Assembly (NCBI GenBank): GCA_965637545.1
Contig: OZ281499.1
Coordinates: forward strand, 25,978,001-26,042,000
Length of the DNA stretch: 64,000 nt
DNA from: Phallusia mammillata
Taxonomy: Eukaryota
Direction of reading: 5' to 3'
Below the pieces are notes generated by a model. The model did not search any database, was not told where the DNA came from, and worked only from the letters and a program-made list of their open reading frames with translations. A program made the position numbers and the translations under genes. Below, piece after piece: positions 1-64,000 of the stretch. Positions within the stretch are counted from its first letter, which is position 1. Every line of letters begins with the position of its first letter.

Positions 1-3000
1 ACTGGCGGCAGGTGGGTTAAATGACCAGTCAACGCCCCACTGGCGAAGACGTTCTTCGATGTGAGTTTGATTCCATTTTTCAAGAGGCTCGCGCAGTATG
101 CGCTCAGCGCCGACGAAGTTCGTTCCATTATCACTGAAAATGCGCCTGGGCTTTCCCCGTCTTCCAATAAACCTTCGGAAAGCGTCAATAAACGAGTCAG
201 TAGAAAGCGAGTGCGCTACTTCCAAATGCACAGCACGCACGGTCATACACGTGAAGATGCAACCGTATCGTTTGACTTCGCTTCTTCCTTGTTTCACGAG
301 TATGGGTCCAAAGTAATCCACACCCACAGACGAAAACGGTGGCTCACCCGGAGTCGTGCGCTCAACAGGTAAGTCGGCCATCATTTGTTTCGAGACTGAA
401 GCATTTCTTCTTCGACAGAACACACAGTTTCCAAGGATTCTTCTTACCGCTACACCACCTCGCACAATCCAATATCTCTGACGAACAATTGCCCAAGTGT
501 GCGACATTCCGGAATGGCAAACATTAGCGTGTGTCTCGCGAATAATCAAAGTAGTAATGTGATGTGCGTTTGGGAGAATCATCGGGTGCTTAATTTCAAA
601 GGGAATCGGTGCCCTTTCCAGGCGGCCACCCACTCGCAACACACCACCAATCAAAACAGGATTGAGTCTATGAAGAGCTTTTGATGGCAGTTTCTTCATG
701 ACTTTCTTCTTCCCGGTGCGATCTAAGTCTTCGCACTTACACAATGCCTCTATTTCGTCAGAAAACTGTCTTCCTTGAACATATTTGACAATCGCTAGCT
801 CAGCCCTTTCAAGATCAGCGACAGTCAGTCTTTTGGATAGCTGTTGGTCCTTCTGAGAACGCAGATAGTCAACGAATCGCTGGAGCCAAGCAACTGCCTT
901 CTTTAATTTCTTCCAAGAAGAATAGCGACAAATTAAATCATCAAACAAACACTGCTCCTCTGCAACATGCACAGCCAACATTTTCTTCGGTTTCATGTTT
1001 AAATATTCCTCGGGAACATCTTTGGTATTCACAGGATTCGTAGGCCAGTGACGTTCATCGCTGCCTAAAAACGAAGGTCCGGTGAACCAACGCTTGTTTT
1101 GGAGAAAAGCCTTTACAGTACACCCACGAGATGCGTCATCAGCTGGGTTTAGTGCAGTAGGAACATGCTTCCACTGCGACGCGTCGGATCCTTCCTCAAT
1201 TTTTGCCAGTCGGTTGGCGAAAAAGGTACAAAAACGCTTATTTACGTTGTAAATGGATTGCAGAACTGCAGTTGAATCGGTCCAAAACACGGATCGTCCG
1301 ATATCCAAGTCAAGTTCCTGCCTTAAAACTTGGTCCATCTTGACAGCAAGAGTAGCTGCGGTCAATTCCAATCTGGGAATAGACACCATCTTCAAAGGCG
1401 CAAGACGGGCCTTTCCAGTAACAAAAGAACAATGCACATTGCCTTGTTCATCCACTGTTCGCAAGTATGCGACTGTTCCATATCCACAGGAAGACGCATC
1501 TGCGAAATGATGCAGCTCGTGCGTCTTGACTTCAAGTCCAGTGGTCTGAAAACACCTTTTAATCTTAATTTCTGATAGACCTGGAAGCTCAGAAATCCAT
1601 GCGTTCCATCTCTTTTCTATATCCGGTGGAACTTCCTGATCCCAGCCATAATTTTCTTTGCAAAGCTCCTGCAAAAGCTTTCGCGCATGTAATATTACAG
1701 GCGCAACGAAACCCAGGGGATCGAACAAGGAGCTGACCACGGAAAGTATTCCTCTCCTCGTTACAGGCTTCTTTTTGACCTTTACGTCAAATTCAAACAC
1801 GTCGGAGCGAAAATTCCACAATACTCCAAGCACACGTTCCATGTGCTTTACATCAACATTTAATATAATGGACTGTACAGATCTATCTTCGGTTGGGACT
1901 GACGACAACACACGCTCGCTGTTGCTCACCCATTTTCTGAGCCGAAATCCTCCGAGCTGCAACAATTCACGCAACTCTCCAGCCAATTTGATTGCATCGT
2001 CTTCGTTCCTTACGGACTTCAAACAATAGTCCACGTAGAAGTTTTGTTTCACTGTCGAAACCGCTTCAGAACTGAATTTCTCCTTGTTATCTTCAGCAGT
2101 TTTCTGCAAACAGTACCCAGCACAGCAAGGAGACGAGGCTGCACCAAATATGTGCACCAGCATCTGGTAATCAACGGGTTCTTGTGATAAATCGCCTTCA
2201 GGCCACCAAACGAATCTTAGTGCAGATGTATCGATCGGATCAACCTTTACCTGGTGAAACATCGCTTCTACATCGGCGACAAAAGCAACTGGTTCCTGGC
2301 GAAATCGGACAAGCGTCCCAAAAAGACTGTTGAGTAAATCTGGGCCTTGCAAAAGCTGGTCATTCAGCGAAATATTATGATATCTGGCGGCGCAGTCAAA
2401 GACGACCCTCACCTTTCCTGGTTTCTGCGGGTGTAGAACCGGGTGATGCGGCAGGTACCAAACAGCGCCATCTTCCGGCTTCTTGTCGTCGCCCTTTAAA
2501 CGTCTGGCATAACCCTCGTTCAAGTAGGTATCCAACGTTTGCTTGTACTTCTCATACAGCTGCGAATCAGTTTCCAATCGCCGTTTCAAGTATGACAAAC
2601 GCTTCATTGCCATAGCACGGTTATTTGGCAAGTTTGGAGCACCTGGTCTCCATGGCAATCGCAGTTGGTAGTGTCCGTCATGACACTTGACTGAGCTTTC
2701 CATCTGCTTCAATGCGTATCTGTCTTCTTTCGACAGTGTCGTTCCGGGTGACAACGCGGTTTGGCCAAAGTCGCTTTCCCACATGCATTTTATCTGTTGG
2801 TGCAACGTTTCGTCCTGCGAGGTTACAAAATTCACCCGTATCTGTGAACTTCTTGAACCATTACTATGACAAGGACCTACAAGCGACCAACCGAGCATAG
2901 AACGCACGGCACTTGGCTCCTTTCTTCCGCCTCTTCGTTCATCATTTATCCAGAACACCTCGGGAACGTTTGCTCCAATCAGCAACATGACTTCCCCATG

Positions 3001-5286
3001 GGGCAAGACAGGAAACTCTAAATTACGCAAGTGAGGCCATCGCCAAAGCGACCCTTCCGGTATTCTGTTTGGGGAGAATGGCAAACTGTCCACGCTCAAA
3101 ACGTCGTTTAATCGTACGGATTGCTTCCCGTCAAGCGACGCCACCATTAAATCAACGGCCAAACCTTCTCTTCTCTGTGACCTATCACTGACAGTGGTCA
3201 AGGAGTACGTTGTCTTTCTCCCCCCGACGTCCAGCTGCTCGATCAGTCGTTTGTCACACAAGGTTGTAGTCGATCCTTGGTCCAAAAAGGCGTAAGTTTC
3301 CAGTTTTCTACCATTATTGGCCGTAACCTTTACCGGCACTATGTTAAGGTATACACTCTCTGCATGAGTGCTCATGCAAGTCCAGGTGACAGTTGCATTT
3401 GATGATGTGGGTTTCTCTTCTGAGGCCTGCGTAGACGCTTCGCGCACGGGTGCAGTTGAAGAAGTCTTCCATTCTGTCCAGTGCAGAAGGTTGTGATGCT
3501 TTCCACGGCATCCGCCGATGGTGCAAGAGCTTGGTAAACTACATGTTCTTGCTATATGACCCTTTACGAAACAATTGTCACACAGCCGAACTTGACGCAG
3601 AAACTTCCTTCGCTCTACAAAGGTCTTCCGTTTGAACACGTCGCAATTGCCAAGGTCGTGCGATTTACTGCACAAGGGACATCCCTGCTTCTGAGGACTT
3701 CTCGGTTCAGCCTTACGCTCGTTTCCCGGAGCAACCGATGTCGCATGAGTCGATGCTCTTGACCTCGTCGAAGGAGATTTGCTGCGCCTTTTCTGCGCAT
3801 CTCTGTCCTTCCGAGGACCCAACACTCGACCAAACATCGTGGTTCCAATGTACGCTTCCTTCTTAACGAATTCAACAAGGTGACAGAAACGAGGCTCTTC
3901 CCCATTCCTTTCGATTTTAGCTGCATGTCTTCTCCATTGACTTTGCAGTGCAAACGGCAACCGCTTTATTATATTCAGCATATTTTCAAAATTGTTGATG
4001 TCTGCGAAGTATCCCAGATGAGTCAGGGTCACCAGGCACTCTTCTAATGCCTGTGCTAGCTCTATCAATCCGTCAGTATCATCGGATTTCAGATAAGGCC
4101 AGTGACTTAGCTTATCCACGTACGCACGTGCGATAATAATAGGACGTCCGTAACGCTCGAATAACAACTCTCGAGCCCTTCGGTAACCTTCCAGAGGGTC
4201 AAGGCCAACGCAAAAGGCAATCATTGCATGTGCTTCTTTTCGACAGTATTGGATGAGATAATTAAGCTTCACACTGTCGCTGTCTACACGTCGACCAATA
4301 TTTTCGTCAAAGCTTATCATGAAACGCGTGTACATTAGCGGATCACCATCAAAATACAATAGCTGTGGCCTGGGAAGCTCCATCCCTGCCTTCAAGACTG
4401 CAGCAACACGACACAGGTCACTCACCTCCGGCTCATGATTCAGCACTTCCGTTTTTGGTTTAGGTTCGCAACGCGAGGAGGACGGAATGTCCGTTACCTG
4501 CGCTTCTGAACTGCTTCTATTAATAATGCCGGAGTCTGATGCTTGCTTTTCCTCTTTTACTACTTCGGGTTTGGTCTCAGGTGAGAAGAGGACTGGTAAA
4601 TCAACTTGCTTTTCTGGCTGAAATCCAGCAAAACATGACCCAGATGAAGACGTCCTTTCCCATATCTCTGCTTCAACTGTGGCGGATTTTATCTTGTGGT
4701 CAGCTTCGAGAATTTTTATCTGGTTTTCCGCTTCCATCGTTTTCTGCAAAAGATTGGTCTCTGCTTCCATCTTTTTCTGCAAAAGATTGGTCTCTGCTTC
4801 CATCTTTTTCTGCAAAAGGCTGCTTTCTGCTTGCATCTTTTTCTGCAGAAACTCTTTTTCTAGAAGTGCGACCTCTTTTCTCACACGCGCCTCAGTACGC
4901 TTGCAACTCGACCTCGAGCTAGCATATGAACCAGTCTTACTTCTTGAATCAAAATCGCTGACCGACGGTTCCTTACTCGAATGTTCAGGCGGTTTGGAAC
5001 GCCTTACTTCCTCTAACCATTCATTTGTGCGCGCATCAAATTCTTGCTTGCCACTTCTCAAACTTGAGAGCGCAGCATTAATTGTCCTTCTTTCCTTTTT
5101 CTTTTTTACAAAATCCAGTCGTGTTGTATGTTTGCCAACACAATCGTCGTACAAGACATCAATGGCCGAAATCTTCTCCTTTAACTGTTGCACATTCGAG
5201 GAATCAATCATAATTTCCTCTGCATCTTGATATGTCAAGTTTAGACGTTTTACTAAACTGACAAGCATGCGTTGAGATTCAACCAT
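1..5286 (-). CDS. Gag-Pol polyprotein, single open frame, runs off window start (>=1762 codons); RT catalytic motif YVDY
   Basis: First ATG at 5286 after an in-frame TGA at 5376-5374. No stop found by manual translation down to base 1. Absent from the ORF track because its stop lies outside the window. Confidence 0.93.
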   Translation of the reverse strand, partial: MVESQRMLVSLVKRLNLTYQDAEEIMIDSSNVQQLKEKISAIDVLYDDCVGKHTTRLDFVKKKKERRTINAALSSLRSGKQEFDARTNEWLEEVRRSKPPEHSSKEPSVSDFDSRSKTGSYASSRSSCKRTEARVRKEVALLEKEFLQKKMQAESSLLQKKMEAETNLLQKKMEAETNLLQKTMEAENQIKILEADHKIKSATVEAEIWERTSSSGSCFAGFQPEKQVDLPVLFSPETKPEVVKEEKQASDSGIINRSSSEAQVTDIPSSSRCEPKPKTEVLNHEPEVSDLCRVAAVLKAGMELPRPQLLYFDGDPLMYTRFMISFDENIGRRVDSDSVKLNYLIQYCRKEAHAMIAFCVGLDPLEGYRRARELLFERYGRPIIIARAYVDKLSHWPYLKSDDTDGLIELAQALEECLVTLTHLGYFADINNFENMLNIIKRLPFALQSQWRRHAAKIERNGEEPRFCHLVEFVKKEAYIGTTMFGRVLGPRKDRDAQKRRSKSPSTRSRASTHATSVAPGNERKAEPRSPQKQGCPLCSKSHDLGNCDVFKRKTFVERRKFLRQVRLCDNCFVKGHIARTCSLPSSCTIGGCRGKHHNLLHWTEWKTSSTAPVREASTQASEEKPTSSNATVTWTCMSTHAESVYLNIVPVKVTANNGRKLETYAFLDQGSTTTLCDKRLIEQLDVGGRKTTYSLTTVSDRSQRREGLAVDLMVASLDGKQSVRLNDVLSVDSLPFSPNRIPEGSLWRWPHLRNLEFPVLPHGEVMLLIGANVPEVFWINDERRGGRKEPSAVRSMLGWSLVGPCHSNGSRSSQIRVNFVTSQDETLHQQIKCMWESDFGQTALSPGTTLSKEDRYALKQMESSVKCHDGHYQLRLPWRPGAPNLPNNRAMAMKRLSYLKRRLETDSQLYEKYKQTLDTYLNEGYARRLKGDDKKPEDGAVWYLPHHPVLHPQKPGKVRVVFDCAARYHNISLNDQLLQGPDLLNSLFGTLVRFRQEPVAFVADVEAMFHQVKVDPIDTSALRFVWWPEGDLSQEPVDYQMLVHIFGAASSPCCAGYCLQKTAEDNKEKFSSEAVSTVKQNFYVDYCLKSVRNEDDAIKLAGELRELLQLGGFRLRKWVSNSERVLSSVPTEDRSVQSIILNVDVKHMERVLGVLWNFRSDVFEFDVKVKKKPVTRRGILSVVSSLFDPLGFVAPVILHARKLLQELCKENYGWDQEVPPDIEKRWNAWISELPGLSEIKIKRCFQTTGLEVKTHELHHFADASSCGYGTVAYLRTVDEQGNVHCSFVTGKARLAPLKMVSIPRLELTAATLAVKMDQVLRQELDLDIGRSVFWTDSTAVLQSIYNVNKRFCTFFANRLAKIEEGSDASQWKHVPTALNPADDASRGCTVKAFLQNKRWFTGPSFLGSDERHWPTNPVNTKDVPEEYLNMKPKKMLAVHVAEEQCLFDDLICRYSSWKKLKKAVAWLQRFVDYLRSQKDQQLSKRLTVADLERAELAIVKYVQGRQFSDEIEALCKCEDLDRTGKKKVMKKLPSKALHRLNPVLIGGVLRVGGRLERAPIPFEIKHPMILPNAHHITTLIIRETHANVCHSGMSHTWAIVRQRYWIVRGGVAVRRILGNCVFCRRRNASVSKQMMADLPVERTTPGEPPFSSVGVDYFGPILVKQGRSEVKRYGCIFTCMTVRAVHLEVAHSLSTDSFIDAFRRFIGRRGKPRRIFSDNGTNFVGAERILREPLEKWNQTHIEERLRQWGVDWSFNPPAAS
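4731..4851 (-). repeat. 33-bp tandem repeat (about 3.7 copies) in gag encoding LQKKMEAETNL-like coiled-coil repeats
   Basis: Unit cttccatctttttctgcaaaagattggtctctg starts at 4731, 4764, 4797 and 4830. Confidence 0.9.
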
Positions 5287-5426
5287 CTTGATAACTTTGC
5301 TTATGCACAATTCAAAGTCCAAAGTTGAAATCTTCAATTTCAACGAGTTCCATGAGTTGAAAAACTTTATTTTTCAACGATTTCCGTAAGTTGAACACTT
5401 GTGTTCCAAAAGTTGAAAAACTTTAA

Positions 5427-6141
5427 TGTAACGACCGCTAGGTGCGCAGCCTGGCCCTGCGCCGTTCGTCACACTAGATAACCCTTTTTTGTAAAACGCG
5501 CCCGTCCTACAGCCTGTCCTCCAAGACGACCCACTCTTGCATTTGCAACGAATGTTCTTTTTTGGCGATAAAAGGCAACGCTGACGAGTAAACCAAGACG
5601 ACAACGTCAATAGCAACGGCAACGGTTTTTCTGTAACCACAAATAATTTACATAAGCCATACGTATACATTATGACGTCATAGCGACCATCACACAATAA
5701 GCAGTTTTAACAGTACACACAGGTCTTACTTAAATCCACGTTAATCAGTCACATTTTACATTAAAATTACTTACAATTACTCATAACAAGTCAAGTTACT
5801 GTTAAAATACACATTAACACAAGTTAAACACAAATAAAGTAAGAACATAAAACATACCAACTGTTGGGTAACCAGGGCTTTACTAGCACGCGGCTAGAGG
5901 TTCCACAACTGACAATTCAGCATTTTAGCTATTGCTCTTAACATTTAGTTTCACTATAAACACATAGACACAAGAAATTAGGATAAATTCACTTAAATTG
6001 ACTGCAAACCTAGCAACTAACGCAGCTCACAAAAACGTGGCGTTCAAAGCACATGCTCTGTCGCGGATGAATATTTCAATACGTCACGAATAAAGGAGAA
6101 CTTAAATCAGCCAAGCGGAACAATTAATTCTCGCTGTAACA
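5427..6141 (-). repeat. Candidate 5' LTR of the BEL element (about 715 bp)
   Basis: On the minus strand it begins TGTTAC at 6141 and ends GTTACA at 5427, directly upstream of the gag leader. The 3' LTR and TSD are outside the window, so boundaries are unverified. Confidence 0.55.
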
Positions 6142-6414
6142 TCCGGTAAACCCATTTCTTTTGGCTGAGGCACTTAAACGAGATATTAAGTTTCGCGGCA
6201 CACAAACGCGATCTCACAAGCGTTCCCATCGAAACTTGTGTTTAGACTTGGATCGAATTGCAAATGGAAAATTTTACTTGTTGAAAGTTTTTGGGTTACA
6301 AAAGTGATCAAATTGTCATAACCGCCTTGTGTCCAACTCTATTTTGGAACAATTGAATTACATACTGGTACTTATACATTATTTGACTAGCATTAGCACT
6401 TGTGTTTGTTACAG

Positions 6415-9118
6415 TGGTAACAATTGTCGGATCTTGTTCAACACCAGGAGCTTGCGAACTATTATGTACGGGAGTCACGTGAGTATCTTTTTAGAGCAAC
6501 AAGTTTTACTTTGTTATGTTAAAATCCAACTGCTAACTGTCAGTCATATTGGGTGTGAAACGTGTACAATATGTTTTGTAATGAAGAAAAATGCAGGGGT
6601 TTGTTATGGAGAGACAATTCATTTAATTTCCACAGAGACACATGTGAAGCAGCATGTTGCAACGACGCCGATAAATGTAATGGTCGAGCAGCTGCAGACA
6701 TAGACGACATTGTAAGGTGTGCGACCGGAACATCAACTGATGCAATCCTGGCTGGCCGCATTACGTGCACAACAACACAACAATGTGGAAGAACCGAAAC
6801 ATCTGTCACAACAGATGGTAAGATCAGTGGCATAAATAACGGTAAAGACTGACTGTCAACGAATATTTTTTTGTTTTTAGGAAACACTGTAGTTACGACT
6901 GAGGGGTCTTGCCAAGACATGGGAGCCTGTGATATTTGCGGTGTCACTGAGTAAGCTTAGTTCAACGAAATGCTTACAAATATTCCAGTTTTGCATTACC
7001 AAAACAGTAGCATAAACGCGTTGCAAGATACTGATATGACTCAAATGGCATGAAACAATTCATGTAATTTTCGGTTGGATTTAACCAGTATATACCTCTG
7101 TCATTTTTTGGCAAAGTCAGCAGTTTAGTCAGATGCAAATTTGTACTAATGTCAAATAGGCCACGTCCTCTTAATCTCCTTATTGTTGTGTTCAGAGGAT
7201 GTGTGGATGCTTGCTGCAACAAAGCTGATTCCTGCAACACTTTGACAGTCGCTGTACAGACCGGCAGAGTTTGTATGGTTGGAACAACTACTACAGTTGG
7301 AAGCAATCCTGCAACGGGAAGTTTAATGGCCACACATTGCCATCCGAATCTTTACTGTGGAAGAACTGAAACCACCACAATAACAGGTGGGAAGTAATAC
7401 AACATATATGTTAACTTTTTGGTGTAATAAACCTTGCAACCAACATGGCTATTGTAGTAATTAATGCAAGGGTGTCCCACCCTCCCCAATATTGGTGTAA
7501 TTCGTGCTTTTTCGATTTTACAGACAGCGTGGACACAATGGTTGTTGTTGGATCATGTCAAGCTTCAGCAGACTCATGCGACTTGCTCTGTGCAGATGAT
7601 TCGTAAGTTTACAAGCTCACACATTCTACAAAAATCAACATGTTCAATAATGCACAATTTCAGAAACTGCGTCCGTGCATGCTGCAACGATGCTGACGGT
7701 TGCAACAGTGTTACGGTTGCTATGATGACAAGCACGCTAATTTGCCATGACGGGACAGTCCCTGGAACAACTTTAACCGCATCAAACCCTTGCACCACAG
7801 CAAACCACGTCTGTGCTAGAACAGAAACGACAACAGGCATTGGAGGTAATAGAAGCTAGAAACACCAAAAAAGCCTGAAACTTCTTTTGCGTTGCCAGTT
7901 TATCCAACAAAACTTTTGAATCTTAAAAATGTCACAGGCTAATAAATGGCTTAACAGTACCAATGCTGGTAACACAAATATTTGTTCCTTTTTTCTGGTC
8001 AAGTTTTTAACTTTATTGATCTGACATTCATGAAGTTATTGAGGCCACAAGAATATTAAAGCACGGGAAAAAATTGTTGGGTACAAAATGTGTGAATTTT
8101 TCAGCAACAGTAATTTTTCGACGTATTTGTTTTAATCTTATGTAATATTTTAAGATTCAGCCACGGTTGAAACCGTTGGATCGTGTCAAGCTCAGACAGA
8201 CTGTGCAACATTGTGTGACTCAGTTGCGTAAGTAAAATCAAAAATTTTCTTTCACTGCTTTGAACAGTGCCTAGTTCGACAAACATTTTTTACTGAGCAA
8301 TGGTTTAAGACGCCCAAACACCATACAACCGACAAGTGCTACTATAATTGTTGATATACTTTTTCCACAGAAACTGTGTGAGTGCTTGCTGCAGCAGTTC
8401 GGATCTCTGCAACAGTTTAACAGTGAGCCAACAAACTGCCCGAAACTGTTACGTTGGAAGTTCAACTTCCGACACACCAGTTATGGATATGACTTATACT
8501 CGGTGCGCTGCATCCGAACAGTGCGGAAGAACTCAAACCTCTGCAACATCTGAAGGTAAACGACAAACTTAGGGAAAGTGTAACACCTCATGATTTACAA
8601 TTGCCTGAAATACAAACCCAGTCAACAGAAAAAGACCATTTATTTTACGGTTAGTTTCTGTTTCACAATAAACAATGCTGTTTATATTCAGGTACAACTA
8701 CAGTAACTACAGTTGGGTCTTGTACAGAAGCAGCCGAATGCGATAACCTGTGTGCAGGGTAAGACCTGGGAAACTAGTTTGCTCCATTCTATTACTTAAC
8801 CGTACATATTTGTTGGGTAAGAGTTTTCGTAGCTTTTTGATTTGAAAGCAATAACATTGAAATTATAGACCGTCTGCTGCTGATTGCGTTTCCACATGTT
8901 GTGATGCTGATGGCTGTAACTCCGAAGTAGTCACGACCACGACAACCACAACTACAACAACAACTACTACTACCACCATCACCACACCACAAGCAACAGC
9001 TACCGCAACAACCACTACAACTACTGCAACAACAACCACAGCTGGTGCTAAACAGGCAGCAGAAATTAATATTATGGTGATGTTGGGTCTCTTGGTTCTC
9101 GGTTGGTTCATGGCTTAG
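6415..9118 (+). CDS. Gene A: multi-LU (three-finger-like) domain, Thr-stalk, GPI-type surface protein; 5' exons missing from window; >=5 domains
   Basis: Exons 6415-6478, 6636-6817, 6881-6950, 7196-7386, 7524-7602, 7664-7845, 8155-8227, 8371-8555, 8692-8758, 8869-9118. All GT-AG and phase-consistent. Repeated CxxxCCxxxxxCN motif, 41-aa Thr stalk, hydrophobic C-terminus GAKQAAEINIMVMLGLLVLGWFMA*. Confidence 0.88.
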
Positions 9119-9718
9119 AGTGGGATGTTTTTTTTTCTTCTTTATAACGTACAGCATTGTTGCTTTTTGCGTTGAGAATAGAAAATATATTTGTCCACTG
9201 TGCTAGCGTTTTTACATCTTGCACCTGTTTTTTTGCGTAATATACCAGAAATATTATTCTATTTTATTAGCCAACTTGCAAATTGGTAAACATTACCGAG
9301 TTTAAACGTCTAAACGTGTGTTGCTTTTCGCCCACTTTTTATTAAAAAAGGCATTGCTTTGCACTGAACTATTTTTCAGTCAATTGTTAATGTCAACAAA
9401 CTTTTTACACCCTTAATTTCTTTCTGTGCTGCGTGTAACACGTAATTGTAAAAGTCAAAAGTTGATTACTGAACCAAATTAGACATTTTCATACTGTGTA
9501 GTTAACTTCAAATGAAGGTTATAATGGTGGCATAAGATGTACTTAACGCATACGTACGATATAAACGTTATTTAAAGTGAAACGTATTTTTGATCGGTCT
9601 GAGTTAACATTTTTCCTCGGAGGTTATTACCCATTAATCAAATGCTGTATTACTGATTTACTGTATCACTTTTGATTTAGTATTGCTTTTGTGTAAAATA
9701 TGTTTTGTTTCTTTAATG

Positions 9719-9842
9719 CAGTGTTTCTTAAACTGTGTTCCGCTGACAAAAAGCGGGCAGGCATGACAACCTTTAGAAGCCTAATTTCTTATAGTTTAAA
9801 TAGTCTTGGCCTGCAAAAAATGCCAAAGTTTGAGAATCACTG
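9719..9842. mobile_element. Short hAT (Charlie-like) MITE
   Basis: TIRs cagtgtttcttaaact / agtttgagaatcactg; flanking 8-mers ctttaatg / ctttaaag (7/8 TSD). Confidence 0.75.
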
Positions 9843-10156
9843 CTTTAAAGTAACGTGAGTTTAGGGTTTTAACTCTTGCACCTTTGCGTTCTGCTGTCTT
9901 ACACATATCTCAGTACGATGTTTTTAAATCAATAAGTTTTGCAATGGTTATTGAATAAAAACCAATGGATTTTTGAGGGGTTAGGCCGGTTCGCGAATTT
10001 GGAATCAGTTTCAGGTTTTGACTTGCATCCGAGTGTTTATAATAAACGACACGATTTTGGTGGAAAGTCACGCGCACTCATTTACAGACATGCACATGTT
10101 AGATGTTTGTTTGAGCGTACTAACAAAAATTGACAACCAAATCAATTTGATTGAAA

Positions 10157-10424
10157 TGTTGCAGCAATGGCACCAACTGCAACATAAAAGCCTGAGTTTC
10201 ACTACAGAGGTAACTCTAGCCAAGTTAAACTACTGAACGCTGAAAATAAAAGCTATGCATTATTAACAGGCACTTTGTCCACTGAAGTTCCCATGAAACA
10301 TTCCCAACATCGTTTGGTTGCTGAAATGACGATTATTCTGACCTGTTACACAACAACAGTGGTTGGCACAACAGTATGCACTATAACAACCTGTGTGTGG
10401 TAGATGGAAAAAGTGAAGCATGAA
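10157..10424 (+). pseudogene. Decayed LU-family exon relics
   Basis: TGT TGC AGC AAT GGC ACC AAC TGC AAC (CCSNGTNCN) at 10157-10183 followed by a stop. LVAEMTIILTCYTTTVVGTTVCTITTC at about 10314-10393 resembles the cluster's linker plus domain start, with a gtaaga donor nearby. Confidence 0.4.
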
Positions 10425-13400
10425 GTAAGAATAGCTTGCAGTCCAGTTTTAGGGCTTGGCACACCACCATACCTAAATCAGTGTAAAAACACTAAAATAG
10501 AAAGACCTCTTTCCAATCACAACAATAAAACTTGAAACATGTAATAGTCATAAAGAGTGTTTTTTTAGGTGTTTTGTTTCTCCAGCGGTTTCCCAAAATT
10601 TGCCAGTAGCCTAATAAATAATTCGGTTAAGCAAATATGGCTATTTTTTGATATTTAAATGAAACACTTGCGGTCTCTTAAAACTACTTAGCGGTCACCC
10701 AAACCAAACCTTTAAAAAAAACCTGGTCATAAACATCACACTCTCTGTAAAAACAGAATCAACCGATCATTTTAAGTATAAATTGCCTGTGTGCAACAAA
10801 AGCATCAAATTTTGTCCTATTAATTGTTTTTCTGCACAGAAGTTGTGTTAATTTTAATATGTTTAAAAGTTTTGCTTTAACGAATATATACTTTTATGTT
10901 AATGACTACCGTTTATTGTACAAATGACACTTTTTCATGGTTAAGAAGTCATAGACATTCTTTTGGAGATGTTATGTCACAAACATCCATGAACAATCCA
11001 CAATAAACAAAACTCCAATCAAAGTCCATAAAACCAAAAACAACATAGATTTAGCGTTGTTTGTCATATGTGGGATTTCAGTAGTGGGCACAGAAACCTT
11101 ATCATAAATCGAAACCATAAACAAGCTTCCTACACAGTATAAAATCTGATAAACAAATGGCACAAACACCATACTCTACAAATATAATTCAAAAACAGAC
11201 TAATAACACAATACAAGCGACTGAGCTAAGTAAACATCATCAAATAAGGCTAATAAATCTATGGCTCCTTTTGGATAAATTAAATTACACACTGTTTGAA
11301 TTTAACATAAAAAACTTTGCTGTTAACTTACAAAAGAAAACAGGCAAAACTTGCCTTTTGTGTAACAAGATAACCAACAATAAAGAACATTAAAACAAAT
11401 GTGGAAGTAAATAATTCAACCATTTATCATTACATCTTTCTTTCCCCCTTTTAGTATTTTACCTATTTTCATGGATAATTTTAGTCAATAGCTTGAAAAA
11501 AATTTCTGATGTCCATATAACCAAAACTATACTGAGCATGTTTGGTCATTTAAGTACCTAAAAATTGAAGCATAAGTAGACACTCACTGAATGGTTATGA
11601 TTTCCATAATCCATTTGCCACCTTTATACGGCAACACTGTTTTCATGTAAAATGTCTTCATTCTTCAAGAAAATTAGATCAATGATATATAGTTAACAGT
11701 TAACATCCCAATACAATCAGTCCGAGTTAAATAAATTACAAGTTATACCAAAAACTTTTCAAAAACAAAGCTACAATACATTAAATACATCTTTACAGCA
11801 TGGAAAAATACATGGGAAAAGTCAACAGGAATAAACACAGAAGCTTACTGTAATTGGCACATTTGTTGGGCAATAAGTTTTCATGCTTCATTGTGTTTTC
11901 ATTCTTCTTACTACGTTGAGTTCTTAAGAAAAGATTAACGACCAATTACCATTAATTTTTCAATAAAGTCAGTTCATAAAAACTGATTTAATGGTTAAAT
12001 ACCTACAGTTAATTTTATGTGGAAAATGCTTTTAACTATTTTAAACATGAATCAGAAACACACAAACTCACCGAAAAATAATCATTTCCATAACCCAACT
12101 GCCATATTGTTTCGGCAAAACATATTAATCATTGTGTTTTAATTCTTTTTAGCATTTTCATGTTGAAGTAAACTAAATTGATGATCAAATTTCAACATCA
12201 CTGAGCAATCTGTGAGCAAAAAAAAAGAATATTAATGATCCTTAAAAATACGTTTTATTACAATAACGACTGCCATACTATACTTTTTTATAATCTTTTG
12301 CCTTATTTTCTAAAAAAAAAACTCTTCCAAAATTAGATTTCTAGGAAATGAGCTTTTGTGTCTCACATAAGTATTTTGAACTTGTTTTGCTGAGGTTTAA
12401 GTGCATTTTTCTATTTCTTGAAAGGTGTATTGCCGCTATGTTTTATGACAATGTAAAAATGTTTTTGAAACACATCATGACAACTTTACACATTATCAGC
12501 TCACTAGGGGAGCTGGGTTAGTTGGGAAGGTTAATATTGCTTTAAAGATTCAGAATTTTCCTGGTTTAACTCAGAGCAGTCCAAGACTGAAAGGGTGGAG
12601 AGCCACATTAGAGGTTAGTAAGTACTTAATACAAGGCAAAAAAGGGAAACTCTTTGAGACTTAATGATATTATATCAAAACAAAGCATGAAAGGCGCTTG
12701 TCACCTCACAACGGACACATCTGTGACTTGATGATTAGCATATTATTTAGGGCTGTGGCAACTAAAAGTGTTCCAGGGTTTGGACCACCCTTAACCATTG
12801 GCTATAACAATCAATGCAATCCATGCTCAGCCCCATTTTTGTCTTAAATTGATAACAGTCCTAGTTCTAATGCACACTTCTGATAAAAATGCCAAACAAA
12901 ATGTAACTCTGCATTAAGAATAGTGGGTTCTTCAATTATCTAGTTTAGTTGGGACAAAATCTGATCTGCCTGCATAAACAAATACTTAGAATTAAAAAAA
13001 ACACAATGTTTGGCTATAATTAACAAATTAATCAATTCGTTTACATTAATGATACCTTCCCAACAGAATGCTATCTTAAAGTGGCATAGTACACAGTATG
13101 AGGCTTCGTATTTTCCTTTTCAGTGCATTCATAATGGGACCTTATAATACAGATCAGGATAAACACTGTTGGCAAACAGATATTGACAAAAGTACTGTGT
13201 TACCAAACTGGACTTACCATTGAAACAGGTAACCAATTTGTGGCTCTTCAAGACAGTTGAATATAGTCAACAATCATAATAACAAATTGAGTATTGTTTG
13301 TTAAACTATTAACAAGTGCTGCTCAACTTGTTTTAACCGCTGGACCACTAACTCAATTAAAAATAAAATAAAAACAATTTCCTTTATGAACTAAAGAATA

Positions 13401-13918
13401 AGTAAGCATACACAACTTCGAAAGAATGACATAAAGTAAATTACAACCAATAGTGTACTCTAAAAATATATTTGTTTCAAACATATCCAGTTTTAACCTA
13501 AACACAGTCAAAATTCTGTGGACCACCCCAAAAAGTCCATGTGTTGAGAAAATCTGTCGTAAACAAACCATTTTGCCACAATATTTAACTAACAATGCTA
13601 ACCTCAATATGCACAGCGCATGCTTACTACTTTACTTCATAAATAAGTTTACTAGGCAATACCTACAAAGACTAAATTTGACAAACTAAAATTATGTCCG
13701 AAAAAACTTTTGGTGCTAATTCAACATGATTTATTTTCAAATCTTATTGAATTTAACCACACACAAAAGCTCGAGAAAAATCAAGTGTTACAGAATGCTA
13801 TATTCGTTAGGGTATACTTTTTCGTTGTTTGATGTGTGTTATTTTACTGAAAAAAAACTTGATAAACAAAGAAATCCTTACGCTAAGCGATCTGTAATCA
13901 CGAAAACGACCTTCACAA

Positions 13919-14318
13919 CAGAGTTGCAAGTCGGGCCGGGCTTTTCGGGCCGGGTTCGGGTTCGGGTCGGGTTCGGGCCGGGTTCGGGCTTAGGTATTTG
14001 TGAGAAAACGGGCTTAAAACGGGCCTGACTTTACGTTCCGTGTCCGCCATTTAAAAAAACAAAATAAAATCACTCGGCTAAGAAACTCTGGCTTTGACCT
14101 AATGCCCACTCTACTCTAAAACGTATTGTTTACCCCATGGTCTACTATTGATCATTGTATTTGTTGTCTATCTCTTTTTTCTTTCTCATCCTGTCAATCA
14201 AAATTTCGGGCCTAAACGGGCTTCGCAAAAACGTTTCGGGTTCGGGCCGGGCTTCGGGCTCATACTTTCGGGTTCGGGCCGGGTTCGGGCTCAGATTTCG
14301 GGCCCGCTTGCAACTCTG
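13919..14318. mobile_element. hAT MITE (400 bp) with subterminal (TTCGGG/CCGGG)n arrays
   Basis: TIRs cagagttgcaag(t)cgggcc / ggcccgcttgcaactctg; perfect 8-bp TSD cttcacaa (13911-13918, 14319-14326). Confidence 0.92.
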
Positions 14319-14982
14319 CTTCACAATGTTGATCAACAAACTCAACCAATCGGACGACGTTCTACAATTATGAGTTATGTCGTCATGTTTAAATTTTTAA
14401 CAAATCAAAAAACAAGAAAAGCGTACAAAAATATCATGTTTGGTAATAAAAAATAAAATAGCATTCATGCACAAAATAAAACTGCATAAAAAATAATTAG
14501 AAGTGTTACAATGTAAGAATACACAATTTTATGCTGGTCACAAAACGTTGTCGTTAATCGGCATCTGACAGCTTGTCAATTTTGCTTTTTGTAAGTACAA
14601 AACAAGTCAGCATTGTTAAGATGATAACAATAAAAAATATTTGTTTCTTAGTTGTACACAGCTATTCTGGCTGGCTGATAGGTTCCAAACACAGGCTTTG
14701 TGTATCTGCCGGTTGTAACCATGCTGACAACTACAAATAAGGTGAATTACTAGCGATTGGCCAAATAACAAACTCATATCTGCTCGGCTACTTTAAATAG
14801 ATATATTTAACTAGTAAACTGTGTAATCAATTACAAATCAAAGTTTCATGAACTTTATTTGATTCCATTTCCACTTTATTTATTATAAATCCGTAGAGTC
14901 ATGACGTCACTGGAAACGTCAACATATTTTGAATTTTTGAGTGTTTAACTCAACGTTGTTTGACTTCAACTACGGCTCAAAC

Positions 14983-15200
14983 TAACTGAGCTTTAGACCA
15001 AGTATTGCTCATCCAGCAGTTTTCATTGTAAACAATCGACGTTTCGACGTCCTACACAAGACGCCTTCATCAGGATAATGACATAACTTGCAAGACGAAT
15101 GTCTTTTAAAGCGACAAAATGTTTACAATAAAAACTGCTGGATGAGCAATACTTGGTCTAACATTATGCCTGGCAGCAATAGCTTATTAACTGAGCTTTA
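14983..15200. mobile_element. Penelope-like pseudo-LTR remnant arranged as an inverted repeat
   Basis: 42-bp inverted repeat 14993-15034 / 15120-15161 (41/42 identical), flanked by a 13-bp direct repeat taactgagcttta (14983-14995, 15188-15200); encloses a hammerhead motif. Confidence 0.7.
15031..15080 (-). ncRNA. Minimal type I hammerhead ribozyme motif (PLE-type)
   Basis: Minus strand: cattatc CTGATGA a ggcgtctt gtgt aggacgtc GAAA C GTC gattgt. Core CUGAUGA/GAAA, 8-bp stem II, palindromic ACGU stem III, GUC cleavage triplet, short stem I (atc/gat). Confidence 0.7.
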
Positions 15201-16133
15201 TTAAAAAAATAACTGAACTTTATTAACTTTGCCATAAGCCAAAGAGCGGTTCGTGTTAATTATAAACAGTTTCTGGTGTAAACTCTTTGCGAAGCGAAAC
15301 CATCCATGCACAAAGCGACTAAGGTTTGCCACCAATAAAAAAAACAAGTTTTGGGAAATATACTTGTGTTAACAAACGATCGAAATTGTAGCACACTGGC
15401 GAACGTAAACGCAGAGCGAAATCCCCATAAATGTTACCTGATATAACTGGCGTTGTTCACAGCTTGGCATGCAGCTAAGGACGAGACTGCAACGTGAGAA
15501 AATACAACCCGACATGGCTTTCCATAAACACATAATTTAAATTTAATTTACACTCCAAGCCTTTCGTTCAACACAAACGTTCATTCAATCTCGCACACGA
15601 GAACACAGATGTTTGGGTGCGTCTCCTAAACCTCTTGTTTAGGGACAAACGCGGATTTTGCTAGGCTTTGTGCGGAATGTTGGGGAAAATATGTTTTTTG
15701 TCCAGCTTGAAGCAAAATTGTTGCGAATATAACCAAGCTTTACTCTAAACACGAAGTCTTAAATACGATTTAAATTCACTCGCACCCTAAAGTTACACCA
15801 CAGTTCGTTTGAAGGATTTCAGATTACCTCAGTAATCATAAAGTGTCTGAAGTTTACCTAAGATTAGTCTTTAATACAAGCGTTGCGTGGAAAAATCTAA
15901 ACCCTCATTGATAAATGACTAAATGTGTTCATAAATTTGAATCAATAGGCAGAAAGTTTATTATAGTGTTTATTATCCACCAAGCAGCTGGGAGATTCTA
16001 GTTTATGGTTTAAAAAGTATACCCTTTGCAGAGTTGCCTTAGTTTATTTATCCTATAGCCAAGTGGGTTTAAACTTTCACGTTTCGAGTTTTAATTATCG
16101 TTGCAGAAAACAAACAAAACGGTCGGATAAAAA

Positions 16134-19100
16134 ATGAGGGTCGGTTTAGTAGCGCCATTGTTGGTAATGCTGGCATATCCTGGGGTACAACCTGCTCATG
16201 GTTTGGATTGTTTTGTGGGAGATACATCAAGTGACCCTTTGGCAGCAACAACATGTGCCGGCGGCGAACTTTTTTGTGGAAGAACGGAAACTCATATTGG
16301 TAAAGATGCTGTGAACTGACACGTTATCGTTAATTTGTTTGACCATGCAACAATAATATTCCATAAAAACTGTGCTAATACAGACATCGTCCTAAACTGC
16401 ATGGTACACTGTAGGTCTTGTAAGAAATTGATGTGTATAATGTGAAAAAACATTAACAAACACACGATAAAGTGTTTTCTTTAAGTCAATGTGATCACAA
16501 ATTTTGATTTTGTGAATAACAAACTGATCAAAGAAACCGTAATAATGTTTGAAATCAGTGCCCCAAAATTAGGCAAAACCAACTTAACCAGTTTAGGCAC
16601 CGAAAATTCTGTTGGCCAGTGTAATATATTCCAAACTGAAGCTTTCAGTAAACTTAATCAGTCTCTGTTTTTCGTTACAATAAAGAAAGCTTCAGTTTTG
16701 TAAATAATGTTCGTTTTATAAATACATTCACATTTGTAACTAGGAGGAGGAACTTTAGAAATTGTTGGAACTTGTCAAGACACAGTAGCCTCGTGCGATA
16801 ATCTCTGCACCGGAACCGCGTGAGTAGAAAGTTTCAAACTGATGTAGAAAGTATCCGCAAATAAATATACATACCACATTTTAGTATTTAATTTACTTTA
16901 AACAACCGCCTGTGCAGAGAATGTGTTTCTGCATGCTGCAACGACCAAGATAATTGCCACCAAAAGTCTGTAACGGACATAAACAGAATAATTCAGTGTG
17001 GAATTGGGGACCTGATCAGTGAAGGAACGTTTGCTATGACTGCCGAGTGTGCAGTTGAAGAACTTTGCGGGAGAATTAGTATTGCTGGTAAATACTTTGT
17101 TATGTCGCCCTTGTGTGGGTACGCCAAATGTTGTAGTAAGATTAGGTCTGCAACTTGCCTGGATGGTCCGGAGCGCCTGATCCACACGCAGACATAAAAA
17201 AAACTTACCGGGATTCGTCCGCGGGAGCGCCATGAGTTCTATGGGTTTCAACATGCTTATAACTTATAGTTTGTTTGTTTTTCTTATAGATGCAGCGCGT
17301 TTTCCATCTTTTCGCCAATTGCGCCCTCTACTTTGTCGCGTTTTAAACGTCTCAACGTTTTGCAGCTATTTTCAGCGTGGTGAACATTTTAGGTCAATTG
17401 TGCTGCTAAGGTCTGTTTCACCCGGCGAAATAAACTCAACTCGATATCGTAAAAAAGATTATACTGCACCTTAAACGTGGCAGTCACGTAGGTTAGCCCT
17501 GTGCGTTTATAACAGTAAAAATGGATCTCTTTAAAACCATTAAACAATGTAGAAAAACAAACTTCTTCTTAATCGAGGCTATTTATTTTTAATTGAAACC
17601 CTTTCACAATTTGAAAACTACCGCTTTAACGTTCAACAAAACGTCTTTTTAATTGTATGCTTTACTGGAGAAAAGTTTTGCTGAGCCCAATAGTTTTTCT
17701 GCATGTGATAAACGGATTTCAACCTTCCTTGTATATAGGTTCTGACACTGGGTCGTGTTCAACAATTGCTCAATGTGATGAAAACTGTGTCGGGATATCG
17801 TAAGTACAAAGCTGAAAAAAATTCTATGTCTTACAAAAAACCGTCTGTTTAAAATTTGATGCATGTTTAAGGGATTGTACATCTGCGTGGTGCAATAACG
17901 CTGACCAATGCAATGTCCAATCAGTTGATCAAATGAGAGCCATATTAATGTGTGGAACTGGAACTTTATCTGGCGGAGTGTTTCCAACGACAACCACTTG
18001 CGGCGCTAACGAGCTTTGCGGAAGAACGGAAACTCAAATTGGAGGAAGTAAGTTTTGATGCAAAATAGGTTATGTTGATTTTTGTAGTGCGCTGGTTTTG
18101 AAACGTAATGCATCCAAACTAATCTTTTAACCAGTAACATGCCGCGGAGGGGGAGTAAGTTTGAACTTAATTTAATTTGCAGCCACAACTACTGTTGGAT
18201 CGTGTTCAACGCAAGTTGCCTGCAATGAGCTCTGTGTCGGTACGACGTAAGTATAAGAAACTTAGCGTTACGAATTGCAGTAGATTTGTAGTTGTTAAAG
18301 TAGACATAAACATTTACGTTTAACAAAAAAAGCAAATGGTAACTGTTTTGCAATTTTTCGCTGGACTTTATGAGATTTAATGTTGTTAGGGACGCATGTG
18401 TATCGGCATGTTGTAATGATGGCGACAACTGCAACACTCGGACAGTGGAAGAAATGAAAAACATTGTTCGATGTGGAACTGGAGTTTATCCGGGAGGTGT
18501 TTTAGAGACTTGTCAAGCTGGTTGGTTTTGTTCGAGAAGAGAAATTGGAAGCAATGTGTTTCTCCTAACCACGATAGATAATTTACTGTATAAGTGCATT
18601 TAGTTGATGGTAAGTTGTCTGATCATTAGATGATATCTGGTCTTAAGTGTGTAAAGTCTAGATCACTAACCGACCACTTGTTGGTCACAAAACAAAAGCA
18701 ATTTGTCTTTTTGGGGGTAGGAAGTTGGCAAAAAGGTGTAGGGGCGAGGACCCATACGCGGAAAATGGTTAAATTACACGACACATTTTAATTAGTGTTT
18801 GGATTTACTTTAAAAAAAACTTTTGCTTTTGTTGAGTCATAACAAAAAGGTTCCTCCAATAGACGTGCCAGAGGTTTCGTGTCAAAATGCTGCCGGATGC
18901 AATGTGCTGTGTGAAAACGAACTGTAAGTATTATTTCCATGAGTAAAGCAAAGTGCAATTTGAAAATAATGACGAGGCTTTTGTAATTGTTGTGGTATTC
19001 CTGTATACAACAGGCATTGCGCATCGGCATGCTGCAACAACGCTGACGGCTGCAACAGTTTGTCAGTCTCCGAACTTTCTGGCAGAGTATGTATGGTTGG

Positions 19101-20512
19101 AACAATCACCACAATTGGAAGCAATCCTGCAACTGGAACTTTGTTGGCAACAGATTGCAGCTCAGACACATTTTGTGGCAGAACTGAAACTACCACAACA
19201 GAAAGTAACTAAAAAAAATAATTTTATATTCAGCCACAGTTATAACAGTTGGATCGTGTCAAGCACAGAGCTCATGCGCGACACTGTGTGGCTCAACTCA
19301 GTAAGTTTTTAAATGCATTTTTTTAATTAAACTTTTGTTTGAGTTTCAATTAAATTAATTTCAATGTATACTTTTCGAACAGAAATTGTGTCAGTGCTTG
19401 CTGCAGCATATCGGATCTCTGCAACATTTTAACAGTGAGCCAACAAACAGCCCGAAACTGTTACGTTGGAAGTTCAACTTCAGACACACCAGTTATGGAT
19501 ATGACTTACACCCGGTGCGCTGCATCCGAACAGTGCGGAAGAACTCAAACCTCTAGCACATCTGGAGGTAATTACGTTTGTAAATTGGAGCAAAAACCAA
19601 AACTTAAGTTGCCCCAGCACATTCTAATGCAGTAGTTTTAGAACAAAATTAAATTATAGTTAGGAGCCATCCTATAACGCAGGGTTGCGTAGTTATACTT
19701 GGTGAAATCGTAGCTTTTTGAGGTGAATTCATTCCTAATATTTGCAGCGAATTTAACTTTAATCCAATTTTATCCAAAAAATACACCTTTAAAATGTGCC
19801 AGGGCACACAACAGCTTTGTTTTTAAATCAATCGACTTAAATTAAGTGGAATTGTAAATTTTGTACCAAATCCACAACAGTGGTATAATGTTTACAAGAA
19901 AACTCAGCTTTACTTGTTTAGGTACAACAACAGTGACTACTGTTGGATCTTGTATTGCATCAACAGAATGTGACACTCTCTGTGGAACGTAAGTTTAATA
20001 ACCATTACTACGTTGCAGTTAAGTTGAGCGTTGTAACTTGCTTCTTATTTGAGAAATTGAATATAGATTGTCATCTTGCTCTGACCAAACCACACTTTTA
20101 CTGACAAATAATTCTCAAAGCAAAAAACATAAAAAGTTCTCAGGGAAGTAAAAGTATTTGACAAGTAAGTTGATACGTTTTTAGTACGATCGACAGGGAT
20201 TAGATTTCACGCAATCAAAGAGGCGTTTGTTGAATGAGAGTACACATAACAGACTGGGCCTTTGGCTACACGCCAAATAACTACTGGTGTAATATTTCTC
20301 CCTTTCATAGGAACCCTGGCTGTGTTTCCACATGCTGTGATACTGATGGATGTAACTCACAACCTGTCTCAACTACAACCACCACCACTACAACAACCAC
20401 TGCTACAACCACTACAACAACTGTAACCACCACATCTGGTGCTGAACATGCAGCACAACTAAATATGTTGGTGATGATGGGTCTTGTGGTTCTCGGTTGC
20501 TTCATGGCTTAA
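16134..20512 (+). CDS. Gene B: signal peptide + 6 LU-like domains + Thr stalk + GPI tail; carries several lesions (possible pseudogene)
   Basis: Exons 16134-16299 (MRVGLVAPLLVMLAYPGVQPAHG-LDCFVG), 16744-16819, 16918-17087, 17739-17799, 17872-18047, 18183-18246, 18390-about 18553 (GT donor absent), 18863-18923, 19014-19204, 19234-19300, 19383-19567, 19922-19988, 20311-20512. Cys-to-Trp at 17888-17890; 29-nt intron at 19205-19233. Confidence 0.8.
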
Positions 20513-22083
20513 TCGATGTGTTTCCAAAGCATCAGCATTACTGTGTTTGTGTGATTTAGAGAATATATATCCAAGTTTGTTTATAATCTTTAGATTTTGT
20601 ACTACAGTATACACAGTTATTATGTTGTTGCATTTGCATGTACTCTTTCGCACATATTGTAATACAGTGTTTGTATAATAAACTAATGCTTTGTGCAACT
20701 TCAACCCTAGTGCGCAAACGTTCACGTTATTTGATTTTGGGTTCTTGGTACGTTGTTTTCGCGCGCACGATCTCTTGTTGATGAACGAAACCAAGTTTTT
20801 GACATTTTACTGCAATTTCTACTGTTTTCTGTTTTAGAGAAGCATAAATGCAAAAGTATTTACGTTTCATCAATAAAAAATTAATACATATAAAAACGTC
20901 AAAGTCCTTTTAAACAACAAAAAATAATGCATACAAAAGTCTTCAGGTCCCAATAAACGCAATGCAGAAAAATATTCCCATAGAAGGATGACTAAAACAC
21001 ATTTTCCATTAAACGCAACGTATCAAATTATGTCCAAATGTTTATACGCTACTGTAGTGATTCTCAGACTGTGTGCTGCGGAACGCTAGTTCGCCGCCAC
21101 AGATTTCCAAGTGTTACGCGAAATATTCGATTTTTAAAATTTTAAACATTTTCTGAGGTTTTAGTACATGACAAAATGCGGGCAAGTATAAGAACGTTTA
21201 ATTGCTCGTCTCTTTACTATTTCTTATAAAAAGCTTCCCACCCACCACAATAAAGTTGCAACTTTCTTTTGGGTCCTTGACATACAAGGTGTACAGCGGA
21301 ATGATAATCGTCTTTGTTAATGCACCGTAAGGTAAAAAAAAACTTGGGAAATAACTGTTTTACAACTCTACATAAACTTGTTAAAATCGCTATGGTGTTA
21401 AAATCCATTATTCAATTCAACGTAGTACAAGACTCACAATAAGATTTAAATCTTTTGTTAGCACTTCCCCCACTCAAGTCGTTCTCAAACACAAAGCACG
21501 AGAATCATAGAACACCATGTTTTCGTGAAGTGCTCGCGTGGCAGACGGCTTCAAGTTACCACGCTTTCTTCGCCTTAGTAAGTCCTTTTAGAAATCTTTT
21601 TACCACATTTCTTCAGAGCGCTCAGATTGCTTTCTTCGTTTACATCCCTCCATTCATTCTTAGTTGACTTAAAAGATTAGACAACAGTAGAACATGGTGA
21701 CGAATACCAAACACACGAAAGACAGTGGGATTAATTTTTTTGTATAGTTTTTTGTTCCGTCTTTGGGCTATTTAAAAATCAATCTAATATTAAGTTTAAT
21801 ATCTATGGCGCCCAGTAGTCTGTTCGCTACTTCCATAGTAACCAATGTTCTACAAACACAACTCATATCTTGCAAAGTTTTAAAAATAATAAACTTATTA
21901 GCACTACAGAATAAATGCGCCAAATAATAAACAAGCGAAAATTACGACGGCCGTGTAAAGTTAAAGCAAAAGGCTTTTATTTAAAAAAAAGTATTTAGAT
22001 TTTCGGGGTTTGACAGGTCGCATTCCGCTGCTCACATATTAAAATGTATTAGTTCAATGAAAAGACACCAGCAGTATCTAAGT

Positions 22084-22493
22084 CAGCGGTTTCCAAACTG
22101 GGGTCCGCGGTCTTTTAGGGGTCCGTGGGGCAATTTTGGGGGGACCGCGAAGCGGTTGAAGTAATTCTATAATCTTATTTGGGGTCAGTTTGTCCCACTA
22201 AACAAGTTTAAATCAAAGTAGAATTGAGAATCGACTGTCTCCATTGCTAAACAATGGCCTTTATTGAATGACAACTATCAAAAATACAATTGTTCGCGCA
22301 CCACCGTAATGTTTTTGTCCTGTTTGTGATATCACATGCTGTCTTTGGATGATTGTTATGCGCAATTTTGCATAACTAGCTTAAAACCTGCAATCAACTT
22401 TCGTTTTTATGAAATACACATTTTGGCGGGGTCCTCGAAATAATGGCAAAGGGACCGTTTTGAAAAAAATATGAAAAAGTTTGGGAACCACTG
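22084..22493. mobile_element. hAT MITE (about 410 bp), same family as 54543-54962
   Basis: TIRs cagcggtttccaaact / agtttgggaaccactg; TSD atctaagt / atctatgt (7/8); internal sequence aligns by eye along its length with the 54.5-kb copy. Confidence 0.9.
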
Positions 22494-25400
22494 ATCTATG
22501 TGGTAAAAAATAAATAAACATAAATAATGCGTTTCTTATAATTACATTATCCCGCATGCTGCAATAAAAAACGAAGCTTAATAAAAAATTAACTTGTACA
22601 AACTAAACTGGCCTATCCAAAAACGGCTTTCCTTCCGCAGGTAAATTAAACCAAATCAGTTGCAAAAAGGCAGTAATGCAAGTAATAAGGAAAAAATGGC
22701 CCAGTGTATTAAAGTTTAATATATTTGGTTTCGATTAGCTTAAAATGTTTACCCGTCAATGTATAACGGATACCAACATGCAAGTCTATCTGCAATTCGT
22801 CAATAACCGTTTTGAAGTAGTTGAATTCTTTCCGGGTAGCGAAAAACGTTTTTACGTTCTTAAGTGAACTCGACGCAAAAACAAATTTAAAAACTCTTCT
22901 GCAAACATATTGCATTCCAAAAATTAAAAAAAAACGTTGCAGAAACGCAATGAATTAAACTTAAGGGGTAGGTTGAAAACGGTTAAACGCTTCAATCAGT
23001 TCAGAATTTGTAAAGCGCATCCTACTTTTAGAGTTTTATCTTCGAAATCTGGTAACTATCGTACACAGTAAAACCAACCACTGGAGGCGGACATGGAACA
23101 TTTGTCGACCGACCCAGCTCGCTTCTGGTTTCAACGCGACGAATACGCAATGCCAGATGAACAAATGGCGTTTTGCTCGATAATTTATGCCCAAATCATC
23201 ACTCCGGTTGTAATATTCACATTTTAATATTACACAACTTGAACCTGCATTTGCTTTTAAACCAGCTTACCATAGGCTTATTATGTGTTGTAGTTTAGTC
23301 GATCGCCAACCAAGACCAAAAATCCATTTCCAACTGTCTCTACGTTTACGGGGCATCTTAATACTATTTTACATGTATATATGTATAAAAGCTGTAAATG
23401 TAAGTGTGCCACAAAATCCTTATACAGTATTGGTAGATGAAGTTTAATTTCACAAAGTGGCAAACAAGTCTCGTCAGCGCTTTAAAATCTTTTCCCTTAA
23501 TAAAGCATAATTGGTGTAAAATCACAAACATGGACAAGTTTCAAACGAAAGCTTGTTTACAAACGTAAATTAAAAGATGGAAACCAAACAGTCTAACAGA
23601 ACATCTTTTTAAAAGGAGGTGCGAAATAAGCTCAGAAAAACATAGAAATAGCATTAGTTTTGACCAGTAGTTTGAACTAATCGCTACATCGCATGAGTTG
23701 GCAGTGAATGCTGTTTAGTGCAGTATTTTCGTGCTTCACAAGGATTGGTTTGGTTAAAAGTTTTTGCGATTTCAAATTGCCGCACAGAGTCCATGTTGCG
23801 AAATGCACTGTGGCAGAAAAAAGCGGGCCTGATTCACAGGTCGACGGTGTGACGACGGACAAAAGTTCGGGTCGAGCTCAGACATGTGGGAATGTTCGAA
23901 ACAAAGGTTTCTGCGACAAATTTTGTGACAGGATCCGGATGAAAAGGTCGGCAAACACTCGGCGTGTTCAGTTACAGGACGAAGCTTTGTGCGTTGGCTG
24001 GGATCACAGTAGCATCGTGTTACGTTGATTGAAACGGGAACGCTGCGGAAAAAAGGCTCAGCGGAAAGCAGAAGCGTTGAAAGGATTTTTTCTCGCGCTG
24101 TCTCACCGACCAATTGCGAGCCGGTGAAAGCGTCCCAACACAAACTTTCAAACATGTACAAAACAAGGAATGTGGGCAGAGCATGGCAGCAACCAAACGC
24201 TGCGATGGTATGCTTGTTAATAATGTTTTATAGCGTCTAAAAAATAGTCGCAAAGTTTAACAGAAGATCACATTTTTTGCACATAACAGATAGAGATTCC
24301 AAGTTACATACAAACCAAATTCAACAACAATGGCAGGGCATTACAGTGTACCTAAGAGCCACACAATTCCACGGAATACTCTGACAGATTGCACACACAA
24401 GTCCCACTTTACCGATAAAGTTATCTTTAATGCAAACGATAGTGTTTCGCTCCAATCTATATCATAGCACACTAGGCCTGCACAATTCCGTGCGACAAAC
24501 CCTATGCTACAAAACTAGCATGTAGTAGATCAGGAATGGCTATTTCGTACGTTTAAATTTTCACCTAATACAATTCGTCCAGCCAGCAAGTTATTTCTCG
24601 CATTTTTTTCGAGCATCTTTAGGCGGCAATAAGCGATAAGAAAAATATATAGCCTGTGGTGGGATATAGGTACTTGTTTTGAACGGTTTAGCACAAACGT
24701 ATGTGATATGTTTCTTAGTGTTTTGTCGCAACTGTTAAATTTGTATCTGGGGCATTACAATATTTACGTCTCCCACCTGGTCCGTTGCCGTTTATTACTT
24801 TGTACGAACCACCTCAAGTATTAAATTTCCGATTGGATCTGTTGTGTTGGTGACCTTATCGTCACAACACATGACCCATAGGACGCAACCGTTGACATCG
24901 AGAAGGCTGTTTTGAGTCTACAAAGCGAGCGTTTCCATGGCGAGGAAATATTTGGCGAACAAGATACAGTGTTATGTTGAGAAGTCAAAAAGTTTGTATG
25001 ATGCGAAACTTTGTGACATCAAGCAAGACAATAGAACGAAACCTTCCCTGTAATACATATGGAACACCACAGTCCGATTCTAGCGCCTAAACAACAGGTT
25101 AAGTGGGATTGGCTCAACCTCCAAACCCGCCCCATTGTCGCCATCACTTGCCCAAACCCAGCCAGGTACAAACAACCGATCGCTGTGCTTTATTCGCTAC
25201 AGCGAAACTTCGGTGTACTTGTTTAGCCCTTGTTTAAATTATTGTATTTGTGACTGTAGAGGTTGGATAATTAACCTGACTTAATGACAGGGTGTAAATT
25301 GTTAATTTAAGTTTGTTTTTACCATGCAAAAACACTAATGAAAAGTATTCAGTAAAACCAGCATACATTCAATTATCTTGATTCAAAACATACACAAATT

Positions 25401-28400
25401 TCGTTGGTTACCAACCTCTTTAGTAGATATTTCGGGTGCGATGAGACACATAATGGACGACCGAAGTGGACAACGGGGTGTTTAGGGTTTCAACTGATTC
25501 AATTGCCCGCCTGCCTACCAACGTTCCAATTACACGGCGATACAGGGTCTACCACATCCTGTATTGAGCAAATGTACTTTTGTAAAGAGGCGACGGTTTT
25601 ATCTCGTGTAGTGTTAAACACAAAAAATACGGCCAGTTTAGAAGACTGTATGTAGTTTATTGTTTAGTTTAACTTCGGCTAAACACCAACCTTTCACTGT
25701 AAACATATTCAAAAATTGGGCACCATTTATTAAAATGCTACCAATTGTATTACCAAATCCCGGTTATGCTACAACGCGTAAAACCCTGGAACAACTGATA
25801 AGGATATTGATGTTGCTAATGTGAAATAAACAAAAAATGAACATAGTGTGACAACTCTGTCAGGTGGATTGAACGAAAATTGAGCATTTATGAACGGGAT
25901 CTTAACTAAGGAAGGTCACAACTGAACTTTCATTTGGAGCAAAATTAAATTCAGGTAATAAATACAGTGGGAAACTGGAGTGTTATTTCCAACAAACTGG
26001 AGTGTCGTGAAATGGCTACAATAGCCAAAACGGCCCATCTAACAAGCTGCACTGACGAGACTTTTTGCGTCGAAACAGTGTGCAATGTCTGCAACTTAAC
26101 AGTCGGGAAAGAGTTTGATATTTTACTGAGCTGTTTGGAATAACTGGTTGATAGGAATTCGCCGGATTGTTGTGTTCCATGTTACCAGACAACCGCGGTT
26201 ACTGGATCAAGCACAGACTCGATGCGGTGCTGAAACAAAAGTAAACATAGCAACGTTTGGAACAAGCGTCATTTCAAACGCACCCACGCTGAGTCTATTA
26301 AAAACCACGGTGTCTCGCAGGTGTAGAATTCCGGGAACAATCAACGAGGTGCGTCGGTTGGCTTTGTTTCTGTGGCGCGGTTTGCCACTCAACTATCATG
26401 TTTCGTTTTACCGTTAAATCCGCACAAAGCAGTTGAAACAAAAGGTTGATGTCACGAAAAAGGCAACCTACGTCGTTCGGCAGTTGGCTAGCAACGTGAT
26501 TTCAACATGTACAACTTTTTTCCTTCACATTTCGTCACACCCACTCTGCCTTTTTCTTTTGCTAAAAAAACGTTTGCGACACAAAAGTATCAACTTACAT
26601 GGTTACAGAGCACCGCTGTCCTGTGACGCAAACCAACCTGAACGAAATTCGCAGACTCATTGCCGACGATTTGAAATATAGAGGCGACTTTGCAACACCT
26701 CCTTGCTAGCGTAAGTTTTCGTTTTCCCAAGCATATACACCACCGAAAGTTCACGAATAGCAACTACATTTTTAGGTATTTTAAATCCTCTTGTATTTAA
26801 ACTGCATTGACATAAATTGATTATGATTGACATTAGTCACCAAACTTTTAACGTTTTTAAGTTATGTTTTGCTTGCTAAACCGTGTTGGAGCTACTACCG
26901 TCATCTAGTGAAACACATTTTAAGATAGTTATATTAGGGTGCTACATCTGTGGCTCAATCGAAAGGAATTTTTTTACGCCATTGCGGCACATTTGTTGAG
27001 CAACATAGCAGCCACGCCGTAGCAGTAAAATCGCTTATTTATCCAATGTAACTTCAACCAATCACAAATCCGCATTTAAAACAAAGCTTAACACGTCGCG
27101 CGAAGCCGAACTTTAACCCGTGTGACCGCCTCACAACGGCTGCGTGGAGGTTAAACCACACGGGCAACCATGACAACGAAATAGTTGGAAACACGAGATA
27201 TTTGATTGTTTCAACATCCGCGCCATTGTTTGGAAACCAGAACTCGTCCAGAGGTCGAAATCGCGAAACAGCCACCTCTGGCACAGTGTCGGATCATGTG
27301 ACGTAATAATCACGAGGCTAACGCGTGATCAACTCCTGGTGTCAGGGTTTGATGGGAATCGAGTTTGGAATGTAGCTAACAAAAACGGCCGTTCCCGCTT
27401 CCGTGTTTGAAAAAATCCAGCTTCCTAATTGAGAGTCTGTTGCTTGCCCTAGATTAAAACTTATTTTATTCACATGTATGATCTAGTAACGAAACCAGTA
27501 CCATAACAGTCATAAATACAAATTAAAAGAGTATGACCAAAAATGACATTCAGATGACCATCACAAACTAAGCATATAGTTAGCCAAATAAAAGCTTTAA
27601 CCCCTTAAGTGTTGCAAAGGTGCACGATTGGATTCGAACCAGTGACCTTCAGTAAACTATCTTCTCAATTGACTCTCCATCAACCGTTGGGTTGTAGAGT
27701 CGCTAGAGGCGCGACAATACCAGACAATGGCAGACACACTGTCATTGTTTACAGCGCGCGCTTGTTCACAACTTCAGGGCTTTCACGGCGCGGACAATTT
27801 CATATCGTTACTACGCTTCTTATCCGGTTTTCTGTTTAAAAAACGCAGTGATCAAAATGCATTTCCTTTGCTTTTATAATTCTTGTAGCAAGTCATATAC
27901 TACATTGGCTACATGCACACGTATGGGTGACTCAGCAAATCACCTCCGCTCGAGTTATCTGAATTCTAATTAGACTGGACTTATTCAAGCCCCTGTATTG
28001 ACACAAAAACAAAAACAAGCAGACAGCAATAGCGCATTGACCAACAACAAACAAAAGTTTGTCTGTAGCTAACCACCGTGGAATTTTTACACTGCGCATT
28101 AGACGTAGTGTGCACCGCCAGGCATTTTTAAAAATTTCTGATCTAGCCAAGCATGAACGACTTGCCATAACAAACTTTTGTTCGAAAGAATGTTCAAATT
28201 AAAACAACAAACAAAAGTTCAATTTCTTTCATTAACACCTGATGAAAACATTCCGATATTAATTTACTTTTGTGCGCTTGTTTCTGGAGCATTTAGAAAA
28301 AAAATACAATAACCCAATCGATTGTGACGCAGTGACAGAGACGTTTCAATCCGCCTATAGTTATGGATATCTTGCACAAGCACATTTCTGCATGCAATAG

Positions 28401-29765
28401 ACTTTTTCAAAATGCCGCAATTGTATCCATATTTAAAAAAAACTGTAAAAACACTGTTATTTACGTTCTACTCTCTGCATCGTATCCATCACGCCTTAAC
28501 TGGGAAAGTATATTTTACATTTCATTGTGGTATTTTCTCATGTCTTATATTTTTAATTAACAAAATAGGATGAGTGATTATGTTGATAAACAGCCTGTGA
28601 CAAAAGTCGGAAAACTGAGGTGCTCAAGTCCTATTGCCACTTCTGCATACATTCGATTAAATTACAGCAATTGTTTACGGCTTTTCATAAAAAAGTGTAC
28701 ACAGGTTTTTAAAGAAAAAAGCACACAGCATTTCAAAGGAAAAGCTTTTAATGAATCTGTAACTTATGCATAAACGTCATAACCGTAGTTAACTAACAAA
28801 CACTTTAACGCCATATGTTATTAGTACGCTGACTTTTAATAAAAGTGAAAATCTGTTTCAGTTTAAAAATAGAGAAAAGGAATGTATGGAAAAAGTTTTG
28901 CCCTACTGACACAAATGCAAAGATAACAGGAAGACAGAAACTAAAATCCTTAACCAAAGCGGCAAATCATTCAACCGAAAAAGAGAAAAACACAATTGCA
29001 ATACGGTCCACAAAATTACGATATAATACGAACTGGTTATTAATAAGTTTCATGCAAAAAAAGTTTTGAATTAAGCGACTAAAGTGTCTGGCAGACAAAA
29101 ATGAAACAATCTGGGTACGTTCCAAAACTTCTAACAAGGTGTTTGAAACGAGGCTTTTAGTAACTTTCCTATTCATCTGGGTCTGATAAGACGTGTGAGA
29201 CGTTAAACGGATCAAATTTCGCTACGAGAAAGTCTTAAAGATCTTGCACAAAGACGTTTACGACCACGCTGTAACTAGGTTTTTTATCTTAGTTGCTGTT
29301 TCTTTTGCCAGTAATTCAGCGTCTTTAACATCTACTACAACCGATTTCACGCGTCAATTTTGCAGCAGCGTAACGATCTGTGTAGTTTTAAGAAAGTAAC
29401 GTAGCTTTATTTTTTCACCCTGTTGCACATTTAAATCCACTGTATCGTAGTAAAATTTAAACTTTACGCTTTTTACACAGCTTATACAATGGGGCATAGT
29501 GTTATGAAGAATGATAAAGTCAGACAAATATTGTCTATTTCTTGTCATAAGCATAGAAAACTATTGTCACAAAAATGATTTTGTACCATCACAGATTTGC
29601 ACTGGTACTTTTTTTAAAATGAAGTGGGCAAAATAGCATTAAATACAATCACCTTTAGACATTAAAAGGTTAAAAAAAGTTGTTTCTGCGAAACGCTTTA
29701 ACATGGCGACAGTGAATAAGTGAACAAAAGCAGTCATACAAACCAACCAATGCTTAAGAAAAAGG

Positions 29766-29902
29766 CCGCACCACGTGGGAGCTTTCTTAGAAAACGTCTT
29801 AAAGGGTAAAAAAGGGGGTGACCGAACACCATCTAGTCACAAGAAAGCAGGGAGAATATAAAAGGGTGGTTGAGATCGTCTTGGCCCAGTGCAAAGCAGA
29901 AA
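29766..29902 (+). promoter_or_regulatory. Putative core promoter and micro first exon of gene C (diverged member of the cluster promoter family)
   Basis: CACGTG at 29772, TATAAAA at 29857, Inr-like ccAgt with A at 29888 (31 nt downstream), donor gtaaga at 29903, acceptor gtag at 30744 just upstream of ATG 30782. Confidence 0.55.
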
Positions 29903-30781
29903 GTAAGAGAACAGTTAGGTGCGTTTGAAATTTTTTTGATTTAGTGGAGATATGGAAGTACTGCTTCATTTTTATAAAAATGTCTACGGGACAGTGGAAA
30001 ATGTTTGCAAAAACAAATTTATAATTCATCTGAATATCCGATTTGAATTGTTTTTTTTTGCGGATGTAAATTTAAATACATCTGAAAAAACAAAATTATT
30101 AAAACGATTTAAATTGTTGTTGTTTTTTGCAACTTTTAAATTATTTGTAACGTTTGCTTTTTTATTATAAAGTCGTTGCAAATTTGAGGTAATTAATTAG
30201 GGTATGATACACTGTGTTTCGTATACCGCTAAGTCCGCCAACGCATTAAGCAATGAAAACGGTTTGTCGCTATCTCCTTTTCACGCCATCATGGAAAAGT
30301 GGTATGGCAATCTCGGTAACCATGGCGACGCCGCCCAACTGTCACCATTCGCTAAACAAGCCTGTTTTTTTTCTTTTTCTTTTTATATGTATTGTCAAAG
30401 TCACAAAAAATAACATAGAATAAAAAGTTGATATTGTTGGTTAGGTTATATGTTAAAGCGTGAGGTGTTCTTGGTAAATTTGGGACGGCATTTTCACTTA
30501 CCAACTGCGCTAATAACGCAAATAGTGTCGCTACACATTTTTATGTTAAAAAAACAGCTATTACAAGGAGTTTTTAGTTAAAAAAATAGAGAAAGCAAGT
30601 CCTTTGGAAGGTTGGTTGCAAACAACTTTCTTCCTTATATAGGCGCTTCGTTTAATTTTCAATTTGATTGTTGGTATAAATATGCCTAATTTTGAACAGT
30701 ACTGCAACTCAAATGTTGTAACTTTTCTTTGCCATTGGATGTAGACAGTGTTTCCAAAACTAAGAAATACCAAGTTTTAAA

Positions 30782-33700
30782 ATGAACCGCGTAGGTAAAG
30801 TTGGCCTGTTGGCCATTTTGATTGTGTGTGGAGCTTCAGTCTCCAATTCAGCGGTTACCATGTGTTTGGTTGGTACGGTTGGTGATGATATCGCATCAGC
30901 TGCCTGCACAAACTTCTGCGGAAGAACTGAAATAGCAAGCGGCGGAGGTAAGTAGCATCTTGTTCTAAGCTTTTTTGTGTGTAATTATTTCATCGTGAAA
31001 GAAAATAAGTAAACAAACGTTTATGAAACCGTTTTACCAGCTCTTCTTTAAAGTTACATTCAAAGTCAAAAGGAGAAACGAAATTCATAAATTTGACTAT
31101 TTTTTTACATTTTAACAACCGTTGTATATTTTAGCCGAAGTAGGTTCTTGTGTGGCCGATCTCGCCGCTTGTGAAGCTCTCTGCGCCGGAACTGCGTAAG
31201 TTGAAGAAAATACATTAAAACAATGCTACTTACCCGTATAAAAAACGGCATTCGTCCTCGGACGCGTCCCGAGTTTCAAACCTAGTGAAAAAAAAACATT
31301 TCGGGATTCGTCCTCGTAAAAAACGAATTTTAAAACAAAAAAAACTTAACTATTTTTAATATGTTGCAATGACAACCTGCTCTGCCAGCTTTAACAACCT
31401 TTAAAAACAATTTGCGTTTACTACGTATTTCAGGAACTGTATTTCGGCTTGCTGCAATGATGCTAACGACTGCAACTCAGCGGTAGCTACAATGAGAGGG
31501 ACAGTAAATTGTGGTGTTGGAACACACGATGGTACAAACTTCCCTACAGCTGAAATGACATGCGACGCAGGCGATCTGTGTGGACGAAAAGAAACAACAT
31601 CCGGAGGAAGTAAGAACAAGTACATTAAAGACGAAAGCGTCAATAAGCTCTGTCGGACAATTAGCAAAAAATATTGTACTTGTCCAAATTGAAGTAGGCT
31701 TTGATCAATGTACAAGGCTGTATGTTGTTGTGGGTAACACGAGCTCTTGTGTTCAAACGCGGGCAAATAATAATTATTGATTTATAGGTAAAGTAGCCTG
31801 TTTTCACTATCATACAGTTATTTCACGGTTTTTTAAACATAAAATTTTCCTTTTCAGCCACAACTGTTGTCGGATCCTGCTCAACTGTTGCTGAATGTGA
31901 AACTCTATGCGATGGAGCAACGTAAGTTATGTAATCAACATCAAGAATATTTGTTTACTTTCATAGACAAATAAATCAATTTTAAAAAAAGTGGTTCACT
32001 TGTCAATTGTGTAAATCAATTATTATTATTGTAAAAAATATAGTGTTTTATTTCTAAATTAACCGGAGTCGCCTAAATATTAACACTTTATCCATTTATT
32101 CATAGAAACTGTGTATCGGCATGTTGCAACGATGCTGACACATGCAACACACGAACAGTGGCAGAAATGGACAGCGTGGTGCGATGTGGATCTGGGGTTT
32201 TGGCAAGCGGAAACTTCCCAGTACCGTTAACATGTACAGCTGAGAAGTTTTGCGGAAGAACCGAAGTTACAGGCGGTAAGAACTCGTTTACGTTCAACAT
32301 TAATTAGTAGACCTAATGTCCACAGTCGTCCCGAATGCGACTTTGAAACGTCGGTTAATTCAACTAAGATAAGAACATTTCATACTGAAGAGAACGTTCA
32401 TACTGGGATTAGCCCTAAAGCGCCGATGCAGACTAGCGATCGTGGCGTGGTACAGAAACAAGCCGGTCTCATAAGCATCCCTATTTGGGCCTGGTCGGCC
32501 AAGTGGATAGAGACTAAAAATATCTAGCCTGCAGTGGGATTCGTACTTACGACAGAAATCTTTCCGGGTCTCGCGCTTTACCAACTGAGCTATACAGGCA
32601 CAGTGGTAAAGCCGCCGAAAGTCGAACCACAAGCACCGTTGCCTGAGGTGTATGCTGCACATGTCAGCTTTGTCGTGGGGGATCGCCAGTTCGACGGGTA
32701 ATTCAAATACAATTACCGGTAGACTAAAGGGAAGTTTACAAACTTGAAGCATGACTATATTCATCAATTAGTAGAGCTGGCAACTTATAAAGTAATCGCC
32801 AAATATTTTTCAGGTGACACGACCGGTTCTTGTTCCACTCAAGCTGAGTGTGACTCTCTCTGCTCCGGCACTGCGTAAGTAGGAATCTAAATTTCTCAAA
32901 CAAAAAACGTCGAGAGTTGGAAGTATCATATTTAAACCTTAGGTAGAGCTTTCAACATTTGCACCAATAAGTTTTAATTAATGTATAGTTGGGTTTAAAC
33001 AGAGTATACGTTTTTATACCACTTGGAGTGAAACAGGAACTTTTCGAGTTGCTTTTAGATATTCCTTCACGTATGTTAGCAGTATGTTGTTACAAAGGTC
33101 GCTAACGAGGAATTCGGTTTTAAAAACAAGAACTAAAACAGCTAGAAATAGCTGTTCTGAGTCATAGGTAGACAATCTTTTAAGCACAGTTTGCACAACA
33201 ACTATATTGTTTCACAGCAACTGTGTATCAGCATGCTGCAGCAACGCTGACGATTGCAACACCCGCACTGTGGCACAGATTAATGCGGCTCTACGATGCG
33301 GAACTGGAGTAGAGAACGGCGGAGCGTTTCCAACAGCCACGACTTGTGCCGCGGGAGAGTTTTGCGCCAGAAAAGAAATCAGTGGAGGTGAACAGTGTAA
33401 ACTTTTTACTTAAGCATTTAGGTTGCAAAAATCGCAAGCGAATTCGATACTTAAGATCAGACAAAACGAAATATTGGTCCGTCGTACGACGTCGTTCACA
33501 TATTAATACCCATCCAGTGGTGGGATTCAGCCGGTTTGCACCGGTTGTGTAGAACCGTGTCACGAAACTTTATGAGATCAGCGAACCGGTTAGCATTACT
33601 AGTTACTGTAAATGGTCTTTTTGTAACAGAACCGGCTAAAAATTGGCTTTTGTGGTGAAACCGACTGACAAAAAAATTGAATCCTATTTACTGAGTGATA

Positions 33701-36064
33701 TGTTTTTTAAATGCAATGTAAATGTGCACAGGTGATACCGTGGGCTCCTGCGAGACACAAGCCTCATGTGAACTACTTTGCTCTGGCGTAGCGTAAGTTT
33801 GAATTAAGATCTTTGTTTTCCAATATATGTGCGTCCTACTTTTGCCTAATTCCCGCTTAGAGTCCACACAAACACCGTTACTTCAAACTTTGCAGGAGCT
33901 GCACATCAGCATGTTGCAATGATGGAGATTTTTGCAGCAGTCTCGCTGTAACTGACATAGTAGATGTGGTCCGATGTGCAACAGGATCCGTAACCGATGG
34001 TACACTCACTGGAACAATGGTTTGTGCGTCGACACAAAAATGCAGAAGAACTGAAACCACTTCGGGTATAAAACATTGACAAACTTGTTTGAATGTTTAG
34101 TCATACGAAATTACAAACAACTAAAAATGTTTAGGTGCCACTGTTACAACTGTTGGAGAATGTCTTGCTGCTGCAACGGCTTGTGATGATTCGTGTGCTT
34201 CACCGTAAGTTAAAGTTAGCCAACGCCACAATGACAAGGATTTTTAGTTTCACCGAAGCAACAAAACGTCACACTTTCCCTACAAATTTCATACAATCAG
34301 TATCAGATAAAATCACCTACTAAGATATTAATAACTAGTTTTTCCATTTTTTACAGTAATTGTGTAGCTGCGTGCTGCACAAACGACTTGTGCAACACTT
34401 TGACAGTCGCTGTACAGACAGGTATAGTTTGTATGGTTGGAACAACTACCACAGTTGGAAGCAACGCTGCAACTGGAAGTATGGTGCCCACACATTGCAG
34501 TCCAAACCTTTACTGTGCAAAAACCGAAACCACCACAACAGCAAGTAACAACTTGTGACAATATTTATGGCTGCATACCTCGACACAAACTTATTGTGAA
34601 GTAATATTACAGATAACGTGGATACTGTGGTTAGGGTTGGATCATGCCAGGCTGACGTCACTGCCTGTGATCTGCTCTGCACTGGTGTCACGTAAGTTGG
34701 ACGTTAATATAGAGTAAAAACGTGAAACTCAAAACCTGTATATGAAAACAGTAAGAACATCTTTTCATTGTTTTTCATTGTTATAACAAATGCATTCTGT
34801 AATTTTTGTTTATGACTTACATGTAAACTTCGATGTAAAATAATACATGTTTCATTGTACTCCAGGGGTTGTGTGGCAGCATGCTGTAATAATGCCGACA
34901 ACTGTAACAGCGAATCAGTCACTACAATCAAGAATGTAGTGACCTGTGGAGTTGGCACATTGGCTAGCAACGTATTTCCGACCCCAGCTATGGCTTGCCA
35001 AGCTACCGAACAATGTGGGAGAACAGAAACAACAAGTGGAGGTAAGTTTTGACATCTTGTTGAAATGTTTTAACTCTCGGTAATGTGTAACTTAATTTAG
35101 TTAAAATGTAAATAGGTATACACCCATTTGAATAAAATGTCGTTTCAGGCGCTACTACAGTGGTAGGATCTTGCTCAACAGCAGCTTCATGTACAACTGG
35201 ACTCTGTGGATCAACCTCGTAAGTTTAAAACAACATTTCGCTTGATGATTTCTCTCACATAACGCGCAGCACTCATCAGCACAAAACTGACACGCTTAGA
35301 AAGTTCGCAGCCAATTGAAACTGAATAAACTAAATCACTTTTTTGCCCACGTATTAACCAATGAACCATACTGTGTTGCAGAGGTTGTGTGGCAGCTTGT
35401 TGCAACGTGGCAGATGGATGTAACAGTCTGACAGTTGAAACACAAACAGCAAGACAATGTTTGACTGGAACAACCACGCAAGTTGGAAGTGCCGATGCAA
35501 CTGGAAGTTTGACTCTTCAGCATTGTGCAAGTGGAGAAATGTGTGGAAGAAAAGAAACAACAACCACAAGCGGAGGTAAATGATAATTGTTGTATTCTAT
35601 ACAGACATAAATTAACATCTTTTTACGTGTTTAGACACATCTACAGTGGTAATAGTTGGATCCTGTAGCACTGCAGCACAATGCAACGATGGAACTATGC
35701 TTTGCAATGGGTAAGTGGGATATATAATTCAATACCAGCGTTCGGGTGAAAAGAAAAATACCTTTTCATTTAAACCATTATACCGAAAAGTCTAAAACTA
35801 GAAAGCCTTGTCTGTGCAAAACCTAACTGGAGTGTTAAGTAATTACTTTCAAAAACATGTTTTAAATGCAGGGTTACAGGTTGCATCGAGTATTGTTGTG
35901 ACACTGACAGTTGCAACTCTGCCGCTGTCACTACAACAACCACTACTACAACCACTGCATCAACTACAACAACCGTAACAACCACATCTGGTGCTGAACA
36001 CGCAGCACAAATTAATATGTTGGTGATGATGGGTCTTGTGGTTCTCGGTTGGTTTATGGCTTAA
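30782..36064 (+). CDS. Gene C: signal peptide + 8 LU-like domains + Thr stalk + GPI tail, intact
   Basis: Exons 30782-30947, 31135-31195, 31434-31609, 31858-31921, 32106-32275, 32814-32874, 33218-33387, 33732-33792, 33896-34065, 34135-34204, 34357-34544, 34613-34691, 34866-35041, 35149-35218, 35382-35575, 35635-35710, 35872-36064. All GT-AG, open frame. Confidence 0.9.
32527..32599 (-). pseudogene. tRNA-derived sequence (tRNA pseudogene or SINE head) within an intronic insertion
   Basis: GCCTGTA TA GCTCAGTTGGTAAAGC ... GTAAG TACGAAT CCCAC TGCAGGC: 7-bp acceptor stem and A-box intact; T-stem, B-box and anticodon arm degenerate. Lies between 10-bp direct repeats aattagtaga (32302-32311, 32766-32775). 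Confidence 0.7.
33515..33693. mobile_element. Degenerate hAT MITE in intron of gene C
   Basis: 5' end cagtggtgggattcagccggtt, 3' end tgaatcctatttactg, internal aaccgg motifs; TSD not recognisable. Confidence 0.55.
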
Positions 36065-37087
36065 TCGATGTGTTTCCAATGCATCATCATTACTGTGTTT
36101 GTGTGATTTAGAGAATATATATCCAAGTTTAAACTATTTTCTTACGTTGCACATGGATTTCAACCTACTGTGAAGTGTGTTAATGTAAGCTGTGTCTCAG
36201 TGTTAAAATACAATTGAACCGATTCTGTACATTCCAAAAGCGTTAAAAATTTACAACGTCAAATACAATTGTCTTCCACCTGTGGTTTACGAAGTGGACA
36301 ACATTAGCTCATGTGCAATGAAACGCCTACAGTAGTTCGAATCACAGTACGTCAGGGGTATTTGCAACTAATGAACTGTTTGGTTTGGGTCTGTAGTGCT
36401 GGTGTCATTACCTGGTTTCTAAAAGCTGTGAACATTGACAAACAAAGAGATTATCTGTTTTAGTATAGACTACCCGTCCAAATCATTAGAAACTGGAATT
36501 GACCGACAGCAATAGCTAAAACACAAAACAAATACAACTCGAAAAGAAATTTGTTTTGGTGAACATGAAATATATGTTAACTGACATTCGACAAGCTTGT
36601 TTTCGTGTTGTGCAAAACAAGATACAATTATAGGTATCTTCATTTCATTCGTCTCATGGAAGGCAGGTACGAAGCTTTAAAGCGTGAAGACAGAAAAAGG
36701 CAATGGCGTCTACAACAACCCTTTCTGAAAGGAACGAGCAAGAGATCAACGTGTTATACTACCGTTCCGATTCTGTCTCAACGGTTGAGGCAACAACAAA
36801 ACCACAAGCACACCACTGACAGCAATCAACACGAAATATTTATCTTGCAAAATAGCTACATTAGCCACAACAACGTTTTGTTATTACTGTTACTTCTAAT
36901 GCTTTAATTTACTGTTGTATTCAAAAATGTGCATTGCACAGGAGGTAATATAGATTTTAAATCGCAAATCCTCATGGTTCTTAAACGTCATGTAGGTCAA
37001 CTTCACAAATTTTAAACGGTTGCGTAAACGAATCTGTTTAGACTGACCAAGTGATACGGAAGGAAAATCTATGGAACACTAAAACTT

Positions 37088-37320
37088 AATTAAAGTGAAC
37101 AGGAGCACGAAACGGCCACGACAAAAACACGAGGAAAAACGCCGATCATCGCCGCACACGACGAGTCAACACGTGGAAGCGACCTTTGGAAAAACTCTAA
37201 TGGCGCTGAGCGAGAGAAAAAGTTTTGGGGTAATCAGACTCCTTTGAAAGAGTCGGGACGTTACGATGAAGTGAAAAAAGAGAAGGCTGCCATGTTTTTG
37301 TTTAGTTCAGTTGACTTACC
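37088..37320 (+). promoter_or_regulatory. Cluster promoter element, copy preceding the pseudogene; TATA box lost
   Basis: Aligns with 38879-39096 (CACGTG 37170, gactc-N8-gagtc) but gtgaatataagg is replaced by gtgaaaaaagag. Confidence 0.7.
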
Positions 37321-37479
37321 GTAAAGTGGAGAAATAAAGAAAGTCGGCAACGATGTGCTTGGATTTCGGGCGCAAAGCAGTTAAAAGTTCGCCAAAGTCA
37401 CATGAAAAAAATTTTAAAAAATGTTCGGAATTAATCCTCAGGAGCTTCCTGAGTTTTAATCTTGTAAATAAAATCGATT

Positions 37480-38035
37480 TCAGGATTCGTCTTCGTGAAA
37501 AAAACACCTTTCAAAACAAAACACAAAACTAACTATTTTAAACATGTTGCAATACCAACTTGCTCTGATCGAAAATGTTTGGCTGGAACAACCACCCAAG
37601 TTGGAAGTGCAGCAGCAACTGGAAGTTTGACTCTTCAGCATTGTGCAAGTGGAGAAATGTGTGGAAGAAAAGAAACAACAACCACAAGCGGAGGTAAATG
37701 ATAATTGTTGTATTCTATACAGACAGATATTAACATCATTTTACGTGTTTAGACACTTCTACAGTGGTAACAGTTGGATCTTGCAGCACAGCAGCGGAAT
37801 GCAACGTTGGAAACATGCTTTACAACGAGTGAATGGGATATATAAGGGAAAAATACCTTTTCATTTAACCAATCATACCGAAAAGTCTAAAACTAGAAAA
37901 AAAAACTAACTGGAGTGTTAAGTACTTTAAAAAACATGTTTTAAATGCATGGTTACAGGTTGCATCGAATATTGCTGTGACACTGACAGTTGCAACTCCG
38001 CCGCTGTCACTACAACAACCACAACCACCACAACT
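37480..38035 (+). pseudogene. Deletion-derived LU-family pseudogene (3' end of a gene C-like copy)
   Basis: 37480-37570 matches gene C intron 2 (31305-31390), fused to mid last-domain exon 37573-37693. Short exon 37753-37828 has Cys-to-Tyr. Terminal-exon acceptor is mutated (tgcag to tgcat). Thr tract joins directly to 3'-flank sequence, deleting the GPI signal. Confidence 0.88.
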
Positions 38036-38878
38036 TTACAACGTCAAATACAAGTGTATATCTTTCAGCTGTGGTTTACGAAGTGGACAACGTCAGCTCA
38101 TGTGCACTAAAACGCCTGATTGTTATTTTTAAACATAGAACATGCAGTAGTTTGAATCATAGTACGTCAGGGGTATTAAAAGTGCTATGCCAAATCAAGC
38201 CGCTTTTGCAAGTAATGAACCGTTTGGTTTGCGTCTGTAAAGGGATCATTAACGGAGGGTTGCGATTTGAAGCGATTAACTGTATAAATATAGGCTAGCC
38301 GTCTCAAGCATTTAAAACTGGAATAGGCCGACAGTAATAACAAAACACAAAACAAATACAGCTCGAAAAGAAATTAGTTTTGGTGAACATGAAATGTATG
38401 TTAACTGACATGCGACAAGTTGGTTTTATTGTTATATAAAACCAGATACAATCATAGGTCCTTCATTTTCCTCGTCTCATAGAAGGCAAGTACGAAGATT
38501 CAAAGCGTGGAGTAAGAAAAAGGCAATGACGTCTACAACAAATCCTCTCTAGAAGAACCGAGCAGGAGATCCACGTGCTATACTACAGTTCCAATTCTGT
38601 CTCAAATGTTGAAGCAGTAACAAAATCACAAGCACACCGCTAACAACAACAAAACAAACATTTCAGTTTCAAAACAGCTGCATTAGTCACAATAACTTTG
38701 TTTAGCGTTGTTAATTTGAGTGATTAAAAAATGTGCATTGCACAGGAGCTAATACAGATTTTTAGTCGCACATCCTAATGGTTGTTAAATGTACAAGTAG
38801 GACAACTTTACAAATCTTAAACGGTTGTTTAACGAATCTGTTTTAGACCGACCAAGTGCAATAGAAGGAAAAGACTTC

Positions 38879-39096
38879 AATTAAAGTGAACAGGGGCACG
38901 AAATAAACGCCGATCCTCACCGCACACGACCAGTCAACACGTGGAAGCGACCTTTGGAAAATTTCTAATGGCGCTGAGCGAGGGAAAAAAGAAAAGTTTT
39001 GGGGTAATCAGACTCCCTTGAATGAGTCGGGACGCAGCGATGTAGTGAATATAAGGAGGGGGCTGCCACGTTTTTGTTCAGTTCAGTGGACTTACA
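38879..39096 (+). promoter_or_regulatory. Core promoter plus micro first exon of gene D
   Basis: CACGTG 38938, GGAAAATTTC 38956, gactc-N8-gagtc, TATAAG 39050, Inr TCAGTT with A at 39080 (exactly 30 nt), donor gtaagt 39097, acceptor tgcag 39515. Confidence 0.75.
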
Positions 39097-39563
39097 GTAA
39101 GTGTAGAAATAAAGAAAGTCGGCAACGATGTGCTTGGATTTCGGGCGCAAACGAGAAAGATTTTGCGGCGAAGTGGTAGCTCAATTTAGTGAGTAAAATA
39201 AATCTGCAAAAGGCTCACAACACCAGTTTCGTGTATGACTTATAAATTTTTATCGTTTAAATACGACTAACTAGGAAGTTTTGTTGTGAAATTGCTACAA
39301 ACTTCGGGAAAAGAAGTTGGTTAGAGGAGATAAAAAATATGTACTGTTTATAGACAGAAAATTCAAAAAATTTAAAAACTCGGTCAATGACGTTTTCAAA
39401 TATTTAAAGTGACCAAAGTTGTGTGCGCATGTTGGGATGGCCTGAATACTGCGGGCAAACTTGTCATTAACTTACTCATTATTGTCAGTGATATATTTGA
39501 GCAAGTATGTTGCAGATACATTTGGATTTATTTCATCCAATATATTATCTTAAATCCAAAAAC

Positions 39564-42500
39564 ATGGGTCAAGTACGTGCAGCCGTACTGTTGGCTGTTT
39601 TCTTGTGTGGCGTTTCGTTCAGTGATGCTCAGCCTGCGACATGTCTGGTTGGTACTGCTGGTGGTATAACTCAAACTAGCTGTGATAACAATGAACTCTT
39701 TTGCGGAAGAACCGAAACTGCTAGTGGCGGTAAGTCGTAACTTGGGACAAAATTATGATTTGTTTACAAGTGTGTTCGTGTATTGTAAGTAAAGTCGGTT
39801 GTAAAGATAAAATGATTGTAAATCGGCATAACATTAAAACACATAATATGTCAGTACAAGTGTACATGTTTATTTTTAACTAATACTGTGTATTTTTTAG
39901 ATCCTACAGGCGCATGTGTCGCAGATCTGGCCGCTTGCGACGCTCAATGCGCCGGAATGACGTAAGTAGAAATTAAATTAAAATATTCCAAATATGCAAA
40001 AAATGCCGCAATGGACATGTGCTTAGTAACGGTTAAGCGCAATTACCGAGACTTTTTTGGTCACTGCGAAGTAAGACGTTTTGTTGCATTGAGTTTGCCT
40101 GTAACGCTTATTTTAGGGGCTGTGTATCGGCTTGCTGCAATGATGCTGTCGACTGCAACACCGGGGTCGCAGCAATGAGAGGAACAGTGACATGTGGGGT
40201 TGGGGTACATGACGGCAGCGCGTTCGCTACCCCTGCAATGGCGTGTGACGCGGGAGATCTGTGTGGAAGGAAGGAAGTAACAGCGAACAATGGTGGTAAG
40301 AATATGCAGCCAACATCATAGTGTTTCTTTTGCAATAAATAAATAAAATATGTGAAACTATTTTGGCTGACAACAACGATTAATAAACTTGAACTAAAAA
40401 TAAAAACGAAAAAATGGAAGTAAACTGGTTTAAAGCTCACAGAGTTTCTAAGTTGACTGCTTTTTCAAAAGCAAATGCCATTGCATTTATTAAAAACATA
40501 CCTTTCACAGATGTAACCACCACTGGATCTTGTTCAACTGTGGCTGAATGTGAGGCACTCTGCGATAGTGACACGTAAGTGATGTTGAGTTTCTTTAAAC
40601 ACTTAGAAAATTCGGTATGCCACAAACACAAACAAAACGGATTTTTTAGATCAAATAAGTCCAGTGTCAGCAGGTTTAGATATTTTTTACATGTAGTCTG
40701 ATATTTTTACCATAGGAATTGTGTATCGGCATGTTGCAATGATGCTGACACCTGCAACACTCGGACAGTGACGCAGATGAGCAACATTGTGCGATGTGGA
40801 ACTGGTGCAAGCGCCACTGCAACACTGTTGACTTGTGCAGCTGGATCGCTTTGTGGAAGAAAGGAGGTTGGAGGCAGTAAGTGTGATTTGCAATGCTCAG
40901 TTTAAAGGTCGCAAGACCTGCTACAATACTTATGAATCGTACTAAAAGTTTGTATTTAATTGAAGCTCCAACAGTCACCGGAACATGTTCAACTCAAGCA
41001 GAATGCGATGCCCTGTGTGCTGATACTACGTAAGTTTGGAATAATGTTATAGCGGGGGGAAATTGCTTTACCACAGTTTTGGAAAATGTGGCAGAAGGTT
41101 CTGCAAATCAAATATAATTTGTTTTTCAATGCATTGCTAGGGTATTTATAATATACAAATGGGCCGAAGACAATGAGCAATCGAAGCCAGTTGATTAAAC
41201 GAATGTTAAATTTTTTAAATAAAACAGGAATATCGGAACCATCCGGCGCATAACAAGTTATGTTATTTAACCTGAATTAGGATTTCTACCATAAGCAAAC
41301 AAATTTAAGCATTATACTGTTTACAGAGACTGCACAGCTGCATGCTGCAACAATGCTGATGACTGCAACAGCCGAACAGTAGCAGAGATCGAAGCCAAAA
41401 TTGTATGTGGAACTGGAACTTGGGCTAACAATGCATTTCCTGCAGCCACTACTTGTGCCGCTGACGAGCTTTGCGCACGAACAGAAACAACATCAGGTTC
41501 AAGTGAGTGTCAGATACATACCTTGGTCATAACAACAATCGGTTGTACGTTACCAACACATAAAACTTGCAAACACATGATGCTTGTACAAATTTATGCA
41601 GTAACACTAGCAGATATCCCGAAGCTACTCTTGCTACAAAAGCGGGGAATAAGTTACCACATCTGATACATTGCCTTTACATTTAAAACACACTTTACAA
41701 ACTGCTGTCTGTAAAGTTCAGAAGTATACGCTATAAAGCTGTGTTTGAGTCAAAAGAAACGTCACTACCAGGACATCGGCATTTTGTTTGGAACGTTGGT
41801 GTCTTATTTCAATTTTTTAAATAAGACATTTCTCTTTCACAGCCACCACCATTGTCGGATCGTGTCAGACTCAGACAGCATGTGAGGGACTTTGCGACAG
41901 TGCAACGTGAGTTACGTGGCTTAAGCATAGATTGACACAAGTATTAATTTAACCTTATAAATGGATACTTCAAACATAAGTTTCGTATTGCGCTTAAAAT
42001 GTAATTTACTTTTGTAAACTACTTTCAAAAAATATCAAGCACATAATATTTGATCAGGTGTTGTTTATTTGCATGGAATAGGAACAAAATATGCTTTATA
42101 CCTCCCAGGTTTGCTAACATAGATAAAAACACAGATTTAGCACACTTTTGATTTAACATCACACTCCTAAACGGTAACTACTTTTTTGAGTTTAAGATAT
42201 CTAAGTTAAATATCAACATCGCAATATTATCAGGGGTTGTATATCGGCTTGCTGCAAGGATGGGGATTATTGCAACACTCGGGATGTAGCAGATATAGAC
42301 AACGTGGTTCTGTGTGGGACTGGAGCTGACCCAACTGCTGCATCAATGACATGTGCTGTTGGATCGCTATGTGGGCGAACATTAACTACAAGTAGGAAAT
42401 AAATCATGTTGTGGTTTATTAGAAAAGTTTTTTTACTGGTAGATATTTGTAGGCACTATTGCTGGAACTTGCTCGACCCAGGCTGAATGTGACAGTCTAT

Positions 42501-45441
42501 GTGCCGGCACTGGGTAAGTTTGGACGATTTGGTTATTGAATGTTTTTGAATTCAAAAAGGCCCTTAGAAAACCCAAAGTAAAGTGTTCTGTAAAAGAGCT
42601 TTTATTTTTTTGACCTGTGCGATATGATTCTTGCATTTCGAATTGTATGTTGTCACGTTACCCTTTTATCTCTTTCTTTAATTTAATTTTACAGAAGCTG
42701 CACATCAGCTTGTTGCAGTGACTCAGACAATTGTAACACCCGAACAGTAGTACAGATTGCAGGTAGAATAAGATGTGGGACTGGAACTTGGGCTAACAAC
42801 GCATTTCCTACTGCTACCACTTGTGCCGCTAACGAGCTCTGCGCAAGGACAGAAGTGTCAGGAGGTAAATAAACCAAACTTAATTTAGCAAACTGACATT
42901 TCCTTTCGAGTTTATACGATAATCCGTTTGGCCAAAAACCTAAACTGATGACTTTTTACTTGTACCGACAACCACACACAATAAATATTCCAACAGTTTA
43001 ACGTGTAACCCAAGTTGTGCATAGTGCAAAGTTCTACTTTGTAAAATGCCCAATCTTATTTCCAGGTGCTACAGAAGGATCGTGCCAGACACAAGCTGGA
43101 TGTGACTTGCTCTGTGCTGGAGTCACGTGAGTAGAATTTTCAACATACATAAAAATTGCTGCATCTTGTGATAAAATCTAACTCGCCAGTTATTTTTACT
43201 TTTACATTTATCTTGCGTTCATCGTTTTGCTTAACAACCTGCCTAGGTAGAAAAACATAAAATGTTAGATATTTTGCAGGGGTTGCACATCTGCATGTTG
43301 CAACGATGGAGATTTTTGCAACAGTCTCGCTGTAACTGACATAGTAGATGTGGTGCGATGTGCTACAGGATCCGTAACTGATGGAACACTCACTGGAACA
43401 ATGGTCTGCGCGTCCACAGAAAAATGCAGAAGACGTGAAACTACTTCGGGTATGAAACAGAGACAAACTTGTTTGAATGTTTAATCATACGAAATTACAA
43501 ACAACTAAATATGTTTAGGCGACGCTGTTACAACTGTTGGAGAATGTCTTGCTGACGGAACGTCTTGTGATGATTCGTGTGCTTCACCGTAAGTTAAAGT
43601 TAGCCAACGCCACAATGACAAGGATTTTTAGTTTTACCAAAGCAACAAAACGTCACATCGCAAAATCAACATTTGACATTTTCATACAATCAGCGTCAGA
43701 TAAAATCACTCACTGAGACTTTAATAACCACTTTGACAATTTTGCAGAGATTGTGTTGCTGCATGCTGCACAAACGACTTGTGCAATACCTTGACAGTCG
43801 CTGTACAGACAGGTATAATTTGTATGGTTGGAACAACTACTACAGTTGGAAGCAACGCCGCAACTGGAAGCATGGTGGCCACTCATTGCAATCCCAATAT
43901 GTTCTGTGGAAGAACTGAAACAACCACAACAGCAGGTAAAAACATCGTGCGGTTTAAGTCACAAAGTATCCGTCGGAATTTTTTAACAAAACCACAATTT
44001 TCAGACAACATGGACACAGTGGTTGTTGTAGGATCATGTCAAGCTTCAGCAGGCTCATGCGACTTGCTCTGTGCAGATGACTCGTAAGTTAACAAGCTCA
44101 CACATTCTACAAAAATCAACATGATCAATAATGCACAATTTGTAGAAACTGCGTTCGCGCATGCTGCAACGATGCGGACGGTTGCAACAGTGTTACGGTT
44201 GCTATGATGACAAGCACGCTGACTTGCTACACAGGAACGGTCTCTGGAACAACTTTAACCGCAACAACGGCCTGCACCACAGCAAATCACGTTTGTGCCA
44301 GAACAGAAACGACAACCGGAACGGGAAGTAAGTGTGATCAAATCTTAAAAACAAACGTAGAAAACTAAAAAACAACTGATGTACTTGCCTATTTGCTTTG
44401 CTCAGTCCAACCAATTCACTCAATTGTAATGTTTTTAGATTCAGCCGCAGTTGCAACCGTTGGATCGTGTCAAGCTCAGAGCGCATGTGCAACATTGTGT
44501 GGCTCAACTCCGTAAGTTTTATATGAGATATACGTTCATCTCATTGATCATTTATAGAATATTATATATTCACGATTACCTATATTAAACACCATTCAGC
44601 TTTTATTAAACACCACAACGACAAGGGGGTATTATAACCGGCAACACATTTTTCACAGAAATTGTGTGAGTGCTTGCTGCAGCAGTTCGGATCTCTGCAA
44701 CAGTTTAACAGTGAGCCAACAAACAGCCCGAAACTGTTACGTTGGAAGTTCAACTTCAGACACACCAGTTATGGATATGACTTACACTCGGTGTGCTGCA
44801 TCCGAACAGTGCGGAAGAACTCAAACCTCTGCAACATCTGGAAGTAAGTCTTGTGCGACGTTAATGCTATTTTTTCTCATGTACGAACCCTGACTAAAGT
44901 ACTGGCAAACGGCATTTACTCAATGTTATGAACTAAATGAATGAAACGAGGACATATACTTTTGCAGACATTTTTTCTAATGCTTTGCTAATGTTTAGGT
45001 ACAACAACAGTGACTACAGTTGGATCTTGTACAGCAGCAACTGCATGCGACACACTTTGTGGAACGTAAGTTTGAGAAAAAATATAATCATAAATTGATG
45101 CTACTTTATCAAATTTCAAGCAAACCTTTGCCCTTAACGTGTACGTAAATGTATTCATACAAACTTTGTCCCATCATAGGTGATAATAACATCATTGTCT
45201 TGTAACATGCATATTAACATACAAGCAGCAAAACATGATTATGTTATTTCACAGGGCGGCAAACTGCGTATCAACTTGCTGTGACACTGATGGTTGCAAC
45301 TCTGCCGCTATTGCCACAACAACAACCACGACTACAACCACTGCTGCAGCCACAACAACCACTGGTGGTGCTGAACATGCAGCACAAATTAATATGTTGG
45401 TGATGATGGGTCTTGTGGTTCTCGGTTGGTTCATGGCTTAA
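39564..45441 (+). CDS. Gene D: signal peptide + 10 LU-like domains + Thr stalk + GPI tail, intact
   Basis: Exons 39564-39729, 39901-39961, 40117-40295, 40511-40574, 40716-40876, 40966-41029, 41327-41502, 41843-41906, 42234-42391, 42453-42513, 42695-42864, 43066-43126, 43280-43449, 43519-43588, 43748-43935, 44005-44083, 44146-44327, 44439-44511, 44659-44843, 44999-45065, 45255-45441. Confidence 0.9.
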
Positions 45442-45741
45442 TCGATGTGTTTCCAATGCATCATCATTACTGTGTTTGTGTGATTTAGAGAATATATATC
45501 CAAGTTTAAACTACTTTTTTACGTTGCACATGGATTTCAACCTACTGTGAAGTGTGTTAATGTAAGCTGTGTCTCAGTGTTATGATATATTTGAACTGTT
45601 TCTGTACATTCCAAAAGCGTTAAAATTTTCAAACTTTAAATACAACAGTAAAAATTTCAGCATAGTGTCTGTTGTTTACGAGGTAGAAAATATTGAATCT
45701 TGCACACCAAACTTTTGATGCTAAAAGAAAACGTAGAACAT

Positions 45742-47034
45742 AACTAGAAGGGTGGCTTAGCACATATTGCCCTTGCACATACACTATGATCTATTTTAAA
45801 ACATAAATATATTTCCTATGCTTATTTTGTATTGGATCCCATATTAGCCATCGTCTTTTATAACCTTGATTGTTTCAGCAAGCAAAAACTTGTGGGTCCC
45901 CACACATGCAAAGATGAAAATAATGCAATTCAATAGATAACAATGAGTAAGTTTGGTATTGTGAAGACAAACACAGTGATTGGTGCTGTGCACATCTAAA
46001 TATGCTATATGGAGTAAAAACTATTTAAATTAAAAAACTCATTTTAGGGAGCTAGTAGGATAACTGATTGCGATTCAACACACACAAACTTAAAAGTAGG
46101 AAACCATAATGACTCAATCAATAGTACTGCAAAATTTCATTCCAATCTGCCAACGTTTAATATTTCAACCACTAGAGGTGCTTTGAGCAACAACCGTTAA
46201 TGTTTCTGACGTCAAAGGGCTGTTAACAACCCCGAACTGCAATGCCGCAATAACGATAATTGGCATAGTTTACAAGCTATCCAAATTTTAACCAATTCTG
46301 ACATTGTTTACAAACTCACCCCTTTTAGGGGGCTAGCGGGGTAAATACTAGCGTTATCCGGATAAACAAAGTGGGATGCACATCTACATAACTATATCTA
46401 CCATCTGTATAAGTTTCAGCCACATCCATCAAGCATTTTATAGAAAAACGAGTCGGACAAACTTTAGGGGGAAAATACCTATTTTAGGGGGCTAGCGGGG
46501 TAAATACTGGGGTTATCGACAAAAACGAAGTGGGATGCACATCTAGATAACTACATCTACCATCTGTGTAAATTTCAGCCGAATCCATCAAACATTTGAT
46601 AGAAAAACGAGTCGGACAAACTTTAGGGGGAAAGTACCTATTTTAGGGGGCTAGCGAAATAAATACTGGGGTTATCGACAAAAACGAAGTGGAATGCACA
46701 TCTACATAACTACATCTACCATCTGTATAAGTTTCAGCCAAATTCATCCAACATTTGATGGAAAAACGAGTCGTACAAACTTCGGGGAAAAATACACATT
46801 TTAGGAGGCTAGCGGGATAAATACTGGGGTTATCAACAAACACAAAGTGGGATGCACATCTACATAACTTCATCTACCATCTGTGTAAATTTCATCCAAG
46901 TCCATCAAGGATTTGATGGAAAAACGAGTCGGACAAACTTTGGGTAGAAGAAAAAAAAAGAAAAAAACAAGAAAAAAACAAACATTTTGAGTAAAATCAA
47001 TATGTGTCCCCTTCAGGGAAGCAGGCCCATAATA
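45742..47034 (+). mobile_element. Non-autonomous Helentron/DINE-like element with internal satellite
   Basis: Starts aactag; sub-TIR gcacatattg (45760) vs caatatgtgt (46998); short 3' hairpin cccttcaggg then ataataa; internal aaatttcatcc..atcc motifs typical of such elements. Confidence 0.6.
46323..46945. repeat. About 159-bp tandem repeat, about 3.9 copies
   Basis: Units begin ttttagggggctagcggggtaaatac at 46323, 46482, 46641 and 46799. Confidence 0.95.
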
Positions 47035-47817
47035 AACTGCTTGACCGTGATTTGAAACACAAACCTTATAATAGTTTAAATCATAAGACATGCTTGATAA
47101 AAGTGACTGGAAACAAATCAGCTATTCGAACGGATAATCAGCTTTTAAAACTTTTTTGTTTGAACTACTTTCTTGTTAAATTAATAGTTGAACACTTACC
47201 AATAAAATGCAATTTTTGGAGTGTACGGTCATTATTTAAGCATTTAAGCCGCAATTTAAGTCAATTGTTTACCTTACTACGCTTTGCACTCGTGTTATGG
47301 AAGTGGGGCCTTAAAAAACTGAAACAACAGCGATTCAGTCGACGTCATCAAGAATGTAGCAATTAGGGAGTTTAGACATTTGCAAACAAAGTATTTATCC
47401 CCCCAGGTATGGCATGTCCAGCTGGGGTTAAAGTGATGGTCTTATACAATGCGATTTTGATGCAATAAGTTTCAAGATTTGCAGAGCCCAATACTTAATG
47501 CAGTACCCGAAAATCTTGTTAAATATACCTCGAAAAAAAGTTAAATTGATTTTGTAAACACGTAAATATATGTTATATAGTAAGCGAAAGGGTTTTCTAC
47601 AATCAGGTATTCCGCCCTAATTAAAGCTAAGAAAAAGCACGAAGCTAAGAAGCGTGAAGACAGAAAAAGGCAAATTGACTTTTCTTTTTCTAGCCTGGAG
47701 CGAGCAAGAGATTCACGTGGTAACAGTGTTGCTCTGATTCCATCTTTACAGTTAAAGCAGTAACAAAGCCGACAAGCACCGCACTAACAGCAACCAACAC
47801 AAAACCTTTACCCAGAA

Positions 47818-48159
47818 TAGGGGTCGCTAACCTGTGACTCTTCGATCCCACTGCTGCGGCCCAATTTCAGTTATTACAAAATCTTTACAATATTTAATTA
47901 TGCCGCCATAAAAGTCGAAAACGAAAATTGCAGTGCAAAAACATGACGGTGTCCGCTTCTAGTATTTAGCTACAACGGCGTTTCTACATACCATGAAACG
48001 TAAAGTATGAAAGAGACAAACTGGCAGCATTTTACCGCCAAAAAAACCTCATATGTAGTGGCAGTACATTTTAAAAGGGCTTTGTGGCTTCCACTGTTTT
48101 AACTGTGTAAAATGGGTCCAAACAAACGGCTTATTGAGTGGAAAGGTTGGCGACCCCTG
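47818..48159. mobile_element. hAT (Charlie-like) MITE interrupting the conserved spacer block
   Basis: TIRs taggggtcgctaacct / aggttggcgacccctg; flanks acccagaa / acctagta (6/8); homology to the 36.7-37.0 kb spacer resumes on both sides. Confidence 0.75.
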
Positions 48160-48415
48160 ACCTAGTATAAGAGCTGCATGAACACAATAAATAATTTTAA
48201 ATAAAATTACTGTGAGTGATTAAATTTATTTGGTTTGCTACATACGTGTACATTGCATGAAAGCTAGTACAGATTTTAAATCGCACATGGAAAATGTAAT
48301 GGTCTAATTCATATACGTAGACCATTTTTTTAATTGTGAAACTGGTGCTTGAACGAGGGTTAAGACCAACCAAGTGTTACAGAAGAAAAGTCATTGTGCA
48401 CTAACGGGAAGATTA

Positions 48416-48652
48416 AATTGAAGTAAACTGGAGCCCAACACCAGCAACGACAAAATCACGAGAAAAACGCCGATCCTCACCGCACACCACTAGTCAACAC
48501 GTGGAAACGATCCCTGAAAAATTTCTAATGGCGCTGTGCGAGAGAAAAAGTTTTGGGGTAATCAGACTCCCTTGAAAGAGTCGGGACGCTACAATGTAGT
48601 GAATATAAGGAGGGAACTGCCACGTTTTTGTGCAGTTGGGTTTGAGTTTACG
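48416..48652 (+). promoter_or_regulatory. Core promoter plus micro first exon of gene E
   Basis: CACGTG 48498, TATAAG 48604, gcAgtt with A at 48634 (30 nt), donor gtgaag 48653, acceptor atag 49434. Confidence 0.72.
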
Positions 48653-49504
48653 GTGAAGTGGGAAGAAAGAGATCGGCATTGCTAAGTTTGAGACAGAACG
48701 TGTCAGTGTTAGGCGGCAAATTGATTCGAAATTTTCGGGGGTTAAAAGGGAGTGCAGTCGTAGTCGCCTTTTAAGCTTGTTTTTTTAGACACAAAAAGAA
48801 GTCTTAATCTTAGCATGGTTTTAATGTACATGCCTTTTAAAAAGTTTTTTTTTCTTGACCGAAACGCCCAGTTTTTGGAAAAAAAACATTTTGTGGGGAG
48901 AACGCTGTGTAAGAAAAATGTTGCTGTATATAAGCTATTGCTGCCAGGCTAAATACCAAGTTTAAAGAGCTCTTCTGGCAAATCTGGCACATTTGCCATG
49001 CCAGAAGAGCACTTTAAACTTGAAAAATGTTGCTGGTTAGCAATTTGGAGCGTTAAAGGGCACCGACTTTCTGAAGTTAATTGTATGAGCAAACGCAGGT
49101 TAAGAACATCAGGTGTAGAAATAAAATTGTGTGTGTACAGTTCAACTTTTACATGTGGTGCGAAGTCGGCGACTTAGCAAAGTTAATGGAAGCAAATTTT
49201 CAATCTAAAAATGCAGATTACCAAATCACAATGTGACATTGATTTTTGTGAAACCAGATCTATTTGGTTAAGCATTGCTTAAAATGTGGACCCAAAAATC
49301 TTTGCGTAGTGTAGAAAAGTTCTCGTTCTAGCAGGAAAAATATTCGTGTTTTTTCGCACAAAGTAAACTTTTCATTTTTTGCTAACAATATAACAAAGTG
49401 CTTTATGTTCAATAAAAACGTTCTATTTTCATAGAATTATTGAGTACAGGATTTGTCACAAACTTGTCGTAAATAATCGACCACTTGAAACACCGAAACA
49501 AAAA

Positions 49505-52500
49505 ATGTCTTTCGCTGGAGCAATAGCCGTGTTTGTCGCACTTCTGTGCGGCGTTGCGAATGGTTTGGATTGTCGCATAGGAACAATGACCCAGGATGGG
49601 TCAGATCCCACAGTTGGATCGTTTGTAACTGCAACTTGCCCAACTGACTATCAATGCTCAAGAACTCAAACAACTGCAGGTGTTTACATGTATATCATTT
49701 GTTAGCTGAAAACATACTAGCCATGTGTTTAACTGTTGCGCAACTCAAATTTATTTCAGGTACCGTCGTCACGACCGTGGCATCATGTTCTACATTCTCT
49801 GCTTGCGACAATCTTTGCCTTGGTGTAACGTAAGTTTGTGAAAAATAAAATCAGAAAAGAGATTAAGACGGATGTAAACATAAATCACTTTACTGTGCTA
49901 TTATGAAGTACTTTTTTAAAGTATACGCTATGGTTGCAGAGATTGTGTTGGAGCTTGCTGCAAAAATGCGGACAACTGCAACAATGATCCGGTGGCTACT
50001 ATGATTGGAACTGTCGACTGCATTACCGTCTTTGCGGCAACTACAAGCACAGAATGTTCACCTGGCGAAATGTGCGGAATAAAGGAAGTTACTGCAGGTA
50101 ATACTGGAGACTAGGGCGATTTTTCTTGTAAACATTACCGCTTGTTATACTTTTAGTCAATGGAGACGTAACATCCACAAGCACATGCTCAACTGCAACA
50201 GCGTGTACTACTGGTCTGTGTGACGGTGAAGCCCTGTAAGTAAGCAATACGTTATTACTCAACATTGTGCTGCAAAATACAACGTAAAATATATACGGCC
50301 GATTTAAGTAAATAAACTGATGGTCAACAATATTTGTTTGTGTAAATCTCAAGCGTTTGAGGACAAATCTTAACATCAACATTCAAGTCAAGAACGGCGT
50401 GCTTAATCATAGTGATTTTTTTAGTTTACTTTTAAACTCATTTCCACAGCGCGTGTGCAGCAGCGTGCTGCAACAACGCAGATGACTGTAACAATCAAGC
50501 AGCAGCAAATGTAGGCTTCCTCTCCTGTATTGGAGCCAGTGGATCTGAGGTTTGCACTGCTGGACAAGTTTGCGCCAAGAAAGAAGTTACTCCTGCTGGA
50601 GGTGAGTAACGAACAAGAGATGTGTTGGATAAGAATAAAGCACTTCAATAAAATCGGTGGACACATAATACATGATAATTATTGACTTCTATTTTTAACT
50701 AGAAAGGAGGTTTCTGACATACTTCCATTGTATGTATTCCATACGATATTTACCAATTTACTATACACATCATTTAATCTACACATATGATTGTTTTTGC
50801 AAGCAAAAACGAATGACCCCCCCCCTCCCCCCTCCCGAATGAGTCCCGATTTGTGCGGATTTACGGTAAACAAACGTCCTGGTTATTTTTAGATTCTTAA
50901 GGAAAAACTTAAGCAACTTTAGCAATAACCCAAACTTCAGCAATAACCCAAGTTTTATCAGTATTCTTTTTGCATCATTATTGTCATATAATTACAAACA
51001 ACAATGAATAGGAACAGGAAAAATACTTTCAATTTAATCTCATGCTTTGACCTAGATATTGTCGTTGCAGGTCAGTTTTTAAACACAATTTTCCAAAACT
51101 GAAAATGTGCTTGATAACTTAATAAAACGACATAGCATAGCTGCGCAAAAACAGCTCATTTCTGATCACCGACACGATTGTCTCGTAAAATGTCCGTCCG
51201 GACGTCAAGCTGAGCACGCCCTGCATTCGCCCACCTTAATCGTAAACAAGTGAATTACTCCCTTGAGAGTTGAGACTTATATCTGACTGACAATGTACAC
51301 ATCATGGCCTGTAAAAGTAACTATTTGGTCGATTGAGGCAAAATTTTAAATACTAAACGAATAACCTACTGCAATCAACTGTTTAACAGTTCAGAACATT
51401 AAGGCTTGAATTTCTGGGCCAAAACTTATTATTTTGGGGTTTAAGGGATAGGATAAAAATGGGTTTATCCAATAAAAAGTTACAAAATTCTTTAGAATAC
51501 CTTACATTGCACCAATCAACAAAGCATGAAACTCTCAGATTATGTATTTGGGTCAGTACAGCCGTTTAAAAAAAACACGTTTTGAGGGCCCGTGGGTGGA
51601 CCGCTGGGTCATTCGGGGTCAAACTTCTGGAGGATCATATTTGGATTAATAACTAACATCTGTCTAAATTTGAAGCACTCTTTCTTGACCAAACGCGTAT
51701 AACAAACCAGCGTCGGACAGAAAAAATACAGACAAAAACAATACCTTCGTGGAAGGGGACACATAATGACTAGTTTTAGCCAAAAAAATAACTTGTTTTA
51801 ACGTTTTACAGGGTCGACTACAACCACAGCCTCGTGTCAGGATCAAAATGCATGCGCCGGACTATGCACTGGTGAAACGTAAGTCAACATGAACCTTTAC
51901 AACCAACTTGGACGCTTAATACAATATTTCGCTTTTTCGTGTAGGGATCCATGTGTGTCAGCTTGTTGCTCGAACGCTGACGATTGCAACTCGGGAACCG
52001 TTGCTGAGATTACGGCCGCAAACGCGCTGAGAGTTTGTATGGTGGGAACTTTTACCCAGGATGGGTCGGCAGCTGCTTCTGGAGTGCTGACGTTTACGAT
52101 TTGCACGGCTAACCAGATTTGTGGAAGAACCGAAACGACAGGTAAGAAAATGTAAACCTGATGGTGTATTACAATTTCACCACTGCATTTATATTGAGAA
52201 AGAAACATCTCTTTAAGTTTTATTAAGCCAAATCTTTTTAAACAATTTTTCTTGTGCCAAACAAAAATTTCAATTAAGGTTTTTAATCTCTTGAATGTGC
52301 GTTTCAAAAGGTATAAGCCATATTTTCACCAGCGTTATGAAATAAAATTTACGTTATAACACAGAATATTTGAACAAAACAGTCAACTGAGTATGTGCTT
52401 ATGTGTTGTAAAGATTGTTGTTTTATCGGCCTTGTTTTGAAAAGCACAAATGTTTTTAACGCCAAGTAAACGCGATAATAAACATACTTGCTGTTTTTAG

Positions 52501-55500
52501 ATGGTACAGTTGTGACAACAATGGGATCATGTCAAGATTCTGTCGCCACTTGTGACGCTCTTTGTGCAGACACCGCGTAAGTTTTTGAATATGCATTGGT
52601 CCGATGCAACAATTCAACAATAATTCAATACTATGCATCATGCTAAATTTATCATAATTTCTGTTAAAACCTTTTTTCAAAGCACAGTTTTCAAAGTGTA
52701 GTTGCTCAGTCAAAAAAGTTTGTCCGAGTTTATTTCAGTATTTTTAACATCCATTTTATATTATTCAGGAACTGCGTGTCAGCCTGTTGCAATAACGAAG
52801 ATAACTGCAACAGAGAGTCTGTGGCTGATATGGGAGCAACAATTGCGTGTGGAACTGGAACAATGGCTAATGGAGCGTTTCCTACAAGCACCACTTGCAC
52901 CGCTAACCAGCTTTGCGCGAGGACCGAAATTGGCAATGGTAAAATTTTAAACCGCCCTAATAAAAAGTGAATAAAAATTTACAACATAATGTTAGAAATG
53001 CATTTTCATCGAATACAATAAAAAATGCCCGTGTTGGTAACATGCCCATCACATATCAAAACAAACAAACAAACCGTTTAACATTATTCACTGTAAAAAC
53101 AAAGAATTTGTCTGCAGCTGTGGAGGGATCGTGCCAGACACAAGATGCATGCGATCTACTCTGTGCTGGAGTCGCGTAAGTTGATTTTTTACATTTACCA
53201 ACAGAAAGGTGTGGCATGAAAAGCCACCATTTTCAATGTATCGACCTAATCAAACAAAAGGGGCGTTGTTTGCGGTTTTACATTATAAGAGAAAGGCCAC
53301 GTCTGTTATAGTGGGCTACACACGTAGTTGATCGTGTGCACGTCAAACTAGCAAAAACTTGTGTCATTTTATTGAAATATTTAAAGTATTATCAAGCGCT
53401 TTAACAGCAGTTATAATATTCATTTGGCACACACACACAAAATTAAATATTGTAACTTGTTATTTCGCTAACTCCCAGAAAAAATGGAAGTCAAATATAT
53501 ATATCAAATATAAGCTTTCAGGGTTTTTGTTTATTTCCTATCACAGGGGTTGTACATCAGCATGTTGTAATGATGCCGATAACTGCAACACTCGGACTGT
53601 GGCACAAATGCAAATGGTTGTTCGATGTGGAACTGGGTCTGCAACAGATGGAAACCTCCCTAACACAATGACTTGTGCATCTGGTCAACAATGCCAAAGA
53701 ACTGAAACCACTGCAAGTATGAAGTATTGCATTTTATAGTCGGTCGCGTTCATTACATGATTGACATCGGAATTATTATTGCAGGTAACGTTGTTACAAC
53801 TGTTGGAATGTGCATTGCTGGAGATGCCACGTGTGGAACTGGATGCGCTGCAGCGTAAGTTAAAAAGCACAAGCTTAAAGCTAAATTTAAGCTACAATTA
53901 ACCACCCGAAGCATAAACGTGGAGAAAAAAAATCAAAGAAAACGTGTAACGAGTTCGCACATTATTGTGGTCGTCAGTTCAAATAATAATGTCTTATACA
54001 CGCACAAGAAATCATTTTTGTTCAAGTACAGATCTTTAATGTCCTTAAATATTGTTCTTGTTTTTGCAGGGATTGCGTGTCAGCTTGTTGCAACGACGCA
54101 GATGGATGTAACACTCTGTCAGTGGCAACACAAACAGCAAGACAATGTTTGACTGGAATGACCACCCAAGTTGGAAGTGCAGCAGCAACTGGAAGTTTGA
54201 TTGCTACGCATTGCCCCGCTGGTGAAATGTGTGGAAGAAAACAAACCACAACCACAAGTGGAGGTAGACTGCCGTACAATGTACCAACATCTTAAACCAG
54301 TGCTCTTCAACCTTTTTTGTCTTGGTGAACCCCTAAACTTGTTGTGACGAACTCATGCACCCTGTTTACTTAAAAAGGTTAACTGAGATAAAAGCGATAT
54401 TAAAAATCATTATGCGTATCATCATGTCAATCAAACGGAGCGGAGATCGCAAAAATTGTTTAATTGCTACCAATACTCCAGCATATGTTCGCGAATTTTC
54501 TGTAAAACACCGGAGAAAAGGCCAAAACTCGATGTCCTAATACAGCGGTTCCCAAACTGGGGTCCGCGGTCCCTTAGAGGTCCGTGAGGCAATTTGGGGG
54601 GACCGCGAAGCGCTTGAAGTAGTTCTATAATCTTATTTGGCGTCAGTTTGTGCTTCTAAATCACTTTAAAATCAAAGTAGAATTGAGAATCGACTGCCTC
54701 CATTGCTAAACAATGGCCTTTATAGAATGACAACTATCAAAAATGCAATTGTTCGCGCACAATCGTAATGTTTTTGTCCTGTTTGTGATGTCACATGCTG
54801 TCTTTGAATGATTGTTATGCGCAATTTTGCATAACTGGCTAAAATCCTGCAATCAACTTTCGTTTTTATGAAATACACATTTAGGCTTAAGGCACGCGAG
54901 CCCTCGAAATAATGGCAAAGGGACCGTTTTGAGAAAAATATGAAAAAGTTTGGGAACCACTGTCCTAATATAATCCGACTGTAACGCAGACACGATCAAA
55001 CTTGACACGGGGATAAAACATTAAAAAAGTTCACCTTGGTTCACATCACATGAAACCTACGTCATTTTTCTAATATCCTCACAGTCAAATATTAATGGTT
55101 CGTTAAAAGTTTGTGATGCACCCTTGTATACCCCTTCGTACTGGTGCACCCCATGCACATTTTGTGTGTTCAAAGACAAACACAAGTTTAACCACCCATG
55201 TTAGAAGTGTGTTCAAGAAGTTTAAAATTGTGCATATATTTCTGCCTGCAAAAAAGTAATCAAACTAAAAAATCGCAAATACATATAATCTACACCATTG
55301 GATCGCAATACACACCAGGGGATGAGTACGACAATAACATCATTTTACGTATGTTTAGATGTGGCTACAGTGGTAACAGTTGGATCTTGCAGCACAGCAG
55401 CCGAATGTAACGATGGAAACATGCTTTGCAATGGGTGAGTTGGGAGGTTATGCACGCAATTCACCGCCTATTAGTCGTTCAAACAAAATCGGATGCCTAA

Positions 55501-55784
55501 CAGATACTTATATCATACCAAAGCTAAAATAGCTTAAAACAAAACAAACAAATTATTGCAAAATGGTGACAAAGTGTTTCTTATGCAGGGCTGCAGGTTG
55601 CATCGAATATTGCTGTGACACTGATGGTTGCAACTCTGCCGTTGTCACTACAACAACAACCACCACCACTACTACAACCACAACAACAACTGCAGCAACC
55701 ACCACAGCTGGTGCTGAACATGCAGCACAAATTAATATGTTGGTGATGATGGGTCTTGTGGTTCTCGGTTGGTTCATGGCCTAA
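49505..55784 (+). CDS. Gene E: signal peptide + 7 LU-like domains + Thr stalk + GPI tail, intact
   Basis: Exons 49505-49679, 49760-49829, 49940-50097, 50157-50235, 50450-50601, 51812-51878, 51945-52141, 52501-52576, 52769-52938, 53118-53175, 53547-53716, 53785-53854, 54070-54263, 55359-55434, 55589-55784. Confidence 0.9.
50697..51767 (+). mobile_element. Probable non-autonomous Helentron/DINE-like insertion in gene E intron
   Basis: Intron is about 1.2 kb versus about 0.1-0.5 kb for most cluster introns. Starts aactagaa; ends acagacaaaaacaata followed by hairpin ccttc-gtg-gaagg and cataat. Confidence 0.5.
54543..54962. mobile_element. hAT MITE (420 bp) in gene E intron, sister of 22084-22493
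   Basis: TIRs cagcggttcccaaact / agtttgggaaccactg; perfect 8-bp TSD tcctaata. Possibly nested in an older hAT-like element starting cagtgctcttcaaccttttt at 54298. Confidence 0.93.
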
Positions 55785-56545
55785 TCGATGTGTTTCCAAT
55801 GCATCAGTATTACTGTGTTTGTGTGATTTAGAGAATATATATCCAACTTTAAACTATTTTTATACGTTGCACATGGATTTCAACCTACTGTGAAGTGTGT
55901 TAATGTAAGCTGTATCTCAGTGTTATAATATATTTGAACTGATTCTGTACATTTCCGAAATGTTAGATTTTGACAATATTAAATACAAGTTTGATAAACA
56001 AATGTCGAGTGTCATGAAAACACCATCTAGTGTTATGACAGTTCTATGGAAAAGGAAACTTACAGAACTCTAAACAAACTTAATTTTATATTCTGGCGGT
56101 CGAGAAACATTTCAAAATACAATGTAGTATTGCGTTATTCGTTTGCACCTAAAAAAGTAAACATAGAAGGTCTTTATCTTTGTGGCAATATGTCTTTAAC
56201 TTTTCCTTGACTTATTCCAAAACAGTTAGGGCAAGTGGCAAACTTAGTCTTGCGTGAAACTTTGACACAAAACCTTTTTTCTGCGTCTGAGCTGGGGTTC
56301 GGGGTCCACGTGTCGTGCCTTCTCAACGTTCACATCAGAAAGCTAAACCAGTACGAGCTGAAACAAAGGTGCCAAGCACAGCAAAAAAAATAACTCCCAA
56401 AAACAAATAATCACTTTTTACGATGAGTATGTAGTTTGGTAATCTTAAATGCCAACAACCAGTGTTGTTTTTCAGGGGAAGAGTGTTATGGATTTCAAAT
56501 ACATATGTGCAGTAAATGTTGTTGATAAATTACTTTATGCCAACG

Positions 56546-56815
56546 ACTAGCATGGCGGTGCACACTATTTTCCCATTCCCGGACGCGCCACAGGTCCTTA
56601 TTTTACCAACGGTCGCAAGTTTGTTGTTTTATTGTTTATAGAGCTCATGTGTAAACAAAAACGATTTATTTTCTATGTTGTAACGTATGGAGTTGTTTGT
56701 TTGTTTATTTTTCCGTGTTTGCACACAAGGTGCTTACTGAAATTCTGACGTATGTCGTATTGAATCAGTAAAATACCATTATATCGTCCCGCAACCCTTT
56801 GGGTGCGGGTTTAAC
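56546..56815 (+). mobile_element. Possible short Helitron/Helentron-type element
   Basis: actag start and GC-rich hairpin cccgcaaccc-ttt-gggtgcggg (56788-56809), with CTAG at 56824. Confidence 0.35.
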
Positions 56816-56973
56816 TTAAATTTCTAGCAACAAGCACGGCCGCATAAACTTGTATCTGCGGGCGCAGGTTGTACACTCCGAGGCAGACAGGGGTAACTTA
56901 AACCTTCGGTGTTAACCCTACTTAGTGCTTTGAAAAAAGACTTGCTCTGATAAGAACGCTGAAATCCAACTTC

Positions 56974-57223
56974 AATTAAGGTGAATGTGAACAGGAGCGC
57001 AATACCAGTCACGACAAAAACACGAGGAAAAACGCCGATCCTCACCGCACACGACGAGACAACACGTGGAAGCGACCTTTGGAAAATTTCTAATGGCGCT
57101 GAGCGAGAGAAAAAGGAAAAGTTTTGGGGTAATTAGACTCTCTTGAAAGAGTCGGGACGCTTCAATGTAGTGAATATAAGGAGGGGGCTGCCACGTTTAT
57201 GTGCAGTTCGGTTTGAGTTTACG
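56974..57223 (+). promoter_or_regulatory. Core promoter plus micro first exon of gene F
   Basis: CACGTG 57063, GGAAAATTTC 57081, gactc-N8-gagtc, TATAAG 57175, gcAgtt with A at 57205 (30 nt), donor gtgaag 57224, acceptor 58101. Confidence 0.75.
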
Positions 57224-58147
57224 GTGAAGTGGGAAGAGAAAGAAAGTCGACAATTTTTGCGCTTTGGAAGAAAAGGGGAATGTTTAACGGCAAGTCAGTC
57301 CGTAATTACCGGGGGTTTAGCGGTACCGTAGTCGAAAGGACACGATCTTGTTCACATGTGTGTGCCATCTGCCATAGAGCAAGATAAGGAATACGCGTCA
57401 AATTCAAGAGCAAAATTCAGATTTCGGTTGGAAACATCATGTTTTAAAATAATTAAACAATTTAAAACAGCATTCACAAGCACCACAAAAGTCCCAGGTC
57501 ATAATAGAGAAAACAACATGTTACGACACAAAGTTTACAAAGTTTATCAAAACGCCAGCTAAAATTGTTTGCAACTAAAAGTATGGGTCGGGGCAAAGCT
57601 ATGTTGCCAAAAATTTACATCGCCTGTTTTTTTAACGAGGACATCAACTTTGCCTGGTAGCCTTCGAACGGCTCTAACGTGAAAGATCTTCGAACTCTAT
57701 CTCAAATTTGGGCCAAATCGGTAGGTTTGGGAGAAAGAACGTTTACAGGTAAAAAGTAACTAAAACATCTATCGTGTTGCGGGAAGTTACAGATTTAAAC
57801 GTTAAATGGAGTTGGATCGCGTCAAAGAAATAGGTAACCACTGCATTGGTGCTTAAACAGTAAAAAAAATGTAAAACTTTCACGCGAACGAAAGTATACA
57901 TGCAGCAATTATAAGGGAGTAAAAGTGTCTTAAGCTACACTGTAAAATGACACAGAGCAGAAGGCTCGAGTCAATAAAATAACCGCTCAGTGCGTACACG
58001 CCACTGTCCTTTTGAATTATCATCGTTAACTTTATTTGGTCCAGTTAAATTAATGCAAGACCCCAAATAGCAACAAAGCAACTGACCAAATATTGTTACA
58101 GAAACAGTTGGGATTTATTCCATACAACAGTATCTTGAATTATAAAA

Positions 58148-61100
58148 ATGGGTCAATTACGAGCAGTTGCACTGTTAGCGGTTTTCTTTGTGTGTGGCAT
58201 TTCGTTCAGTGATGCTCAAATTACGACATGTTTGGTTGGAACTGGTGTTGGAAGTGCTGTTGGTAATATTGCTCAAGATAACTGTGCAAGCAGCGACTTC
58301 TTTTGCGGACGAACCGAAACAGCGGGTGGTGGTAAGTCGTAGCTTGAGTTAAACTATGATTTGTTTATAAGTGTGTTCGTGCATTTAGAAGTAAAGAAGG
58401 TTGTAATAATAAGATAATTGTAAATCGGCATAACATTAAAAACACAATATATCAATACAAGCGTGCATGTTAATGCTGTGTATGTTTTAGATCCTGTCGG
58501 CTCATGTGTCGCAGATCTGGCGGCTTGCGACGCTCTTTGCGCCGGAATCACGTAAGTAGAAACAAAATCAAAAATGTTCCTAAACTTTTTTCATGGAAAC
58601 TCCGAAATAGACACGTACCTGGTAATGGTGAAGCGCAATTGCTTAGAATTATATGGTCACTGCATGGTAAAACGTTTTGTCTTACTGTATTTGCATGTAA
58701 CTCATTTTTCAGGGGCTGTGTATCTGCTTGCTGCAATGATGCTGTCGACTGCAACACCGGGGTCGCTACAATGCGAGGAACAGTGACATGTGGGGTTGGG
58801 GCAAATACCGGCGCTTTTCAAACCCCTGCAATGGTTTGTGACGCGGGAGATCTCTGTGGGAGGAAGGAAGTGACAGCGACTGATGGCAGTGAGTATGCAT
58901 AGTTGAGAATAAAGCTTTCTTTGGGGCATTAAACATACATGCAGTCTTTGAAGCAAACTATACACTTTTAATCACTTTAAAACGAACGATAACGTTTATG
59001 TAAAAAATTGCTTCAAAACAATAAACGTCAAATTTTAAAAAATACAAAGAACACTACAACATTTTACAGCTGAAACCATCACTGGATCGTGTTCAACTGT
59101 GGCTGAATGTGAAGCACTCTGCGATGGCGAAACGTAAGTTGTGTTTCGTTCTTTACAAACTTTACCCACAATGTGTTAATTGGCGACAAAACTATGTGAA
59201 AAATAACGTCAAGGGTCAGACGACTAAATCTTTTTATGTTTGGGCACGAAAATCCTTAAATTCTGAAACCAGAAATGCAATTGCACGCATATTCAAACTC
59301 AAATAATCGCCACTAATAACATGCAAAGTGTTGTTGTTGCAGGGATGCATGTGTATCGGCATGTTGCAATGATGCTGACACCTGTAATACTCAGACAGTG
59401 GCAGAAATGAGCACCATTGTACGATGTGGATCTGGGACGGACGCTACGGCCGCAATGCTGACTTGTGCATCGGGATCGCTTTGTGGCAGAACGGAAGTTG
59501 ATGGTGGTGGGTATTAATTTTAAAACGGCAATACTAATAATTTAATATTAAAATTAGAATTACTTATTCGCGCTTTTTGAATTCTATAAAGTAAAAATTA
59601 CATTCTGTAAAAGCATTGTGGGATAGCAATGTATGTGACAAATCGATCAATGGTTATTTTGTACGTTAAAACAAAGTGCCAAGCTTTCGCAAAACCTTTT
59701 TACAGGCGCCACAACCGGGAGTTGTTCCACAGCGATGGAGTGCGAGACGCTCTGCGGCAGTACCGAGTAAGTTAAAACGATATAATTATGGTTTATTTCG
59801 TTTTAACTTTTCTCCAAGCTCAGACTTAAAAGGAAAAATTGGTCCTTAAGAAAGACAGGAAAGTGTCACTAACTCTTTATTTGACTTCTCAGAAACTGTG
59901 TATCGGCATGTTGCAATGATGCTGACAACTGCAATACCCGCACAGTGGCACAGATGAGCAACATTGTGCGATGTGGAACTGGTGCAGACGCTACTACAAC
60001 ACTGTTGACTTGCGCAGCTGGATCGCTTTGTGGAAGAAGGGAAGTTACCGGAACAGGTATGGGATTGTTTAGCTTGCTTATATGAAAAGCACTGGTGCCA
60101 TGTTTCAAACATTAACATACATTGACTTTCAAAGTAGATGAAAGTGGACAAGGCAAACAATAGATAAATAATATTCGAAATTGGAACTGGTATAGTTTTA
60201 CATTTACCAGTTTAAAAAATTATAATAACCAACGCGCTTAGAAGCGACTGCAATCTAAAACGCCAGTGCAGCCAACATTTTAAAGTAGGTAAATGTCAAT
60301 GTGCGGATATATTTACCAAAGAACTTGTATCATCTTTCCAACATACTATTTTACACTTCTGAGAATTTTTAAACTAAGTTTGTGTTTTTGCTTAAAGGTT
60401 CAGCAATAACCGGATCATGTTCAACTCAAGCAGAATGCGACGCCCTTTGTGCTGGAACCGCGTAAGTGAGAAAAAGAATTGTTTAAATCAAAATAAAAAC
60501 ATCAAAAATCTATAGCAAGAAATTATAAATTATCGACGAAACTAATTGAAAACAGCAGAAGTGAAGCAACTTTACCATTAGCACAACGAACATAAAAGCG
60601 CATTTTTCTGCGACTAAAAATTACAAAAACCATTTTTTTGTTTCACAGATCTTGCACAGCTGCATGTTGTAACAATGCTGATAATTGTAACGCCCGAACA
60701 GTAGAACAAATGGAAGACAGAATTGTATGTGGAACTGGAACATTAAATGATGGAGCGTTTCCTGCAGCTACGTTTTGCGCCGCCGGGGAACTTTGTGCAA
60801 GGACAGAAACAACATCGGGTTCAAGTGAGTGTCAGATACAACACTTGGTCATAACAACAATCGGTTATTAGTAACCAACACAGGATGCTTACTGCCTAAT
60901 ATCCCGAAGCTGAAAAACAATCTTGGCGCTAGGCGGAGGAAAGGCAACTCATGTGTTACATTGAATTCACATGTTAAACGCTCATAAAAACCGACTTTGC
61001 AAAACACTCACTATAAAGATTAGAATTGTATGCTATAAAGGTACATTGAAGTCAAACGAAACGTCACTACCACGACATCGCCCTCTTGTTTGGAACGTTG

Positions 61101-64000
61101 GCATCTTATTTCATTTTTTAATAAGACATTTCTCTTTTACAGCCACCGCCATTGTCGGATCGTGTCAGACTCAGACAGCATGTGAAGGACTGTGCGACAG
61201 TGATACGTAAGTTATGTGGCTTAAATAACTCACTGGAAGCATAGAAGATTCATCAAACACAAAAATTAGTTCAATCTTTAGCTAATAAATGGGATTAAAA
61301 TAAATGGATAATTACCAACTTTTCTGTAGCGCCGCACATTTAATTTACTTTTTACAGACTACTTCTTGCTGTTTTTCATCACAACATAATATTACAACAA
61401 AAAGTAGTTTATACCTAATCCGTGTACATAACATAGATGAAAACCAATACACACCTTTAAGATAAATATCGACATCACATTATTATCAGGGGCTGTATAT
61501 CGGCTTGCTGCAAGGATGGAGATTATTGCAACACTCAGTCAGTAGCAAATATAGACAACGTGGTTCTGTGTGGGACTGGGTCTGACCCAACAGCGGCATC
61601 GATGACTTGCGCTGCTGGATCGCTATGTGGGCGAACATTAGATGGAAGTAAGAAATAAATCCTGTTGTGGCCTATTAGAAAAGTTTTTTTTTTTACTTTG
61701 ATATATTTTTAGGCACTATTGATGGAAGTTGCTCAACCCAGGATGAATGTGACAGCCTATGTACCGGCACTGCGTAAGTATGGGTCAAAAAATATTCACA
61801 AATTAAATTGTGCTGCAATCAAGCGGCGAAAACCTAGTGCGATTTAGTTATTTGAATTTTGATGCTTATAAATAAAATCAAAAAGGCCCTTAGAAAAAGA
61901 CAACCGAAAGTCAAGTGTGCACTAATTTTGTTGATCTGTGCAATATGTTTCTTGCATTTCGAATTGTATGTTGTCACGTTTCATTTTTTACCTTATCTTA
62001 ATTTAATTTTACAGAACCTGCACGTCAGCATGTTGCAGTGACTCAGACAATTGTAACACCCGAACAGTGGTACAGATTGAAACCAGAATAAGATGTGGAA
62101 CTGGAACTTTAACTGGTGGCGCGTTTCCTACAGCTACCACTTGTGCCGCTAACGAGCTCTGCGCAAGGACAGAAATAACAGGAGGTAAATAAGCCAAACT
62201 TTGTTTAGCCAGCCTACATTTCCTTTAGACATTCTTCCGTTTCGCAAAAAAACTCCCATTAGGGACTTTTTACATGCAACTATGCCTAAAACTGACAACC
62301 ACACACAACAAATTTTCGTCCTGTTTAACTTGTAACCAAATGAAGTTCTATATTGTAAAATACCAAAACTTATTTTCAGGTGCTACAGAAGGATCGTGCA
62401 AGACACAAACTGGATGTAATTTGCTCTGCGCTGGAGTCACGTGAGTGAATTTTTCCACGTATATGAAAATTTCTGCAACTTGTAATAAAAGCTGACATAT
62501 AGTTAGTTATTTTAACTTTCACATTTATCTGGCGTGCATCGTTTTGCTTAACAACCTGCCAGAGTGAAAACATTAAATGTTGGATATATTGCAGGGGTTG
62601 CACATCTGCGTGTTGCAACGACGGAGATTTCTGCAACAGTCTTTCTGTTACGAACATAATAGATGTGGTCCGATGTGGAATTGCGCCTGTAACGAACGGA
62701 GCATTCACTGCAACAATGGTTTGTGCATCTGGTCAAAAATGTCAAAGAACTGAAACAACTTCAGGTATAATCTGTTGCATAAAAATCTTTATCTTCATTC
62801 ATTACATAATTAAAACTGGGTTTATTTTTCAGGCCAAACTGTTACACTTGTTGGTTCATGTATTGCTGGAGATGCCACATGTGGATCTGGATGTACTGCT
62901 CCGTAAGTTTAAAAGCTCTAATGCTATCCAAATTGTTATCATGTCAACTTTAAATTGTCACAAAAAATTGAATCCAGCGTTCGTGACAACAAACAGTTAC
63001 AACTTGGAAGGAAACGGGTAGACAAAATCGCAAAGTCGACAGAATAAGGATATTTTGATTTGCAAACCGTAACATACTGATAGCCAATTAAAATTCGAAC
63101 TTTCTTAACTCGTTCCCTAGTAGGGAAAAGATCCAAACTTTATTTTAGTTTTTATGACTTAGCACTCAGATAAACACTTTTGTTTATTGGTTGCAGGGCT
63201 TGCGTGTCAGCTTGTTGCAACGACGCAGATGGATGTAACACTCTGTCAGTGGCAACACAAATGGCAAGACAATGTTACACTGGAACAACCACCCAAGTTG
63301 GAAGTGCAGCAGCAAATGGAAGTTTGACTGCTGAGCATTGCTCCGCTGGTGAAATGTGTGGAAGAAAACAAACCACAACTACAAATGGAGGTAGATTGCT
63401 GTCACAGTTACAATGCATCAACATCTAAAACTACAAACAACATCAATATACATAAACGCATTCAACCAACGAAGTCGTACATGTATTCGAAATACGCCAA
63501 GAATTTATGCCTGCAAACTGTACGCTTGTCATACAAAGCGTAAACATTACTTAACAACACACAAAATTACAATAGACATGGTGTTTAAGAAGACAATAAT
63601 ATATTTAATTTGTTTAGGTGAGACTACAGTGACAACAGTTGGATCTTGCAGCACAGCAGCTGAATGCAACGATGGAAACATGCTTTGCAATGGGTGAGTT
63701 GGTTATGCAAGCATTTGACCGTCTATTAATCGCCTAAACAAGATGTAGATGCCTATACTAAAAAAATACTCGATACCATGGCGTGCAACATTACAGCACG
63801 ATTATTAATATTGCAATAAGGTGAAAAAATCTTTTGCAGGGCTGCCGGTTGCATCGAATATTGCTGTGACACTGATGGTTGCAACTCTGCCGCTGTCACT
63901 ACAACAACCACAACCACCACTACTACAACCACTACAACAACTGCAACAACCACATCTGGTGCTAAACATGCAGCACAAATTAATATGTTGGTGATGATGG
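58148..64000 (+). CDS. Gene F: signal peptide + 9 LU-like domains + Thr stalk + GPI tail (last codons outside window)
   Basis: Exons 58148-58331, 58491-58551, 58713-58888, 59070-59133, 59343-59506, 59706-59766, 59893-60056, 60398-60461, 60649-60824, 61143-61206, 61490-61647, 61713-61773, 62015-62184, 62380-62440, 62595-62764, 62833-62902, 63197-63390, 63618-63693, 63840->64000. Confidence 0.9.

Follow-up and report, generated by a model that had tools for sequence, protein, structure and literature searches.

What kind of proteins does a row of tandem cysteine-rich genes in the ascidian Phallusia mammillata encode, and is the row a diversified recognition system, as an earlier note on this DNA proposed? 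We analyzed the window (the whole stretch of 64,000 nucleotides), and splice models from it give six co-oriented plus-strand genes with 4.5+, 6, 8, 10, 7, and 9 ten-cysteine domains (Table 1). These are exactly the counts that had been read before (5+, 6, 8, 10, 7, and 9; 45 domains). The signal exon of g1 lies outside the window, its 5′ part is absent, and a BEL/Pao retrotransposon is found upstream of it. g2 may be a decaying copy because its model depends on a weak GC donor (18550) and on an intron of 29 to 44 nucleotides after 19204; its domain 2 also has Trp in place of C8.

Pseudogenes, in the plural, had been reported as well. There is one clear fragment, which has lost its terminal acceptor and the short-exon cysteine and is missing the GPI tail, and the other decayed copies in the window are faint relics. 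The clear fragment bears out birth-and-death turnover. An intergenic block repeated between g3 and g4, g4 and g5, and g5 and g6 is either 3′ flank or a putative shared upstream control element, and the separate promoters claimed for the genes are putative. The membrane-proximal tail and 3′ untranslated region (UTR) are homogenized between genes.

Table 1. Features of the gene array, in window coordinates
Feature	Position	Strand	Description
g1	6415..9118	+	10 exons coding for 4 whole domains and a half, a long Thr stalk, and a GPI-type tail
g2	16134..20512	+	13 exons, 548 aa; 6 domains between a signal peptide and a Thr stalk with GPI-type tail
g3	30782..36064	+	17 exons, 714 aa, 8 domains; intact
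3′ UTR stretch (about 200 nt)	36065..36270	+	after g3; 89-94% identical to g4 and g5 copies
Intergenic block	37014..37349	.	repeats at 38897-39083, 48339-48680, and 56975-57243; 78-87% identity
Pseudogene fragment	37546..38056	+	copy of last three g3 exons, 85-95% DNA identity
g4	39564..45441	+	21 exons, 859 aa, 10 domains; intact
g4 recombination breakpoint	43304..43307	+	in conserved C7-C10 stretch of long exon; 56:9 informative sites before it and 4:54 after it
g4 copy of 3′ UTR stretch	45442-45645		
g5	49505..55784	+	15 exons, 635 aa, 7 domains; intact; two introns have grown to 1.1-1.2 kb
g5 copy of 3′ UTR stretch	55785-55988		
g6	58148..64000	+	19 exons, >764 aa, 9 domains; tail cut at window end (64000)

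Every whole domain has ten cysteines, with domain 2 of g2 as the sole exception. The motif C-x3-CC-x4/5-CN occurs 46 times on the plus strand, once on the minus strand, and never in 50 shuffles. The domains match LU domains (60 to 90 residues, CC-x4/5-C-Asn) in size and ending: they span 61 to 80 residues, CC-x4/5-C is present in 44 of 45 (WC in the other), and Asn follows C10 in 43 of 45. They do not have the plesiotypic ten-cysteine pattern of PF00021 (finger-I 2-3 pair, N-terminal C-x2-C). The inner cysteine pair of finger I is absent (C1-C2 spacing, 8 to 21), and finger III has two extra cysteines. Linkers of 11 to 15 residues join the domains. The composition is acidic (pI about 4.1; Asp plus Glu, 9%), with 17.7% Thr, 1.9% Phe/Tyr/Trp, and one N-glycan sequon across the six proteins.

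All 89 introns have AG acceptors, the donors are GT in 88 and GC in one, and intron phase alternates between 1 and 2 throughout. Acceptors are located shortly before each ATG and may receive the spliced leader. Every domain has a phase-1 intron in finger II, between C3 and C4, and LU genes carry one at the tip of that finger (PMC6600238). The canonical Ly6/uPAR gene layout (own signal exon, exon pair per domain, phase-1 flanks) was not found. Domain borders lie inside long exons, no intron separates the domains, finger III is divided by an additional phase-2 intron, and the signal peptide and first half-domain share one exon. Because the two-exon repeat unit is out of register with the domain, both the frame and the cysteine pattern survive exchanges.

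Both ends of the proteins point to the cell surface. The N termini are hydrophobic in g2 to g6 (five signal peptides within the window). In g1 to g5, the C terminus is made of a run of Thr, then a small-residue omega-like site (predicted as Ser-Gly-Ala-like) about 24 residues before the last, and finally 15 hydrophobic residues with no charged tail. Hydropathy is 2.6 to 3.1 at each end and does not exceed 2.1 elsewhere in the chain. By rule of thumb (hydropathy and omega-like site), this is the architecture of GPI-anchored proteins: signal, omega site some 20 to 30 residues from the C terminus, spacer, hydrophobic end, and no cytoplasmic tail. A Thr stalk and GPI-type tail had been described for each gene, and we see them in g1 to g5; the tail of g6 is beyond the window end.

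For the fold, P0003, a spliced public paralogue fragment, was modeled in place of the window domains. Its AlphaFold model is confident over residues 72 to 135, and its C1-C6 part forms two hairpins and a helix. The best 23 structural matches were all three-finger domains, including CD177, TEX101, C4.4A, and uPAR, and the best was GPIHBP1 (Z 6.4, rmsd 2.7, 64 aligned). Folding was limited to parts of domains, which keeps the Z-scores modest. An Atlas model of the other half (C2-C10 part) matched SLURP2-like, cardiotoxin, and BMPR domains at TM 0.62 to 0.66, and the best named Atlas feature match was to DUF753 clusters (0.80), which is a lead only. Foldseek with the P0003 model gave no E below 0.001, with C4.4A in the best row. 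A single-sequence model of P0003 residues 1 to 80 (the C-terminal half) had low confidence and no three-finger match, which is not counted against the fold because strand 1 is missing. The structural matches of the P0003 and C2-C10 part models all point to three-finger domains. They support the earlier assignment of the domain, as modeled, to the three-finger (LU) fold superfamily (clan CL0117).

Sequence searches were run exon by exon, and the profile queries were split or permuted domain pieces, not whole domains. With such pieces, Pfam gave no meaningful match to the 30 long exons, first exons, terminal exon, or P0003, and the UPAR_LY6, Toxin_TOLIP, QVR, Activin_recp, and DUF753 profiles matched neither the 30 long exons nor P0003. 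A PDB sequence search had no match. Word-index homologue searches with P0003, an exon profile, and the terminal exon, by a method blind to full-length proteins, returned only P0001. Nothing came from metagenome contig scans for relatives or from exact look-ups of window open reading frames and P0003 on contigs. In public databases the family is present as two partial records only, P0001 and P0003. The database names "Not1" and "SCO-spondin-like" for two fragments are automatic mislabels because neither record has a supporting Pfam match. A toxin reading was ruled out, as this is an acidic, membrane-anchored multidomain chain without sequence match to snake toxins. Literature searches combining ascidian, Ciona, Phallusia, or tunicate with Ly6, uPAR, or three-finger found no description. 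We conclude that the cluster is very probably a lineage-restricted tandem family of ascidian GPI-anchored multi-LU surface proteins.

How the genes came to differ can be read from their mosaic structure. g4 has three parts, which are g6-like to about 43305, g3-like to about 44010, and then g1/g2-like (permutation P of 0.001). g6 is g4-like to about 62670 and then g5-like. A tree of the long exons groups them by module type, not by gene. The domain shuffling proposed earlier is therefore upheld by the mosaic tests and by the tree. Compared in this way, the genes are shown to be different strings from one common module pool, reshuffled by unequal crossing-over or conversion. The breakpoints lie in the most conserved exon stretches, matching homology-driven recombination. 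This, together with the decaying copies, the retrotransposon adjoining g1, and the weak splice sites of g2, would suit largely redundant copies with one dosage-type function, in which mosaicism is a neutral by-product of recombination-prone repeats. We think this very unlikely, since at least four of the long genes have stayed fully intact, with ten cysteines per domain, despite synonymous distances of about 0.3 and introns that mostly no longer align between genes. It is improbable, too, that the locus is a polymorphic recognition locus, where offset exon-pair recombination would make new domain strings and hybrids and surface repertoires (microbial or self/non-self) would differ per individual. 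Such a locus would be the three-finger equivalent of the diversified receptor families of other invertebrates. Another haplotype was sought in contig scans and exact look-ups, and none was found there.

A recognition locus should display tandem birth-and-death with recombination between paralogues, which is present here, and positive selection on the binding surface, which was not found in pooled paralogue dN/dS. This ratio was 0.55 in fingers I and II (CI, 0.40 to 0.76) versus 0.31 in the core and was below 1 in all regions, although pooling may mask positive selection at a small number of sites, and pairwise rates are distorted by recombination. Judged by these rates, the fingers are under relaxed purifying selection. 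In a diversifying immune array on blood cells or epithelia, the microbial or foreign ligand would differ from one gene or domain to the next, and selection would favor shuffling for the new specificities that it creates. Turnover and mosaic genes fit this, as do the variable lengths of fingers I and II (8 to 21 and 12 to 20 residues) against a fixed core spacing, a finger dN twice the core dN (0.170 versus 0.088), and a median identity between domains of only 44%. However, even the upper limit of finger dN/dS is 0.76, there is no signaling tail, and the finger surfaces are of low complexity (Thr/Gly/Ala/Val/Ser, 71%; aromatics, about 2%), with basic residues also scarce. Tandem expansion is moreover usual for LU genes regardless of function (PMC6600238, PMC4476152). 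We consider such an array rather unlikely, and the diversified recognition system of the earlier note is so far unsupported, both by the finger dN/dS and by the Thr-rich, aromatic-poor surfaces.

Purifying selection throughout, and an exon layout conserved in a second organism (L001), would also be compatible with structural or accessory proteins of particular tissues, serving in junctions, in the tunic cuticle, or as membrane-protein chaperones, with paralogues split by tissue or stage. Drosophila Ly6 tandem paralogues have diverged chiefly in expression (PMC4476152). However, the Drosophila proteins to be compared (boudin, crooked, and coiled) are single domain and conserved across insects, whereas here domain number and order change freely and no relatives are detectable in annotated proteomes of other tunicates. 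We regard this role as unlikely.

Our tentative preference is that the family works as a multivalent surface coat or barrier, turning over by recombination. Each predicted protein starts with a signal peptide, continues with 5 to 10 ten-cysteine beads and a stalk rich in Thr, and ends in a GPI-type tail; no part of it is cytoplasmic. The stalk would be O-glycosylated and would raise an acidic beads-on-a-string chain above the membrane. Such a chain could not signal alone. It would act by avidity on seawater-exposed epithelium, binding or repelling microbes or particles at low specificity, and it might be shed; the model is mammalian LYPD8. Diversity between genes would come from recombination and relaxed constraint at the finger tips, not from demonstrated arms-race selection.

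A gamete or self/non-self recognition locus, either Bouncer-like or analogous to VC70, is highly improbable. VC70 is an ascidian egg-coat protein built of tandem variable repeats, a logic akin to that of the domains here. However, known ascidian self-sterility relies on Themis genes, and P. mammillata is solitary and self-fertile. A multigene mosaic array is also ill-suited to one-to-one matching, and pooled dN/dS gave no sign of positive selection. The precedent on the other side is Bouncer, a GPI-anchored LU protein required for species-specific fertilization (PMC6600238).

No invertebrate group is more closely related to vertebrates than the tunicates. Their repertoire of three-finger proteins is uncharted, and a 2026 survey of LU proteins across invertebrates covered no tunicate (PMC13719153). 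The cluster provides a chordate case of 5- to 10-domain GPI proteins made from a divergent LU domain with unusual cysteine and exon layouts, and it is a clean example of module exchange among tandem genes. Its importance would be much greater if it had a recognition role, at present a hypothesis.

The earlier note recognized no described family with this architecture. [quoted passage not shown] These and the arthropod DUF753 (PF05444) repeat proteins are likewise GPI-anchored three-finger-only chains with clustered genes and lineage-specific expansion, and LU genes typically expand in tandem in this way (PMC6600238). They have no sequence match to the family here and another cysteine layout, and module exchange was not seen in Drosophila cluster III/V genes (PMC4476152), unlike in our mosaic genes. 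Among vertebrate proteins, uPAR, CD177, C4.4A/LYPD3, Haldisin/LYPD5, and TEX101 share the signal peptide, tandem LU domains, GPI anchor, gene cluster, and phase-1 finger II intron. However, they have 2 to 4 domains rather than 5 to 10, the finger-I 2-3 disulfide that is absent here, and an exon pair per domain with introns between domains; here there is neither, and a phase-2 finger III intron is added. The ten-cysteine layout, for which the putative pairing would be 1-3, 2-4, 5-8, 6-7, and 9-10, parallels those of LYPD6 and the type II activin/BMP receptor ectodomains. ACVR2 and BMPR2 have lost the 2-3 disulfide and gained an extra finger III pair (PMC6600238). They carry a single domain on a transmembrane kinase, whereas the proteins here have neither kinase nor transmembrane segment, and the likeness is probably convergent. 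Bouncer of the fish egg has a GPI-anchored three-finger fold too, but it is a gamete-expressed single domain from a single gene, whereas the genes here form a multidomain tandem family. The proposed functional analogue for a coat or barrier is LYPD8, which serves the mucosal barrier and binds flagellated bacteria (PMC5725809). LYPD8 is a single, heavily N-glycosylated LU domain encoded by a single gene, but it, too, is GPI anchored and sits on a glycosylated stalk.

Six-frame translation of the window gave dozens of plus-strand pieces in which C-x3-CC-x5-CN is followed by three further cysteines, interspersed alternately with short three-cysteine pieces. Gene models were built by enumerating splice sites and joining the exons by script; the joined models were analyzed locally only, and single exons or database proteins served as queries in database searches. 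The six resulting genes, g1 to g6, are all open and co-oriented, and they match the domain counts and orientation given in the earlier note. The cysteine motif occurs 46 times on the plus strand (45 times in the genes and once in a pseudogene fragment), once on the minus strand, and never in 50 shuffles. Donors are GT in 88 of 89 cases and GC in the other, all acceptors are AG, the median intron length is 161 nt, and intron phases 1 and 2 alternate strictly. An N-terminal hydrophobic, signal-like stretch is found in g2 to g6; no g1 signal exon lies within the window. The proposed Thr stalk and hydrophobic GPI-type tail are present in g1 to g5, as a Thr run, a Ser/Ala-Gly-Ala site about 24 residues before the end, and 15 terminal hydrophobic residues with nothing beyond them; in g6 the window end interrupts the tail. 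The predicted products are GPI-type secretory-pathway chains of three-finger domains without a cytoplasmic part.

The least secure model is g2, because it has a weak GC donor (the sole non-GT donor in the cluster), an intron whose length would be 29, 35, or 44 nt according to the acceptor used, and one lost cysteine. Reading through either weak splice site meets a stop codon, so g2 might make a secreted truncated protein or be a dying gene. Pyrimidine-rich AG acceptor-like sites lie 36 to 82 nt 5' of the ATG in g2, g4, g5, and g6 and could serve either for spliced-leader addition or for splicing of a 5' UTR intron; in g3 a TATA-like box stands in their place, 107 nt upstream. A BEL/Pao retrotransposon gag-pol (open frame of 1791 codons, with DUF1759, Peptidase_A17, and integrase domains) continues past the window start and lies about 1 kb upstream of the first visible g1 exon. 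It is either inside a g1 intron or the cause of g1 truncation. Two copies of a MITE-like element (about 420 bp, 17-bp terminal inverted repeats) are 90% identical, and one enlarges g5 intron 13. A tRNA-like Rfam match in g3 intron 5 is borderline (29.5 bits, no ARAGORN call) and is probably a tRNA-derived SINE.

Feature coordinates in the window
Feature	Position	Strand	Remark
g1	6415-9118	+	4.5 domains
g2	16134-20512	+	6 domains
g3	30782-36064	+	8 domains
g4	39564-45441	+	10 domains
g5	49505-55784	+	7 domains
g6	58148-64000	+	9 domains; window end inside GPI-type tail
Acceptor-like site, g2	16098-16106
Acceptor-like site, g4	39508-39515
Acceptor-like site, g5	49423-49434
Acceptor-like site, g6	58093-58101
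GC donor, g2	18550
Short intron, g2	19205-19249
Breakpoint	43304-43307		In conserved C7-C10 stretch
Breakpoint	44008-44015
Breakpoint	62667-62678
Pseudogene fragment	37546-38056		Copy of g3 3' end
g3 3' flank duplicates	36247-37376, 38032-39151		Tandem, ~75% identity
Family exon relic	10317-10394		Intergenic, faint
Family exon relic	14698-14736		Intergenic, faint
Family exon relic	47326-47423		Intergenic, faint; weak match
BEL/Pao gag-pol	1-5373	-
MITE-like copies	54537-54962, 22078-22493
159-bp tandem array	46323-46941		g4/g5 intergenic; ~4 copies
tRNA-like match	32526-32599	-

The pseudogenes claimed earlier come down to one clear fragment, accompanied by a tandem duplication of the g3 3' flank. 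The rest are faint relics, which suggests older copies since lost.

Genes were compared by nearest neighbors exon by exon and intron by intron, by sliding windows, and by triplet tests. The domain shuffling proposed before was borne out. In g4, exons 1 to 12 are g6-like (72 to 92%, several introns too), exons 13 to 15 are g3-like (88 to 93%), and exons 16 to 20 are g1/g2-like (84 to 96%); within exon 15, g6 passes from g4-like to g5-like. Three breakpoints emerged from the triplet tests, each with a permutation p of 0.001 and all within or at the edge of exons. Long exons cluster by module type in a tree where no gene is monophyletic, although with few columns many forks are open. Among g3, g4, and g5, the terminal exon and some 200 nt of 3' UTR hardly differ. 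Therefore, the genes are strings from one module pool with a homogenized anchor end, and module exchange among them is demonstrated.

A profile from 30 long exons found only two matches among 1.84 billion proteins. P0001, and P0003 from the same cluster, are deposited for Phallusia mammillata under the names "Not1" and "SCO-spondin-like"; both are fragments of this family, with apparent read-through into an intron at their ends. In P0003, exons are joined at three junctions, each where our models predict, and identity to the best window exons is 73 to 88% per exon, so it is a paralogue beyond the window or a diverged allele. Both records presumably come from an embryo transcriptome, and expression is therefore likely. 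The other match, P0002, lies on a 1.7-kb contig from run DRR090687, which carries three short and three long family exons in the same alternation (263-1683), none of its modules pairing with any single window module. Since protein identity is about 50% and introns are unalignable, the family is present in a second organism, presumably another ascidian. Protein searches returned no full-length member under any name and the literature searched held no description, in keeping with the earlier view that the family is undescribed.

Pfam and PDB sequence searches gave no match, which is weak evidence because the queries were split domains only. In an AlphaFold model of P0003, residues 72 to 135 (C1 to C6 of one domain) are modeled with confidence and form two long hairpins plus a short helix. 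When the model was compared with 48,161 solved chains, three-finger domains took all of the top 23 places, led by GPIHBP1 (Z 6.4, rmsd 2.7, 64 aligned) and including CD177, Lynx1, TEX101, snake toxins, CD59, and uPAR; the Z-scores are middling and the list is uniform. An Atlas model of the other domain half has TM 0.62 to 0.66 to SLURP2-like, cardiotoxin, and BMP-receptor domains; a single clan accounts for all ten of its best named feature matches. These partial-domain models support the proposed three-finger fold.

For 12 recent domain pairs (each domain used once, cysteines left out), dN/dS was 0.55 (0.40-0.76) in fingers I-II and 0.31 (0.21-0.45) elsewhere; regional values lie between 0.03 (C7-C10) and about 0.5 (fingers and linkers). 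Selection is purifying, with looser constraint at the finger tips, and the architecture is kept by selection and rearranged by recombination. The pattern is compatible with a few selected sites. The predicted proteins have a pI of 4.05 to 4.17, contain 17.7% Thr and 1.9% aromatics, and together carry a single N-glycosylation sequon; Thr, Gly, Ala, Val, and Ser make up 71% of fingers I-II. Judged by composition, the surfaces would resemble a glycosylated acidic coat more than high-specificity binding sites. We tentatively favor a coat or barrier on epithelia facing seawater, in which the stalk would raise the bead chain above the cell surface and the chain would act through avidity. Colonic LYPD8 is a functional model (PMC5725809). 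An immune recognition repertoire under selection is unlikely, and structural or accessory roles shared out among tissues, in the manner of Drosophila Ly6 genes, seem rather doubtful. Neutral redundancy of the copies is quite improbable, and gamete or self recognition is the least probable role.

The Ly6/uPAR-type label holds for the fold; membership is not canonical, as cysteine and exon layouts differ. The domain spacing is C-x8/21-C-x5-C-x12/20-C-x5-C-x3-C-x5-C-x3-CC-x4/5-C-N. Unlike the LU consensus, it lacks the finger-I pair and has an extra finger-III pair, as do ACVR2 and BMPR2 (PMC6600238). The canonical phase-1 intron in finger II is kept, whereas the interdomain introns of uPAR-type genes are absent and finger III is interrupted by a phase-2 intron; the repeated exon pair is therefore out of register with the domain. 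GPI proteins with 2 to 44 LU domains are already known in Drosophila (PMC6600238), clustering and lineage-specific expansion are usual for the fold, and a survey of invertebrates from 2026 included no tunicates (PMC13719153). The novelty lies in the ascidian family as such, in the arrangement of its cysteines and exons, and in the demonstrated module exchange.

Follow-up and report, generated by a model that had tools for sequence, protein, structure and literature searches.

Ten-cysteine genes in the window and the surrounding array

The window, a stretch of 64,000 nt from the genome of Phallusia mammillata, contains six tandem genes (A, B, C, D, E and F), all on the plus strand. Gene A is present with its 3' part (6415..9118), an open frame with cysteine counts of 10/10/10/10. 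It is made up of short exons (6415-6478, 6881-6950, 7524-7602, 8161-8227 and 8692-8758), long exons (6636-6817, 7196-7386, 7664-7845 and 8371-8555) and a terminal exon (8869-9118) encoding Cys7-10, a Thr stalk and a hydrophobic tail. The gene extends upstream of the window, where seven further long exons with short ones between them were found at C6:25,971,989-25,975,625, with no intervening tail exon. Gene C (30782..36064) has 17 exons and encodes 711 amino acids with 8 ten-Cys domains; its first exon (30782-30947) codes for Met, signal peptide and Cys1-3, and its terminal exon lies at 35872-36064. Gene D (39564..45441; 21 exons, 860 amino acids, 10 ten-Cys domains) begins with exon 39564-39729, has long exons at 40117, 40716, 41327, 42234, 42695, 43280, 43748, 44146 and 44659, and ends with exon 45255-45441. 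Gene E (49505..55784; first exon 49505-49679, terminal exon 55589-55784) encodes 635 amino acids and 7 domains in 15 exons, and has two long introns of 1.2 kb and 1.1 kb. Gene F (58148..64000; first exon 58148-58331) has 19 exons coding for at least 764 amino acids and 9 domains, and its terminal exon, which begins at 63840, runs past the end of the window. The chained models of C, D, E and F had open frames throughout and exactly 10 cysteines in each domain, the count of 11 in the first segment being due to an additional Cys of the signal peptide.

Gene B (16134..20510) has the same layout, with a signal-peptide first exon, a series in which short and long exons alternate, and a tail exon at 20311; it is probably a decayed copy. 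In exon 17872-18047 the CC pair is changed to WC, exon 18390 is not followed by a phase-1 donor, and the intron at 19205-19239 measures just 29-35 nt. No choice of donors gave a full-length open frame for this gene. A pseudo-fragment on the same strand (37571..38035) is a copy of the last long exon of gene C (the Cys1-3 half) plus the tail exon; it is 84.7% identical to 35453-35956, and its tail frame breaks past the Thr run.

The window is part of an array that spans at least 340 kb (342 kb were analysed) and carries about 24 genes on one strand (24 tail exons were counted), separated by spacers of 2.4-10 kb, and about 200 ten-Cys domains. When the genome was searched with a profile of the long exons, the best 150 matches all fell in C6:25.92-26.26 Mb on the plus strand. 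A large HMMER protein search with the same profile returned only two exon-sized ORFs, one of them on a 1.7-kb Logan contig and the other with no database record, and the gene family appears to be restricted to the lineage of this ascidian. No account of such a ten-Cys gene family was found in the tunicate literature, and Pfam scans of ten ORFs lying outside the window genes gave no matches. The ascidian spliced-leader word occurred 3179 times, compared to 0 for the reversed control.

Exon register, phases and junctions

The first exon of each gene encodes Met, the signal peptide and Cys1-3. It is followed by short exons (52-106 nt, phase 1-2) carrying Cys4-6, which alternate with long exons (137-230 nt, phase 2-1) carrying Cys7-10 of one domain and Cys1-3 of the next. 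The terminal exon contributes Cys7-10, a Thr-rich stalk, a GPI-type hydrophobic tail and the stop codon. Each domain is interrupted by two introns, one in phase 1 after Cys3 and one in phase 2 after Cys6, and the boundaries between domains are intron-free. What repeats in the genomic sequence is a pair of one short and one long exon, offset from the domain by roughly one third of its length.

A motif scan of the plus strand of the window detected CxxxCC(x4-6)CN in 43 exons, 35 of which ran in frame into three further cysteines; short exons with the motif [GA]xC-x4-7-C-x2-6-C were located between the long ones. Phases were then scored blindly, the best AG and GT being picked by score alone with phase ignored. 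Of 79 window exons scored in this way, 68 had the expected phases (31/37 long exons 2-1, 37/42 short exons 1-2), and the exceptions were cases where the crude splice score favoured a farther AG or GT. Over the whole 342-kb array the expected phases were obtained for 354 of 377 exons (long 180/191, short 174/186), and 21 of the 24 terminal exons had a phase-2 acceptor. This regularity is far above chance, though the exons are copies by descent and hence not independent observations. The phase-blind counts and the chained models thus bore out the exon register and the phases proposed in the initial annotation, whose limits, 6636 and 63839, coincide exactly with the first long-exon acceptor and with the base that closes the last intron of gene F.

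The length modulo 3 was 2 for every long exon scored 2-1 and 1 for every short exon scored 1-2. The summed length of a long and a short exon is therefore divisible by three, so that gain, loss or exchange of a pair is always in frame. The claim that any donor can be joined to any acceptor of the same phase with the frame kept was examined on the junction codons of genes A, C, D, E and F, and held: none of 3003 combinations (1482 of long-exon donors with short-exon acceptors, 1521 of short-exon donors with long-exon acceptors) created a stop codon. Together with the phases and the cysteine counts, these junctions also support the proposal that skipping or swapping of a pair yields a ten-Cys domain. 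A natural case of intron loss (L004:799-1035; C6:26,055,298-26,055,534) reads straight through a long-short junction and thus confirms the position and frame of that junction. No retrocopy or fused short-plus-long exon giving a contiguous natural domain was found in the 342 kb.

Throughout the array, acceptors were preceded by good polypyrimidine tracts. Donors of short exons were near consensus (GTAAG or GTGAG in 169/174, GTAAG alone in 146/174), those of long exons were less uniform (GTAAG in 64/180).

The ten-cysteine domain compared with Ly6/uPAR proteins

The domain is 73-91 residues long, contains ten cysteines and is repeated 7-10 or more times per protein. Most internal domains end with CC-x5-CN; terminal and some internal ones end with CC-x4-CN. 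The cysteine framework was intact in 199 of 222 long-exon matches and in 192 of 194 short-exon matches of the array, and the long-exon matches lacking the full set were mostly first exons and tail exons. Paired cysteine losses, from which disulfide partners might be deduced, were looked for in the array and not found. The family is under purifying selection with dN/dS of 0.2-0.3: the values were 0.31 for the pair D-F (503 codons), 0.21 for D-C and 0.28 for D-A. The proteins are secreted glycoproteins which, as judged from their C-terminal sequence, are probably GPI-anchored, and their likely function would be binding or recognition at the cell surface.

The domain end resembles that of the Ly6/uPAR (LU) family, but membership in this family is unproven. 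Like LU domains, the array domains have their cysteines within about 70-90 residues (8-10 Cys in LU) and can end with CC-x4-CN. They differ from them at the N-terminus, where the LxCxxC pattern, source of the first-finger disulfide usual in ten-Cys LU domains, is missing: Cys1 and Cys2 are separated by 8-20 residues with no CxxC. They also differ by an extra Cys pair between Cys4 and CC. Canonical LU exons, which are present on other contigs of the P. mammillata genome, carry CxQC.

The sequence searches for an LU relationship were made with exon-level queries, in which the domain is split across exons, and their negative outcome is accordingly weak. Pfam scans of 10 long or terminal exons, of the fused (intron-loss) exon and of the two database hits gave nothing at E<=10 apart from low-complexity noise in the Thr stalk. 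Six-frame genome searches with PF00021, PF00087 and PF16975 matched canonical LU exons located on other contigs but nothing in the array. An exon-level sequence-profile search of the PDB had no match, and when the family profile was aligned by hhalign with the canonical LU exon halves of this genome, the probability was 0.2%. The fused exon, used as query in a word-index search of proteins, produced zero candidates. Look-alikes in the ESM Atlas had a top score of 0.79 and were uninformative.

AlphaFold2 modelled the intron-less long-plus-short exon with a mean pLDDT of 55 and predicted two hairpins (26-32/38-43 and 48-55/60-67). For this low-confidence model Foldseek found no PDB structure at E<=0.001, and a wide VIA-align search found none at Z>=2. 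The two introns had been assigned to the tips of fingers 2 and 3 of a three-finger fold. The first assignment is weakly favoured by the model, where the intron position falls at the hairpin turn between Cys3 and Cys4; the second is deduced solely from cysteine spacing, and the three-finger fold itself was not confirmed.

Multi-domain LU proteins are known: uPAR (PLAUR) has three LU domains, C4.4A (LYPD3) has two, and CD177 has two in human and four in mouse. The array proteins share with them a signal peptide, a GPI-type tail and a tandem series of Cys-rich domains, each about 80 residues long and closed by CC-x4/5-CN, but have 7-10 or more domains instead of at most four. In both groups a domain is encoded by several exons with an intron inside it; in the typical LU gene the mature domain is encoded on two exons (PMC4839075). 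The array genes depart from this plan by the absence of an intron at the domain boundary and by a second intron within the domain, which puts the exon pair out of register.

Mosaic paralogues and the origin of the offset exon pair

The paralogues vary in domain number (7, 8, 9 or 10) and resemble different neighbours in different parts. Exons D00-D11 of gene D are similar to gene F (77-92% identity), D12-D14 to C08-C10 (88-91%) and D14-D19 to A03-A08 (79-96%); exons F16-F18 resemble E12-E14 (91-97%), and compared to D, gene F has one additional pair, F04-F05. A module junction involving D, F and C was located on the plus strand at 43280..43935. The alignment of D with F stops at 43453/62768, where long exon 43280-43449 (62595-62764 in F) has its donor; over 43273-43943, D instead matches C (87%). 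In the domain spanning this junction the Cys7-10 part of D and C differs from that of F and E. Since the paralogues are mosaics differing by whole pairs, recombination or duplication at the level of the pair unit has taken place in the germline, and hybrid domains were tolerated.

Descent of all modules from a single pair that was duplicated best accounts for the uniform phases. Tandem duplication of a single pair makes all phases identical, and selection for splicing is not needed to account for them. We consider it likely that the locus consists of tandem GPI-type multi-domain genes whose pairs were multiplied in the germline from one ancestral pair, and in which constitutive splicing yields from each gene its own protein. 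The ancestor was most likely a single-domain gene of three exons. After its duplication, the tail exon of one copy would have merged with the head exon of the copy that follows to form the first long exon, and unequal crossing-over or duplication within introns would then have multiplied the short-plus-long pair. The paralogues show that gain, loss and exchange of pairs in frame occurred repeatedly in the germline. Constitutive splicing with one protein per gene is assumed as the default. As the donors of long exons are variable (fewer have GTAAG than those of short exons), there is room for some regulated skipping.

The initial annotation went further and ascribed to the exon pairs a combinatorial use similar to that in Dscam and the protocadherins. 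In Dscam1 mutually exclusive exons serve as alternatives for one position, with RNA pairing between docking and selector elements, and one exon of a cluster enters each transcript; in the clustered protocadherins variable first exons are spliced to shared constant exons. The array is like these systems only in the abstract sense that many homologous, phase-compatible exons stand in tandem, for each of its exons occupies a different position of the chain and each gene is complete. If pairs were skipped or swapped by regulated splicing, within a gene or across neighbours, a repertoire of surface proteins with hybrid domains would result. The stop-free, in-frame junctions, the hybrid domains tolerated in the paralogues, the common strand of the genes with their spacing of 2.4-10 kb, and the more variable donors of long exons would all fit such a scheme. 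The equal phases, however, are accounted for by duplication alone, and the good acceptor tracts and near-consensus donors of short exons speak against it, as does the presence in each gene of a separate Met/signal-peptide exon and stop/GPI-tail exon, with no constant exons shared between genes. Elements of the docking/selector type were not found in gene D, whose only inverted pairs were six weak ones of 17-23 nt with no recurring arm. The large protein search returned no spliced multi-domain products, a weak argument as the database may lack records of this genome. Regulated combinatorial splicing thus seems very improbable, and diversity of the Dscam or protocadherin kind is an unsupported, purely arithmetic possibility. 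It is scarcely credible that the array is mostly a decaying, satellite-like block of functionless pseudo-exons. The broken gene B and the pseudo-tail fragment would suit this reading, but it is contradicted by open frames and purifying selection: four of the six window genes are fully open (635-860 amino acids over 15-21 exons), dN/dS is low, and about 200 domains retain the ten-Cys framework.

Diversification might instead operate in the germline. The array would then be a polymorphic recognition locus, for example for allorecognition or for self/non-self discrimination of gametes, where frequent unequal crossing-over and conversion at the pair unit give each individual its own numbers and combinations of modules, and the offset register is maintained for the hybrid binding domains it produces. 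The mosaic paralogues, differing by pair units, and the large, same-strand, lineage-restricted array are compatible with this, and the last modules of E and F gave a dN/dS of about 1.2, a value based on just 86 codons of low divergence. Yet the overall dN/dS is that of ordinary purifying selection, and the comparison covered one genome; we regard this explanation as unlikely. Tunicates are known for self/non-self recognition. A somewhat more daring, and slightly less probable, version is an undescribed ascidian recognition locus that exploits the offset pair, chiefly by germline recombination and possibly by pair-skipping in splicing, for individual-specific hybrid domains, the domain itself being either a new fold or a strongly derived three-finger variant with its fifth disulfide in the third finger. 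If regulated pair-skipping or individual-specific module sets did exist, they would represent a notable new mechanism of diversity.

Multiplication of one ancestral pair with constitutive splicing, the reading we prefer, has a parallel in apolipoprotein(a), whose kringle IV type 2 domain is encoded by a frame-keeping unit of two exons that was amplified in tandem by unequal crossing-over and varies in copy number without loss of frame. In the array, too, the summed length of the two exons is divisible by three, and the copy number of the unit differs among paralogues. LPA is a single gene with near-identical repeats, whereas the modules of the array are 60-90% identical, are distributed over about 24 genes and are shifted relative to the domain. 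The exon arithmetic shows how a multi-domain gene may lengthen, shorten and trade parts in frame despite exons that are out of register with the domains, and the array is a good candidate for an unstudied tunicate family of cell-surface binding proteins, missed by Pfam.

The alternation of short and long exons and their phases were also found on an unrelated genomic contig of a different sample (L005, Logan DRR090687), whose exons are at most 79% identical to those of the array. Since this contig comes from a second species, the exon architecture is older than P. mammillata.

Exon phases, domain register and gene models

The window (G000:C6:25,978,001-26,042,000 of the 240-Mb assembly) is AT-rich eukaryotic DNA. 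A six-frame motif scan identified 43 plus-strand exons encoding CxxxCC(x4-6)CN in it. In 35 of these the frame ran on, across some 12 linker residues, to three more cysteines and ended near CGRTE; the remaining eight carried a Thr run and a hydrophobic C-terminus, or were broken copies. Successive long exons are separated by a single short exon, which codes for GSC-x5/6-C-x3-C or something very similar. Each gene opens with a coding exon for Met, a signal peptide and Cys1-3. Because the protein begins with Cys1-3 and finishes with Cys7-10, the register is fixed: a domain spans Cys1 to Cys10, with the end of one domain and the start of the next encoded together on a long exon, as the initial annotation had it. 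The cysteine pattern is C1-x8-20-C2-x5-6-C3-x~13-18-C4-x5-6-C5-x3-C6-x~5-C7-x3-C8C9-x4-5-C10-N.

Phases were determined by picking the best-scoring AG and GT for each exon core, with phase ignored. Within the window, phase 2-1 was obtained for 31 of 37 long exons and phase 1-2 for 37 of 42 short exons, the misfits being exons for which the crude score favoured a more distant splice site. When flanking sequence was included (342 kb together with the window), the numbers were 180 of 191 for long and 174 of 186 for short exons, and 21 of 24 tail exons had a phase-2 acceptor. Long exons measured 137-230 nt (median 176) and short exons 52-106 nt (median 67), all leaving a remainder of 2 and 1, respectively, when divided by three. 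None of the 3003 donor-by-acceptor junction codons possible among genes A, C, D, E and F is a stop. A paralogue outside the window lacks the intron between one long and one short exon, and its uninterrupted frame confirmed the long/short junction. The exon structure is thus real and regular, and the claimed arithmetic, by which a donor and an acceptor of the same class always join in frame, is correct.

Chained models of genes C, D, E and F were all open and had exactly ten cysteines in each domain. Gene C has 17 exons, 711 amino acids and 8 domains, gene D 21 exons, 860 amino acids and 10 domains, and gene E 15 exons, 635 amino acids and 7 domains; gene F, which runs off the window, has 19 exons, at least 764 amino acids and 9 domains. 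The gene A exons in the window (6415-9118) prolong an exon series 8.6 kb upstream. The apparent intron of about 8.6 kb that interrupts this gene (window 1-6414 plus C6:25,975,800-25,978,000) is richer in GC (47% in 1-4000), includes a tandem repeat of 33-bp units (4730-4847) and lacks ORFs that Pfam recognises; it may contain an inserted element. Gene B (16134-20510) gave no full open frame by chaining. It is probably a decayed copy, because CC is changed to WC (Cys to Trp) in exon 17872-18047, exon 18390 is not followed by a phase-1 donor, and intron 19205-19239 measures just 29-35 nt.

Some minor features were also seen. An orphan copy of the gene C 3' end, made up of the tail exon and the part of the last long exon that encodes Cys1-3, lies at 37571-38035; it is 84.7% identical to its counterpart, and the tail frame is broken past the Thr run. 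The D-E spacer contains a tandem repeat at 46323-46941 (period 159/317 bp, 3.9 copies, 88% matches). A tRNA-like match on the minus strand of a gene C intron (32526-32599; 29.5 bits, Rfam threshold 29 bits) may be a SINE or a tRNA relic.

Mosaic genes and the question of combinatorial splicing

Since the exons are paralogues of one another, common descent leads one to expect the same phases throughout. Compared module by module, the genes proved to be mosaics of common module series. Modules D00-D11 match gene F (77-92%), D12-D14 match C08-C10 (88-91%), introns included (43273-43943 versus 33889-34552, 87%), and D14-D19 match A03-A08 (79-96%). F16-F18 are 91-97% identical to E12-E14 and 82-89% to C14-C16, and gene F has an extra long plus short pair, F04-F05. 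The D-F alignment stops at 43453/62768, the donor of long exon 43280-43449 (62595-62764 in F), past which the module series of D is that of C, and the series of F is that of E. The domain straddling the break is therefore alike in Cys1-6 type but differs in its Cys7-10 part between D/C and F/E: it is a natural hybrid domain.

The dN/dS values (D-F 0.31 over 503 codons, D-C 0.21, D-A 0.28) indicate that genes A, C, D and F are under purifying selection. Of the 222 long-exon matches in the array, 199 keep the ten-Cys framework intact, as do 192 of the 194 short-exon matches; the long-exon matches with cysteines missing are mostly first and tail exons. Taken together, the mosaics, the purifying selection and the preserved framework indicate that exon pairs have been gained, lost and exchanged in frame in the germline, and that such changes are tolerated. 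As an evolutionary statement, the proposal that recombination yields in-frame chimeric domains is therefore borne out. For the last modules of E and F (54070-55784 versus 63197-64000; 91-97% identical) dN/dS was about 1.2, over 86 codons, which are too few to interpret, against 0.2-0.3 elsewhere.

The initial annotation had seen Dscam/protocadherin-like combinatorial potential in the array. No evidence of combinatorial splicing was found. Each gene is self-contained: it begins with a start/signal-peptide exon of its own and closes with its own stop/tail exon, of which the 342 kb contain 24, and no constant exons common to several genes were found in the array. An inverted-repeat scan of gene D yielded no docking- or selector-like elements, but just six weak pairs, whose arms do not recur. 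Short-exon donors were GTAAG or GTGAG in 169 of 174 cases; long-exon donors were more varied, which leaves a little room for regulated skipping but is no evidence of it. A large HMMER protein search, in a collection that may leave out records of this genome, returned two exon-sized ORFs and nothing else. Somatic diversity of the Dscam or protocadherin kind is possible in principle, without support from any feature tested. The best explanation is that one offset exon pair was multiplied in tandem and reshuffled repeatedly, as a unit, in the germline, within a family of multi-domain surface proteins that is lineage-restricted.

Identity of the domain

The first four Cys spacings and the terminal CC...CN of the array domain are similar to those of Ly6/uPAR (LU) three-finger domains. 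If the topology is that of three fingers, C8 would be the partner of C5, a C6-C7 bond would clamp the tip of a short third finger, and the second intron would fall inside the C6-C7 loop. An exon-by-exon Pfam scan and a PDB profile search gave no match. Three LU-clan models, used in a six-frame genome search, matched canonical LU exons on other contigs and none in the array, and profile-profile comparison with the canonical LU halves of the P. mammillata genome gave a probability of 0.2%. The AlphaFold2 model of the fused exon (a long and a short exon without the intron) had a pLDDT of 55 and gave no match in two structure searches. Two hairpins (residues 26-32/38-43 and 48-55/60-67) were predicted in this weak model, and the lost intron maps to the second hairpin turn, residues 56-59. 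The position of the first intron thus agrees with the proposed tip of finger 2, though at such a pLDDT it is not proof. Since these reference-based tests, made with single exons or the fused exon, were negative or weak, we describe the domain as LU-like by motif, without assigning it to the LU family. LU genes typically comprise three exons, and up to four LU domains occur in mammalian proteins (PMC4839075). No description of a ten-Cys array family was found in the literature.

Array context and other genomes

The best 150 genomic matches to the long-exon profile were all on the plus strand of C6:25.92-26.26 Mb. A 1683-nt contig of genomic DNA, L005, from a second sample (Logan DRR090687) contains six exons of the family, three short and three long, which alternate as in the array; by eye, the first long exon has the same phases as the array. 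Only the exons could be aligned, and they are 67-79% identical to array exons. Identity of no more than 79% indicates that the offset exon architecture predates P. mammillata. The upstream end of the array (C6:25,943,930-25,966,000; L021, L007, L022) has shorter genes and distinct module types in several copies, e.g. CRSACCNDRPNC and CVAACCQNDEC.

Good acceptor-like sites (a polypyrimidine tract plus cag) precede the start codons at 16134, 39564 and 58148 by 28-50 nt, consistent with either spliced-leader trans-splicing or a 5'UTR exon further upstream. A 16-nt word, which we take to be the ascidian spliced leader, followed by GT occurred 3179 times in the genome, versus 0 for the reversed control. 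Part of these words lie in long tandem arrays with a 553-bp period (e.g. G000:C3:11,108,338-11,147,465), which are presumably clusters of spliced-leader RNA genes.

What the first reader, a model, noticed from the sequence alone, without database searches (positions are those of the whole stretch)
33896..63693. Paralogs are patchworks: module order shows recombination breakpoints
Seen, labelling long-exon types: A=?-f-g-h-i, B=x-c-b-g-i, C=a-b'-e-f-g-j-k, D=a-b-c-d-e-f-g-h-i, E=y-z-w-e-f-k, F=a-b-b-c-d-e-f-k. D matches F through a-f, matches C closely (introns included, 43280-43950 vs 33896-34550) through f-g, and matches A and B through g-h-i. F switches to the E-type end after f. Module f behaves as a crossover hub. 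Inference: ongoing unequal crossover or gene conversion generates new domain strings.
Basis: seen in the sequence. Interest (0 to 1): 0.7.

Follow-up and report, generated by a model that had tools for sequence, protein, structure and literature searches.

The report
Mosaic paralogs in a three-finger-like gene array
Neighbouring copies of a repeat-built surface-protein gene have swapped short stretches of DNA, so each copy is a patchwork of the others; this is real but is the ordinary behaviour of tandem gene families.

Summary
The window carries a head-to-tail array of six genes (A-F) plus one gene fragment (P). Each gene is a chain of 5-10 cysteine-rich, Ly6/uPAR-like modules, each written as a long plus a short exon.

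The patchwork reading also holds:
- Gene D is F-like through modules a-e, introns included.
- D is C-like from 43280-43325 to about 43900. Overall identity is 87%, and introns reach 91-96% in 60-bp windows.
- D is then A-like for about 300 bp, at up to 95%.
- D ends in a tail shared with C and E.
- Breakpoints are sharp (maximum chi-square, permutation p<=0.0005).
- Adjacent segments give conflicting trees (AU p=0.027 and 0.0004).
- Synonymous divergence differs 3- to 15-fold between segments of the same gene pair.

The best explanation is germline non-allelic recombination: short gene-conversion tracts, plus unequal crossovers that add or remove exon pairs.

Two claims are weaker. Module f is not a special hub, with 2 of at least 11 breakpoints. 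"Ongoing" is only suggested, because the youngest tracts differ by 3-5%.

This is a known kind of process in a little-described family. First readers of this scan noted the same pattern in the next window and 24 Mb away.

The parts
30782..36064 (+). Gene C: exon 1 (30782-30947), 8 short and 7 long exons, terminal exon. String a-b'-e'-f-g-j-k-T.
   Evidence: Exon table with AG/GT sites and an open joined frame. Exon 1 located. Module types.
37571..39151 (+). P: a 5'-truncated tandem duplicate of gene C's tail and 3' flank. It starts inside the k long exon, has one Cys changed to Tyr, and has lost the GPI-signal end.
   Evidence: 35453-35956 vs 37571-38035 is 84.7% identical, and 36247-37376 vs 38032-39151 is 75%. 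ORF text. Identity to C reaches 99% in the 60-bp window at 35515, near the start of the copy.
39564..45441 (+). Gene D: exon 1 (39564-39729), 10 short and 9 long exons, terminal exon. String a-b-c-d-e-f-g-h-i-T. This is the clearest mosaic.
39498..43279 (+). F-like block of D. It is collinear with F 58083-62594, with intron identity 70-88% in 60-bp windows. C's introns are unalignable here.
   Evidence: well-aligned introns K2P 0.16-0.34. dS for D-F is 0.26-0.33 for a, b, d and e.
43280..43325 (+). Breakpoint 1 in D, from F-like to C-like. It lies in the conserved CxxACCNDxDxCN-coding 5' end of the f long exon.
   Evidence: Maximum chi-square 161.6, permutation p<=0.0005. Left of it, 168 sites favour F and 29 favour C; right of it, 5 favour F and 83 favour C. 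The exon-only version gives chi-square 83.7. Four-way alignment.
43273..43943 (+). C-like tract of D (f long exon, intron, f short exon, intron, g long exon), matching C 33889-34552.
   Evidence: 87.4% identity over 673 columns. Introns are 91-96% identical in 60-bp windows. K2P is 0.08 and 0.20 inside the tract, while flanking introns sit at the shuffled null. dS for C-D is 0.33-0.35 here against 0.77-1.69 at a, b and e (Fisher p=3.5e-5).
43875..43995 (+). Breakpoint 2 in D, from C-like to A-like. It lies at the 3' end of the g long exon or in the following 69-nt intron.
   Evidence: Maximum chi-square 204.4, p<=0.0005. Alignment.
43998..44331 (+). A-like tract of D (g short exon, intron, h long exon), matching A 7517-7849. 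Identity fades within the h long exon.
   Evidence: 88.9% over 334 columns. The short exon is 92% and the intron 95% identical (K2P 0.05). Sixty-bp windows fall from 95% to 81%.
44659..44843 (+). The i long exon, homogenised among A, B and D while the flanking introns are at or near the random level.
   Evidence: A-D 96%, B-D 95%, A-B 93%. dS is 0.11-0.20. Flanking introns are 0.47-0.59 identical against a shuffled maximum of 0.47-0.57.
41422..41435 (+). Short patch shared by D's c and e long exons (its partner, computed by offset, is 42790-42803). The F orthologues differ from D but agree with each other.
   Evidence: Eight consecutive 'same-gene' sites among 26 informative sites, in the order 12 orthology, 8 same-gene, 6 orthology.
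45276..45645 (+). 3' part of D's terminal exon plus about 190 nt of 3'UTR, shared with C and E. D's first ~20 nt of this exon are the A/B type.
   Evidence: D-C 89.4% and D-E 88.4% overall, rising to 93-99% in windows 45361-45600. Alignment. Breakpoint test p<=0.001.
49505..55784 (+). Gene E: string y-z-w-e'-f-k-T. Its 1095-nt intron carries a repeat copy.
   Evidence: The repeat 54537-54962 matches 22078-22493 at 89.9%.
58148..64000 (+). Gene F: string a-b-b-c-d-e-f-k-T. The terminal exon runs off the window.
62700..62740 (+). Breakpoint in F, from D-like to E-like, in the 3' third of the f long exon.
   Evidence: Maximum chi-square 71.5 with introns and 38.8 with exons only, both p<=0.0005.
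63191..63431 (+). The k long exon tract shared by F and E (E 54064-54297).
   Evidence: 89.2% over 241 columns. dS is 0.05 against 0.65-0.85 at e and f (p=2.3e-7).
59343..60056 (+). Tandem b-b exon-pair duplication in F. D's single b exon is closest to the second copy, but D's upstream intron matches the intron before the first copy.
   Evidence: F2-F3 are 84% identical. The tree gives (F2,(D2,F3)) with 96/83 support. Painting. All three are identical over about the first 50 nt of the exon.

Best explanation
This is a tandem, same-strand array of paralogous genes. They encode secreted, probably GPI-anchored proteins made of 5-10 Ly6/uPAR-like ten-cysteine modules. Each module is written as an exon pair whose combined length is a multiple of three.

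The pairs are similar to each other, both within a gene and between genes, and the genes sit next to one another. Germline non-allelic homologous recombination therefore acts on them in two ways.

1. Short, probably non-reciprocal gene-conversion tracts (about 14 bp to 0.7 kb) copy patches from one paralog or module into another. Examples are a C-like donor into D over f-g, A and D over g-short to h, the i exon among A, B and D, the k exon between E and F, the GPI-signal and 3'UTR block among C, D and E, and a c/e patch within one gene.

2. Unequal crossover or slippage adds or removes whole exon pairs or gene tails. Examples are the b-b duplication in F, B's lack of the g-short and h-long pair, and fragment P.

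Any exchange at equivalent positions keeps the reading frame, so each event yields an intact new protein.

Several tracts stop at or within a few bases of exon edges. Three boundaries sit in the conserved CC..CN-coding 5' end of a long exon or of the terminal exon. The likely reason is that introns are too diverged to carry a heteroduplex.

Shown: the mosaic, the sharp breakpoints, the incongruent trees, and the involvement of introns and synonymous sites.

Inferred: conversion rather than double crossover, the direction of transfer (D as recipient of the f-g tract), the germline setting, and the protein's surface location.
For: - Tandem array with open, spliceable gene models.
- Module types confirmed by tree.
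- Ancestry painting of all genes.
- Breakpoints by maximum chi-square, all at permutation p<=0.001.
- AU tests reject the alternative topology in adjacent segments.
- Intron divergence is K2P 0.05-0.20 inside tracts. Flanking introns are indistinguishable from shuffled sequence.
- dS differs between segments for the same gene pair: D-F p=0.001, C-D p=3.5e-5, E-F p=2.3e-7, A-D p=0.011.
- Direction: D's f exon is at dS 0.89 from F's, against 0.26-0.33 elsewhere. D's f introns do not align with F's. So D's f-g stretch is foreign to the D/F lineage.
- A run of 8 same-gene sites marks the c/e patch.
- Fragment P and the b-b duplication are footprints of unequal exchange.
- RNA-like contigs join exons at four of the predicted splice sites in D's 3' half.
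Against: - No event was seen happening. There are no alternative haplotypes, and no read was shown bridging a breakpoint (one search returned only short contigs).
- Conversion cannot be formally separated from successive double crossovers.
- Exon-only tracts (the i exon and the GPI-signal region) could owe part of their identity to selection on the nucleotide sequence.
- Donors may lie in the rest of the array beyond the window, so 'C-like' or 'A-like' names the nearest copy seen here, not necessarily the true donor.
- Trees rest on short segments of 160-240 nt.
Confidence: 0.85

Rival explanations
1. Differential loss only. An ancestral gene carried the full string a-b-c-d-e-f-g-h-i-j-k. Whole-gene duplicates then lost different exon pairs, with no exchange between copies.
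For: All strings except B's are collinear with one master order, so deletions alone could produce the strings.
Against: It predicts one gene tree and uniform divergence for a given gene pair. Neither is seen. Trees conflict. C-D dS is 0.77-1.69 at a, b and e but 0.33-0.35 at f and g. Introns go from unalignable to 91-96% identical at sharp boundaries.
Confidence: 0.04
2. Assembly artefact. The mosaic genes are chimeras made by mis-joining reads from similar paralogs.
For: Tandem repeats are hard to assemble. Public contigs over D are short and fragmented, and none was shown to bridge a breakpoint.
Against: Shared tracts are 87-97% identical, not identical. Exact matches across breakpoints are only tens of bases, far shorter than reads. 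Contigs from three independent DNA studies cover 29-30 of 30 bins of D at 93-100% likeness. All gene models stay in frame.
Confidence: 0.03
3. Hybrid genes by unequal crossover only. Each junction is a single crossover between misaligned neighbours, and no conversion is involved.
For: Tandem orientation, the copy-number change of exon pairs (b-b in F), and truncated duplicate P show that unequal exchange does occur here.
Against: D carries at least three short internal patches (14 nt, about 300 bp, about 660 bp) flanked on both sides by other ancestry. Each would need two closely spaced crossovers and would also duplicate or delete the genes in between.
Confidence: 0.08
4. Selection rather than exchange explains the exon-only identities (the i long exon and the GPI-signal end).
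For: These stretches are coding, and their flanking introns show no similarity. dN/dS is low, 0.05-0.33 for i.
Against: Synonymous divergence is also low (0.11-0.20) while neighbouring introns are saturated. The C/D/E block continues about 190 nt into the 3'UTR at 93-99% identity.
Confidence: 0.1

Closest known systems
Concerted evolution and interlocus gene conversion in tandem gene families (for example the long-lasting mammalian gene pairs of PMC2720389; opsin, globin and RH loci from my own knowledge)
   Same: Same-strand neighbours. Sharp tracts of raised identity that include non-coding or synonymous sites. Trees that differ by segment.
   Different: Here the unit is a repeated exon pair. 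Exchange can therefore also happen between different modules of one gene, and it can change the number and order of domains.
CD177 / CD177P1 conversion in the human Ly6/uPAR cluster (PMC4882059)
   Same: A multi-LU-domain, GPI-anchored family member altered by conversion from a neighbouring partial copy. In this window A has no first exon, and B has a changed cysteine, a changed CN motif and one shortened long exon with a weak donor site; both show tracts shared with D.
   Different: CD177 is one recent event with a known phenotype. Here there are many older tracts among six genes, in what appears to be an invertebrate (not identified), with no phenotype known.
Sea urchin Sp185/333 clusters (PMC3091723, PMC5103432)
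   Same: Clustered genes whose products are mosaics of shared sequence elements. Segmental duplication, unequal crossover and conversion are invoked.
   Different: Sp185/333 mosaics lie inside one exon, with flanking microsatellites and very high similarity. Here the elements are exon pairs with introns, similarity is 70-97%, and purifying selection dominates.
Accelerated segment switch in exons (ASSET) of snake three-finger toxins (PMC2474615, PMC2711939)
   Same: The same protein superfamily by motif. Short exon segments are replaced while the neighbouring sequence is conserved.
   Different: ASSET segments change to unrelated sequence of unknown source. Here a donor-like copy is identifiable and introns take part.
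Exon shuffling by symmetric exon sets
   Same: Long exon (2 mod 3) plus short exon (1 mod 3) gives a frame-neutral unit. Pairs differ in number between paralogs.
   Different: The unit is offset from the domain: one domain spans three exons. Junctions therefore create hybrid domains rather than swapping whole domains.

Membership tests
Ly6/uPAR (LU, three-finger) domain proteins | Cysteine-rich domain of about 70-90 residues ending in CCxxxxCN | tested here: met
   There are 45 motif hits in series on the + strand. Each unit has ten cysteines. In the alignment of 38 long exons six cysteine columns are invariant, C6 and N14 are nearly so, and the 5' motif (C2, A5, C6, C7, C13, N14) is among the conserved columns. 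Spacing of the N-terminal cysteines differs from classical Ly6; that comparison is from my own knowledge.
Ly6/uPAR (LU, three-finger) domain proteins | Match to a curated family model (Pfam UPAR_LY6 or relatives) | tested here: inconclusive
   Eight single exons gave no such hit at E<=10. PDB sequence search gave none. Each domain is split over three exons.
Ly6/uPAR (LU, three-finger) domain proteins | Three-finger beta fold with a disulfide core | not tested
   No contiguous reference encodes a whole domain, so no structure was predicted.
Ly6/uPAR (LU, three-finger) domain proteins | Signal peptide and C-terminal GPI-attachment signal | tested here: inconclusive
   Judged by eye only. There are hydrophobic N-termini after the ATG in B-F. 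The terminal exon has a Thr-rich stalk, then small residues and a hydrophobic tail. No predictor was run.
Mosaic paralogs made by interlocus gene conversion / NAHR | Paralogs close together in the same orientation | tested here: met
   Six genes and one fragment lie on the + strand, with 1.5-10 kb between neighbouring copies.
Mosaic paralogs made by interlocus gene conversion / NAHR | Different segments support different trees | tested here: met
   AU p=0.027 (e exons) and p=0.0004 (f exons) against the alternative topology. In the long-exon tree, a gives (D,F),C and f gives (C,D),F.
Mosaic paralogs made by interlocus gene conversion / NAHR | Informative sites cluster at sharp breakpoints | tested here: met
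   Maximum chi-square 161.6, 204.4, 71.5 and 20.7, all at permutation p<=0.001.
Mosaic paralogs made by interlocus gene conversion / NAHR | The signal is present in introns and synonymous sites, so it is not convergence | tested here: met
Mosaic paralogs made by interlocus gene conversion / NAHR | Events seen as polymorphism, or polarised by an outgroup species | not testable with these tools
   Only short contigs were available and the single reads call is spent. No related eukaryotic genome is at hand.
Dedicated diversity-generating gene systems (Sp185/333-like, antigenic-variation-like) | Frequent recent exchange with diversifying selection | tested here: not met
   dN/dS is 0.05-0.50 in 37 of 38 pairs. 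The one exception is E6-F8, with 2 synonymous and 12 non-synonymous changes, too few to be significant by my own rough estimate. Most tracts are 5-25% diverged.

The most novel reading that the evidence does not exclude
The frame-neutral but domain-offset exon pair, together with the conserved CC..CN-coding exon start, works as a germline generator of new hybrid domains and domain strings for a surface-recognition family. If so, different individuals of this highly polymorphic species carry different strings. Copies that may be decaying, such as A (no first exon found) and B (altered cysteine and motif residues), would then serve mainly as sequence donors.
Probability: 0.12. Interest if true: 0.6.

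Novelty: new member of a known kind. Interest (0 to 1): 0.35.

Why it matters
It documents, with formal tests, how a little-described multi-domain Ly6/uPAR-like family diversifies. A profile of 38 long exons found only two ORF fragments among 1.84 billion representative proteins.

Small conversion patches and exon-pair gains and losses in a tandem array produce intact proteins with new domain orders and hybrid domains.

For annotation, it warns that orthology in this array must be assigned per exon, not per gene. Gene trees built from whole coding sequences will mislead.

If the strings turn out to vary between individuals, the locus would be a candidate recognition or immune-type system.

Tried and rejected
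- Pfam on eight single exons found no Ly6/uPAR model.
- PDB sequence search with a 111-aa stop-free stretch that reads through a 69-nt in-frame intron found nothing.
- The word-based protein search with the same stretch found nothing.
- A profile of 38 long exons against 1.84 billion proteins found only two 64-67 aa ORF fragments. A contig look-up for one of them found nothing.
- Reads were laid to test assembly and expression. Only short contigs came back, so breakpoints could not be bridged, and the organism stays coded.
- I tested whether the k long exon of E and F is a g/k hybrid, which would explain the f-to-k junction by a deletion. It is k-like throughout.
- I tested whether the exon-start motif gives long exact matches between unlike modules. 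The median is 9 nt and the maximum 20 nt, and only 28 of 48 matches of 14 nt or more lie in the first 50 nt. The motif is a modest substrate, not a striking one.
- The CC..CN hit at 10157 is spurious: stop codons surround it.
- Rfam found only a borderline tRNA-like hit.
- I sent no spliced, joined protein to any search or folding tool. Exons were concatenated only inside scripts, for frame checks, alignments, dS and trees.


Full report
**What is there**

The window has no N. On the + strand the motif CCx(3-6)C[N/D] occurs 45 times in a regular series from 6655 to 63862. The - strand has 9 scattered hits.

Stop-free stretches and a splice-site search give six gene models.
- A: 6391-9118
- B: 16134-20512
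- C: 30782-36064
- D: 39564-45441
- E: 49505-55784
- F: 58148 to beyond 64000

There is also a 5'-truncated fragment, P (37571-39151).

Every exon has AG and GT, and the joined frame is open to one final stop. Long exons (140-197 nt) are 2 mod 3 and short exons (58-88 nt) are 1 mod 3. A long plus short pair is therefore frame-neutral.

One ten-cysteine unit spans three exons. It uses the 3' two-thirds of a long exon, the short exon, and the first ~14 codons of the next long exon, which end in CCxxxxCN.

Genes B-F start with a hydrophobic leader. No first exon was found for A. The last exon encodes a Thr-rich stalk and a hydrophobic tail.

By motif this is a Ly6/uPAR-like, probably GPI-anchored family. 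I could not confirm that with a family model:
- Single exons give no Pfam hit.
- PDB sequence search gives none.
- A profile of 38 long exons finds only two ORF fragments among 1.84 billion representative proteins.

Exons were concatenated only inside scripts.

**The observation**

Most clades are well supported (bootstrap 91-100), and B4's attachment to the g group is weakest (83/67). The strings it gives are:
- A = x-g-h-i
- B = x-(c/e-like)-(b-like)-g-i
- C = a-b'-e'-f-g-j-k
- D = a-b-c-d-e-f-g-h-i
- E = y-z-w-e'-f-k
- F = a-b-b-c-d-e-f-k

The short-exon tree agrees where it has power.

The quoted match, 33889-34552 against 43273-43943, is 87.4% identical over 673 columns, introns included.

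Weak calls are A's first long exon as 'f', the long exons C3 and E4 as 'e', and B's 'c' and 'b'.

**Is it a patchwork?**

I painted each gene in 60-bp windows by its best-matching paralog. For D:
- F-like from 39541 to about 43300, with introns at 70-88%.
- C-like from 43320 to 43920, with introns at 91-96%.
- A-like from 43921 to about 44280, at up to 95%.
- The i long exon is 96-98% identical to A and B, with unrelated flanking introns.
- The last ~90 nt of coding sequence plus ~190 nt of 3'UTR is 93-99% identical to C and E (alignment).

F is D-like up to about 62600. It is E-like from its f short exon onward, with the k exon at 92% and the terminal exon at 94%.

Maximum chi-square tests on triplet alignments place the switches as follows:

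| Gene | Switch | Position | Chi-square | Permutation p |
|---|---|---|---|---|
| D | F-like to C-like | 43304-43307 | 161.6 | <=0.0005 |
| D | C-like to A-like | about 43993 | 204.4 | <=0.0005 |
| F | D-like to E-like | about 62720 | 71.5 (38.8 exons only) | <=0.0005 |
| D | terminal exon, B-like to C-like | 45378-45388 | 20.7 | <=0.001 |

A four-way alignment refines these. The first breakpoint lies in the conserved motif at 43280-43325. The second lies between about 43875 and 43995.

For genes C, D, E and F, using exons only:
- The e unit groups D with F. A C+D grouping is rejected (AU p=0.027).
- The adjacent f unit groups C with D (support 100/99). A D+F grouping is rejected (AU p=0.0004).

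Synonymous divergence tells the same story without using introns (Fisher tests):

| Pair | Segments | dS | Compared with | dS | p |
|---|---|---|---|---|---|
| D-F | a, b, d, e | 0.26-0.33 | f | 0.89 | 0.001 |
| C-D | a, b, e | 0.77-1.69 | f, g | 0.33-0.35 | 3.5e-5 |
| E-F | e, f | 0.65-0.85 | k | 0.05 | 2.3e-7 |
| A-D | g, h | 0.43-0.52 | i | 0.13 | 0.011 |

Intron distances agree. K2P is 0.08-0.20 inside the C-D tract and 0.05 inside the A-D tract. The introns just outside cannot be told from shuffled sequence.

A single gene tree is therefore rejected. Differential loss from a long ancestor cannot explain the data. Convergence cannot either, because introns and synonymous sites carry the signal.

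**Mechanism**

Short internal patches flanked on both sides by other ancestry are what gene conversion produces. Examples here:
- about 660 bp, C-like, in D
- about 300 bp, A-like, in D
- 185 bp, exon-only, at i
- about 240 bp at k, between E and F
- about 270 bp at the 3' end

The smallest patch lies inside one gene. D's c and e long exons share 8 consecutive sites (41422-41435) against their F orthologues. The run sits between 12 and 6 orthology-supporting sites.

Changes in exon-pair number need unequal exchange. Three cases are visible:
- F has b-b. D's single b is closest to the second copy, yet D's upstream intron matches the intron before the first copy. All three are identical over about the first 50 nt of the exon.
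- B's short exon after g is the h type. B therefore lacks the g-short plus h-long pair.
- P is a tandem copy of C's tail that starts inside an exon.

Direction. D's f exon and f introns are foreign to the D/F lineage. dS to F is 0.89 there against about 0.3 elsewhere, and the introns do not align. D is therefore the likely recipient, and a C-like copy the donor. This step is inferred.

Several boundaries lie at or near exon edges. Three sit in the conserved 5' end of a long exon or of the terminal exon: D's first breakpoint, the switch at D 45276, and the first ~50 nt shared by the b copies. The likely reason is that introns are too diverged to support pairing. That motif is only a modest substrate, however. 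Exact matches between unlike modules reach 20 nt at most.

**The two weaker claims**

*Module f as a hub.* I count at least 11 breakpoints in the window, and only two lie in f: the 5' end in D and the 3' third in F. 'D matches F up to f' and 'D matches C from f' are the two sides of one event. The f-to-k junction is shared by E and F by descent, because their introns there align at 63-79%.

*Ongoing exchange.* The youngest tracts differ by 3-5% (A-D) or have dS 0.05 (E-F k exon). Contigs from other individuals differ from the window by 1-6%. Recent events are therefore plausible, but no segregating variant was shown.

**Assembly**

Shared tracts are 87-97% identical, not identical. Exact identity across breakpoints is only tens of bases. 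Contigs from three independent DNA studies cover 29-30 of 30 bins of D.

No listed contig bridges a breakpoint, so this check is incomplete.

RNA-like contigs join 43935 to the g short exon, about 44511 to 44659, about 44843 to 44999, and 45065 to about 45255. These are the predicted splice sites. The contigs could come from an A-like copy.

**Comparison and novelty**

This is interlocus and intragenic gene conversion plus unequal crossover in a tandem family, a well-known process. Comparable cases:
- PMC2720389 for long-lasting conversion between mammalian gene pairs.
- PMC4882059 for CD177/CD177P1, within the Ly6/uPAR family.
- PMC3091723 and PMC5103432 for the mosaic Sp185/333 clusters.
- PMC2474615 for segment switching in three-finger toxins.

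A 2026 survey of invertebrate LU proteins describes one to three LU domains in sponge proteins, and the passages I read did not mention arrays like this one (PMC13719153).

What is particular here is the domain-offset, frame-neutral exon pair, so that junctions make hybrid domains.

Purifying selection dominates, with dN/dS 0.05-0.50 in all but one pair. I therefore see no sign of a dedicated diversity generator.

Earlier notes of this scan report the same kind of mosaic in the next window and 24 Mb away. Those are unchecked first readings, and I did not rely on them.

Noticed in passing
window 45361-45625; C 35990-36235; E 55700-55940: The last ~90 nt of coding sequence (the GPI-signal tail) and ~190 nt of 3'UTR are 93-99% identical among C, D and E. 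B matches part of it. Similarity ends abruptly. This could be conversion or a conserved 3'UTR element.
   Followed up: partly
window 38905-39125, 48339-48678, 56984-57253, 37014-37349: A 220-340-bp element at 77-88% identity recurs 0.4-1.2 kb upstream of the start codons of D, E and F, and also after C. It could be part of the array's repeat unit, a shared upstream exon or regulatory block, or a mobile element.
   Followed up: no
window 46323-46941: A tandem repeat of four copies of a 159-bp unit (88% matches) lies between genes D and E.
   Followed up: no
window 54537-54962 and 22078-22493: A 427-bp repeat at 90% identity. One copy lies inside E's unusually long 1095-nt intron and the other between B and C. 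It is probably a mobile element.
   Followed up: no
window 32526-32599 (-): A borderline tRNA-like Rfam hit (29.5 bits against a threshold of 29) lies inside C's 538-nt intron. It may be a tRNA-derived repeat.
   Followed up: no
window 43936-44004: D's 69-nt intron after the g long exon is in frame and has no stop codon. Retaining it would insert 23 residues without breaking the protein.
   Followed up: no
window 6391-9118 and 16134-20512: Gene A has no detectable first exon. Gene B has Trp in place of one motif Cys (17872-18047), His in place of the motif Asn (16918-17087), and a shortened long exon with a weak donor (18390-18529). Both may be decaying copies that still share tracts with D.
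   Followed up: partly
window 54070-54263 vs 63197-63390: The k long exons of E and F differ by 2 synonymous and 12 non-synonymous changes (dN/dS about 1.9). The counts are too few to be significant, but this is the only pair above 1.
   Followed up: partly
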